From NCBI GenBank assembly GCA_963924565.1, contig OZ004614.1:8804001-8868000 (forward strand): a stretch of DNA of 64,000 nt, in the 5' to 3' direction. The stretch is from Ascidiella aspersa. Lineage: Eukaryota. Shown here piece after piece: positions 1-64,000 of the stretch; positions within the stretch are counted from its first letter, which is position 1, and each line of letters begins with the position of its first letter. Both the position numbers and the translations under genes were made by a program. The notes beneath the pieces were generated by a model that was not told the origin of the DNA, made no database searches, and saw only the letters and a list, made by a program, of their open reading frames with translations.

Positions 1-3000
1 TAGTTTAATTAAACCCATTTTCAATTTTAAACTATATATTGTCAGGTAAAATTTAATATCGGCCCGCCGAAACATTTTAGGTTTAGCTTATAGACACGCG
101 TCTATAGAAAAAGGTTGCCGAACTCTGATCTAGGTCAAAGGCTTAGACCTATAGGCTTATAAGAGTTCTGTCGGAGTAAAACCTCATCTGGTAAAATGTG
201 CATCAACCTATCAACTGAGCCTGAAATCGGTAGAACTGTCAACCTGTTTTTTTTTTTCTATTTTTATACCCCATTTCTATTTTTATACCCCACACTGCTT
301 CGTCTGACGTAACATTTCCAATTGTTAAAAGACGCTGTGAAGCTTGATCGCTTATAAGAAAACATTATTCCTATGCATAAGCTGACAATCGCAACCAACA
401 TAAAACACATTTGTCGATCAAAACTTTAAAGGTAACGCAACAATGAGGTCTATGTGTGTGAGTTTCAGGTAAGTTACGACTCTGTTAGCAAGTATAACTT
501 AACGCTTTACCAATGCAGTGTGGTAAATAAATAATCGTGTACCAAGGAAGTATTATATTGTTCACTGACAGAGATCATTATGTTGCCCTTAATCGTTTTA
601 GAGCGCGCATTTTCTATTTGTTACGTCACACAACGCATTGTTTTAATGACAAAACACGTAAGTGCTAAATCGGTTTAAAGTATTGGTACGTTTTGTTGGT
701 GATTACTGATTACTGACGCATTTTGTACTGATTAAAAAAAACGCCCTGGAATTTTGAAAGTTCGGCGCCTATGCGAAAGTTCGGCGCCTATGCGCGTGGT
801 AGCAGTATTTGACGCCCAACGAAATAAAACCTCGTCTGAAAAGTAATCTGCTTAGTGTTCAAACGGCGACAACAAATGCGATGTTTTGCGAACTCTGTCT
901 AAATTTTGCGTGGTTAAATATACTGCTAAAGTTTTAAACTTAAGTCTTTACTTGGAACGTTGCACACGTTCGGTTACAATAAATTTCATAACATGTTGTG
1001 TTTTTTTGCCTTGAGCCTAGTGTTTACACCAAAGCGCTGGTCGTCCCTTGTTTTATAAGGATTGAAATTAATTTACTCTTTTCACACGGTTTTTTATACA
1101 CAGCAACAAAATATGTAGTGACATTTATCGATCCAGAATTGCTAACAAACGCCCTAAATATAAAAGTTGCTTACTCATGACCGTTTTGCGACGGCGCTCG
1201 TTTGAGATGCGAGACTTTCTCTCATGGAAAGAAACAAATTTTTTTCTGTCTGGGAGCACACGACTTCTTTCTATTTTTCCCACTTGCTCGGCGACTCGCT
1301 TAAGAGGGAGCAAAATGAGTCACGGTTTCTCTGTCTGTCTCCCTAATACGCGAACATGCAGCCGACTCACAAACATTCCATTTTATTATGTTTAGATTCG
1401 GGTATAAAACAAAATTTGATCCTGACAGCAAAATGTAACGTATCCAAAATAACATTACCACAAAATGTAAAGCAGGGGTTTTCATTTTTCTGGTTTGAAT
1501 TATAGTACACAAAAACGAAAACATGTACCTACGCAAAATAATCACCTTCCCTCTTAGTTTTACTTTGAGCATTGTCACATGACACAATACAATAAGTCTC
1601 ATTAAAATACATACTGAACTTGCTTTGACACAGATAAGGGGACGAAGATTTGTAACGCATTTTGCCTAACTATAACTACCGAAAAAACAAACTTTTCGCT
1701 TTACTGGAATCTTATTTCACCCTACTGTGTTTTACTCAACAAAATTTTTTTGTGATTTTTTTAAATAAATTAAAGTTTTTTTACTGAATCCAGAAACACA
1801 AAATGTTTTCGCGTCTTGCGCATTTGAGACAATGGTTCGACATTACAACGTTTTTCCTTTTGACGTATTATGCCATAGTTGCCATTCTAGATTATTTGAA
1901 TCTATAGATCTAGACCAGTGGTTCTCACCCTTTTATGCTTCGTCGCCCCTTTGAAAGACTCTCGATGGCCACCCTGCTTATAAAAATAACAAGCATTGTG
2001 TTTAACGTATTTATTTGTTTTACTTCTTCACCTTAATAACAAATACAGCCGTTAATAAAAGAATAAATGCACTAACTTTTAAATTTAAATTAACCTAGTT
2101 ATAGTCACTACAAATCTTCTTCTACGCCCCCAAGGTATTTTTTATATTCGGCTCTGTTTTGTACTATGCCAAGCGATGTCACTACAATCGTCGTGATTAT
2201 TTCTCAATTTTCGTTTGATTAATAATGCGTTGCTATTAGCCTACTTAACAAATAAGTGTGCATGAACCGCTGAATGTTGGCATAAAAATGTCTAGGAGTC
2301 TTGACACCCCCCTTTGAAATCACAGTAAACAATGATCACAAAACTAAAACCGTGATTGCTGCGACATTGCATCAGTCACATTGCACCTGGCATTAAAAAC
2401 ACGCCGGTGCTTATCGCCGCCATCGCCTAATCACTCGTTATCGTGGTTGTATTTAGCATTTCGCCTGCCACCAACTCAAGTAGTCTTAAACAGACCTGAT
2501 AACGAAAATGTATTTTATTGTTGAAGAGAACATTTTCAACAACGTAAAAAAACGAGCGTGTAAGCTACAACAAACGTCTTTCTCAATCTCGAAAAGGAGC
2601 GCTTGGCCGTCGCAGTTTGAAACATAGATTAAAACGTCGGCGAACTATAGCTTCCCGCTAAACTGATAATTAACGGCCGTCTTACCGTAAATTCAGTAAT
2701 AAGCCACGTTTGTGTTTTTCTTGAACAGTTTCAGCTAAATAATTTAAACTAATTATTCAAAACTGCGATTTTGAAGCCACGCTTCATACCATCGGCGAAA
2801 TTAAACTACAAATATCACCAAATTTGTTGATAAGCTTCGTTTCGCCTGGCAGGAGTGTCGACGACGCACGTGTTCGCTTTTCCTGAACATTAGTTGTTTC
2901 TGATTAGATTGTTTTATGACGTCACACCGACACTGTTTTATGACATCTTTTTTCAGTAACTTCAGACGTAAAATAGGGTAATTCCCTAAGTTGAAAACTC

Positions 3001-3705
3001 GGAACACACTCCTTTTAAATGGTTACGCTACGCGCCTGTTAAATAGGTATAAAGTATATGTTTAAAATAAATTTAACCCTTAGCATTACAAATGTCACTT
3101 GATAAGTGAAATTCACTTTTAATATTCTGTTATTGTCGTCAGGCCATCAACCATTTTTTCTAATTTATCTCACCGTATGGCTTAACACAAGTAATATAAA
3201 AAATTGTGCAGAACACTAAAACCGAAGCAGAGAAAGAGAAACACAATCCTGGTTATTTAGATGAATTCATGTGGTGCTGACAGAAGAATGAAAAGGGTAT
3301 TATCCGAAGGTACAGATTGTAAATGTTTGAGTAGTTTTTCATCTAGTTTGTTTTGTTTCTTTGTGCCCAAATTGAGGGTTTCCATACCTAAAAAGAACCT
3401 TTCATGGTTAGAAACTGATAGTTAAGTTTCATGGATGGCTGTATTTATTTGTATTATTGATGTATCTTCAGTTATTTGTCCAAACGTATATCTTAATGCT
3501 AAAAAATTTGTTCAAAATAAAATTCCTTACTATTCTTACCTTGTAGGTTTTTATTATAAAGAATAACAAATCCATGACATTTAAACCAAGTCTATTACTG
3601 TGTTTAGGACATTGGCTGGAAATACTCCAAGCTTTGTTTAAAAACAACCGAAAATCATTTTGTTTAGTAGATTTTGTTAAATACATGTGTGATGTATACC
3701 TAAAC

Positions 3706-4412
3706 CGGTGGTTTTAAAAAAAAATTAAAATTTTTTTCAAAATTTTTTTTCCACATTTTTTTTTTGACCAATTTCTTCGGTTTTCTGTCTGATTCTTTGG
3801 CCGACATAGTCGCTAAGTCGCCAGCTTTCTGCCATGCTGAGTATAATGTTACAAAGGTACAACATTAAACATTAGTCTTACAACACCTGTTGTTCTTGAG
3901 CAAACTTATATGCACATAACCAGCTCAAATGCAGTTAAATCACAAGTAACATAAAAAAATACTGTTTTTGTTAAAAACTTTAATTAAAATGATCATAAAA
4001 GACATTTAAATATTGATATAAATAACGGTATTTATATTCTATTTTAACAGAAATTATACTGTAGACTTCATGAATCATATGACTTGTAATGCCATAGAAT
4101 GCGTATAGTCTTTTGTATGAATGGATTTAAGTAAACAGATTAAAATTTGTGCAATAAAATTTATCCTTACATAGTTAAACTTGGCTGAGAGAATAGGGGA
4201 GTGGTATAGTCTGGTGGCCCTGTGATGCAACAAAGTACAAAGATAAAAACTCGCTGTACCAACTCTAATTACAGTAGAACAAGTGTACGACTATAACATG
4301 GCCCACAAATGCATAATAGAAATAAAATACTATAAAAAAATAGCTCCTTACATATAAAAAAAGCCTAAAAGACCAACATTTGGGCTGCCAGGCCACAGTT
4401 TTCCGACCACTG
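3706..4412 (+). mobile_element. Probable hAT MITE (left boundary ambiguous; another hAT-like end at 1916)
   Basis: Right end TTCCGACCACTG followed by ATCTAAAC; left CGGTGG preceded by ACCTAAAC. Confidence 0.5.
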
Positions 4413-5765
4413 ATCTAAACAATGAATTATATATATTTTCAGTCCTTTACCTTTCTATATTCTAAAAAATTTTAGCTTTTTTTGGTGACTGTGGTTATGT
4501 GTGAAGCATAACCCTCACTTGAATGTAAGTTATGGCAATTTAATCAAAAGTTGCGAAGCAGGTGTATAATATTTTGTGGCATTATTTACATATGGGGATG
4601 CAAAACTCCAACCTGTAGGTGCACAATTCTGATTTTCATGGACACTGTTTCATAGGTTGGTTTTACTCGAACTTGTGTGCAAACATGCAGCTGAAATCCA
4701 GTATAAGTTTGCGATGCAAGACAAATGGCTTTTATTTGGTTAAATTGGTAGAAATTTTGAAGCGACACATTAGGCTCATAAAAGAGATTCGCATATTGCC
4801 GGAAATATAGGTATTTATAGTCCAATTTAATGGAAATTGAAAGTTCTGATTTACATAACAAATCATTTCATTTCTGCTTTGCGCTTTTGTGCTCATCAGA
4901 TTTGCCTAATACATAGACAGGACAGGAACATAGCAAAACTCAATTAGTACGCACGAGGCATTTTTTTGCATTGATGTAATTTAAAACAGACAAAGAATAT
5001 GGTGTTAAAACAGACAAAGAATATACAAACTATATTGTAGCCAGTGCGATTTGACCCACCGGTGACTCGCATAATTTTTAGCAACTTATCGAGTAACGCT
5101 TAACTATTTGCTTTGTGTGATAGATCATAGGTTATATTGTGAGTAATTTCTGCTTAATTGTTGCAAAATGAATCCAGCATCGTTTTATGGGGTTGTGGTT
5201 GTCGTATATTTTTCAGGGCCCTATTTGTATGGGTGGTTCAATAATTGGGTTATTATAAATAGGATTGATTACCAGGTTAATTTTTTATTATTATATATTA
5301 CACTTTGGTTTATTTGTTATATGGCACTAAAAATATTGTAATTTTAGCAAAGTTCTTTCAAAACTATATCTGAAAATTGGGTAGTGGCTGTTAAACTTCT
5401 TTAGGTTTTCCTGTCCATTAAATTGCCAAAAATATACTCATGTTTATTTCTTGGTTGAGTAGTAAAAATTAAATTAAAAGCGAATCAAATGCCACTCTAT
5501 TATGTCATTTGCCATTGTGACTTTACTGGCATTTGCTTATTTTATATAAATAAATAAGTTGAGTCCTCGTAAATATTATAGCGTCGTTTGTATTGTGTAG
5601 TATTTTAAGTAAAGGATTGTACAGCATAATATTTAAAAGTTATTAAGGTGCGACAGTTTTAAAGGCTTCGTACATTTTGTTTAACAACGCTTGTTTGGAG
5701 TAAAAGCTTCCGCGCTCATGATAATTAATTAATTATTATCGTTTCCTTACTTGTGTTTTCAACAG

Positions 5766-7216
5766 AAGTCATCAGATGCTGCTTTTGCATTGACATTTTC
5801 CGCCGAAATTGTTTCCCAATCTTCCGGACTTATTTGTCCAGAGGTAAGTTAGCCACATGTTACATTATAAATATACATCTTGCGCCTATCAGTAAATAAC
5901 CAACAGGCTGTTATAACCGATTTGTTAAACGTGAACAAAATCTCAGACAAAACTGTTGATGTAACGCAAATGTGCACAACACAAGTTCCAATTAATTTAC
6001 AAAATTGTTGTAACAAAATTTAGTCTTGAGGTCTCTGCAAAGTAGCAAAAAAAGTGACGCCCTTCCGAGAGCAAAATTACCTTTTATGGCTTGAATGAAA
6101 AATATTTTAGCCTATAAGGAAACGTGATGCATTGCCACAGTATTTTACGCTAGGGATTCTCAGCATTTTATGAGTGGTAGCCTCCTAACATGTACTTTTG
6201 TTATTTTGCGACCACTCTATTCACGTTTTAACAAACTCTCCCTACGGAGGCGCACATTACTGAATAATTTTTCGTCGTTCTGTAAAAAACACATCTGCCT
6301 TATTATGATTCAATCTTTTCATTTTAAACTTCATTAAACAGAAAGCTGATGGTGATTTAGCGTCGACTTTCTCTGTCGAGACAACGTCCACCCTACCGAA
6401 GCCTCGTCTCCTGAGGTGAGTAAGGTTCTGTGACATTATATGTTAGGATTACCAAATATGCTTCAGTATGCCAGCGTGGGTTGACATATACTTACACATT
6501 AACTTTAGTTATTTCACAAAAGCCAATATTGTTTCCATATAACGTTAGACTTGTGTTGTTAGAACACCCGTTTGCCTTATTCTGTTCTTCCAACTAACCA
6601 AGCTAGAAAGACTTCCGGAAGTTTTGTTTCCAATTTCAAATAAGGCCTTGTTTATTTCATTGTAAAGTTGTCTTTTGAGATGCGAAAAAACATCCATTAG
6701 TAAAGCATTAGTTTTTTAGTTGCTACGTTTTACCGGATCAGCTTGCGTTGCCGTCTTCAAGTTTTCAAAAAAGTTCTTTTACGGCCCATAACATAGGCTG
6801 GAATATTGTAACATTTAAGCCTTACATCGCCCCATACAGGTTATCATGAAAATGGCCTAAAATTCAGCAAACATGTTATGATAAAAATGCAATGTTTTAA
6901 CCACTCTGAAGTTATGCGTCGGTTTTCTTGCAGAGTTCTTGTTTTGAGCTTCCAAAGATCGAAGGGAAAAACTCGGGTTATTCAAACAAGGTAAGCTGTT
7001 AAACTAACTCATGGCAACTCTGCAATTTTATTTTTCATACTATAAATTATTGCGCTCATTGCTTATACCAAAGTTTATTTTTTTATTTTACGCATAAAAT
7101 TGAGGAAAAACAGCCAATAATGACAAAATTTCCTGTTTAAATCTGAGCGAATTTTCCTAGGCGATGAAGCATCCCATTCTAGTAAGGTTGTTCGGAAAAA
7201 ACCTCGACTCGTTTAA
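5766..7216 (+). pseudogene. Four-exon 3' fragment of an unidentified gene (5766-5843, 6342-6415, 6934-6990, ~7148-7216), frameshifted in exon 2
   Basis: Phase-0 GT-AG exons KSSDAAFALTFSAEIVSQSSGLICPE | KADGDLASTFSVETT.. | SSCFELPKIEGKNSGYSNK | RIFLGDEASHSSKVVRKKPRLV*; synonymous differences from the paralogous copies support this frame. Confidence 0.6.
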
Positions 7217-8369
7217 ACGTTAGTGTCTGGCAGTTGTGTTTCATGACAACTCTTTTGCATTATACAGTAGTTCGGAGGTAAGTTAAATGTTTACTTTATT
7301 ATATAAATCGACACAGAAACGTAGCCACATGGCTTTACTGCAAGATAATGTTGACGTAATTGACATCGGTTCGACCTTCGTGGAGCAGGCAATTCAGTTC
7401 TGCCGCATACACATGTTTGTCCATGGGCTTACCTTACTTTTTTTGCTTTTAGTTCCTTCCGATTATACAAACTGATGCAGAGTCGTCTGTGTACCAAGTT
7501 GAAGCAACAGCAAGCGAAGTGAGGCTTGATGATTGTTGTGTTTCAGGCGACCTACTTTCCCCAACTTTCAATGTTGAGTTGGATACCATCAGCGATTCAA
7601 AGCCGAGTAAAACACATATTTCGTTCATTTGTTTTGGACGGTCGACAATTTTAAATGTTTTGTTCTTGGGTTCACCTCATTGAGTTTAATAATGCTAACT
7701 TTACAAGCCATTGATACCTCTCTGATGGTGTCATTCGTCAGCCAAGAGCTATAGCGAACCTACAAAATCTCCTATCTCATCCTAAACTTTCAATGGCATA
7801 AAAAACATATTTATTCAGAATTTAGGAAAAAAAATATTTAGCCATCACTCTAAGACAGTTCTATATTTTATAAATATCAAAAAAAAAAATATATATATAC
7901 ATATATATATTAATATTGAATATTTATATTCGCCGAATATTACCTGATAAAGAGATTTGCCAACCGTTTGACCAACAAATTGGGATAGGCCTTGATCTCA
8001 CCTTTGTAGCGATGCTACACTTGATGTCACTTATTATTATTGGGTTAGGGTTTAAATGGACGATAACCAAAATTCATACTTATAACTGATGGCGATAATC
8101 GTTAAACACCTGAAGCTCGCACAGTTCAAATAGGGACTGGACGAAATTTTAGCACGGCTGTTAAGCCAAGCGTTGGAGCACGGGCATAAATAATATATAG
8201 ATATTACTTGTTTATTATATTATTTTTAGATTATAAGGGTCATATTGTATTAAAAACAAACAAAAACAGATTTGAGTATTAAAATTAACATTTAACTTTC
8301 CTGAGGAACACTGTAGGATGCAAAAGTGTTGCCTGGAAAAGCAATTGCTAATTTAGCAGGCACCATCGG

Positions 8370-9193
8370 TCAAGGATTTTTCCGAACAACCTTTCTGGCA
8401 TGAGGTGTTTTATCGCCACGAGAAAGTTGCTAAAATTTAAATATGATATACGATTTAATGCATTAAGTTTAACGCGTAAAACAACAAAATAGCATTCTTT
8501 ATAGAAATTAACGCAGTAATTTATGAAATATATAATTGCATAGTTGATGTGTGGTAACTTAACGTCTTACTTCGTTGGAAGAACCCGAGTTTTCCTCTTT
8601 GATCTTTTGAAGGTCGAACAAGGGCTCTGCAAGACAAACGGCCGCATGTGTCAGTGTATAGGTTTATAAGGGTTCACCTACCGTATTTTTCAATATCTGT
8701 TAACAATTTAAAACTATAGTAAAGTTAAAAAAGTTGCCTGCCAAAAAGGATCGATGCAAAAAATCATTTGATAATCTTAATATGCTACGTCACGGGCTGT
8801 GACGTCAACGAACCTTGCTCACCTCGGGAGACGAGGCTCCGTTAAGGTTGACTGTTGTCTCGACCGAGAGAGTTGACGCTAAATCTGCATCAGCTTTCTG
8901 TTTAATGAAGGGTATAAACGGTTTTAAAGCAGTGGTTCTCAACTGGGGTCCGCAAAACGTTTTCAGGGGGTCCGCAGAAAAAACTTATAAATATACTTTT
9001 ATTGAATTAATTAACGCTGGGAAACATGCTTAATAAAATCGTTTATAACAGTCTCATGGTTATTTACTAATACGCGCAAGATGTATATTTATAATGTAGC
9101 ATGTGGCTAACTTACCTCTGGACACATAAGTCCGGAAGATTTGGAAACAATTTCGGCGGAAAATGTAAATGCAGAAGCAACATCAGACGATTT
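8370..9193 (-). pseudogene. Inverted paralogous copy of the four-exon fragment, frameshifted in exon 3
   Basis: KSSDVASAFTFSAEIVSKSSGLMCPE | KADADLASTLSVETTVNLNGASSPE | 56-nt exon | QLSRGDKTPHARKVVRKNP*. Confidence 0.6.
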
Positions 9194-10659
9194 CTGTTGA
9201 AACCACAAATAAGGAAACGATAGTAATTAATTAATTATCATGAGCGCGGAAGCTTTTACCCCAATTTAGCGTGGTTAAACAAAATGTAAGAAGCCTTTAA
9301 CTGTCGCCCCTTTTAGGCACTTTTAAATATTATGTTGTACAATCCCTGTGTAGGTTTGCTGAAGCACGTGTCACAATCTCTATAACCTATGGTTGCAATT
9401 GGCCTGTAAAGTAATGCATGCTTTCATGGTCGGTTGATAGCTATTTTATCAGTTGCCCGGCCTAATATGAACATTAACAAAAAATCAGTTGTAAAACTAG
9501 ACTGGGTATGAGGTTGTTGTATATTTTGCCTGGGGGGTATAGTGCGGTACTACTGTATATTCAAACAGCGCAGTGTTGCTAAATTTTGTCAGATTGGTAT
9601 TAGGTAGTTAACTGTATTCCTCCAACGAGTCTTGTTTGTCGCTTTCCATATGCTACCAATGATATTTTCCGTTTCGATGCTTTAGCAGGCAAATACGGAC
9701 GTGGCCCGAAGTTGCGTGTCATTTTTGGGCATGGTGTTGCGCCACAAAGTAGATTGCCAGTGGACTTTGTGAGAGAAGTTCATTGAAAAATCTATTTATT
9801 TTTAAATTTTTTAGCCACTATAAACCCCCAAAAATAGTTAAAATTCAATTTTGGCCTAGATGTTCGAACTGTGATCCATTATATAGCATTTACTAGTTGT
9901 GAACTGTGATCTATTATATAGCAGTTACTTTCAATGTAGCCGTGCAGTGCGACCTAATCATTTTTTCATTACTTGCAGGTAACCTTTACCTGATCAAAAT
10001 TGTGTGTCTATCAAATGTAATTGTACGACAGATAACGTGTAATGCCAGGCGCAGACATTCCGCCATTTCCTTATATGCGTTAAGTTTTAAAATTTTCTTA
10101 TTATCAGAAATAGCGGTATAGCCTCGGACAAACTTTAGGTCAATTTTAGAAAGAATTAGTATTTGGACCGTGTTTTTGTTTGTTTTATATGTACAATTGT
10201 ACATAGTTATCCATCACAATTCCTTGTGAAATAGCTTTAAACAGACGTTGTTTATTATTTGTAATATTATGTTGTATTACATATATTAGCAAACTGTGTT
10301 GTATTTAATTGCTGTTTGCTGATTATAAACGGTATATTATGAGTATTTAACACCTCTGTTAAGTCTTTTCTTTGCACATTAGCCGTGTTTCCTTTTTTTA
10401 ACTCAACTATACATTGCACCCAGTAGCCTATTCTGCCCATGTTAAATAGCTCTAAGCACACACAAGACGCAGGCCAAATCTTGTCTGTTTGACTTTTTGA
10501 AAATTAACATTGCCTCATACTTCTAATTGGTGTGTTTTGTTTAGTAATGTTTTTCTGGATTTGAATTTTGTCTTGCAAACATGTTTATACTGTGACGCGG
10601 TTGTGTTTTGGGGCCTAAAACTGAATTTTATTAGTTAAAACGCATAGATGGCTTTACGT

Positions 10660-11436
10660 CAGGGGTCGGCAACCCTACGCTTGCCAAAAGTGGCACGCGA
10701 GATGATTTTTTAGGGCACGCCAAATGACGCGCACGTTATACCACCTTAAGAAAGTGCAACTATTTCATCACTATCACATCATTAACATATCATATCATTA
10801 TCACAAACGCTAACTAATAAATGGTTGCACACACTTTCCAGTTCGATCTTTTGCTCGTGTCACAATTCAGTGTCTTAACTGTTGTATTGGACGTTATTTT
10901 TTGTGGCGTGATGTTTAGTAGTTTACTGCGTTAAAGCAGGATATTCTACAATAAAAGTAGCACGTGTGAACTTATGAAATTAGGTTTAATGGCGCTTTCG
11001 AAGATGCGTAAATTAGATGTCAGATCATTAGTAAATTAGCAGATCACAGCAGGGCTGCGGAGTCGGTCTCGGGACTCGCGAAAGACTATAGGTAAAACTA
11101 CCCGAGTGCGACGGGTGCGCGTACGCAGTACAAATTTCGAAACTGATAAGGCAGCGAACTGTAAATTGTTACGGTGGAATATCAAACGGTGGCATATATA
11201 TGAGCCCTACGAAGGTTTGCTGAATATCCATCTTATTTTAGTTACGTAAATCGGTTAAATACAGGCTGTAGATTCTGAGCAGGATGCGGCATTCGATGAA
11301 ATTAATTGAGCAGGACTCTTGTTGTGTTTGGTTGCCAGTGAAAAGTCAAACAAAGAAAAATGTTTTACACGCGAGTTGTTGATAATAGAAATTATTCATA
11401 AACAGGCACACTGCATACGAAAGGTTGCCGTCCCTG
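10660..11436 (+). mobile_element. hAT MITE containing a fragment of the CAGGGCTGCGGAGTCG family
   Basis: CAGGGGTCGGCAACC...GGTTGCCGTCCCTG; perfect 8-bp TSD CTTTACGT. Confidence 0.88.
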
Positions 11437-11454
11437 CTTTACGTCATACATGAC

Positions 11455-11765
11455 ATATAATGGCCCTAGTTTGACCGGTGCTGCTGTTTGCAATCGCATT
11501 GTTTGTCCTGCGTTGGTGGTTCGGAATTGGGTTAGGGTTAAAATATTAGGGGAGTTAGTGATGTATTTGAGGTGGGGTTTGGGATTAGGTAAAATGTTGT
11601 ATAGGCCTTATTCTGGCCATTTTGGTCTTGTTCCCACAGGTTTCGGACTTATTCCGATTGAGACGGTATTCCGATTATTGGTTATTACACCTAGTTTAGT
11701 CTTACTCCGAAGTGTGTTTTTTAAGTTGATGTTGTTTTTATAGTTCCGCCGTATGGCTAAGTTCC
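11455..11765 (+). repeat. Dispersed repeat, second copy at ~55550-55880
   Basis: Shared GGTGGGGTTTGGG...GGTAAAATGT...AGGCCT.ATTCTGGCCATTT.GGTCTT core in both loci. Confidence 0.65.
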
Positions 11766-12035
11766 TTTTTGCATGTAATATTTTGGACTTGGATAACTCA
11801 ATTTAAAGAGATTACAGAATCTCCCGCTTAAATCCGCACCCGTTCAAGTCCACAAGAAAATCGGGATTCAAAGTTATGCTCGAAGTTGTTTACTTTTACT
11901 TTCTTCTGACATCAGAGCAGATCGTTTTTGAATATCTTCTCTAATTTGCCAAACTTTTCGAATAGCATTTTCATCTACATCGTACGTACTTTCCTGCAAG
12001 ACTTCGCTTACGAGGGTGGCCTGGGTAACTCAATG

Positions 12036-14048
12036 CAGGGGCGGATTAAGGCGGGGGCTGAGGGGGCTGCAGCCCCAGGCCCACCGCTAACAACTTAATA
12101 TGACCAACCGAGGTTATCTTTGTATAAAAAGTTATATTCTAGAGATATCACCACATCTTGTCTGTTTTAAGGCCGTCAGACTGTAAACTTGTGACGCCTG
12201 TGATTGTTTGTTACTACACAAATTAAGCTACTACAAATTTATACAGTGCCACTTGATTCCTCTATTTAGAATTAGACAAATACGGCCATATACAAAGATT
12301 ACAAATTTATAACAAACCACAATCGAGCTACCGTAAGTTATATTTAGCTCAGCCAGATTGTTACAATACCCAAAAATGGTGAATGTTTCGAATAATATTT
12401 TCGGTGTTGTGCCAGAATGCTTCGTAAGGTAACAAGCCTCATAGGCCACGCTAATAAAATTTGTTGTGCAGAGGAGTGTTACAAAAACATGTTAGAATGT
12501 GATGTAAGTATAAGGTTTGACGAAGTCATGTTTAATGCTAAATTACACATAAGACTAAAATATCAAAAAATACAGAAGTGGTTAGGAAAAGCGAGAATCT
12601 AGAAAAGAGAAAAAGTGCAATTGGTGAGCGAGGATAAATCTGAACACATCACCTGACGCACCAAACAGATTTGAAGAAGAATCGTGTTTGCTTTTTCCGT
12701 TTCTGGCGGAACTAGATACCAAATCTAACCGTAATATTAAAAAGTGTGCTAAAACTTTGCTTCAGTATTTTACACAGATGATCTGGAAAAATCACTGCCT
12801 GAAGAGATGATTCAATTTTCTTCACTGCTAAAAGAACACCATTTTAACGTAGAAAGGAACAAAGAAGCTCTAATGTTTAGATTTGTTAGGGAAAAAGAAT
12901 TCATGTATGCGTTCTGTGACCTGTCTATTGTATTAAGGATGCATCTTTTATCTAATGATTACCAATTGTTTAGGGCCTTAGGCGAACGCTTATTTTCGGT
13001 CCTTAAAAGAGTACCAAAATGCGTTTCACTCCAGGGGTCGGCAACCTACGGCCCGCGAATATAATTCATCCGGCCCGCCGCCTTTTTGACAAATTTGGCA
13101 GAGTTCATTTCACATACTTTTGTGACTATTTTAACTTCGTAATTGCAAAAAATTTCCTCGCTTTGCGTGAATGACCATTCTTCGTCCGGTTTGTTTACGT
13201 TTTGATGCTGCCTTTTCAACTAGATCAGCGATTCTTCACCGTTGCGCCGTAAGGCTGAGAAGTGCGTCGCGGAACAACGGAAAACGTATTCAAAAATATT
13301 GAAATATATTTTGTTAAGAATTTTCATTTTTTGTTTTCGGCAATGTAATAAAAACTTTCAAGAAATTTAAAAGAAATATCGGTATACCGAAAAAAATCGC
13401 GCTAAAAATCGCTCGCCAGGTGCGCCTTGACTTAAAACGCTTAACAACATTGAACACTGATCAACTTTAAATGTTATCGTGTTCCCTCAAAGTAGTTTTA
13501 TTACTCTTTTCATTAGTAGTATGAATGACGACGTGTGAACTCGAATGTTAAACCAAACAAAACCTTTTTTTCGCGCTTTGCGTCAACATTTTGCTGTCTC
13601 TGTAAATGTAACTCTAAACACGTTTTTAAATGCAAAACATATTCGAGTCTCCCCTGACTGACAGTTGATCTAACATTTCAATAACACAATTCTTAGTTAT
13701 CATTTTGTGAGGCCCGCAGAGACCTTTTTGCGTTTGGTTTTGGCCCGGGACTAGAAAAGTTTGCCGACCCCTGGTCTACTGTATGGGCCAAAATAGGTTA
13801 CATTCCTTAGCTCCACTCTGCATTAAAAACGAGGTTTTGGAAAGAAAAAAATAGACAGCTATGAAGTTATCCACAGCATTGCTTTATGTTAAGCTAGAAA
13901 ACATGCTAATTGAATCTGTTTGATAGGTGAATAAAGCAGTGGTATTTTATATTAATTGTGGTTGGAACAGTAAACAGAACGAAAATAGACCCATAGGCCT
14001 CTGGCTACCATACAGCCCCAGCTCCATGAAAACCTTAATCCGGTTCTG
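12036..14048 (+). mobile_element. Degenerate hAT element with transposase C-terminal (dimerisation domain) remnant
   Basis: TIRs CAGGGGCGGATTAAGG / CCTTAATCCGGTTCTG; TSD ACTCAATG/GCTCAATG; GERLFSVLKRV ... MGQNRLHSLAPLCIKNE split by a nested MITE. Confidence 0.8.
13032..13773 (+). mobile_element. hAT (Charlie-type) MITE nested in the hAT remnant; same family as 48991-49746
   Basis: CAGGGGTCGGCAAC...TTTGCCGACCCCTG termini; internal similarity to 48991-49746 and 20570-21159. Confidence 0.85.
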
Positions 14049-15034
14049 GCTCAATGCAATAATGATTTCTGGTCTCTGAGATTCACTTAAACGCTTGCCC
14101 TTTTCTGACTTTTCGTGCAGTTAAAATTGCAGTATTAAGTTGAATTTTTGTGTAACACTACTTCACGCGTTCTAGGATTAAATAGGGGAAACACTGATTT
14201 TAATTTGTTACAAATTATCAGCCTGTCCGTTTCGAACATTTTAAAAAACTTGAAATACTAATTAATGTATTTTGTTGCTTAATTAAAGTTTTGCTTTTGT
14301 GCTCACGTGATTTCGCGCTTGTTAATTACAGTATTTTTTGCTCACGTTATGGTACGCGCCATAAAGCAGCGTTACGTGTCGCACAGTAAATTAATTAATT
14401 AATTAATTAATGTGAGGTTTGGCTGAATTATAATTTGGACATGTGTACAAGCACTAATTATACGTAAAAGAGTTGATTGTGCTGAGAAGTGGCCTATTTT
14501 CTTTGTACTACCTACTGTACTGAGTGCACCCGAAAAAAAAAGTCCGTATACCTACCAGGTAAGTCCGCACAAGCTTTTGAGATTCAATTTGAGGACAACC
14601 GGGAGATTACTGCCGTGTGATATTTCACCTATTTTTTGTGTCAACAGCCTAAAGCCCGATTCCCACTGGCGTCGTAAGCTCGTCGTTAGGGCCTTCTGAT
14701 CCGACAACGACGAACGTTAACGACGGCCTATGCCCACTGCGTCAGAGCATACGCAGAGCGGCTGTTTTTAGCGATGCTTACGACGCGTTAAGACGAGCTA
14801 ACGACGCTACGACAAAGTAGAAACTTTGTCGGGCCTACGTAAGGACGTCGGGAGTGAAGTAGGCTAGTCAAATCATGGTCTGACTTGTATTTAGTTTTAA
14901 CCAAGCATAATAATAGCACAGGACAAACAAACAGGGTAAAAGTATTTACAACTTGTATTGTCAACAACTGATTAATAGTCATACATTTATAAAAAAGTAA
15001 ACACACCTTTAGTTTGCATCATTTTACATAAAAA

Positions 15035-16427
15035 ATGTCTTTATCCTATCAATGGCAAATGCAATTATTGCGTGAAAAAGTTGTGTTGGTTCAACTAGAA
15101 GCAGCTTGTTTGTATAGTCTCTTGAAAACAAACGAAGCCAGGTATGTTGAGTAAATAAAGTTTATCGTTTTTCACAAAAAAACAGTTTTTTTGTAAGCAG
15201 AGAATTCTGGGCCGATGAGATTTTCATGGAAAGAGATAGTCAATCAGAATTTCTTCTTGTGGACAAACTACTTGCAAAAAAAAATCCAGAAAAATTTAGG
15301 CAATATATGCGAATGAACCCTGATCAATTTAATTATATTTTGGAATTGCTATCGCCTCATATAGCAAAAATTACAACAAACTTTCGAAAACCAATAACTC
15401 CCAAACAGAGGCTTGTATTGACTATCAGGTATGACATCAATATATTAAGTATAACATAAAACAATTAAAAACTAAATAATATAAATTCATCAGGTATCTG
15501 GCAACGGGATCTTCCCAAAAGCAGTTGTCATACTCTTTTAGAGTAGGTCATTCAACTATTGGGAAAATCCTTAGAGAAACCCTTTTAGCAATTTGGAATG
15601 TCCTTGGCAGACAAGTTTTAAAACCACCAAACCAGGAAGAATGGATCAAAATTGCTTCTGAATTTGAAACTCTTTGGAACTTTCCAAATTGTATTGGTGC
15701 AATTGATGGAAAGCATATTCGAATAAAAAGTCCACCACATAGTGGATCAGAGTATTTTAATTATAAGGGTTATTTTTCAATTGTCTTGTTGGCTGTGTGT
15801 GATGCACACTACAGATTTATTTTGGTTGACATTGGGGACTCTGGTCGTCATAGCGATGGAGGTATTCTTTTCAATTCTGAAATAGGACGAAGACTTGAGA
15901 GCAATCTCCTGGGTATTCCAGCTCCATCCAAATTAAAGCAATCCAGTATAACAGTTCCATACATGCTAGTTGGTGATGATGCCTTTCCGTTAAAAAAGTA
16001 TCTGATGAAGCCATATCCTGGAAGATTTCTAACAAAGGAAAAAAATATATTCAATTATAGACTAAGTAGGGCCCGCAGAGTAGTGGAAAATGCGTTTGGT
16101 ATTTTAGCTGTAAGATGGCAGATTTTTTACAATTTAATAAATTGTAAACCTGAGCTTGCAGAAATGGCAGTCCAAGCAAGTATTGCACTTCATAATTATT
16201 TGCAGTCACCATCCAGTAATTTTGGTGACATCCCAGATGAGTCTGGAGAGTGCATTCCCGGATCCTGGAGAAGTTCGATTCCCACCTCAGTCAACCTTAG
16301 CAGGGTCACAAATATCGGATCGAACTTCTATGCTAGAGAAGCAAGATTTATTAGGGATGAACTGTGTCAGCACTTTAACACAGTTGGTGCTGTGCCATGG
16401 CAGTGGACCATAGGAGACCATAATTAG
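15035..16427 (+). CDS. Harbinger/HARBI1-like DDE transposase, 3 exons (15035-15141, 15201-15428, 15494-16427), ~422 aa
   Basis: Motifs CIGAIDGKH, YFNYKGYFSIVLLAVCDA, VGDDAFPL, FNYRLSRARRVVENAFG; GT-AG introns; frame continuous. Confidence 0.95.
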
Positions 16428-16663
16428 ACCTTACACTTATAAAGGCAATGTTATAAATGAATAACCACCGAGACAGTGTACTTTTTTCAGTCTTTAACAT
16501 TATTGCAGTTTCAGACAGTGTAATAATTGAAAACAGCAATGTTATAAAAGTGAACAGCAGATGTTTTATTTCTTTGTGGAGAATATTTACTATAAAACAT
16601 ATTTGACATATTGTAAAATTGTTTTTGGTTTTCACAGCATAATAATTAATTAAGTACTGTATA

Positions 16664-18214
16664 ATGGAGGAAGAGACTTGGAATCGGAAGCTGATTGACA
16701 TTGTGTCAAGCCTACCTATTATATACAATCAATTTCACCCTGACAAAAAAAATAAAAACAAAAATGAAAGTACCTGGAAAGAAGTCGCTGCCAAAATGAA
16801 TTCATCTGGTACTTTTGTTTTCAAAACTTTTCATTTAATATTATATTACTGTTATACACTATCTACTGCTCAAATCAGTTTACTGATATTCTTAAGTTAA
16901 AGCAATGCTTACCACTATTTGTTTCACAATACGCAGTACAGTTCTGCCAGATGCGATGGGGAAATTTGAGAAGCACCTATGCACGAAAGCATAAAAAGGT
17001 ATCTGGTGCTTTAAGTGGATCTGGTGTGCAGGCTCCGGAAGCCTGGCCATACTTTTCACAGCTGTCTTTCTTGGAAAGTTATATAAAACACAGAAGGTGT
17101 GACTTGTTTGTACTCCCAGAAAAACTTCAAGGAAGAGTTATTAGAATGCCTTTAAAATCAGTGTTAATAGCATGTTTTAAATACTATACAGATTTGTTGG
17201 AAATTCATGCATTGATATTCATACAGATTTTGTTCCTTAAAAAATTTCAAATTGTAAGTTCTATTCCAGCACCAAATTCAGCCATAAAAGATAGGTAGCA
17301 ACATTAAACCATATAAATATGCAGAGCTTTAGACAGATTTTTTTCATTGTTTTCATTTGACAAACAACAAATATTTCTGCATCATTTTTCTAGCACAAAG
17401 GACAACTTTTTCTCCCAAGAAGTCACAGAAACTGAGGAAATGGTTACAGTTTCTGAAAATTTTGGTAAAAACACTACTTTATTGAACCTCTATCACCCTC
17501 TATCACACATTTTATTTCTCGAGTCTGAGGAGTGAGAATCGGTAGTAATTTTCGGACAAAGGAGTAGCATTAAAATGAAAAAAGGAGTTCTAAGTTACAC
17601 AAATATTTAAAGCACAAATAGTAAATGTATGACTATTTATCAGAGTTATAATTGAAGGTTTCAGGCACAAGGTTTTAAATCAACTCCACAGCTCTGGTTG
17701 TAATGTAAATAGTTTTCTTCCTTTATATTTCAATGAATTTGCTTTTATATACTGCAAGTACAATACAGATTGTAGTGCCTTTTCAAATGGAGAATTGGAG
17801 GGACAGTTAAACAACAGTGACACTCCAACATGCAGTGAGACAGTTTATGATGCAAACGGCAGCAAGAAGAGGAAGACAGTAAAAGAAAGTGATCAAAGAG
17901 AATTCCAGGTAAATACATTGTTACTAATTACCATGTAGTCTTTTTTGCAGTTTAGTATGTAAAGAAAATGTTAGGTGTTTGGTCTATTGCAATATTACCA
18001 TGCTAGTATTTTTTTGCAGAGAAAAATGCTCAATGTTTTAGAAACGTCACACTCAAGGTTGGCAAGTTTAAGTGAGCCCAGGCAGAATGATAGGTTTGAC
18101 AATTTTGGTGCTTTTATAGCATCAGAGTTGAGAGCCAAGTCCCCACAGCATGTAACTCTATACATGCAACACATGACGCAAGTACTTTATGCTGATATAT
18201 CTTCTGATTTTTGA
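16664..18214 (+). CDS. Harbinger accessory MADF/Myb-SANT DNA-binding protein, 5 exons (16664-16808, 16937-17096, 17394-17464, 17769-17908, 18020-18214)
   Basis: LIDIVSSLPIIYN...WKEVAAKM...CQMRWGNLRSTYAR...WPYFSQLSFL (MADF tryptophan pattern); KKRK NLS-like motif; C-terminal DNFGAFIASELR (BESS-like); frame continuous. Confidence 0.9.
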
Positions 18215-19661
18215 TACCATTTTGTATTTTCCTTGATGATTGCTTTCTGTTGCTCCTCTTTTTCTTTTGTGTAAAAAAATCAAAATGAAAAATGAAACTG
18301 AGTCTTATTTTCTGAGGTATATGATTATATCCAAAGCGTGAAGTAAGCCACGTGCACTGAGAAACCCTGCTTGAATAAGATATAACAGCTCTTTTATTTT
18401 AGTTAGACCTTGTTTTTTTGCATAATACCCTTTTATGCTGATCCTACGATCATAGTATATTAAAATTAGGTATGGTGTTGTTTTAAAACATTTTTATAGA
18501 TACAGCTTAACATACTATAGCACCGTTATAAGTATTGAAATAAATCATTTTTTACTTGGTTACAAGTCTTTGTCAAACTGAAAATTTATTTACATGTAGG
18601 GCTTGTAGGCGTACGATATATTAGAATAAGGTCGTTTCACAATCGTAGCAGTGGGCATCGACCGTACGTAACCAACATCGCTGTCGGATCAGTCGTGTTT
18701 TTCAAAATCGGAGGAAGCATGGGGATTCCCCGATCGTAGTCGTATCGTTAACCAGTGGGAATCCCGCTTAACGCTGTTGGCACTTAAGACTCCCCGCAAA
18801 ATGCAATTTCTACCAAAATATATCTAGTTTAATATAATTTTCTATTCAACTTTGCAGCTATTGTGTCATGAGTAACATTTATTCAAATTTTAAAACAATA
18901 TCACGTAATGTATTTTTTACGTGATTGCGGGTGTCGCCATTTAGCTGTGTAGGTCAGTGGTCTTCAACCTGTTGGTCGCGATCCAAACTGAGGTCGTTTA
19001 AAATTTTTATGGTCGCCATAACTCACTATATTTCCGCTGTTTAAGTACGATTTATTAATTTCCTTTTCTTAACAATCTCGTCCCACTGATAAATGTGACT
19101 GACTTCATCTTCTACATGAAGCGCATCGAATGTCGAACTTTCTTGAATTGTTTCATTTCAAAGTCGATATTTATACTATTTACTCTTCCAAAAAATACTC
19201 CACAGTATAACCTGTCTTTGATAAAACTAAATATTTTAAATTCACCCCAATCCTTAATTGTAAAATAACATTAATTACCGTAGATATTTTATCAGGGTTT
19301 ATCGCAGAAACGAGTCTCTTTGAAGGGGTTTAACAAAAAGACAAATAAGGTAGGCCTATTGGTAGGCATTTATTTATAAACAAGATGGACTCTAGGCTAT
19401 TTTTTGACAACATATAAATAATTAAGCTGTACACTTTAACTTAGACTTCAAAGTTTTGCCCGAATGTGCTATTAAAACTAGGACAAAATATATTCTTATT
19501 TTTTGTACCAGAAGTAGCTTTATCTTCCAAACCGTATTCCCTTTAAATTGTAATAATTGCTTTATTCTTGTGTACACACTGCAACCAAATTATATACGGC
19601 AATGAACCCAATTGCCCTACATTGGTATCTTGTATCCATACTGTATATACAAACACTAAAG

Positions 19662-21159
19662 CAGGGGCGTCCAACCCGCGGCCCGCGGGCCACATGTGGC
19701 CCGTTAAACTTTCCGCATTTCATGTTAATTCTCACTAGTTAATACGAAGACAATTTTTCTTACATGAGTAACTTTTTTTACTAAAAATCTAGCCAGTGTC
19801 AGGGCTGCCACTCTGATTTTCAATTTATTCCAAGGTTTCTTGTCTAAAAATGTGGCCCGTTAAACTTTCCGCATTTCATGTTAATTCTCACTAGTTAATA
19901 CGAAGACAATTTTTCTTACATGAGTAACTTTTTTTACTAAAAATCTAGCCAGTGTCAGGGCTGCCACTCTGATTTTCAATTTATCCCAAGGTTTCTTGTC
20001 TAAAAATCCCAAGAATTGTCAAATAATCCCAAAATTATAAAAGTTCAAATATAAGAGACTGTGGCGGACTTAACAGTGTACATCCATTTGTATCGAAGCT
20101 CTAACAGCTCTCACTAATATCGTCGATTGGTTCCGGAGCAATACGCCGGAAGCAAGCTAGTAAATGAACTGTTTCGTCACACAAGAAAGTAAATAGCATT
20201 GTTACGTTACATAAGTTGCACATTATTACCTCGCTAAAGATACAGTCCGCTTTACAATCATTTTTTCGACGCATTTACTTCCAGTGTAAACTATTTTATC
20301 TAATAGAGCTATAGCCCCCCAGGCTCGTCTTGAACGTCGTACGAAATCCTAAAGGTTATTCTTGAGCTATTAATTCATCACACATTTCTCCTTGCGTCAT
20401 TGGCGTGACATATTGGAACGATTCAAGTCGTTTGACCAGAAACAAACACAGACAGTTTCTCCAACGAACACCGTTAACTTCACACTCGCCATAACGCTCC
20501 CTTACTCCACATCTAGGATGCCGTCGCAACCCCCTAACACAATGTATGATCACTAGTGCGTGTAAGCAAATTAGACACGAGTCGATTTCACATACTTTTT
20601 GACTATTTTAACTACATAAGGGCAAAAAATTTTCGCGTTCGCGCGAACCATCATTCTACTTCCTGTTTGTTTACGTTGTGCTACTGTGTTTTCACCAAGA
20701 TCAACGCTTTTACCGTTGCGCCGTGGAAGGCCGCTAAGTGCGTCACGAAAAACGTATTCAAAATGTTGGAGATATATTTTTTAACATATTTGTATTTTCG
20801 GCAATATCGTGCTCGCTTCGCTCGCCAGGTGGGTCTTCACTTCAAAACTAACAAACACCGACCTACATTAACTTTAAATGTTATTTTTATAACGCTTTTA
20901 TTAGTAGTATGAATGACGACGTGTAAACTCGAATTTTAAACCAAACCAACGCTTTATTTCGCGCTTCGCGTCAACACTTTACTGCCTCCGTAAACGTAAT
21001 TAAACACATTTTAAGGGCAAAAACGACCCGAGGCTCGGCTGATTGACAGTTGTTGTAACATTAAAATAACACAATTCTTAGTTATTAACTTGTGCGGCCC
21101 GCGGAGTCCTTTCTGATTTTGGTTTTGGCACGCGACTAGAAAAAGGTTGCCGACCCCTG
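19662..21159 (+). mobile_element. Composite non-autonomous hAT element with internal ~157-bp tandem duplication
   Basis: CAGGGGCGTCCAACC...GGTTGCCGACCCCTG; perfect TSD CACTAAAG; duplicated block starting ATGTGGCCCGTTAAAC at ~19694 and ~19850. Confidence 0.88.
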
Positions 21160-21773
21160 CACTAAAGCATGGGACGTTCGCAGTTAAACTTTTGCTATCA
21201 TACCAACAAGTTAAGTCGCAACTTTCGTGATGAATATAACATTATCACTTAACAAGAGAATTCAAAGCGGGCTAAGTTGCTATCCCCCTATTTAATTGAC
21301 AGCCTTTACTATACCCATTGTTTCCAAGGGAGAACAAGGCATATGTTTGACCATGTAAAGGTGAAATTTACAACAGTGTGTAGAACAGTTTTATTCGTTC
21401 ATAGACTAATCTTACATCTATAAATAAAATGGTAATAATTCGTATTCTCAAAAGATACAATATCCAACACTTCTGGTTGTTTTCAACATGCTGCAACTGT
21501 ATATGTTTAGCTAATGAGGATTCTCTTGTATAAAATTCGGGACTAAATTGGCAGTTAATTATGGCTGATCATGACATTCCACATGGTCACTATTTTAGGT
21601 TTTCTTGTTACACCATTATTTCGTACAAAAAGTGCGCGGTATACGGATGGAATTGCTTTGTCTTTATTAAGGTATTTTTAACGGGCTCGCTTTAAAAAAA
21701 CGTTAAAACTAGTTTCAGTTTACACCGCAAACATTTTGTTCCATCATTGACTGGTATATCTTGCTTTTGTGGT

Positions 21774-21945
21774 TCAAATCAAGAGACTCCATGACATTTG
21801 GTTGTCGTATTTGCAGCAGACATCAACAAAAACAAGATGGAGCAAAATTAATACAAAAATGATAAGTATGACGATGTTACGAAGCATTGTGAATTGATTT
21901 GCTTTCACTTTTTATATAATTCTAGTTGTAACACTTCTTTTAATT
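21774..21945 (-). CDS. Candidate terminal exon encoding a transmembrane helix (…MLRNIVILIIFVLILLHLVFVDVCCKYDNQMSWSLLI*), frame-disrupted upstream of the helix
   Basis: TTGTTTTCTAG acceptor at 21946; ~20 hydrophobic residues followed by CC; joining it to repeat 6 needs one extra A in the A5 run near 21909-21913 and read-through of the TAG at 22593. Confidence 0.5.
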
Positions 21946-24900
21946 CTAGAAAACAAATAAAGTTATATTTAGAAAATTAATTTAGTCGAAACAAACACCA
22001 CATGAGCTAAGGCAAAAATGAAATGATTGTTGGTAATTTATTTTTACTATCTGTTGTTTGTCTTGTTTAGTTGAACTTTTAAACGTTGTTTTGTGGTCGT
22101 ATTCAGCCTATTTATTAATCTGTCTCAATAGATTTCAATGGAAAACGCCATGCTGCATGTCTGCAAGTAACAATTTGTAAATGACTTGACTCGACTTAAG
22201 TTTTATGAGGGTAATGACGTAACTTGAGACAAATGATTCGTGTGACTATAAGACCTTCGGAAAAATGGCTTAAAAAGAAATAAGATATTTTTATTAAACA
22301 TTTTTTATAAAATGGACGTATTTATCTTAACATTTACACATAAACAATTTACTTGCATTAAATTTATTTATTATTTTTTAAATGATATATTGCTTATACT
22401 CGGATGATTTGACCAATTTTATTAGTTTAACTTTGTATTCTCATGACAAGGACTTGACTTGGAGATGACTTTGCACAAAATGACTTGGACTAAGACTTGT
22501 TATTTATTTAAAAAGATTTGACTTGAACTTAAGACATTTCAAAATGATTGGTTTACCACACTAAGATTTTAGATCCAATTATTACCCCGTTTCTAAACCA
22601 AAATAATTTCCATCATTTTAGACATTGTGGCCTTGATTTCTTCTTTGGAAATTTCTGCACCATTAGTTCTGCAAAAATAAAGTTTTGATTTACATACCAA
22701 GTATTCAAACATATAACGCACTTTTTTTTACAAAACGCTTGGTATATTTTTAGGTTAGTAGTGAGTGTAATTTGGGTATACAAACAGTGATGAAAATATT
22801 TTTATCAATTTCTTCAATTGCTGCATCGTTTTATTTTGTTTGATTTTATTTGTTAAAGTGGACGATTCTCACTTTGAAAAGAGAGTGTATCCGAAAACAG
22901 CTAGGCCACTTTTGGATTGAACTGACGCTTTGTTTTTCGTAGAATATTTCTTTCGATAATGCGACACAATTAGTTTGGGGCTCGTATCCTGAAAACAAAA
23001 CCAGCGTTTTTCACAGAATGATTAAAATTTAAAAGATTTATATCAACAAAAAATATACCAGCAAGTTAGGAAGTCGGCTTAAATCGTTAGCTACTCCATT
23101 ACCTGGCCTTTTGGCCTGATAATTAATTTAATGACAAATCCCGATTATTAATATTCTGGCGCATCAGGTATCAAAGCCGAATTTGTTGTATCATAAAACA
23201 CAATCAACAGAGACCGAATTTTTGTTTAAAGTGCAATATATTTGAATTAGAATCGGTGTAATTTTTGATAGAAAAGTCAAATGGGTCGTATTAGCGGGAA
23301 ATAAACCTTCTTTAGTACATTTGCTGAATTGCGAAACAACTTTTGTCACATTCCGAAAACATTGGCAGACTTCATAATTTGATTTTTCAGATAGAAAACG
23401 ATCGTTTCGAATATACTTACCCCAGTGAGAGGCAAGTAAAAGTACACCTCGCAAACTGTTGCTACGCCTGCAGAATGTACTTGGACGCCACCATATTGCA
23501 AGATATTGTTGCGTAAAATAAGCAAACCATCAAAAGTACCAAACTTGCCCCTTTCAAAAGCTCCGGCTTTTGAGTCCACCTTTCAAAAACACAGAGCATC
23601 GTTAAAGTTTGGGCAAAATTTAGAAAAAGTTTTTAACCAAAGTCCCTCAATACAAATGTTGGTAAATCACCTTCACCAAATTTAATTACCTCTATAGAGT
23701 ATTGTCCTGGCCCAGCTTCAAAATCAATAACAAAAAATGCGGTGAAAGGATGTACGGTGAAGGTTTCAAAGATGTACGATGCACCTCTAAATATCATTTT
23801 TTGTCAAAAAAAGTTAGGCCATATGTTAAAAAACAGCCTTTCTTATCTGGGGTAAATTTACCCGTAAGGGCCTGAGGCCATTTGTTATTTTTATTTTTTA
23901 ATACATGAGCAGCACTTTATATATTGGGGTAAATGTGATATTTATTTTTAATAAAAGGGTAAAACAAACAAAAAAGGAACTCCTATTTTAAACGGACATC
24001 CAAAAATAAAAATAACATATTTCACGTACGAGTAACTTATGTCGTAAATTGCTTGTTGACGTCTCGCATTTCCCACTTTGAAGTAAACCTTGAAATATAA
24101 TTTTATCGCTGAACATTTAGTTATTGTCAATGGGCAATGAATATATTTTGCAAAAGTATAGATAAATGCCGTGTAGGCATCTGATTTCGTGTTAGTTATC
24201 GAGGACAAAGAAAAATCACACTAACAATATACCCGGTTGCATCTGTTGCATCTGTTGCATATTTAATATATGTAGGCTATTCTGTCCAAGACAGCTCCCA
24301 AATTTAACCGTGCAAATGGGTTGCTAATGCGATTTTAATTATGACAAAAACACTCATCGCAACCGAATCATATCGGTTCGTTTTTTTGTCAAAACTCAGA
24401 CTTAAGCAGAGCCGTAACTTTGTCAGCTGTTTTTGTGTTTGTGTTTGCCACTGATGGTGTCATTCATCAGCAACAGCTGAACGAATACAAGCTTGCCACT
24501 ACATTTGGTGACCCCGGTCCAAGAAACAAAATTTCTTGGCTATAAACGAGTTTATTGTTTAAACATCAAAATTCAAGCACGCCAAGCGCCGTTTCTCTAA
24601 AGCAGGGGTTCCCAACCTGGGGCCATGGCCCCTAGGGGTGCACAAGCCTTTTTCAAGGGGGCCATTAAAAAAATTGAAAGACAGTAATATTTTTAAATTA
24701 TCATCTCTAAGTCTACTAAACTATAACAAAATAAACAAATTACAATTTAATAAAAATATTAGTACAACAATAAGTACTTCTTAATCTTGAGTTTCCAGGA
24801 GTGTATCAGTCCCATTGGGTAGCGTGTATACCTAAATAAATTTCCTTTTTTGTTGGGTAAAAAAACATGCTACCCAATTGGAAGAAAATGTTTTTTTTGG

Positions 24901-27900
24901 TAGTAATTAAGATTTCATACCCAAATATTCATGGAACGTTTCTACCCAAAACAGGAAAATTGGGTAATAATCACAAGTACCCAATTCCAATTTCTCGAAT
25001 TGGGTAATCATAACACCCTAAAAGAATTAGGTATGAGCTTTTATACCCAAAACGCATGTACCCAAAATCGGTGAATTGGGTAAGGTGAACGAATACCTAA
25101 TAAACAAATTGGGTACTCTTAACTTCCTAAAAACAGTGGTTTCAGCTTAGCATAAAACAAGACTCCAAAGCAAATTTTAAAACGTACAGTTTGGTTTATT
25201 CACAAAATCAAGTCAACTTAAATACACAAAAATCGGTGAATTGGGTAAAGTTAACAAATACCTAATTAACAAATTGGGTACTCATGACTTCCTAAAAATT
25301 AAATACAAACAAGCAGACTGTTTTAAGGATTCTAACCTAAATTTTGGACAAACAAAATCCTCAAATGAACCAAATGGGGATACTATACATAAAGGGCGAG
25401 GAAAAAAATAATGGTTACTTCATTCAGTTTGGGTAGTGCATGAGTTTACTCCGAAAAACGGCAAAATAATTTCGGTACCCTAAAAAACAACCCAAGTAAA
25501 ATTACTTAATATAATTTTGATTTTTTCTTGGGTAAAAACACATGCTACCCAATTAAAGAAAAATATATTTTTGGGTTGTAGGATTTCATACCCAAATTCA
25601 GAGCCGAGATTTGTACACAATATAAATAAATTGAGTATAGTCAACATGTACCCAAATAATATCGGTAGAATGTTAGGTAACGAATGTTCACATAATTGGG
25701 TTTGGGAACTTTGGGTATTCTTAGATTTAGCCCAAAACAAACTTGGGTAAAATCCAAAAGTTAAAAAGAAATATGTTTAGCACCGGGTATAAAAATACCA
25801 ATTAATCGATCATACATTTTATTGTTCATCGTAATGATCAACACAAAACTTGTTCGATAGTGGTTAGGTTGGAAATATAAATAGTTATGGCTTAGAGCTT
25901 AGAGCCTAACATACATTAAATACTCCAGTTTGTTATAACGCTTATTAGGTGTACAAATATTTAAATAACGGCAAAGTGGTGCGTCGATTTTAAATTTTGA
26001 AAGTTGGCGCGAGACGTCACACTCCGTTACGCCTTTGTCTCGCCAAGCGCGCGTCTAAAATTTAGTTTGCAAACCACATAAGTTATGTTTATGTGAGAAG
26101 TGTGATAAACATCAGCCAGTTGCAGTTATCGTGTTCTCAACTTTAAAAGATTCGGATAAAAAAGAAAAGTAAGGTGGATATGTCTAGATCAAGCCTTTTA
26201 TCAGATCCTGTTACTTTTGCCAACTTTCTTATTTGCTTTTTAGAAATTGTGGTGAACGCAAAATTATTTTGGTGAATTCTTTTTCTACCCAACAATGTTG
26301 AATTTTTCGAAAAATGTACCATGAATATTATGTATGGCACGAACTAAAATTACCCAATATAGCATTTGGGTAAAATAATGTAATACCCAAAATATTTATT
26401 GGGAATCCCCACGAGCGTACCCAGAAAAGTAAAGTGGGTACAACCTAATGTTACCTAAGAATACCATTTGGTTGGACAATGCGATACCCAAAAATATTTA
26501 TTGGGAATCCCCACGAGCGTACCCAGGAAATTAAATTAGGTACAGGCTTATGTTACCCAATATATAATTTAGGTAAAATAATGTGATACCCAATAATTTA
26601 GATTAGGTAGATATCAGTGGTACCCAAGGTATTTTGGGTATAAATTGCCCAAAAATATTTATTGGGAATCCCCACGAGCATACCCTGTTTGACAAAAAAG
26701 TACCCAATGACTTTTGGTATTGAATAGTTGAATACCCAATTTTGCTAACAGTGTAGAGGACCACAATTTTAGTGACATTAAGCATAGTTGCACTACAGCT
26801 TACCATCCCCAAGCCAACGGTTTCGTCGAACGCTTTCACCGGCATTGAAAAAGCGTTTTAATTCCACGAATGCAGGCAGCAAATTGGACAGACGAATTGC
26901 CCCGGGTTCTACTAGAAATTCGGGCTACGCCAAAAGAAGATATAAAAGCATCCAGCGCGGTGATGGTCTATGGAACAACTATTTCCTGCCTGGGGATTTT
27001 ATTCCCCACGCAACTAACTTCAGAGTTTTTTCAAACACTTCTAAACTCAATTCGTAACATTCTCCCTACGCCAATGTAAAAGCATCGTAATTTTACCGTT
27101 GATGTTCTGTATGCCTTGTTAAATTGTGCATATGTTTTTGTTCGCACAGATGGTTACCGCCCCCCTCTAAATCCTCCTTATGAGGGCCCATATAAAGTTT
27201 ACGAACGAGTAATGTAGCCCCTGCAGCATGTTAACCGAAGCGTGTCTTGTGCCTTTTTACGTACGTTTTGGCAATTGTCTTTTTCGTTCGTTTTTTTGTT
27301 TGCGTGTCGCGCACGTGGCAACTGGTGTCATTCATCAGAACACGCTGATCGAATACAAGCTTGCCACAACAGCACTAATTTTTTAGAACTCAATTATGGA
27401 ACTGAAGATTTTATTATGTGAAGTTTGTTTGTTTTGGTACTAAATTAAAAATATTTGATTTATTTTAGGACACCCTGTATTTTTTTTGCAACTATATCGT
27501 CAAAAAGTAACAATTACAGTTCAGACTATAGGCCTATATTATATAACTCAGTATCAACTTGTATTTCATATATGGAAAAGTGTTTGAAACATGTATCTCA
27601 GGTGGTTAAGACAAAAACACATAATAAACAATAACGAAAAAGCTATACAAAGATGAATGTATCTGTACTATCTCTAAATCAAATATTACCGCGGGTTTAT
27701 TTTTTCTTGGGCTCTGGTCCACAGAATTAACTAGTGGTTGTTATGGCAAGGTACTTAGATAATTAAAAAAAAAAAAAAAAACTATGGAGTCACTACAATA
27801 CTTTACCATAGAACGGTAATAATGCTTAAAAAATACCAAATATTTACTTGATTTTTAAAAGCCCCTCATCAATTCAAAGCAAACCGAAACGCCATCCTAA

Positions 27901-30900
27901 AAAATGCTCTAACCCATTGTTCTAACAATATTTCTTACACACTATATTTTAGTGAGAACACAGCACTTGCCTCATTCCCTCTTGAATACATATACCTTCC
28001 CGCGCTAAACATCGAAGCTTTTGCAAATCCTTTTGGAAACCTGTACTTGTGAAAATTGTTGATTGGCCTTGTAAGACTGAACGACATCTTTAGAAAGCTC
28101 TCGAACAGTTCTAAAACAATGCAACTTTTTGTAGTAACACTTAATGAACCAATGCTACCCAATGAAACGATAGCTATGAAATACACAAAATGACTTGATT
28201 CTGTCATGCTTATTTTATTCTTTAAAAAATTACATGATTAAAGTTACAAATGTCAGTAGTCGTTCACCAACAAAGTGGTTCGATTTACGCAGAATAAACT
28301 AATGCATACCTTTAGCGACGCATTTTAAACCACTAAATGGACGACTTTGAGTTTGATAAGTGCTAGAAGTTTGCAGACAAGGGCCGCTGGTGCAACTTCG
28401 GCTTCTTATTTGGATCCCGTACACGCGACAACTGATAGGGCTGGCCGACCAAGATGTCCAACGACTCCAAACTTAATTTGATATAACATTTTACCAACAA
28501 TCAACAGTTATCTCCAACCAGTTTAATATTCCAACTTCAACAAAATGAAACCTAATTATATAAATAAATTGTATACTGCACATAGGTTTATCCATGATAG
28601 GAATAACATATGTCCTCTTTTTCAAAAAAATGCATGGTCTTTGGAGGACACTAAAAAAAAATGTCATCGTTTTGTAATTTGCGTTTTCTTGTTAGTCTTT
28701 TTAACGAAATAAATTTTCTGTGCGATTTTTCGGCATTATTCATTTTTAAATGAATGTTTGCCATTGACAAATTAATGGAAACATCCAATATTTATGTTGT
28801 GAATTTCCTAAATAATCTGCCTTGTTATCTTGTGTTCCTTTGCTGTCAATTTTTTTAAATATATCCAAACATCATCCAAAAAGATGTTATACATTCCATA
28901 TAAAGTAAAATTCCATTTGCAATGTGTGTACAAAATTGGCCTCTTTTAAGGCGATAATTTATGTGGTAGGCCTAGTTTATAATTATAGATGTGCAGAGTA
29001 TGGATCGTTTATTTTTAATTTCAAGATGTAGCGGATAATTGTGCAAAAAATATGATTTTCAATCTACAGAGTTGTAAACAAGTCATTTCAATTTTTCCAA
29101 GTCTCAGTCAGGTCATTCGTGAAATGCCTTAAGATCAAGTCAGGTCTTTCCAAAAAATAATTAGTCAAATCGGAGTCCAAGTCACCAGTTTCCAAAATAA
29201 AGTCCAAGTCAATTCATTATTATTAGAGCAAGTCAACTCAAAGTCAAATCACCGACATAACAATAAAACAAAAAAACATTAAAATTGGTTCGTCCGATTC
29301 TAAGCAATAATTCAACTAAAAAACACAAAAAAAACGGCATGTATCAATCTAAATTAAATGTAGATTGTATTATTTTTTTATTTTAATTTACGCATTAATG
29401 TAGACGCGCGTCTAAAGTGTACCAGTATTATCTAGCAATGCACCGGTATATAAGTAATTACATAAAAGCACGTATATATAGACTGATTGTGAAACATTGT
29501 ACACAAACATATGTATAGCGTAACACGAGCGACTTTACCTGAGTAATCAGCTCCCACAAGGATATGAATCATGGCAGACATCGTCTCATTGATTTCTTTT
29601 ATGGCTATTTTCTCACCAGAAGGCCTGCGAAGTTGATATATCGTTGGTCGAGCAACCATTATTTCTCAACATAATAGCACTTATTTAGAAACAAACGAGT
29701 AACATAAATGCACCTGCTATGAATATATAACTTTGTTTAAATGGTTAATTGGGTGCTTTCAAGAACAGATAAGCAAGGAGTAACAATGCACTTTGTGTGA
29801 GTTTATTAAAATTTGGTTAAAGAGAAAATTAAATTTTGTTTATCTTTAGCTTGTAGATTATATTTCACGACTACCGTTCTGTTCAATCTCATGAAATAGC
29901 TACCCCTGTTTCTGAACAAAAATCTTTTTTTTAAGAAACTGCGTTTTCCTATTGTGCCTGCTGCGGACGTCGTAGCCTACCACTCTTAACACCCTTACCT
30001 TCTGAGCAGAGCAATTTTTGGCTGAAAAATTATTTACAGGGACTGTTGTCAACAAAACGCTTGGAACCGTTAAATTTTAGTCACATTTGGGAAGCATACT
30101 TCGAAAGAAGAGTATATCCGAACACGGCCTTGCCGCCTCCCGATCGGACAAAAGCAAGATTTTCTGTTTTCCTTCCATGTTTACGTTTCCAATGATACGA
30201 AGGGACATCGCGCTCTTTTGGCCAAAGGACGAGACTGCGGTTGGAATTCTGAAGCGGAACATAAAGTGTTCCCAAATGCCTTGCCTGTCAGGTGTTATTG
30301 CTATCCAGAAAATAACCGCAATGTACTCGATTTTACCCTGAAAGGTGCACTTTAAAAAAAAGTTGGTTCGCGACTGGAGGAAACTGAAACAACTTATGAA
30401 AAAGCAAATTGTGACAAAAAAAACTGGAAGAAATCTTATGTCATTTTTAACTATATCGCTTATGTGATTTTAGTAATAAAGTTATTCGGTATGGGATAAG
30501 ATCGCGATACATTTTCTCCAACTTGCCGAGTAGAAAAAAAATAATTAATCAGACATCCCTAGTTGGGCCCAGCTACCACTTACTGGAGTGAGCGGCAGGA
30601 AAAAGTAAACTTCGCAAGCCGTTGGATCCTTTTTGGAGGACAGTTGCGTGCCTCGATACTTGAGAGTGTAGTTTTGAAGGAAAACCGAGCCTTCGAACGT
30701 CTCAAACAAGCCACGGACGTGTGTGTTGAATTCGGAGACCACCTGTAAATTTGACAAAGTCATCCAGACGAAATAGGTAAACGCTAAGACTACGTTGACT
30801 AAATGATGAAATGCCATCGAAAAACGTGTTTTGCACACCTCTATTGAGTACTGTTGAGGACCCGATTTTTCATTTAGAAGAAAGACTGCTGTAAACGGAT

Positions 30901-33900
30901 GTACAGCAAAGGTTGCAAATGTATACGATGGACCTCTGTAAAAAAGATTTAAGAAATTTCGATATCAATTTTTATTACAAAACTAAGGTATTTATCAGGG
31001 TTTCTTAAACATTTGTGCTGCGGACCCCTAAAATTTAGTTTTGCTTCGTTGGGCGAAACTTTTTTCAAAAATGACGTCACAATACAATAGAGTTCATAGA
31101 TAGTCCAAAAATGTAAAAGTAAAATAGAGTCTAAATGCAGTCAGGCCTAAAACGTTTTATTTTTAATTCGACACTGTTTATTTGAAACTTTAAATATTTC
31201 TTAATAATTCACTATATTTCAATTAAGCCCTTATGGGTCCACTAAAACTAGTTCGCGGACCCCCAAGGGGTTCATGGACCACAGTTAAGGAACCCCTGGT
31301 ATAGATTAACGAAAACCGGCGGTAGTCAAAAGCTAACAAAACCTTTAAAATTTACCGCTGAAGACAAAATCATCCAAATAAAGGACAACGCCACTTTTCT
31401 AAACAAACTCCAAATTAATTGTAGTTAACTCATAATAAATACACAATAGACTTTTCCTTCCGGAGCGATTGTTTTTTCGTCGGGACTATTTAATTTGTAT
31501 CGTTATTTGCCAACATTTTACTGACCTGTAAGTTTTGTTGTACACAACAAGTTGTCGAGGCTCGTCACCAATTTTGAAATACAGCTGAAATGCAGAGGAG
31601 TAACGTCTCAAGCAATTGTAAGCAAAACATCTATTTAAATTGCGTTGACTTTATTGATTTCGTTTTATGACTAACTTGACTTGAACTAAGGTTTGATACG
31701 ATAAATTACCATTAGCCTGTGTTGGTGGTGACAATTTATAACACAAAATGTAAGGCACTTGTTAAAATCCTGACAATTCATTATATTTCGCATTGTATAT
31801 CATTTATATAATAATGTATATCTACATATTTTTTAATTTAGTTGAAAATGAATAAATATATTGGTGCAGCATTTCGACGGCAGTTAAGTTTACATGATCT
31901 AAAACAGTGCTTCTTAAACTTTTTTAGCTTCGTTCACCCCTAGCATTTATCTCCAGATTTTATTCACCATTGTCTCATGATATAATAAAACTATCTCGTC
32001 TATATATAACAGAACACCCCTAATGTCCGCCCTGCTCGCGAGCTATATTCAATTTCTGACAGTTCACCCTTACTCACCCATTTGGTTGGTTCATCCCTGC
32101 AAAAATTTTATTCACCCTGGGGTGATCGATTCACCCGATTAAGAAAAACTGATCTAAAATATGTTGGTAAACCAAAAACGGGCTTTTATGTCAGGCTCTT
32201 CGCATTATTTCGTGGTTGTATTCGGCTCACCTGATTTCCTGTTTTGAATACATTTTCCACCTTTGAATATCTTCCACCTTTTTTCATTAGGGTTTCCTCA
32301 GAATGGGTGGGCAACGGGAAGGGGTAATAATTTGCCACGCCCCTTGTGAGATTACACGAGTTGGATCGAACCCGCTCTAGGATTTCTTTTATAAAGTAAA
32401 ACATGCAATTTACAAGACACAGAATACTTCTTTTAAAAATTTAGCGCCCAACAAAAAAAGCAGGGCATTTTTATCTATATAAATTTGTTTTAGGTGCATG
32501 GACAAAAAGCAAAAATAAACACGATTTTCTCTTTTTGTTATCGTAGTGGAAAAGGTTTTCCATTCCATTAAACCATGTTGGACAATATGACCTATAGTCT
32601 AATTTAATCTAAATCAAATAATATAAAGACTGGGAATTTGAAATAAATTCATGTGAGTGAAGTAATTAGTGAGACAGTTTGTCGAAAACGCCAAATTAAA
32701 TGTGAATGAACGTGTCGTGTACGTTTTGGAAATTTTTGGTAAAATCTACAGAAATGTTTTAAGCTTTCTGTACACTTAGTTATTTTGCTTCTCTAACTAG
32801 ATTTAAATATGCCGTACAATTTATTAGAAAATGATTTTCAATCACATCGTTAAATGTAAAAGTGGAATGTTGAACTGAAAGATGTTAAAATACAAAACCT
32901 TAATTTACCTGCTTTATCACCTCCCAAAATGATATGCATCATTGTTCGCATTGCGGTCTTAATTTCATCTTCTGAGCATTTTATTCCGACGGGTCTGCAA
33001 AGTTCGTTTATGTAAATCAACAAAAGTTGCTTCAGGAGGCAAGAGTTATAACTGTAGGCCTACTATCTAAAACATTATTAGCAGGATATTTATTTGTTTG
33101 CATTATGGATCCCAATATAAAAAGTATGTATAACACTGTTGATCAAAATAAGGATAGCTTCACACATGTTCACATTTGGCAAACAAGAAGATGTATAATC
33201 ACATATTTAATGAGCAAATCAGTTCGTCAAGCGTAATGCGGACAAATCTTACTTTGATAAGAGAGTGTATCCAAGCACTGAAGCCCCATCGCCAGACCAA
33301 ACCGACGCATTAACTGCTTCACTCCGTCGTGTTGGAAAAGTGTACGACAAATTGAATTCGCGATTAGACTTCTGGAAGGTAGAAAACAATCGCTGATCTT
33401 TCATTAACGTACTTCCATGGCTGGGACATATGACACTCGTGAGCATCATTTGTTAATATTACATAGAAACCTTCACGTAGGGGAAGTGCTGGATCCATGG
33501 AACATAAGGACCAATGGAACAATGGCATATTGCGCCCCCTGTTGGCAGAACTAAATAAAATTTAGGTTGTGGGAATAAGATTTTGTGTTCAGAACTTTTT
33601 CCAAAAAGGCTATAGCATGGTTTTGGAAATGGATGATTTATTTCATTTTTCACTTTTCTAGGTGAAAAATATAGTTTGTAGCTTGACATTCGTAAGGTGT
33701 TTTGATAGTCTTTAGGTAATTGTAAATCAGTGAATATTTTTTGTGGAGATGAGGGTTTATCTAGGTACATACGAGGGTTTATCTAGGTTGAAAGTTTATT
33801 TGATTAATTTGGTTCAGAATACTGGCTAGTCATGAGTATTTTTTTAATGGCGATTAGAGGACCCTTGGAACAGTCTGTTCCATTGGTCTCTTGAACATTT

Positions 33901-36900
33901 TGTGATCATATTTTTAGATTTTAAGGATATTAGTATGCCAACTTTTAAGACAAGATCATCTAATAAGGGGTTGTTCACTGAGGACCAGGGGTGCGGAGTC
34001 GGACTCGGGCCTCGAAGGAGTCGGACTCGAGACTCGAGTAAGACCAGACCACGTAAAATAACAGAGTACCGAGTCCGACGTGCGCATGCGCAGTACTAAA
34101 AACTAATATTACCGTCAACTGCAGTTTTTTTAACAAGCGGAATAGAATATGGTGGATATTTTCGAACCAGTTATTGTGAGTGGATGAATTATACGATATC
34201 ACTATGAGTGGATTGCTGAGTATTTAGTTACGTAAATTGGCGGAATATAGGCTGTAAAGTCAGAGTCGGACTCAGGACTCGACGAAATCGCACATTTGAC
34301 TATTATTATATTTCTAGATATGTTCTCCTAAAAAATAAAAACAATTGATATAATAAACCTGGGTGGCAAATTATACCAGAAATAAAAAAAAATATCATTT
34401 CAGCATTTTGTGCTTGTTTCCCTGTGTTTTTATTTAATTTCTCCAAATAGATTTTCTTGTGCCACTATTAATACACCATTAACTGAGTATAGTTATATGC
34501 ACTTCAGGAATACTCTACGCAGTGTTTTAGATGCAGTCATGCTCTGTTCCATAGGTCCTGTGGGGTATTCCATAGGTCCTGTGGGGTGGGACCGATGGAA
34601 CAAAAAGTTGTTTTTTTATATATAAAAAAAAACTTAGAAGGATATGTCAGATTTAAATTATTTTTTCCATGTAGGATTGTAGGTATCCATAGCTGTAAGC
34701 TTTCCAAAGGAAATAACAGCGAGTGTTTTTGAGTTGTAATTCGAAAGATATTACGGAAAAAACAAATCTGTTCCATGGGTCCCGCACCTCCCCTAATGGA
34801 TCAGGATCAGTGGAATGGACAAGTCATGTTTATTATGGTCTTCAATTTGAATTTTTATATTTACTTTAGAAAAGCTGATATCTCTCCAATAATTGATGAT
34901 TTGTATCCACTATTTTTTATTTAGATTTTATAAGAGAAACTTGTATTTGGAAATCATTATTTTCACAGTTATTAACAATAAATATGCGTTAGTTATTACT
35001 ACTACTTTGTATTTTTACCCAGTAATATTTTATTTGACAAGGTCACTTCTCGCTAGCTTTCTATTTATGTGCTTCTCAAAAGAGTTTCTGTAGAACCATT
35101 ATGATTTTTGTTGTAAAAGACTAAAATGTGGTCAAGAAAACTGAAACACTTTAGGAAGTAAGGAATCTGCCGCAGACAATAAAATGTAATTAAAAGATTC
35201 AGATGATCTAAGACTGTTGATAAAAACAGAAAATTTTTTTTACAGAATTATAGTTTTCGCCTATAAGGCATCGTCAGTTCGTCGGCGAAATATATATTTC
35301 TGTAAAATTTTAAGAATTTATTTTATGTTTTATCTGTCTTATAAACAGTCTTAGATGGTCAAGAAAGAAAATAAATTCACATTATTTTTTTAAACTTCTT
35401 TACAAAAGGTAAAGTTTACTGCGCATTTTTATTTTGAACATCACATTAACCCTGTATGATATTTTTGAATTGATTGAATAGCCTAATTAATGAAAACATG
35501 TCAAGTTTATTTTGCATGTTTAGGGCAATTTTTAAAATGGAGAAAAAAAACGAAAATTAACAAGGCTCACAAAACATTTATTCCAGACTTCTTACCGTAG
35601 TCAGCGGTAAGAAAAATAGGATTTTACAAGCCGTTGAAATCCTGGTGGAAAATGTCTGCGCACCTCCATATTTCATCGTATAGTTAAGCCAAGTAACAGA
35701 TCCATGGAAATCTTCAACATTGCTACTTCCAGCGAAATCTGAATATACCTTTTAAGAATGTAGCATTTTCAGTAATCTGTTAAAAATTTTAACAAATAAA
35801 ATATAAAATCGTATGCTCACCGAAATTACGTAACGTTCAAGGCTAGAATTGCTTTTAAGCAGAAACATTGCTCTAAAAGGATGTGTTGCGAATGTTGTAA
35901 AGGTATACGACGGCCCACTTAAAAGACATAACATTAGAAATTGTTCAATGATGCATTCTATTTAAGTTGATCGCCTGATTGGCCAAAAACACATGCAGTG
36001 TATGTAACTGCTTTACGTTTACTAACTTACGTGTATTTCCTGTTGTAAATAGCAGTTTTAAATGGCGCTTCTCCCACTTTGAATGACACCTGGAACGAAA
36101 GTATTTTAGTACACAAAAGCTGTCATTGACTGGCTTTGAACATGTGACTGTTGCACGTAGATAGAAGATTTCGTGATTTTTAGGCAGACTCACCGCATGC
36201 AGGCTAATATAAACTAACCTGAATTATGATCTGACTGAGATTCTCAGCTGGTAGGTTAAATGCGATAGGAGGGTTAGAAAGCATAAAAACTAATTTAAAT
36301 ATCCGAGACGATCCTTCAACAGGTGAAATTATAGGATTTTATCATTTGTTAATGCGGCTTATGGTGGCTTTACATTGCCAGTTATAAAGATGCGGATCAT
36401 GCCGAAGGTGCACACCGAAGCTTATTCCACGTTAATAATTATTACGAATTGACTATAAGCTATTTTCAGTTTAGGTTACATTTTGTTGTCAAGCTGCATT
36501 GCATACTTTTGCTATTTTCTTACAAGTTTAAACATAGTATATAGGCCTACGTTAATTTGATGTAGAGTAACATAACATAATAAAATAATGTCTTTAACAA
36601 AAAAGTGATTCGATAGATCGGAGAAAACGTGTGTTGCGACAAATAAGCAAATTTCTTATTTTTATTTCCAATATGTATGTACGCTCTCGGAATGCACCGG
36701 TGAATTGTGTCACTTATATGCACTTTAAATTGCAAGATGTCTGCCGTTTAATGTTAACTGGCATTTCTTTAGGTAAAAAAGGGACAAACCAGCACTTGTA
36801 AGTCGTTTAATCAAACTCACATAGTTTCGTCTGTTGTGTTTCTCCACTAAATGGTCGATAAAATGAGACACCTCCTTGGGAATTGGCAGCAAGTAGCGGT

Positions 36901-39900
36901 GAAAGTTTTCGACGAGCCATGTAAGAATGCCACGTTCTGATAGAAAGCGCTCGAATATTTCTGTAGAAAGGCAATTTCCATAATATTGATTGGTAGACAG
37001 CAAGCTGAATATGGAAAAGTTAGAATAGTGGCAAAAAGCAGCAAACGTTCGTGTTGTTTACTTGTCATCTAATAAAATTAAAAGGATCAATACGGTCTGT
37101 GTAAAAGTCAATTTCAGTCACATGTGTGTTGTTAGAGTATAAGACCCCAACGAAATCTACATAAAACTAATCACACTTTTTTCACCCAGAGCGTATTTAA
37201 ATGGGACATCGAAACTTAACATATTATTAAAAATTTCAAAAAATACAAAGTTCGAAAAAAGTACTTGACACCAATAAAGTTGATCAAACAGTTTGAAAGC
37301 CAATTTACTTTCTATAACCAATTAAAAAACCCAAAGCGTCAACATTTTACGTTATTCATACCTGCGGCCCAAACCGGGATGCTGCACGGCCGTGTCTCCC
37401 TTTCAACTCTGCTGTTGTTTTGCGGACAGGGGCCAATAATGCAATTCCGGAGTCTTATTTGTGTTTGTTGCCCAGGGCAGTTGTCGGGACAAGATGACCA
37501 CTGGGACCAGTGGCTCCAAACTTAAGACAAATCATCGTACCTTATATGGGACTTCGTGTTGCAATTAAGCGCAGCCTAATACATGGCGTACGTATTTTAG
37601 TTTGGCCGCAAATACTATTTCATATTGTGGAAAACATTCAAGATCTTGATTTTCCTAATAATCCAACAAAACTCAATAAAATACAAAAGTTAAAAACAGA
37701 AACTATGTTGCAATAAAACACTCCAATTAGATTCGCGTATTCAAACATATTGCAATTTTTGTTACATTTGTTTAAATCTCAGTGGCAAGAAAAACAAACC
37801 ATAATCCAATAACCACGTATGACTAACTTGTAATCTTTTGACATCTTTAATCAGTTATGAAAAATTGAAAAAAAAATGTTTTTACAAATTTAATAAAGGG
37901 TCAGTTTAATGTTTTGTAACGTTATTCCTTTTTTATCGCAATCCCTTTCGCCCACTTGGACTTGATATTATGGCAGCTCATACCTTGCTGGTCAATTCCC
38001 AAAATAAGGTGCATCATAGACATCATCGTATCTCTGATTTCGTCCATTGTAATTTCAATTCCGTCGTATCTGCAAAGTCGAGATAAGCGCCAAAAATGTA
38101 TTCGTGCGGCATGGAAAGTATTTAGCCAGCAAAAATTTTAAATTAAACACAGAATATACTTGAATATTTACGATCTAACAAGTTTGTACACAACACCTAG
38201 TAGTATGTATAAATTCTACGAATTCTTCAAAAAAAGAGCGGGAAAACAGGTAGATTGTTGTTTCAAATATATTTGCAGAAAGGTTTTTTAAAACAACTAT
38301 TTTTCTTCTAAATAAAAGCATAATGTAAATGCCCGATTGTTTGACATAGATCTAAGCAAACTGAATAACAAAGCACTCGTTTTGAAACATATTCTCACTT
38401 CGATAAAAGTGTGTATCCCAAAACAGCTGGGCCACCTCCTGACTGGACCGACGCCTTATTTTCCGAATATCTTCTCTCATGATCCTTTGCTAGAAAGACG
38501 AGTTTGTCGTTAGATGCCTGAAATAATACAAAGTGTTAATACGGACTTGTTGTATTTACAGTAATCTGCATTTCTCGTAACTTGGAATATTGCCCATTAT
38601 TCTTGAAATGCTCAACATATGCGTTCTTATCGAACTTTCGACGGTTGTAGTCTTGACCAAAACGTAAGAAACGATTTCGCTCATTCAATTATCGATGTTC
38701 TTCATGAGTTCACTTCAATTTCAATTATTGTTCTTTTATAGTAATAAGGCAATTTAGTAAATACTTCTGAAACTTCAATGAAAGGAACACACAGGTGGAC
38801 AAACACTGTGATCTAGCCTATCTTAAGTCATTTTTGATAAACCATAACGGCTTACGCATCATAGCATCATAGTACAAGCTTCGACAGGTCAACAAAATCT
38901 GTCGATAAAAATGCAAGCAAGACAGGCTAGAAATACAACTAGCCTGCAGTGGACTCACGACCGGTTAATCTTTCAAAGGTTTACGGTTCACTTATGAAAC
39001 TTGTTTTGTTTTAACCCATCTCAGCTCAGGTTATAGTGTTGTATTTCATATGTACTTGACCCGCTGAGTCGAAATTATGTATTTTTGACAGCTCAAAGCT
39101 TCAAATCTTTAACTGGTCTAAGGTTCTGTACTTTGTCTGTTGTTGGTGGGTAGCATTGGATAACATTTAGCCTTTCAGAAAAAGTTTTTTACTCGTTTTC
39201 TATACTTACTTACCGACGTTAGTGGCAGAAGGTAGTAAATTTCGCAAAATGTTGTCGCACGTTTGCGGTAATGCTGCGCTGCATTAAACTGAAGCGTATA
39301 GTTTCGAAGGGACACTGACCCCTGATACGTTCGAAATCTGCCGGTTCCAGGTCTATCAAGTCCGGACTTCACCTGCCGAGACAAAAATTGTATGCAAATT
39401 GTGTCTACGTTTAATATGTCCGATAATATCGGATAGGAGACGATACCCGATTTCATATTGTGATAGCATTGCTACTCGTCCGATCCTAGGATGGCATCAC
39501 TGCCGATCCAATACCAACCTAATATAGGCATTTCAGCAACTATTGCGATGTAACCTACCGGTTGTCACCTTAAAATGTAAATTTATTGACAAATTGTTGT
39601 TATACAACGGGCGGTAACTTAATTTCTTAATGCTGCATCAAATTTAAGTATCAGATATTGCTATCTACAATATAAGCAATAATTCTAAACAAACTTCTAA
39701 CGACTTACAGTCCCAAAGAAAGCTTTTACAGACCTCGATTGAATAGGTTTTCTTGTCGGAATTGCCATCCAAGACAAACATTGCCGTAAAAGGATGGATT
39801 GCAAAGGTTTCGAGAAAATACGACTGTCCGCTGCAAACAGTAGTAAACGTATTAGCATATAAAGCAAGCCTAAAAAAGCTATAGTAGCTTAAGTCAGGGC

Positions 39901-42900
39901 TGCGGAGTCGAAGTCGGACTCGGGACTCGAGTAAAACTACGTAAAACTACCCGAGTCTGACGTGCGCATGCACAGTGCCAATTTTTTTAACTGATATAGC
40001 CGCCAGGTGGAAATTCTAAAGGTCTAATACAATGTGGTGAATATATTCCAACCATATATTGTGAGTGAATGAATTATACGACACCCCTATAAGTGCATTG
40101 CTGAATATCCACCTTATTTAGTTACGTAAATTGTCGGAAAACCGGCTGTAGAGTCAGTGTCGGACTCGGGACTCGACAAAATCGCACAGTTGACAGGAGT
40201 CGGACTCGGGTTAGTTTTAACCGACTCCGCAGCCCTGGCGTAAGTATTGTTATGATTTCAGTTAAATTTTTAGATCTTTATACCATTAGTGATGTTAAAC
40301 ACTATTTAAGGCTCTTGGTTCAATTTATGTTGTTTCCCTGTACTTACGAGTAACTGGAGTCGTACGTAGCACGCCGCAGAGGCTCTTGTCCCACTTTAAA
40401 ATACACCTGAAATATTATTCATCACAAAGAGTTCGTGAAATGAGGTTATTTCCTTTGAACTATATAGTAACAAAATTACCAGATTTGGGCACTCTGGGAG
40501 CGTATACCATTCTGGGTTGGGGTTTATAAACTGGGGTAGGTAAACTAGTTTTGGTGGTCCAGGCTTATCAACAACTTAGTATATTATTTATCAAATAGGA
40601 CGTAATAAAAAAAGTCCTAAGCTGAATTTCCTTGATGTATAGTTAAACTTCATTGGAGTTCCATTTTTGTTGGACTAAAAACAGCAGGTTTCTTCTAAAG
40701 CATATATGTTTTATGACATCAATATATAACGCTACCTAAATATTTCTTTGCTCAACGAAAATTCCATGATACTATTCAATTTGGTATTTTCGTGTACGCG
40801 AACACAGTGCGATTATGTTTACACACAGAATGCTTCTAGGAATTTATGACTATGCAAATCACTACAAATGCACCGCCCAATTAATAGTAGTCTTTCTAAA
40901 CATCGTACAGTTTAAATTAAGATTTGGGCCTAATACTTAACGTACAATTTTATGGCCTTATACATTACGTACAAAATATTTCTTATGTACAATTTTTAAG
41001 TAATAAGCAATTATATCGGACACACACAACTTATAAAATCGTGAAGCAACTTGGAAAACATTGTACTTTTATCCCGTTGATTTGGCAATACTCACGTAAT
41101 CTCTCTCTATACCATAATGAGGTAAATTAACATTCGACGATGCTTTGTTATAAAAATAGGCGTAAAACCTCTTGACGTTTCTCGAGATATCGGGGGAGTT
41201 GGCTCGAACACGCTTGAAGATTCCTACAACGAGATAAATACAAAAAACAGCGCATTTAATCTGAATGTTCGCTTTTACTGGTATACAAAAAACATTAGGT
41301 TGTTGATACGTATATATTCCCCCAAATTTAATCAAACATTTGATCGTGTGTTTTAGATGAGTATTTTAACTTTACATTTTACTTACGTAATACCAGTAAG
41401 TCAAGCTTTATAATCGAACAACAGGAATCTACTCTCAAAGGTTTCGGATACCATAACAATAAACATATATAAATCCTAATCAAGAAACTAACTTCGTACA
41501 TGAACCGCAAAGGTTATTGCGTAAAGTCGTACCTATAGTGTTAAGTGCACTTAAATCAATGTTTCAAATTACTTGATTGAACTAATAGTCGCAACTTGCT
41601 ATTTGTTTTGTTCTTGTTGTTTGCTATGCAAACTACAGAATTGGTCTTGTTCAACGATGTTGTAGATAAAAAATAATTTAGAATGTGACGTGACATGGAT
41701 CTCACTTTAGGCCAATGACTTGTATCGGAATCTGACGTAACAAAAATGATTTTTCGAAAATGAGTCGACTTGGAATTTAATCTTGACAAAAAATTTCCAA
41801 CACTCTTACCTTGTACCCAGGCCGGTGCGCTACATGGTCGTTTTTGCACTTCAACTATGTTGGACGTTTTCAAGCAATGTCCGCTGGTGCAGTTTCGGGT
41901 TCTTGACTGAGTTCCCTTTTGTCGACAACTTGAGCCATCAGCTGACCAGGTGGTCCAAGTACTGGCGACTAATGCAAAATATAAAGCTCTAAATGATCCA
42001 ATATAGGTTGCCTTTAAAACCGTGTTTTGGTGTTTCAAATTTGTAATAGGGCACTTTATAACAACGCATGTCAGAATAAGATGTAGTGTGGAAATTATAT
42101 TTTTTCAACAAGTGTAACAACTGGTTAGGAAAAAAACTAAAAAAAAACTTTTGTTTTGTTTATCTTTTTTTTAAGCCGAAACTCGATTTTTTTTAAAGCT
42201 GTAACTGGAACTATTAAATACAACAGAGGCGTCCATGGGCTTACCTGATTGGTCAACTCCCAAAATAAGGTGAAGCATTGTCAGCATGCTTGCCTTGATT
42301 TCCTCTTTCCAAATTTGTTCACCTTTTTGTCTGTAATGTCATGAATATATTCGGCAAATAATACGAGACTATTGATTTTCTATTTGGTTAAACTGGAAGA
42401 GGGATAACTTATCCCGCTAAGCCAAATATGTTGCTTATTTTGCGTTATACAAAGTTATTCAAGTTATAACAATGCTGGTGTATAGATGTGTTTAGTATCA
42501 AATGAAGTGAACGGAGAATCCATAACTTTATAAAGATCGGAGCCTGACCGGTTTGCTAACATTAAGTAAACATTTGGCCATACAGTTTAACGCAGAATAA
42601 AGAGGTTGTTTTAAACAAGATTAGTCATTCGTTAAGTTGATGAAGAGTAGTATAGGAAACTGTTTTTTTTTCTCACTTTGATAAAAGTGTGTATCCGAAG
42701 ACGGCTTCGCCTTTTCCGGACTCGACCGACGCCTTGTTTTTAAAACTCCATCTCCCACGATCTGGTATTAGCACTGACAACTTGCGGTTTGAATTCTACA
42801 AAGAAAAGTTGCTTGTTAACATCAGGAAACACTGACTCACGAGAGTAAATTGAATTTGACCAAACGTGCTCAAATTATATATTTAGTAAATTTATTAACT

Positions 42901-45900
42901 TGCTATAACGTAAGGTTACCTGTGTGTGATTGAGCAAAAAAACTGTTATAATTTATAAACGAAATTTAGCATATGTAGTCGCACATGTAGCCTGTTACTT
43001 ACCGATGTTAGGGGAAGGTAAAAGTAAACCTCACAAACGCTGGAGACATGCAGCCCCATGTAAATTTGAACGCCTTCGTATTTAAGAGTATAATTTCGCA
43101 AAGAAACCGAACCATTGAAAGTCCGAAGAATCCCTTTGCCGCGAATTAACAGCGTGGAATCAACCTATTTCCAAAAAGCAATTTTTTTGTTTTAAATTCG
43201 GGCAATTAAATATCGTAAGACAAATAAGACAAACTATGTTAGAAATCACAGATACACTGACCTCAATCGAGTAACTTTCTGGGCCTGAATTGGCGTCAAG
43301 AAAATACATCGCTGTCATGGGGTGCATTGCGACAATGGCAAAGATATACGACGGACCCCTGAAAGTAATGAAGACGAGATTCACCGGATTATTAAGGTCT
43401 TGTGTTGCAGTTTGTCAATCTTAGGCTACTCAATATTAAAAAAAATATATTAAAGATAAATGACTTAAAAAGTTTACACAAGGTTCTGTGTTACAGTTTA
43501 TCAATCGCATTCAATGTTAAAAAACTAATTAACGATAAATGACTAAAAAAAGCCCGTTTACGTGGCCATTCCAAGGGCAGTCGATAACCTATTACAGAGT
43601 TTTGTGTCATAATCCTACTACATCAAACAGGGTAAAACAAAAAAAACACCACAAGGTAATAAAAACTGCCCCGAAAAGCTCGCATAAGTGTAGATTCTTA
43701 TTGTGTCATTTGTGCGCGTTGGCTTTTCATCATCAAATCATTTTATTTAAGTGTCTGTTAACATATGTGTAAAACAATTCAAGTCATTTTCTCGCTATTT
43801 GAAACACCTCAACCGGGTGTTTCTTAAGTGTGGATAAAAAATTATCGAAAACGTGTAATTGTGATGTAAGCACAAGTTTGTGATGTTCGATAGATAATAG
43901 TTCACGTTGACAAGACACCTCAATTACTGAGTGTTAACTTACGTGTAGGTTTTGTTGTATGCTGCACTCACACGGGAAGTGTTTCCAACTTTATAATAGA
44001 TCTGAAAGAAATCATAACTTGTTTTATGTGTTATTCATACGTCGTAATTTTTATAGAAAAACAGTTATTAGCAAGTATTTTACGTGTACTACTTTGAAAC
44101 AAGCATAACAGCTGAATACAAGTTTGACCCAAAACAAGTTATTATTTTATTACTGAAATATAAAAGTTTGACCCAAAACTGACAAAACTTGTATAAAAAA
44201 TATATATATAATACAAACAACACTTAACTTCATTGTGTTTCGGAGCTTGTTTTAAAGCAGTTTATTTAAAGGTTTCTTTCTCGTGCAAATTATCTGTTCT
44301 GCTTTAGAGAAAAAAAAAAATTCTAGTGACCCCAACTTTAACCATTCTTTTAAGGTAAAAAGATTACACGTGCTAAACGCTCTCACTTGATTTCCACCAG
44401 GAAAACTATATACATCGGGAGGATCTGCTATCGGGTAGGAATAAAAGTTGTCGACCTTCCTTGTAAGATTGCTAATGTTAGACCGAATACGCTGGAAGAT
44501 TTCTGAAAACATATACATAAAAATAGCCTCGTCAATAGCATTTAATAACTAGAGCCACAGCAAAATTCTGTAGATTAATAAAGAAAAATATTTCGCCCAG
44601 TTATTTGAAACATTTTTACCAAAATACAACCAATATTGTGCTTTTCGGTGTAGCGTGTTTTTCTTGTCATTTTGTCAACTGCGAATTCTAACTTTAATTA
44701 TTAATTTGCGCCTTACTTTAAAATAGGGTCTATAGGGACTTGGGTTCATATTTCGAAATGTATTAAACTGTAACATTGATTCTTATTTTGGTTGGTATGT
44801 GTTTTTAAGAGTAATCTGTTTGTGCACACGGCCCTTTTAAGCCAGCTTAACATTCTCTGCACACGGGACATTTAATGGTGTTTTTCTCGTGAAGCTATCT
44901 TTCTAATCTGACCTCTGGCGATTTTCCACTGGACTTTTAAATTTAATGACTGCCAATCTCGCAAATAATGGTCACCTTGTTCTGATCTAATCTGTTCGCT
45001 GGCGCCAGCCGTCCTCGGACAGTTAATTTGTTTTTCTGCATCGCGTGCCATCGTTATTTTTACTAACTTTATTAAATCGCGTACTTTCCAATAACTGGGT
45101 TTTATTCCGTCGACGCCCTTGTCGGCATTTTCAGTTCTTACGTAACTGCTGTTTAGAAGGTGTCTATATTAATCGGCGTCTGAACGTCTCTTTTGTCCAG
45201 TATTTGGGAAGTGGGCCATTGCGTTTAGAGGTCAGCACGTTTTGTGTAGTGTTCTGTCTTGTAAGTAATCTTTGCTCACGTATTATAAGCGTTGGTGTGG
45301 TGTTTGACATTTTGGCTCATCTAATACATTTAAGTTGCTTGGGTTAAGTTGTGTGGTCTGTAGAATAAACTTAAGCATTGAGGCAAATTAACTCCCCATT
45401 ATCTTTTTAAGAACTCATTGCGGTTGCGTCCTGTCGGACAAGTATAGGTTAGGCGGTAGATTCTAATATACTAGGGCGCGGCAGGGCGTAACATTCGGAA
45501 ACTCAAATGTCTATTTAAAGAAATACCTTTATATTGTAGCGTTTAGCGAATCTGTGGCAATCGAAACTTAAATGTGGCAATTGGACCCTTAATGTGGCAA
45601 TTGGAACTTGAAGTCTCTTACACGAGGTAAGGCTGGTCGTCGTATACATCTGGCTCTTAAAAAATCGGGTTTTGGATTCCGTACAGAAACGACTTAGTGA
45701 GATCTACGCAACGTCACTTTACTTATTTAATTCTCACTTTAATGCAATTACAATTACAACCCTATCCGAAATACTCAGAATACAACAGCATAAACGATAT
45801 TTTTCAACGACTCCGGTCAACAAAGCATACATTATGTTGTATTTTTGTATTGTTCGCTCGAAGAGTAGAATTGAAAAAGGCGTAAGAATAAAAGGGCACA

Positions 45901-48900
45901 AGCTTATATAGCTTGGATAATTGGCAATTTACATAGCACACACGAGTGGTAATCACCACAGGCAAAACAGTAAAGAAATGCGGTACAATGAACGAAACAC
46001 GCGCATTTTACAGTCACAAGGACAGTAAACGAAGCGGGACCACAATATCTCCCCTTCGAAGATCGAAATCCCCTCATCAGAAGTGAAATCGCTCAGGAAG
46101 TTTACGCGATCTGTTCGTTCGTCGAGGATTGTCGGGACCGAATGAAGGAGAGCTGTGATTCAGTGACATGTCTGAATCTGCACTAGCAGTAAGGCCCTGC
46201 GGAATACTTGCTTCCGCTCCCGGTTCCAAATCCTCATCGGACGCGTATCGAGCGCGTAGCTGGTCGATATGACGTCTCCAAATTGGACCACGTGGAAGAA
46301 CCTTAACATGAAAAGTACGGCTGCCACATCGTTTAATAATGGTGGCAGGAACCCAGCGAGCATCCTCGGTACGTCTTGGACCAAGATACAAAGCGTAACA
46401 TGGGTCTTCAATGTTAAAAGAAGTGATCTTCACGGGTTTTCGTGTTCCCTGTGTTTGTTTACGTTGCATCAGGTGTGCTGGCGAAGGCAACAGAGTATCT
46501 ATTTTGGCCCGAATCTGTCTGCCGTTAAGTAGTTCACTTGGTGAAAATCCACTGGCGTTCGGAATACGCCTGTATTGCAGTAGAAACTCTTAAAATATGC
46601 CTCTTTGGGAGGTTTAGAAGACTTCTTAAGTGCCTTTTTAAAAGTTTGCATTAATCGTTCTGCCGCACCATTTGTAGCACGAAAGTATGGAGCTCCGGTC
46701 AGATGAACGATGCCCCTTTGTTTGAAGAAGTCTTAAAACTCGGCGGACATAAAAGCTTGCGCATTGTCGGAAACAATAGTATGGGGGTAACCGAAATGGG
46801 CAAAATCTTGTTCCAACAACTCCATAGTTGTTCTCGATGACATAGATTGCGTTTGATGTACACATGGGTATTTTGAGTGAGCATCTATCATCACAAGCCA
46901 ATTACTTCCCAGAAAGTTAACTGCATGATCAATGTGTAATCGACTCCATGGCTTTTCCGGCATCATCCATGGATGTACAGGCGCCTTTGGTGGAGCGTTT
47001 TGATGTTCAGCACAAGTTTGGCACTTGTGACAAAGAACAGTAATGTCGTCATCGATATTTGGCCAATAGACTGCAGTTCTTGCTAGTTGCTTCATTCGTT
47101 GAATCCCAAAATGTCCTTGATGAAGGATCTGTAGAACTGCAGAACGAAGTGATTCCGGTATAACTAACCGTGAACCATACAGTAGACACCCAAAACTTGT
47201 ACTCAACGAATCCACAACCTTGCGAAACTTTGCAACTGGATCGTTGTATTCAATAGTAGATGGCCAACCTTCTCTCGTAAAACGCATGACTTTGGATAAG
47301 GTTGGATCTTTTCCACTTTCCTTTCGGAGTAACGCCGAATCGGTGGGTTGCACTTGCAAACTAAGACTGGTGATTGCACAAACCGTGTCGGTGTCATGTG
47401 CACTTTCCTCTATGTCGAAGAAAAAGTGCCCACCGTGCTAAGCGATTTGCAGCTAGAGCAGGCGTAGCTTTAGTAGGACAGAACAATGCCAATAGTGGCT
47501 TGTGGTCTGTCAGTAGAATAAATTTCCTACCATATATATATTGGTAGAATTTCTTCGGCGCAAAGATGATAGCAAGAGCCTCCTTCTGAATTTGGCTGTA
47601 GTTGCGCTGGCTTTTAGTTAGTGATTTGGATACGTTGGCAATTGGTCTCTCGCTTCCATCATGATAGCGGAAAAACTGCACCACCAACGTTTGATGCATC
47701 GCAGGAAATCCCAATAGGTAACATTGGGTCAAAATGTATCAGAACTGTATCAGCTGTCAGGAATTCTTTTAATCTGCAAAATGCAGCTTGCTCGTTATGA
47801 CCCCATTCCCATGCGATGTTTGACCGGGGAAGTCGATACAGTGGCTCTGCCACGCTTGAAAATTGTGAAGGCAGAAACTTGCAGTAGAATTGGACCGAAC
47901 CAAGAAAATAACGTAAGCTTAACACATCTTTTGGTGATGACATTTTAATAACGGCATCCACCTTTGATCCTTTGGAAATACCATCTTTTGACAAAATGTG
48001 TCCCAAGTATTCCACTTGTGCTAGCGCGAATTTACATTTTTCCAAACGACAGCGTAGACCTTTGTCGTTAAGCCGTTGAAGAAGTTTTCCTTTTGCTTGT
48101 ACGTCGTAGGGGTTTGATTGGTAAGAAAAACTTGAGCCACCCTCGTTTCTGGTACAGCATGTGCCTGTATAAACGTTGTAAACCTGGACCAGTAGTCGTC
48201 CCACAGCTTCGACGTGGAGTCGAATGAGGTAAAGCTTGGTGTAGCAACGGAAGGTGCAGCGTTTTGACTTGAACCGGCTTTCTCGACTAGGGCAAGAATT
48301 TAACTTCATTTGTTCATCATGGCGCCTTTGCTGCTCTTGTAGTTGTTCTTGCATCAGCTTTGCAACTTTTTCCATCGTTGAAAAGAATATCTTCGATACC
48401 AAACTGCGTAGAACTCGTTCAGTTGGTAGAATCCCCTTCGAGTTTAGTACTGGCCACCAATAACTCTGTTGTATTCTTGTATTGTTCGCTCGAAGAGTAG
48501 AATTGAAAAAGGCGTAAGAATAAAAAGGCAGAAGCTTATAAAGCTTGGATAATTGGCAATTTACATAGCACACACGAGTGGTAATCACCACAGGCAAAAC
48601 AGTAAAGAAATGCGGTACAATGAACGAAACACGTGACTGTAAAATGCGCGTACGCGATTACTGCCTTAAGGACAGTAAACGAAGCGGGACCACAACACAT
48701 TAGAATAACATATTAGAGTGGTGATGCGTTTTACCCATCCAGCTCATGCGCATTGGTCACACTTGAGCGACATCAGTGACGGAACATAAGAGATCACGTT
48801 AAACAGGGCAGTTAACTTACTGGTATTGCGTTACCTGTTATATGCAAATGATACAATGTGAAGTCGCAAGTCGGCCAAATGACTACGTGCGATGATTTGA

Positions 48901-51900
48901 CAAGGAAGTTAAAAAAAGAATTGAAACGTCATTCGTAACCGATTAATCTTAAAAAGTCAACCCTGGCTTAACTTTGTGGACGCCCTAGAACAGGGGTCGG
49001 CAACCTACGGCCCGCGGGCCGGATGAGGCCCGCCGATGAAATCCATTCGGCCCGCCGTCTCCTAGACAAACCAGACACGAGTCTATTTGACATACTTTTT
49101 GATTAATTTAACTATGTAATTGCGAAAAATGTTCGCGCTTCGCGCGAATGTTCATTATATGTTTGGTTTGTATACGCATGGAAGCTACCTTTTTAACTAG
49201 GTCAGCGATTCTTTACCGTTGCGCCGTAAAAGGCTGCCAAGTGCGTCGCAAACAAACGGAAAACGTATTCAAAATTATTGGACATATATTTTTTAACATT
49301 TTTTTATTTTCGGCAATGTAACAAAACTTGCAAAAACATTAAAAGAAATATCTGTATGCCCCCCAAAAAAAAATCGCGCTCGCTTCGCTCACCTGGTGCG
49401 CCTTGACTTAAAACGGTTAACAAACACTGAGCTAGATTAACTTTAAATGTTATCGCGTTCCCTCAAAGTAGTTTTATTACACTCTTCATTAGTAGCACGG
49501 ATGACGACGTGTGAACTTGAATTTTTAACCAAACGAACGCTTTTTTTTCGCGCTTTGCGTCAACAATTTACTGCCACTGTAAATGTGATTAAACGTTTTT
49601 AAGTGCAAAAAATGTCCAAGGCCCGCCTGATTGACAGTTGCTCTAACATTTTAATACCACAATTCTTAATTAACATTTGTGCGGCCCGCGGAGACCTTTC
49701 TAAGTTTGGTTTTGGCCCGCGACTAGAAAAAGGCTGCCGACCCCTGCTCTAGAATATGTCGACATATAAATTACACTGTATAGAAGTAAAACTAAACAAA
49801 AAATCGACATGCAACCACTGAAATATCTCATGTGTGAGTAAAAGATTGGTTAAACTACGATCATCACTGGGAGATAACTTTCTTACGACTCGCAACACTC
49901 AATGCGTAACATACCGCTTCGATCGCCATCCAATATGATATGCATCATCGTCATCATTGTTGCGTTGATTTCTTTTTGCGAAATTGTTTCACCAGTTGGT
50001 CTGCAAAAGAAAGTAGAAATTATAAATAGAAAAATTTAGAAAAGCTAATAGCTCTATTTAGGTTATTTTAATTTTGCAAACGAATACTTTCGCATTTCCA
50101 CCTGACTTAGACACTTTTTTGACCAAACGAGTTTTACGTGAGCTTAGAAACTATAATTTTAGTATTTTGCGAGATTTATTAAATGCTATCTTACTTTGAC
50201 AAGAGTATGTAACCAAGAACAGCTTGACCACCACCAGACTTCACCGTAGCCCTGTTTCTCGAATAATCTTTATAACGAGGACGACGTCCAGTATCGTGGT
50301 ATGACGTCGACACAACAAAAGTACGGTTCGAGTTCTGTTGAAAATATCAAAAGATTTATTTTTTCTTGAATGAAACCTTCAACAATTAAACAATTATATC
50401 AAAAGGTGTGGTTCCAGATGGTATTTGAGTTCCCTCTGCATTCGTTAGGTACAAATTTGGACAGACGTTTCGCCGCAGTAATAATTAAAGTATTATTAAA
50501 ATAATCTTTTGTGTAGCTTAATAAATGCGAAAAAAATGTTGAATAAAATGTACATGGAATAACGAGTCTTTTTTTCTATGTTTTACACTTGCAATTAATT
50601 AATGTATTTGCTATTTTCAACAACCGTCAAAGTAAGTTATCCGAGTTGTCACATATACCTACCGGAAAAAGTGGTAGAAAAAAGTAAACTTCGCAAAACG
50701 TTGGTTCTTGGGGCGCGAAATCCTGCACGCCTCCATATTGCATTGTATAGTTTCGCGTTGAAACCAAGCCCGCAAAAGTCTCAAATTTGACTTCTTCGAC
50801 GCTAATGTAAGTAGGGAAACTCTGCACCTGGTCACAAAATTGCGTTTAAGTGGACTATTTCAGTGATGGCATGCGTAATCTAATTTCGTAAAATAATCAT
50901 GAAGCAATGTTTCATAATAGTATAAACACTGACCTTTATTTCGTACTTTTCCGGACCAGATTTTTCACCGAGAAGAAAGAGTGCTGTGAATGGTGTGACA
51001 CCATACGATGTAAATGTGAATAAAGGTTCCCTGAAATGAACTGGATTAAACGATGCTTTTCATAATCTACTACAGCCAATTAAAAAATGTTATATATGCG
51101 GTTTTATACAACGTCCTAACCAGATAATATGGAACGAACCATTTCCAAGCCAAGCGATAAGTGGTTATGTCCAATACAGGTATTACAGGTACGGCAAGTG
51201 ACATAATTAAGATAAGTGATAAGAAATGAAAGTCAGTTTGTATTTACGCTTACAGAGAGATATATTTGGCAACAAATAAAAGAAAGATTAGCGAAATACA
51301 TTTCTCGTTCAATCTTACAAAATCCCTGACTTTGATTACGTCAGGCAATATAAAGAATATAAGCTACTTCAGGGTCGCACAAATATTGACCAGTGGCTAT
51401 AAAAAATGTTGCAGATCATTTTGATGTAAAGGCCGGGTTCCGATATATTAACCAAACTTGGGGCATCCTTTAAAAGCGTCCTACTAATCTGGTGAAAGTA
51501 TAAATAAATAGAACAAGCTTATAGAGTCAATGGAATCCGACCGCTTTTTAAACGACTGAATAAACTCACTATAATTGCTATATTAGAAATAGGCAAGATT
51601 GGCACAGTTTAACTATCCTCCATGATTCTTCCGAACTTGCCACGCTCATGGGATAATTAATTTGTGGCAGATGCGCCAACCGAAATACTGACGTTCCCTT
51701 TGAACTCACGTGTAAGTTTTGTTGTAAATTGCACGTTTTGGTCCTTTCTTTCCTTCGAAAGATACCTGAAAAAACGCGTTCGATGGGTTAATGAAACACT
51801 TTCTTTAGCGTTAGTTCGGGCAGCTCTTGTTAACCTAATCCTATAGGGGTATAATTACGAGTTACGACTAATGGGGTTTAATTTACCAAAGGAGTAAGTA

Positions 51901-54507
51901 ATCCATTATGTGAAAATGTTTGTTTTTAACCGCAGTTCAAATTTCAAAAAGTATATGGTAAACAGCTTTTCAGTTTTAATTTATTTAATGTTTATTCAAA
52001 TACAACATAATTTAAAGATAAAAAATAGAAGTTTGACAATGGAGTAATATGGCTATATGTTAAGGCTGTTAAGCAAAATGTAGTATCCAACCTATGGGAT
52101 TGTTTAACATTTTTGGGTAAGGAATACAAATTAGTAGGCCATTCTAGTGTTGTTCAATCACTGAAAAGAGTATTTCAAAAAAAAAATTGTTTGAGGTAAC
52201 GATATAAAGAAAGTTAAGAACCAATAACATAGATCAGATGTGTTGAAATGGTTTCTGTCCGCAACAGTCAAACCTGACAACATGATGATCCGCTAAACGC
52301 AATAGCAAATATATTGGACATGGTATTTTCAGTGTGCTTTATTATAGTACCGTACAACATATTAATAACCTTGTAACAGTTAAAAGTGAAGTATGCAAGA
52401 TTGTTTCAGTGAGAAAAATATTTATAATGAGTTGGTTTAGATCTACTCACAACAGCATTGAATCTGAAATAATGCAAAAAGTTTTTTTTGAGACTAAATT
52501 GGACGATGCGCACAAGAAGTTGACAAATGGCAGATCGAGATCCGCCATTTGAACACCACAGACATAAATAATCAAAATTTTGTTTAAAATTCAATCTTAT
52601 GGTTTACTATTAGATAGCCGAAATAAATAAGCGTCTGGGATTTGTGCTCACATGGTTTCCATCTCTTCGCCCGCCCTTGCTTATTTGGTAAACTCCCGGG
52701 GATGAGGGTAACTTGTAGAAGAAAAAGTTTTCCACGTTCCCTGTCAGATTAGCAGAGTTGCTTCGAAGGCGCTCGACGACATCTGTTGAAATATATGTTA
52801 TACATTTTGTTTGTAATTAAATTGGAGTTTTGAACCGATTAAGCCAGGGGCCCGAGGATCCGTTGAGGGTACGTGGACTAGTTTAAGGCGTCCACGTAGG
52901 CCTAACTGAAATATTAGTGTATTATTTTAAAAACGAATGATTTAAAGTTTTTTTTGAAGAAAATATATTAACTAAAACAAAACTCTTGGAACCTTCTCCT
53001 TAAATGTTATTACACTACATTTCAATTGCAAAAAATTTGGAACGCAAACGGCAGTTTTGCCATGTTTACTACTACTAGAAAATCCTGCCGACCATGTTCT
53101 ACGCAAACCAAAATAAAATTTTAGTAGTCCCCGTTACAAAAGTTTAAGCACCACTGCCACCGAAGTAATTGATCACAGTATAGTCAAAGCAGATGCTACT
53201 AAACCCCATTGTATTGTGTGTATAATTTTAGTCTTAATTGCACAAATTGTTCACACATTTAACCCGTAAATATCGCGATGGGTTATTCAAACTTTTGAAC
53301 GGTTTCGCGCGGGTAACCATTTCATATTTGCAGAAACATGTTACCAAGCAAAATAAAAAATAAAACTGTTTAACAAAAAAACGCAACTATAACATTCTCG
53401 TTTTGTTTTATGATAACAAAATGAGGTTTTAAACCTAAATTTGGAATACTGATAATACAAAGAAGTGAATGATGCCAGTTACGAACAAACACATGTGAGT
53501 ATAAATTTTAATTCGGCTGTAACGTGGGACAATTAGTGATTGCTTTTAACAGTTTCAACTTCAGACCCTGGTGTTTTTTTTTTTATTTGTATAAGATTTA
53601 TTTGGATTAAAAAATGACAAATTCACGTTTTGAAAGGTTAGTTTATCCTGGGCGTCTTTTTTAGGAATTCAAAGGCATAAAGGTATTATGTGTGGTCACA
53701 CGATATGTATTAGGGTGTGGAAGTACAGAAAGTATGTTTATCTATATTTGGGAGGAAGGTAAAATAATTGTCCACCACTTCATTCAAACATAAAATAATT
53801 ATAACAAAATTTGTTTATATAAAAACTCACGAGGCCATAATGTATAAATTGTTTATAGCGTAACTTGGCCTCATGTTCACCTTACAGTTCAGAAAAGGTT
53901 TTATGAACGTTATACTCACCATTCGCGAATGTTGCAGTGGTCTCTGACGCAAATGCTAGAAACGAAAAATAAAGATCAAACAATTTAATATGTGATAACG
54001 CTATTGAACAGACATTATGAAAAATGTTTAGTCAACGATGCAATGTATTCTTCGTAGAGGTGTTTTTCTTATTAAGACAAACCGCGAATATGTTTACATG
54101 TGTTTTATGGCGACGCGTAAAGATGTCTATTATTAGCCTGTTAGCCGCTGTAGGCGTTTTCCTAGTGGCAATCATGACAGAAACAATTATTTTTTCTGCA
54201 TAATTGCCACGCATGAAGAAATCAAATTGACAATTAAGAAAAGATGACTTGAAATACAAAACTATGGTATAAGCTGCATTTCTCAATTGGTGCGCCAGAA
54301 GGTTGTATTCTGCGCCCAAGCCCGTCGAAAAAATATTCGAAATATATTTATATTTATTCCTTTCTATTTCGGCTTACTTTGCTGAGTGCGCAGTAACAAA
54401 ACGATAAAGCCTATAATACAATAAAAACGAGCATGAAATTTACGATAACTACCGGTATACTGCGTAAAAGGTGCGCACTGCGCAAAAAAGTTCAAAACAA
54501 TTGTCAT
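21774..54507 (-). CDS. Large multi-exon gene: signal peptide + 6 x unnamed ~225-aa domain + 3 x TSP1 + probable TM segment (D1-D2-TSP1-D3-TSP1-D4-D5-TSP1-D6-TM); ~1540 aa to the stop in repeat 6; this copy has frame lesions (possible pseudogene/null allele or sequence errors)
   Basis: Six recurring sets of homologous exons A-F with GT-AG sites (one GC-AG), conserved lengths (B mostly 59 nt, C 97 nt, F 86 nt) and conserved phases 1-0-2-0-0-2-1. Recurrent motifs: GPSYxFxTFAxHPFTA, LRNYTLxYxGxQ...CEVYFxLPLT, NKASVxSGxGxAVFGYTLLSK, EIxxTMxxMMHIILG. The frame joins across all junctions except at the noted lesions. Confidence 0.88.
22593..28110 (-). CDS. Domain repeat 6 (exons 27971-28110, 24030-24088, 23690-23786, 23421-23579, 22873-22988, 22593-22668), ending in TAG
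   Basis: ELFESFLKMSFSLTRPINNFHKY...GNE (GC donor); VYFKVGNARRQQAIYDISYS; GASYIFETFTVHPFTAFF; LRNNILQYGGVQ...CEVYFYLPLTG; NKASVQSKSGLAVFGYTLFSK; EEIKATMSKMMEIILV*. Confidence 0.85.
24270..27371 (+). mobile_element. Old degenerate Gypsy LTR element remnant with nested insertions
   Basis: Shared LTR ends ...GAATACAAGCTTGCCACTACA (24503) and ...GAATACAAGCTTGCCACAACA (27371); PBS-like TGGTGACCCCG after the 5' LTR; integrase remnant at 26780-27200 (YHPQANGFVERFHR, WTDELPRVLL, PPYEGPYKV). The 5' start is approximate. Confidence 0.75.
24808..26753. repeat. Repeat-rich non-autonomous DNA element (CMC/EnSpm-like right end CAGTG) with many TACCCAA/TTGGGTA motifs
   Basis: Many TACCCAA motifs in both orientations; internal ~40-bp repeat x3 (26383, 26484, 26648) and ~70-bp repeat x2 (25062, 25227); ends ...TTGCTAACAGTG|TA; left end not recognisable. 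Confidence 0.55.
28310..28471 (-). CDS. Thrombospondin type-1 repeat exon (TSP1-c)
   Basis: 162-nt phase 1-1 exon: VWSRWTSWSASPISCRVYGIQIRSRSCTSGPCLQTSSTYQTQSRPFSGLKC. Confidence 0.85.
29539..32385 (-). CDS. Domain repeat 5 (exons 32231-32385, 31526-31584, 30839-30935, 30584-30742, 30100-30248, 29539-29624)
   Basis: EILERVRSNSCNLTRGVANYYPF...GNQ; LYFKIGDEPRQLVVYNKTYR; GPSYTFATFAVHPFTAVFLL; LQNYTLKYRGTQ...DPTACEVYFFLPLTP; FVRSGGGKAVFGYTLLSK; KEINETMSAMIHILVGADYS. Confidence 0.88.
30996..31298 (+). mobile_element. hAT MITE in an intron of repeat 5
   Basis: CAGGGTTTCTTAA...TTAAGGAACCCCTG; empty site visible in the inverted duplicate near 57445. Confidence 0.85.
31905..32151 (+). mobile_element. 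hAT MITE in an intron of repeat 5
   Basis: CAGTGCTTCTTAA...TTAAGAAAAACTG; perfect TSD ATCTAAAA; empty site in the duplicate near 56822. Confidence 0.88.
32909..36960 (-). CDS. Domain repeat 4 (exons 36821-36960, 36031-36089, 35821-35917, 35596-35748, 33253-33371, 32909-32994)
   Basis: EIFERFLSERGILTWLVENFHRY...; VSFKVGEAPFKTAIYNRKYT; GPSYTFTTFATHPFRA...; LNYTMKYGGAQ...CKILFFLPLTT; NASVWSGDGASVLGYTLLSK; DEIKTAMRTMMHIILGGDKA. Confidence 0.88.
33480..34793 (+). mobile_element. TA-flanked TIR element (probably pogo/Tc1-mariner derived), non-autonomous, with a nested MITE fragment
   Basis: TIRs GGGGAAGTGCTGGATCCATGGAACA / TGTTCCATGGGTCCCGCACCTCCCC flanked by TA; short start MPTFKTRSSNKGLFTE resembles pogo-type transposase N-termini. 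Confidence 0.7.
35203..35360. repeat. Imperfect palindrome / foldback MITE-like hairpin
   Basis: ATCTAAGACTGTT...TTACAGAA...TTTCGCC pairs with GGCGAAA...TTCTGTAA...AACAGTCTTAGAT. Confidence 0.6.
37362..37520 (-). CDS. Thrombospondin type-1 repeat exon (TSP1-b)
   Basis: 159-nt phase 1-1 exon: VWSHWSQWSSCPDNCPGQQTQIRLRNCIIGPCPQNNSRVERETRPC; WSxWSxWSSC motif. Confidence 0.9.
37984..41223 (-). CDS. Domain repeat 3 (exons 41096-41223, 40348-40406, 39734-39830, 39214-39372, 38399-38517, 37984-38069)
   Basis: GIFKRVRANSPDISRNVKRFYAY...; VYFKVGQEPLRRATYDSSYS; GQSYFLETFAIHPFTA...; LRNYTLQF...CEIYYLLPLTS; NKASVQSGGGPAVLGYTLLSK; DEIRDTMMSMMHLILGIDQQ; frame continuous. Confidence 0.88.
39895..40237 (+). 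mobile_element. hAT-type MITE (CAGGGCTGCGGAGTCG family); partial copies near 11050 and 33985
   Basis: Perfect 16-bp TIRs; TSD GCTTAAGT/GCGTAAGT. Confidence 0.88.
41810..41968 (-). CDS. Thrombospondin type-1 repeat exon (TSP1-a)
   Basis: 159-nt phase 1-1 exon: VASTWTTWSADGSSCRQKGTQSRTRNCTSGHCLKTSNIVEVQKRPC; WxxW and RxRxC signature. Confidence 0.85.
42245..44502 (-). CDS. Domain repeat 2 (exons 44387-44502, 43943-44002, 43262-43358, 43003-43164, 42677-42795, 42245-42330); exon B has a +1 frameshift
   Basis: EIFQRIRSNISNLTRKVDNFYSY...; GPSYIFAIVAMHPMTA...; LRNYTLKYEGVQ...CEVYFYLPLTS; NKASVESGKGEAVFGYTLLSK; EEIKASMLTMLHLILGVDQS. Exon B is 60 nt versus 59 nt in four paralogous exons. Confidence 0.85.
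45835..48697 (-). mobile_element. Ty3/Gypsy LTR retrotransposon (Mag/K02A2.6-like), internally deleted and non-autonomous, in the intron between repeats 1 and 2
   Basis: LTRs at 45835-46047 and 48467-48697 with TGTTGT...ACA/ATA ends; 5-bp TSD CATTA; polypurine tract AAGGGGAGA next to the 3' LTR. Confidence 0.95.
46077..48375 (-). pseudogene. Gypsy gag/pol remnants (gag N-terminus, RT C-terminus, RNase H, integrase) with frameshifts
   Basis: LWDDYWSRF (gag); LEKCKF..VEYLGH (RT); CDAS, YSQIQKEALA, TDHKPL (RNase H); HxxH..CxxC, WSRLHID, IVSDN (integrase). Protease and the RT YxDD core are missing. Confidence 0.92.
48991..49746 (+). mobile_element. hAT (Charlie-type) MITE
   Basis: CAGGGGTCGGCAACC...GGCTGCCGACCCCTG; TSD CCCTAGAA/CTCTAGAA. 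Confidence 0.88.
49915..52782 (-). CDS. Domain repeat 1 (exons 52652-52782, 51710-51765, 50934-51030, 50663-50827, 50195-50334, 49915-50000)
   Basis: DVVERLRSNSANLTGNVENFFFY...GNH|VSFEGKKGPKRAIYNKTYT|EPLFTFTSYGVTPFTALFLL...|...CEVYFFLPLFP|NSNRT...AVLGYILLSK|PTGETISQKEINATMMTMMHIILDGDRS; canonical splice sites, frame continuous. Confidence 0.88.
53920..54507 (-). CDS. Putative first two coding exons (54378-54507 and 53920-53955): MTIVLNFFAQCAPFTQYTGSYRKFHARFYCIIGFIVLLLRTQQ/TFASETTATFAN, signal-peptide-like
   Basis: ATG at 54507; 130-nt exon ending at GTAAGC (phase 1); 36-nt phase 1-1 exon (TTTCTAG...GTGAGT) that joins in frame to exon A1; hydrophobic core FYCIIGFIVLLL. Confidence 0.6.
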
Positions 54508-55045
54508 AGGGTGTTTGGCTGTTTTGTAACCGAGCGGTCACTTAATACCTGTAGACGTTGTATTTTATAGTGTTGTAAACCAGTAACGTTCCACCAAATG
54601 GCCACTTTGCTGGATTTAGCTCGTCTTATTTTTGTTGCTGTAACGAAAACCATTACTTATTTGAAATTTTACGCAATACAGTAACACAAAGACGCGAAAA
54701 GAAGTCTTCATGAAAACAGAAAACACGTCAGGGCACACTTTTCAAAATATAACCATTCGATAACCGACGCACGTTATAAATGTGGCCTCGGGTGTATGAA
54801 AAATGTATTTCGCTGAGTTTAATTATGTTGAATCATTTGCGGGACTATCGTTCAAAGTGGCTTATTTTGCGTGGTTCTCAACTGTATTCTGCGTGCTTCT
54901 CAACTGTATTCTCAACTGTATTTTTCTGTCAAATTACCATAAATGTTAAGGTTTGTATGAACGTTCACTCAAATTATTTGATTGACAAAATACGAAGTAG
55001 GTTGGTACCAAATACAAAAGTGGTATGCACGTGCCGTACGCGTAT

Positions 55046-55076
55046 ACACATACACCACTTACATACAAACACACTA

Positions 55077-55111
<35 letters not shown>

Positions 55112-55155
55112 AACACACTAACACACACACACTAACACACAAACACATAAACACG
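55046..55155. repeat. (CA)n microsatellite
   Basis: Long CA dinucleotide run with interruptions. Confidence 0.95.
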
Positions 55156-56767
55156 GACTCATATACACCTGCGTCAGTTCTAGACAATCGACAAAGTGTG
55201 GACCGGTACAGAATAAGTTATTAGTTGTTTAGTTCCGCGGTGACCAACACATTTTGTCCAATTTTTTTTACTTTTACTTAAGATGCGCCGCACAATTTCA
55301 TTGTTTCAAGGGGGACACACAATAAAACCTAAAAAGCAACAAAATCTAAAGCAGAAAAATCTATAAAACCGTAGTATTAAGATCAACGACATAAAAAATC
55401 CATACCCAGTATTATTCATGAGAGAATATGGTCTAAATCGTTTGAATAAGACAAAAAAACTTGTCGGATTAAATCCTAAATTCATCGAAATAAAGGTGAA
55501 ATGCCAAAACAACGCCTGAAATTGAAGGAAGAGATTATGGGACGTTTGGGCGACCTATAGTTTGAATGGCTAATTTGAAGCGCCGCTGTTTTGCAGTGGA
55601 TTTTTCGGCCCTGTTTAGGAATATTGGTGGGTAATGGGTAGGGTGAGAAAATAGGTTAGGTTTCAAATTATCAGGGAAATTGGTCATATAGCCTACTTGG
55701 GGGTGGGGTTTGGGGTGAGGTAAAATGTAGTGGAGGCCTGATTCTGGCCATTTAGGTCTTATTCCGTCGGATTTGGGACATTTTTACGATTTAAACGGCA
55801 ATACAACAATAAGGTATATGCTCTATTTTGGTCTCATTCCAACGTTGCGTTGTTCTTATTTCGGTCCTATGGCTGGAGTTCTTTTAAAACGATAACTAGA
55901 TACATACGAACAAATTGTATAATAAACAACATCCTATACTTTTCTGTTGTACTTTTTAAAAATAGCATATTGTTATTCATTTTGATAAGGTATAGGCTAT
56001 ACCTACTCTTTTAATCTTGAAGGTATGTTGCGCGACTAAAAAACATTAAATGGGCTATCCTACATTATTTTTTATTAAAAAACTAATTTTTGCCATTAGT
56101 AAACTGAGTAAATACAAAGTGGCTATAGGTTTCTATGAATTTTCAAAATCGCAAATATATACCTTTGCTTGTTCCAGTTGCGAAAACACAAATCAAGAGC
56201 AGTATTTCCACGAAAACTGTATCCTTCCTATACATTGTGCCTAAAGAAATGACTGAAAAACATGTTTGTCCTCTGTAGCGCTGTATAACATTCCTAAGCG
56301 AAACAGTCATTATGGATTTTCCTGTTAGCGCTTCGTCATTATAGCCCACAGGCTTGATTGTATGTTGGCAAGTAGCGAAAGCGGTCTTAATTTTAAAGTC
56401 GTTTCTGCTATAGCTTTAACCAGTGGTGGCGATTCAGTCGGTTCTCACTGGTTGTGTAGAACCTTCTCACAACATTTTATGAGATCAGCGAACCGGGTAG
56501 CATTACTGGTTACCTTCAATGAATTTTTGCTCTTATCTGATACACCGATTTTTGAGATCAAAGTAGCTCACGTGTTTTGTTTTTTTGAAAGTGTGCATGT
56601 TCTCTTTTTTTATTGATCCCTTGGTAAATGTACACCAGCTGGTTATAACATTTATAGCTAATTTCACCCAGAAATCTACAGGCTAAATTGAATGGTGAAA
56701 AACGGATATTTTCAATATTTAGTTTTAATTTAATTAACTTTTCATTTTCATTTCCTTGTATGATGCA

Positions 56768-59693
56768 ATACCATCACGAAATATTGCGACTTTAAAGCCC
56801 TTTTTTGTTTACTAACACATTTTTAGATCATGTAAACTTAACTGCCGTCGGAACGCTGCACAAATATGTTTATTCAATTTTAACTAAATTAACAAAAAAT
56901 ATATATGTATATGTAAAGTATGCAAGGCGAAATAAAACGGATTGCTAGGATTTTAACAAGTGCCCTACATTTTGTGTGGTACACAAACGAGTCACGTTAT
57001 AAGTGCCAAAAAAATGTCATCATCAACGCGGAAGGCTAATGGTAATTTACAGTGTCAAAAAGCGAAGTTAGTCATGAAACGATATGAATAAAGTCAACGC
57101 AATTTAGATAGATGTTTTGCTTACCATTGCTTAAGACGTTACTCTTCTGCATTTCAATTGTACTTCAAAATTGGTGACGAGCCTAGACAACTTGTTGTGC
57201 ACAACAAAACTCACAGGTCAGTAAAATGTTGGCCAATTAGATGTAGCGTTAATAATTAAATAATCTTGAAGAAAAAACAATCTCTCCGGAAGGAAAAGTT
57301 CATTGTGTATATGATGAGTTAACTACAATTAATTTGGGGTTTGTTTAGAAAAGTGGCATGGTCCTTTATTTGGATGATTTTTAGCAGAACATTTTAAATG
57401 TATTGACAGAATATAGATTGTTAGTTGTTGATTACCACCGGATAATCTATGCCTTAGTTTTGCAATAAAAAATTGTTTACAGCATTTTTTCTTCTAAATG
57501 AAAAATCTGGTCCTCAACAGTACTCAATAAAGGTGAGCAAAACCTGTTTTCTATTGAATTTCATCATTTAGCCAATGTAGTCTTAACCTTTACCTATTTC
57601 GTCTGGACGACTTGTCAATATTACAGGTGATCTCCGAATTCAACACACACGTCCGTGGCTTGTTTGAGACGTTCGAAGGCTCGGTTTTTCTTCAAAACTA
57701 CACTCTCAAGTATCGAGGCACGCAACTGTCCTCCAAAAAGGATCCAACGGCTTGCGAAGTTTACTTTTTCTTGCCGCTCACTCCAGTAACTATTTAGGCC
57801 CAACTAGAGATATCCGATAATTAATTTACAAGTTTTACGACTCGAAACTTTGGAGAAAATGTACCGCGATGCCGTTTGATACTGAATAACGTCATTACCA
57901 TGATCAAACAAGCGACATAGTTGACAATTAAATAAGATTTCGTAGTTATTATTTTGTCACTATTTGCTTTTTGATAAGAGGTTTTAATTACCTCCAGTGA
58001 CGACCAAGGGTTTAAACCGTCGCAAAATACAGCTGAAATATTTGGATTAATTTTGTATTGGATTACAACAATACAACCCTAGTATTGGACCAGTTCCGAT
58101 AACATTACTCCGTCAGGTATTAACTTTAAACCGATATTGTCGGTCATCCCTCTATAGGCCAAAAGCAGAAATATATATGGATTTCTGATTTGGAGAGCGA
58201 TTGTTTAAAAGGGAAACAAAAACTTGTAGTTTATTCTGGATGGCATTAACACCACAGTTACAACAGTTACTGATCTTGGGAAATACTTTGGACAATAATG
58301 GAGATTACAGCAATAAACAAAACTAAAATATGTGGTGATGCTGCAAAATTAAAGTAGAATGCTTCGACGTAGTTTTTGCAAATTTTCTCTAGCTTTAGAA
58401 TTTGAACTTAAAAGCTGAGATTTTCAAATTAGAGGTCCATGGGAAAGGGGCGTCGGCAGAACATTCCTTTTTATAGGCTGAAAAGTTGTATTGGTGCGAC
58501 AATAGATCTCTTTTCAAAATCTATTAAAAATATTTTTTTAACAGCTGTTAAACATTGTTCTGAAAAACATTCAAGTGGTCAGCCAATATTTCAAGAAAAC
58601 CTAAAAGGGGTCCGCAATGTGAAAACGTTGAACCACTGCTTTAAAATGATTCTTATTGTACGTTCTAACAACCCGTTACACGTTTTTAAAACAGATTTTA
58701 TCGTTAAATGTTGTTCACGAAATGCCACGTCCAAATCTGGACGTTTGGCAACCCTTAAACTTACACAGAAATCGGATTTGGACAAACGGATCGCACATAT
58801 TGTTGCGCATTTACAATGTTTTGTTACCTTTCGGCAGATTTTTACAAACATAGCCCCTCATTCTGGTTTACTTTATTCCCATTAAGGAGGGTATTTTGTT
58901 CTCATTAAACATCATTCCGGCTTAATTTCTTTTTCATAAAGGAAGAAGAGTTAATTATTTAGGTTGACGTCTAACTGTCAAAAGAGATCAAACAATTTAA
59001 CCTTTTATGACAACCGTCGACTACCCTCGATGTGAACAATTTTTTTTGTGTTTAACTGTGAAAAACCGCAGATTTATCAAAGCACTTGTTGCGCTTCAGA
59101 ATTCAAAACGCAGGCTTAGCCTGTGGCCAAAAGAGAGCGATGTTCCTTCGTATCATTGGAAACGTAAACATGGAACGAAAACAGAAAACCTAGCTTTTGT
59201 CCGATCGGGAGGCGACAAGGTCGTGTTCGGATTTACTCTTTCTGTTGAAGTTTTTCAAATGCGACTAATGTTTACGTTTACGGTTCAAAGCTTTTTGTTG
59301 AAAACAGCTCCAGTTAATAATTTTTCAGCAAGAAATGGATCTGCTGAAAGGGATATTGTAGACTGTCGTAAAACTTTCGCAGCGGGCACATTATAATAAG
59401 TAAGCGCAGTTTCTTAGGAAAATACTTATTGCTGAGACATATGGGTACATATTTCATAAGATTGTAGGGCAACCTGCTAACGCAATCCTGCAACGGAATT
59501 CGTGAAATGCAATCTACAGGCTAAACAAAACGCATTTAAATTTTATTTTTAGATAAATTTTATTGAACTCATACGAAATGCATTTTTACTCTTTGCTTAT
59601 CTGTTTTTTTAAAAGCACCCAATTAAACATTTAAACAAAATTATCCATTCATAGCAGGTGCATTCAGGTTACGTTGGTTTCTAAATAAGTGCT
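56768..59693 (+). pseudogene. Inverted partial duplicate of repeat 5 of the large gene (exons B-E), decayed
   Basis: Reverse complement of ~29677-32222; exon B acceptor CAG>CAA; exon C 5'-truncated; exon D at 57628-57786 nearly identical; exon E from 59100 diverged; ~58005-59080 does not align. Confidence 0.88.
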
Positions 59694-59696
59694 GGT

Positions 59697-62600
59697 ACTG
59701 TTCTTCCAACTAACCCAGCTATAAAGACTTCCGAAAGTTTTGTTCCGAATTTAAAATAAGACCTTTTTCATTTCATTGTAAAGTTGTCTTTTGAGATTCG
59801 AAAAAACAACCATTAGTAAAGCATTAGTTTTTATAGTTGCTACGTTTTACCCGATCAGCTTGCGTTGCCGTCTTTAAGTTTTCCAAAAAGTTTTAAACCA
59901 TCGTTTTTGACCCATTATATAGGCTGGAATATTGTAACATTTAAGCCTTACATCGCCCCATACAGGTTATCATGAAAATGGCCTAAAATTCAGCAAACAT
60001 GTTATGATAAATGCAATGTTTTAACCTTTCAAAGATCGAAGAGAAAAACTCGGGTTTTTCAAACCAAGTAAGACGTTAAACTAACACATGGCAACTCTGT
60101 AATTTTATTTTTCATACTATAAATTATTGCGTTCATTGCTATATCAAAGTTTATTTTTATATTTTACGCATAAAATTGAGGAAAAACAGCCAATAATGGC
60201 AAAATTTCCTGTTTAAATCTAAGCAAATTTTCCTAGGCGATGAAGCATCCCATTCTACTAAGGTTGGTCGGAAAAACCTCGACTCGTTTGAACGTTGGTG
60301 TCTGGTAAACTGACAGTTGTTTTTCATGACAACTCTTTTGCATCATACAGTAGTTCGGAGGTAAGTTAAATGTTTACTTCATTATATAAATCGACACAGA
60401 AACGTAGCCACATGGCTTTAGTGCAAGATAATGTTGACGTAATTGATATCGGTTCGACGTTCGTGGAGCAGGCAATTCAGTTCTGCCGCATACACATGTT
60501 TGTCCATGGGCTTACCTTACTTTTTTTGCTTTCAGTTATTTCCGATTATACAAAATGATGCGGAGTCGTCTGTGTACCAAGTTGAAGCAACAGCAAGCGA
60601 AGTGAGGCCCGATGATTGTTGTGTTTCAGGCGACCTACTTACCTCAACTTTCAATGTTGAGTTGGATACCATCAGCGATTCAAAGCCGAGTAAAACACGT
60701 GTTTTATTAGTTTTGGACGGTCGACAATTTTTGTTTTTGAGTTCACCTCAATGAATTCAATAATGTTAACTTTACAAGCCTTTTATACCTCTCTGATGAT
60801 GTGATTCGTGAGCCAAGAGCTAGCGAACCTACAAAATCTCGCCCTATCTCATACTAAAATTTCAATGGCATAAAAAAACATATTTATTCAAAATTTAAGA
60901 AAAAATATTTTACCACCACACTAAGACAGTTCTATATTTTATAAATAAAAACTTAAAAGAATATCAATATTGAATATTATTATTCGCCAAATATTACAAG
61001 ATAAAAACATTTGCCAACCGTTTAACCAACAAATTGGGATAGGCCTTGATCTCACCTTTGTAGCGATGCTACACTTGATGTCACTGATTATGTGGTTAAG
61101 GGTTTAAATCAGTGTTTCACAACCTTTTTGACACTACTGTCCCCTTGGGCTTAATATTATTTCATAACGCCCCCTTCACCTTGCTTTACAGTAAAGTATT
61201 ATATTGATCGTTGTATAACATCATATTGTCTTCACATTCGTTTCGATAAGCCGTCAATCTAATTTTAGGTTGTCTAACATACATTCACTATGGGAATTTA
61301 TGGATTAATTAATTCACCAGGTTATGTCACCAGGAAAAATTCAACTTTCTGCACCAATACTTTAAATCAGGGGTCGGCAACGTTTTCTTGTCACGGGTAA
61401 CAATCAAACTTAGAAAGGTCTCTGTGGGCCGTTTTTATAATATTTATTTTATGTAAAGCTCAGCGCCCCCCCAAATTAGAAACAGACCCAAAACGACCCC
61501 TTGTAACTCGCCAACGCCCACAAGGGGGCGGTACCGCCCACGTTGGGAACCTCTGGTTTAAATTGGCGATATCCGAAATTCATACTTATAACCGATCGCG
61601 ATAATCTTTAAACACCTGTAGTTCGCACAGTTCAAATAGGGACTGGACGAAATTTTAGCACGGCGTTTAAGCCAAGCGTTGGAGTACGGGCATAAATAAT
61701 ATATAGATATTACTTGTTTATTATATTATTTGTAGATAATAAGGGTCCTATTGTATGAAAACCAACGGCATATTACAAACAAACAAAACCAGATTTGCAT
61801 ATTAAAATGAACATTAACTTGTCTGAGGAACACTGTAGGGTGCAAAAGTGTTGCCTGGAAAAACATTTGCTAATTCACCAGGCACCATCGGTCGGGAATT
61901 TTTCCGAACAACCTTTCTGGCATGAGGTGTTAAAATTTAAATATGATATACGATTTAATGCATAAGTTTAACGCGTAAAACAACAAAATAGCATTCTTTA
62001 TAGAAAGTAACGCAGTAATTTATGAAATATATAATTGCACAGTTGATGTGTGGTAACTTAACGTCTTACTTCGTTTGAAGAACCCGAGTTTTTCTCTTCG
62101 ATCTTTTGAAGGTAGAAACAAGGGCTCTGCAAGACAAACGGCCGCGTATGTCAGTTTTTAGGTTTATAAGGGTTCACCAACCGTATTTTTCAATACTTGT
62201 TAACAACGTCACTTGCCAAAAAAGATCGATGCAAAAAATAATTTGATAATCTTAATATGCTACGTCACCGGCTGTGTCGTCAACGAACCTTGCTCACCTC
62301 GGGAGAGGAGTCTCTGGTATAGGGTGGATTGTTGTCTCGACAGATAGAGTTGACGCTAAATCACCATCAGCTTTCTGTTCAATGAAGTTTATAAAAGGTT
62401 TTAAAGAATGTAAAAGATCGAATCATATTAAGGCAGATGTGTTTTTTACAGAACGACAAAAAATTATTCAGTAATGTGCGCCTCCGTAGGGAGAGTTTGT
62501 TAAACCGTGAATAGAGTGGTCGTAAAATAACAAAAGCACATTTAAGGAGGCTACCACTCATAAAATGCTGAGAATCTCTAGCGTAAATTACTGTGGCTAT

Positions 62601-63340
62601 GCATCACGTTTCCTTATAGGCTAAAATATTTTTCATTCAAGCCAAATTTACTAATACGCGCAAGATATATTTATAATGTAGCATGCGGCTTAACTTACGT
62701 CGGTAAACAAAAGTCCGGAAGATTGGGAAACAATTTCGGCGTAAAATGTAAATGCAAAAGCAGCATCAGACGATTTCTGTTGAAAACACAAATAAGGCAA
62801 CCACACTAATTAATTAATTATCATGAGCGCGGAAGGTTTTACCCCAATTTAGCGTGGTTAAACAAAATGTAAGAAGCCTTTAACTGTCGCCCCTTTAGGC
62901 ACTTTTAAATATTATGTTATACAATCCCTGTGTAGGTTTGCTGAAGCACGTGTCACAATCTCTATAACCTATGTTTACAATTGGCCTGAAAAGTAATGCA
63001 TGATTTTTTGGTCGGTTGATAGCTATTTTATCAGTTGCCCGGCCTAATATGAGCAAAAAAACAGTTGTAAATTTAGACTGATTATGCGGTTGTTGTATAT
63101 TTTGCCTGGGGGGTATAGTGCGGTACTACTGTATTTTACAATAGCGCAGTGCTGCTAAATTTTGTCAGAGTGGTATTAGGTAGTTAACTATATTCCTCCA
63201 ACGGGTCTTGTTTGTCGCTTTCCATTGCCTCACAATCTTATTTTCCGTTTCGATGCTTAGCAGGCAAAAACGAACGTTGTCCGAAGTTGCGTGTCATTTT
63301 TGGGCATGGTGTTGTGCCACAAACTAGGTTGCCAGTGGAC
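59697..63340 (+). repeat. Direct segmental duplicate of ~6582-9770, including a further minus-strand copy of the four-exon fragment at ~61890-62776
   Basis: Collinear similarity; ORF pairs 7287/60370, 7489/60443 and 8815/62274 match. Confidence 0.92.
61110..61555 (+). mobile_element. hAT MITE inserted in the duplicated block
   Basis: CAGTGTTTCACAAC...GTTGGGAACCTCTG; perfect TSD GTTTAAAT; empty site at 8050-8057. Confidence 0.88.
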
Positions 63341-63417
63341 AAGTTCATTCAAAATATATATAAATAAATATATTTATTTTTAATTTTTTTAGGCACTTAA
63401 AAACAAAAAAACTAGAC

Positions 63418-63560
63418 AGGGTGTGCGGTTTTTGTATATTTTTCCATGGGGTTTAGCGCGGTTCTACTATATTATATCAGGGGGTATGGTGCGGTTCTAC
63501 TATATTATACCAGGGGGGTATAGCGCAGTTCCACTATACTTTACCAGGGTGTTATTCTAT
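63418..63560 (+). repeat. Short ~30-bp tandem repeat (GGGGTATAGYGCGGTTCTACTATATT-like), 4-5 copies
   Basis: Visible tandem units; single related units at ~9533 and ~63110. Confidence 0.7.
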
Positions 63561-64000
63561 ATTCTTTCAACGGGTCTTATTTGTCAGTGCCCATATACTC
63601 CCAATGTTGTGCTTCCAGTTTCGGTGCTTTAGCAGGCAAAAGTGGATGAGCCCGAAGTTGCGTGTTATAGGTTGGACATGGTGCACTTTTACAAGATTGA
63701 TTGCCCGTGGTCTTAATTAAATTTTGCTGCGAAGCAAACCTATAACTTGTCTTTATAATTAAAAAATATTTGACAATTTTTTCCTGCACATCTATACGCC
63801 TCTAATTGGGGACAAAAGCCAATAGTGTGATGTATTCGATTTATTTATTTACAGCTATCTACTCCAATCTAGCAGCAGAAAACCTTCAATACAGAATTCG
63901 TTCATATCGTTTGCTTTATTCTGGCCTCGAAGCGGCCTGCTGTGCTTTTTTTGTCCAGCGCGTGCAACATTTATTGTGTAAAGTGTCTTGTCTTTTTGAA

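What the first reader, a model, noticed from the sequence alone, without database searches (positions are those of the whole stretch)
21774..54507. Hidden ~42-exon gene built from six copies of an unnamed ~225-aa extracellular domain interleaved with TSP1 modules
Seen: six sets of six exons with the same intron phases, near-identical lengths and recurring motifs (HPFTA; LRNYTLxYxGxQ; CEVYFxLPLT; SVxSGxGxAVxGYTLLSK; EIxxTMxxMMHIILG), a hydrophobic leader and a candidate TM exon. Each repeat starts and ends in phase 1, as do the TSP1 exons, which is the established signature of class 1-1 shuffled extracellular modules. Inference: a large cell-surface or secreted glycoprotein (recurring N-x-S/T sequons, one invariant Cys per repeat) whose repeat is a mobile domain I cannot match to a named family. 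From memory, it looks like a diverged form of an uncharacterised domain in marine invertebrate proteins with a DGGxDMxDxGN...DPSICEVYF pattern; I have not verified this. Adhesion, immune recognition or matrix roles are speculation.
Basis: partly seen in the sequence, partly recalled or inferred. Interest (0 to 1): 0.9.

Follow-up and report, generated by a model that had tools for sequence, protein, structure and literature searches.

The report
Tunicate gene of six bacterial-like repeats
This is a real, transcribed sea-squirt gene for a large secreted protein built from six copies of an unnamed 215-residue module plus three thrombospondin repeats; the module also occurs in many bacterial surface proteins and is predicted to fold like the sugar-binding sandwich domains of glycoside hydrolases.

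Summary
The exon pattern is real. On the minus strand, six sets of six exons (E, F, A, B, C, D) share identical intron phases (1|0|2|0|0|2|1). Three phase 1-1 TSP1 exons follow repeats 2, 3 and 5. The open frame is unbroken: 40 coding exons and about 1,506 aa.

RNA-seq confirms four predicted junctions exactly, and also the R1-to-R2 join across a retroelement-bearing intron. The reads cannot tell this copy from its near-identical paralogues.

A signal-peptide exon conserved in diverged paralogues lies at 56163-56235. The gene ends at a TAG inside the last repeat exon. The proposed TM exon is not supported.

The repeat belongs to a family with no Pfam or NCBIfam model. Its members are in ascidians (Ciona LOC104266555, Phallusia, Clavelina, Styela). 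Homologues also occur in many bacterial secreted proteins (hhalign 99.5%, E 5e-23). An AlphaFold model of a canonical member (pLDDT 86.6) resembles galactose-mutarotase-like beta-supersandwich domains (Z up to 9.3).

The window's repeats have lost the family's conserved acidic loops (DGGxDMYDxGN, GADGxG). The gene sits in a cluster of 92-99% identical paralogues under purifying selection.

The most likely product is a secreted matrix or tunic glycoprotein. Acquisition of the module from bacteria is an open possibility.

The parts
56163..56235 (-). Probable first coding exon: signal peptide MYRKDTVFVEILLLICVFATGTSK, with a phase-1 donor AAG|GTATAT
Evidence: The ORF and donor were found. ORF, hydrophobic core and donor are conserved in diverged paralogues at 81-86% DNA identity, with several synonymous changes. 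No RNA reads were laid here.
49915..52782 (-). Repeat 1. Exons: E 52652-52782, F 51710-51765, A 50934-51030, B 50663-50827, C 50195-50334, D 49915-50000
   Evidence: RNA reads whose loose ends at 44503 read ...MHIILDGDRS show that exon D joins repeat 2 exon E.
42245..44502 (-). Repeat 2. Exons: E 44387-44502, F 43943-44001, A 43262-43358, B 43003-43164, C 42677-42795, D 42245-42330
   Evidence: RNA junctions 43358|43943 and 42795|43003 are exact. The E/F junction was laid at 44408|44001, also in frame, instead of 44387.
41810..41968 (-). TSP1-like exon T2, phase 1-1
   Evidence: RNA junctions 41968|42245 and 41223|41810 are exact.
37984..41223 (-). Repeat 3. Exons: E 41096-41223, F 40348-40406, A 39734-39830, B 39214-39372, C 38399-38517, D 37984-38069
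   Evidence: Strand-specific RNA depth lies over exons E, F, A and B.
37362..37520 (-). TSP1-like exon T3 (WSHWSQWSSC...), the best preserved of the three
   Evidence: Pfam TSP_1 scores 19.1 bits against a cut-off of 21.6. The three-exon profile hits only TSR-containing chains in the PDB, best E 2e-4.
32909..36960 (-). Repeat 4. Exons: E 36821-36960, F 36031-36089, A 35821-35917, B 35596-35748, C 33253-33371, D 32909-32994
29539..32385 (-). Repeat 5. Exons: E 32231-32385, F 31526-31584, A 30839-30935, B 30584-30742, C 30100-30248, D 29539-29624. The A/B intron is 96 nt, stop-free and in frame.
   Evidence: Paralogue comparison of all six exons shows no stops or frameshifts, and pN/pS is 0.07-0.08.
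28310..28471 (-). TSP1-like exon T5, phase 1-1
22596..28110 (-). Repeat 6. Exons: E 27971-28110 (GC donor), F 24030-24088, A 23690-23786, B 23421-23579, C 22873-22988, D 22596-22668
22593..22595 (-). TAG stop codon directly after ...MMEIILV, inside the last repeat's D exon
   Evidence: The two plus-strand paralogues have a stop at the same place. Three sister copies and the diverged cluster lack one base and read on for a few codons. Family members P0012 and P0009 also end right after the last repeat's C-terminal helix.
22503..22508 (-). First AATAAA downstream of the stop, about 85 nt away. Candidate poly(A) signal.
   Evidence: Sequence only; not tested with reads.

Best explanation
The locus is an intact, transcribed ascidian gene on the minus strand, about 22.5-56.2 kb, with 40 coding exons and about 1,506 aa.

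The encoded protein has a signal peptide, six tandem modules of about 215 aa, and three degenerate thrombospondin type-1 repeats after modules 2, 3 and 5. It ends right after the last module, with no membrane anchor.

Each module is a set of six exons bounded by phase-1 introns. The array therefore grew by duplication of whole exon sets, and the TSP1 exons, also phase 1-1, could be inserted without breaking the frame.

The module belongs to an unnamed family shared by ascidians and many bacterial secreted proteins. By inference from a model of a canonical member, it folds as an N-terminal helix, a beta-supersandwich of about 11 strands, and a C-terminal helix. This resembles the carbohydrate-binding accessory domains of glycoside hydrolases and galactose mutarotases.

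Most likely role (inferred, not shown): a secreted, N-glycosylated extracellular matrix, tunic or mucus protein. Its beta-sandwich modules would act as multivalent binding or spacer units, and its TSRs would tether it to matrix or cell surfaces.

The window's modules have lost the family's conserved Asp/Gly loops, so they probably no longer bind the ancestral ligand or metal. They may serve a structural role or have a new specificity.
For: Anatomy:
- Six by six exons with identical phases and an unbroken frame.

Expression:
- Strand-specific RNA-seq depth lies on the exons. Junctions 41223|41810, 41968|42245, 42795|43003 and 43358|43943 are exact, and R1-D joins R2-E.

Constraint:
- Paralogue exons differ by 2.1-3.2% and introns by 3.7-5.5%. 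There are no stops, and pN/pS is 0.07-0.08 for sister copies.

Secretion:
- The signal-peptide exon is conserved.
- The stop lies in the last module exon.
- There are 23 sequons.
- Relatives carry the module alongside Sushi, CUB, WSC, VWD/C8/TIL, trypsin and collagen.

Family:
- A profile of exons A and B finds only 17 proteins among 1.84 billion. The true hits are ascidian.
- An HMM of the six repeats matches them over the full length.
- hhalign of the eukaryote set against the bacterial set gives 99.5% probability, E 4.7e-23, over 192 columns. The window's repeats alone against the bacterial set give 93%, E 3e-7.

Fold:
- The AF2 model has pLDDT 86.6 and pTM 0.88.
- 48 of the top 50 VIA-align matches are beta-supersandwich domains of carbohydrate-active enzymes, mutarotases or YidC. 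Z is 9.3-6.4 over 133-202 aligned residues.
- Foldseek's weak best hits fall mostly in the same class.
Against: - No direct evidence exists for any ligand, tissue or localisation.
- The fold was predicted for a canonical metagenomic family member (L001:94-801), not for the window's own repeat. The window's repeat has no contiguous reference and was not folded.
- Z scores of 8-9 are only modestly above the background typical for models without a clear match, and sequence identity is 3-10%.
- Of 20 columns conserved in both bacteria and canonical ascidian members, the window keeps only 7 in at least 4 of its 6 repeats. All four conserved Asp are gone in nearly every repeat, which weakens a carbohydrate-binding reading for this gene.
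- 125 of the 146 RNA reads laid are 95-99% identical. Paralogue exons differ by only 2-3%, so the reads may come from paralogues or another allele.
- The 5' and 3' ends were not covered by reads.
Confidence: 0.55

Rival explanations
1. It is an innate-immune recognition or opsonin-type protein, one of an expanded family of secreted pattern-recognition molecules. The sandwich modules would bind microbial glycans and the TSRs would act as in properdin.
For: - The family is expanded in this lineage: at least 139 exon matches, at least six near-identical gene copies at C8 8.52-9.00 Mb, plus arrays at C8 10.0-10.2 Mb and on C2, C6, C3 and C1.
- Relatives combine the module with collagen plus part of a fibrinogen domain (ficolin-like), Sushi, CUB and trypsin.
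- The TSR profile also hits properdin.
Against: - Sister paralogues are under strong purifying selection, not diversifying selection (pN/pS 0.07-0.08).
- The conserved putative binding loops are lost in this gene.
- No expression data from haemocytes or after challenge are available.
Confidence: 0.22
2. It is a type I membrane receptor or adhesion protein. The last module would splice to the hydrophobic ORF at 21777-21911.
For: - A hydrophobic ORF (IVILIIFVLILLHLVFV) lies about 0.7 kb downstream.
- Three sister paralogues and the diverged cluster lack the TAG and reach a GT donor (GGG|GTAATA, GAG|GTAACT).
Against: - In the window the TAG precedes that donor.
- From the one strong upstream acceptor, all three frames hit stops in the paralogue (read from the alignment).
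- Paralogue indels in the ORF are not multiples of three, and its C-terminal part changes frame.
- Its DNA identity (72-82%) is no higher than that of the surrounding non-coding DNA.
- AT-rich DNA gives such ORFs by chance.
Confidence: 0.08
3. This particular copy is a silent or decaying duplicate. The RNA reads would come from its 92-99% identical paralogues, and the extra G that creates the TAG would be a first disabling lesion or an assembly error.
For: - Most reads are 95-99% identical.
- There is a one-base difference at the stop relative to three sister copies.
- An LTR retroelement sits in one intron.
Against: - All 39 downstream exons are open with intact splice sites.
- 21 reads are at least 99% identical.
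- The lesion removes at most about 14 codons after the last module. The two plus-strand paralogues stop at the same place.
- pN/pS is low.
Confidence: 0.1

Closest known systems
Ciona intestinalis LOC104266555 (XP_078491493.1), Phallusia mammillata CAB3263223.1, Clavelina lepadiformis LOC143469517 and paralogues, Styela clava LOC120332903, Ciona LOC100185757. All are annotated 'uncharacterized'.
   Same: They carry the same module of about 215 aa, matched over its full length, in tandem arrays of 1-8 copies in secreted proteins. In the tree the window's repeats are sister to the Phallusia repeats (99% SH-aLRT).
   Different: The window's repeats lack DGGxDMYDxGN and GADGxG, which the canonical copy on contig C2 of the same genome keeps. 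TSP1 exons are interleaved only in the C8 clusters, not in the C2 gene. Pfam finds no TSP_1 in the Ciona or Phallusia proteins.
An unnamed domain of about 195 aa in bacterial secreted multidomain proteins: Pirellulales and other Planctomycetes, Bacteroidota T9SS cargo, S8/M4/M14 peptidases, dockerin or TSP3-bearing proteins (for example P0034, P0064, P0062).
   Same: Homology runs over the full length (hhalign 99.5%, E 4.7e-23). The motifs I.DGG.DMYDGGN, GN.GADG.G, DPSI and YxLL are shared, as is the C-terminal helix. This domain also has no Pfam or NCBIfam model.
   Different: The bacterial domain is intronless and lacks the CEVYF cysteine. Bacterial and eukaryote sequences separate cleanly in the tree (99%), so no donor lineage is identified.
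Galactose mutarotase-like / glycoside hydrolase-type carbohydrate-binding beta-supersandwich: N-domains of GH116, GH65, GH94, GH63 and GH15; C-domains of PL8 lyases; aldose 1-epimerases; YidC P1.
   Same: The predicted topology and size are alike: Z 9.3-6.4, 133-202 residues aligned, rmsd 3.3-5.4 Å, and this fold class fills nearly all of the top 50.
   Different: There is no detectable sequence relationship. The module stands alone and is tandemly repeated rather than attached to a catalytic domain. It has flanking helices. No catalytic residues can be claimed.
TSR-containing extracellular proteins (thrombospondin-1, properdin, UNC5, TRAP/MIC2, spondins).
   Same: The WSxWSxW motif is present, the exons are phase 1-1, and profile hits go only to TSR chains.
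   Different: The TSRs are degenerate, with 4-5 Cys and no CSxTCG. Each scores below Pfam's gathering cut-off on its own.
Tunicate genes of proposed bacterial origin (CesA, GH6-1 and the eight groups of Tamura et al. 2026, PMC13390645).
   Same: In the searches possible here the family was found only in bacteria and tunicates. The genes are chromosomal, contain introns and are expressed.
   Different: This family is not in that paper's list. Their screen used 13 bacterial proteomes and E below 1e-25, which would miss it. Transfer is not demonstrated here.

Membership tests
Unnamed 'DGG-DMYD-GN / CEVYF' module family (ascidians and bacteria) | Full-length profile match across about 200 columns | tested here: met
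   An HMM of the window's six repeats matches Phallusia, Ciona and Clavelina repeats at hmm 1-217, with iE down to about 3e-48. hhalign of the window's repeats against the bacterial set gives 93%, E 3e-7, over 189 columns.
Unnamed 'DGG-DMYD-GN / CEVYF' module family (ascidians and bacteria) | I-x-DGG-x-DMYD-x-GN loop | tested here: not met
   The regex finds 0 matches in the window and one in each of six loci sampled from the C2 gene of the same genome. Only the final GN survives; the Asp columns 31, 35 and 38 are replaced in nearly every repeat.
Unnamed 'DGG-DMYD-GN / CEVYF' module family (ascidians and bacteria) | G-A-D-G-x-G hairpin loop | tested here: not met
   0 matches in the window. 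Column 102 Asp is absent in all six repeats.
Unnamed 'DGG-DMYD-GN / CEVYF' module family (ascidians and bacteria) | DPS-I-CEVYF strand (eukaryote branch), G-Y-x-L-L-S strand and C-terminal E-I helix | tested here: met
   CE[VI][YF][FY] is present in 5 of 6 repeats (CKILF in repeat 4). GYxL[LF]S and EI..(T/A)M are present in 6 of 6. The DP of DPS is kept only in repeats 1 and 5.
Thrombospondin type 1 repeat (Pfam PF00090) | Pfam gathering score | tested here: not met
   T3 scores 19.1 bits and T5 15.0 bits against a cut-off of 21.6. T2 has only a faint TSP1_CFP_C hit.
Thrombospondin type 1 repeat (Pfam PF00090) | W-x-x-W-x-x-W layer and conserved Cys/Arg pattern; relatives by profile | tested here: met
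   WSHWSQW in T3, WSRWTSW in T5, and W..W only in T2. Invariant C14, R22, R24, C26 and C31. The profile of the three exons hits only TSR chains: TRAP, TSP-1, UNC5D, properdin and MIC2, with best E 2.2e-4.
Thrombospondin type 1 repeat (Pfam PF00090) | Six cysteines and a CSxTCG turn | tested here: not met
   There are 4-5 Cys per exon and no CSxTCG.
Galactose mutarotase-like beta-supersandwich (fold level) | Structural superposition on solved members | tested here: inconclusive
   The test used a model of a canonical family member, not the window's repeat. Z is 9.3-6.4, and supersandwich domains fill nearly all of the top 50. Foldseek's best E is 2e-3 with TM 0.26-0.35. Z is near the tool's stated background of 7-8.
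Galactose mutarotase-like beta-supersandwich (fold level) | Carbohydrate binding or epimerase activity | not testable with these tools
   Needs glycan arrays or enzymology.
Class 1-1 shuffled extracellular module | Module bounded by phase-1 introns on both sides | tested here: met
   All six repeat units and all three TSP1 exons start and end in phase 1. RNA junctions confirm three such boundaries.

The most novel reading that the evidence does not exclude
An extracellular beta-supersandwich binding module of bacteria was acquired once by the tunicate stem lineage. There it gained introns and became a class 1-1 exon set. It was then combined with animal modules (Sushi, CUB, WSC, VWD, collagen, TSP1) and expanded into large gene clusters. 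The window gene would be a derived branch that dismantled the ancestral Asp/Gly binding loops and took up TSP1 exons. This would be a further bacterial contribution to tunicate extracellular biology, beside cellulose synthase.
Probability: 0.35. Interest if true: 0.75.

Novelty: new variant of a known kind. Interest (0 to 1): 0.6.

Why it matters
The work gives a gene model and partial RNA support for a member of a sizeable protein family that has no Pfam or NCBIfam model. It proposes a fold for the family, shows that it has bacterial homologues, and finds animal members only in tunicates.

Tunicates are the one animal group known to have built a defining trait, the cellulose tunic, from a bacterial gene. 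A second bacterial-type extracellular module with a carbohydrate-binding-like fold, expanded into clusters in an ascidian genome, makes a testable question. Did horizontally acquired binding modules help build the tunicate extracellular matrix, mucus or immune repertoire?

The contrast within one genome sets up a natural experiment on what the conserved site does. The C2 copy keeps the conserved loops; the C8 copies have lost them yet remain under purifying selection.

Tried and rejected
- Pfam on single exons gave only weak TSP1 hits and retroelement domains.
- Pfam and NCBIfam on ascidian and bacterial family members found nothing over the module.
- PDB sequence searches with the family profile and with two bacterial members found nothing.
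- ESM Atlas gave no usable hit, twice.
- The search for homologous proteins with P0012 returned only itself.
- Literature searches for the locus names, accessions and motif strings found no papers.
- In the first profile search, the weak bacterial hits P0007, P0008, P0010, P0013 and P0014 were not matched by the full-length repeat HMM. I rejected them as chance beta-sandwich matches.
- I considered a VWA-like reading of FLLD...SGGG...HIILGxD from memory and dropped it. The model is all-beta with flanking helices.
- My first guess at paralogue coordinates for the 3' end missed. I redid it with a DNA search.
- The joined (spliced) protein was never sent to any database, fold or signal-peptide tool. 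Database and fold searches used exon-by-exon references (alignments A1, A2, A3).
- Exons were joined only inside local scripts from the window file, for alignment, a local HMM, counts, hhalign and the tree.
- The window's own repeat was therefore not folded, and SignalP/TMHMM-type predictions were not run.

Full report
**Observation**

The window has no N runs.

All-against-all BLAST of stop-free segments recovers exon classes that each recur six times in the same order. I call them E, F, A, B, C and D.

I mapped every AG and GT/GC onto the class alignments. For each class this gives exactly one acceptor column and one donor column shared by all six copies. The sixth copy of exon F (repeat 1) was found by nucleotide similarity.

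The result is 36 exons with phases 1|0|2|0|0|2|1. Exon lengths are near-identical: A is 97 nt in all six repeats, D is 86 nt in five, and F is 59 nt in five. All splice sites are AG/GT apart from one GC donor, and there are no in-frame stops.

The repeats are 212-234 aa and 37-49% identical to each other. Each has one invariant Cys, in CEVYF.

Three further exons of 159-162 nt, also phase 1-1, follow repeats 2, 3 and 5. Individually they fall just below Pfam's TSP_1 cut-off. A profile of the three hits only TSR-containing chains in the PDB: TRAP, thrombospondin-1, UNC5D, properdin and MIC2, with a best E of 2e-4.

**Expression**

One RNA-seq run of the same species label was laid on 38550-44549.

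- Depth is strand-specific and sits on the predicted exons.
- Junctions 41223|41810, 41968|42245, 42795|43003 and 43358|43943 match the model to the base.
- Twelve reads with loose ends at 44503 carry the end of repeat 1's exon D (MHIILDGDRS). So R1-D is spliced to R2-E across the 5.4-kb intron that holds an LTR retroelement.
- The R2 E/F junction was laid at 44408 rather than my 44387. Both keep the frame, and the discrepancy is unexplained.

Caveat: 125 of the 146 laid reads are 95-99% identical, and paralogue exons differ by only 2-3%. The reads therefore show that this gene or its near-identical copies are expressed and spliced this way.

**Gene ends**

An ORF at 56163-56235 (MYRKDTVFVEILLLICVFATGTSK, donor AAG|GTATAT, phase 1) has the shape of a signal peptide. 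It lies in a block that stays 81-86% identical in the diverged paralogues, whereas the 54.3-55.1 kb block is only 73% identical. Its ORF, hydrophobic core and donor survive there with several synonymous changes. With this exon the model is 40 coding exons, 4,518 nt and 1,506 aa, with 23 sequons.

*3' end.* Repeat 6's exon D runs into TAG (22593-22595) directly after MMEIILV, and AATAAA follows about 85 nt later.

- Three sister paralogues and the diverged cluster lack one base here and read on a few codons to a GT.
- The two plus-strand paralogues stop where the window does.
- The 'TM' ORF at 21777-21911 is no better conserved than its surroundings, and it shifts frame among paralogues.
- Family members P0012 and P0009 also end right after the last module's helix.

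I conclude the protein is secreted. Without reads at this end, that remains an inference.

**The module family**

A profile of exons A and B, built by reference as alignment A1, found 17 proteins among 1.84 billion representatives. The real hits are:

- Ascidian proteins annotated as uncharacterized: Phallusia (8 modules), Ciona LOC104266555 (7 modules) and several Clavelina paralogues.
- A few intronless metagenome proteins.

A local HMM of the six window repeats matches all of these over the full length. Further searches added Styela clava and a second Ciona gene.

Partner domains in the relatives are Sushi, CUB, WSC, VWD-C8-TIL with trypsin, and collagen with part of a fibrinogen domain.

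The family consensus is I.DGG.DMYD.GN ... HPF.A ... GADG.G ... DPSICEVYF ... GYTLLS ... EI.

No Pfam or NCBIfam model covers the module. No paper in the library mentions these loci or motifs.

**Bacterial homologues**

One bacterial hit, P0034, has two copies of INDGGNDMYDGGN ... GNVGADGSG ... DPSV. Searching with it found 164 proteins, of which 120 were listed. Those that carry a name are bacterial secreted proteins: Pirellulales, Bacteroidota T9SS cargo, peptidases, and dockerin or TSP3-bearing proteins.

99 of the 120 listed match the eukaryote HMM, many over the full length. I aligned the two sets independently and compared them by hhalign. The result is 99.5% probability, E 4.7e-23, over 192 columns. 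The window's six repeats alone give 93%, E 3e-7.

In a tree of 100 modules, the 49 eukaryote and 51 bacterial sequences fall on opposite sides of one branch (99% SH-aLRT). The window's six repeats form a clade (100%) that is sister to the Phallusia repeats (99%). The tree was built with the quick method, the bacterial sample was chosen by similarity to one protein, and the root is unknown. It therefore shows a single eukaryote group but no donor.

A 2026 survey of horizontally transferred genes in Ciona does not list this family. Its thresholds would have missed it.

**Fold**

I folded a canonical module (L001:94-801). The alignment held metagenomic modules, two small proteins and the window's exons as fragments, and was partly misaligned.

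The model has pLDDT 86.6 and pTM 0.88. It shows an N-terminal helix, about 11 strands, and a C-terminal helix.

The full VIA-align scan lists almost only beta-supersandwich domains in its top 50. They include GH116, GH65, GH94, GH63 and GH15 N-domains, PL8 C-domains, mutarotases and YidC P1. Z is 9.3-6.4 over 133-202 aligned residues at 3-12% identity. Foldseek is weak but points mostly the same way.

This is a resemblance at fold level, close to the tool's background Z. It is not evidence of shared function. Laying the family motifs against the model's secondary-structure string by hand places the three conserved motifs in loops between strands. That placement is my reading, not a tool result.

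**What is special about the window's gene**

Twenty columns are conserved in both bacteria and canonical ascidian modules. The window keeps only 7 of them in at least four of its six repeats, and all four conserved Asp are gone in nearly every repeat. The presumed orthologue of LOC104266555 on contig C2 of the same genome keeps both motifs.

The window lies at C8:8.804-8.868 Mb. There are near-identical genes at 8.52-8.59, 8.70-8.735 and 8.93-9.00 Mb, more diverged arrays at C8 10.02-10.21 Mb, and further members on C2, C6, C3 and C1.

Sister copies are 92-99% identical. Their repeat-5 exons are under purifying selection, with pN/pS of 0.07-0.08 for sister copies and 0.54-0.62 for the plus-strand copies.

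The TSP1 exon type occurs in both C8 clusters but not in the C2 gene. A TSP1-exon array at C8:5.44-5.46 Mb is a possible source.

**Interpretation**

Shown:
- The exon anatomy.
- The family relationship with ascidian proteins.
- The bacterial homology.
- Purifying selection on the paralogues.

Shown for this gene or its near-identical copies:
- The splicing.

Inferred:
- Secretion.
- The supersandwich fold of the window's own repeats.
- Any binding role.

I favour a secreted matrix, tunic or mucus glycoprotein whose modules are scaffold or altered-specificity binding units. An immune-recognition role is the main rival. Horizontal origin of the module is the most novel reading that the evidence does not exclude.

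**Limits**

- The joined protein was not submitted to any search, fold or signal-peptide tool. Exons were joined only in local scripts.
- Only 6 kb were laid with reads.
- The species is not identified beyond 'ascidian'.
- The retroelement was only described.

Noticed in passing
window 45800-48720: An LTR-retrotransposon remnant lies inside the R1-D to R2-E intron. It has LTR-like direct repeats at about 45807-46092 and 48447-48712. Minus-strand ORFs carry RT/RNase H and integrase domains. GC is 0.42-0.45 against about 0.35 around it. RNA reads show it is spliced out with the intron. Described only.
   Followed up: partly
window 56800-59400 (+ strand): An inverted partial duplicate of the repeat 5 region (29.8-31.9 kb). 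The exon B copy is 95% identical at protein level. The exon C copy is 82% identical over the 51 aligned residues and changed at GYTLLSK. The same fragment accompanies each of the four minus-strand paralogues.
   Followed up: partly
window 39900-40350: A very high-copy repeat in the R3 F-to-A intron. DNA contig depth reaches about 49,000 against about 200 nearby. Reads come from both strands, with many loose ends.
   Followed up: no
window 22165-22562: A dispersed repeat directly downstream of the stop codon. The copies listed (dozens) are 69-75% identical and lie on most large contigs. It would lie in or just after the 3' UTR.
   Followed up: no
window 22599 (minus-strand TTTTGGTTTAG): A one-base difference among paralogues decides the C-terminus. 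The window and the two plus-strand copies stop after IIL(V/I). Three sister copies and the 10-Mb cluster read on to a GT donor or a stop a few codons later. It could be a real variant or a homopolymer error in the assembly.
   Followed up: partly
window 44387-44408: RNA reads place the R2 E/F joint at 44408|44001 (non-canonical ends, 'between: not known') rather than at the GTGAGA donor at 44387. Both keep the frame, and the difference is 7 codons.
   Followed up: partly
G000:C8:5437900-5460700: An array of more than 25 TSP1-type exons on the same chromosome is the next-best match to the window's TSP1 exon profile. It is a possible source of the shuffled TSP1 exons.
   Followed up: no
P0032 (Styela clava LOC120332903) and P0033 (Ciona LOC100185757): These have a ficolin-like layout in which a collagen stretch and only the first 45-60 residues of a fibrinogen C domain are followed by one copy of the module.
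   Followed up: no
window 5700-9800 and 59700-63700; also 13000-13800, 20500-21200 and 49100-49750: Two further repeat families were seen in the self-comparison. One is a segment of about 3-4 kb present near both ends of the window (60-100% identical in translation). The other is a shorter element with three copies, one of them in the R1-D to R2-E intron.
   Followed up: no
L002 (JGI metagenome contig, 4986 nt): An intronless contig encodes Sushi-WSC plus three modules on one strand, and a near-identical partial copy (P0015) on the other. It looks like a palindromic assembly of a transcript from an unidentified eukaryote.
   Followed up: no
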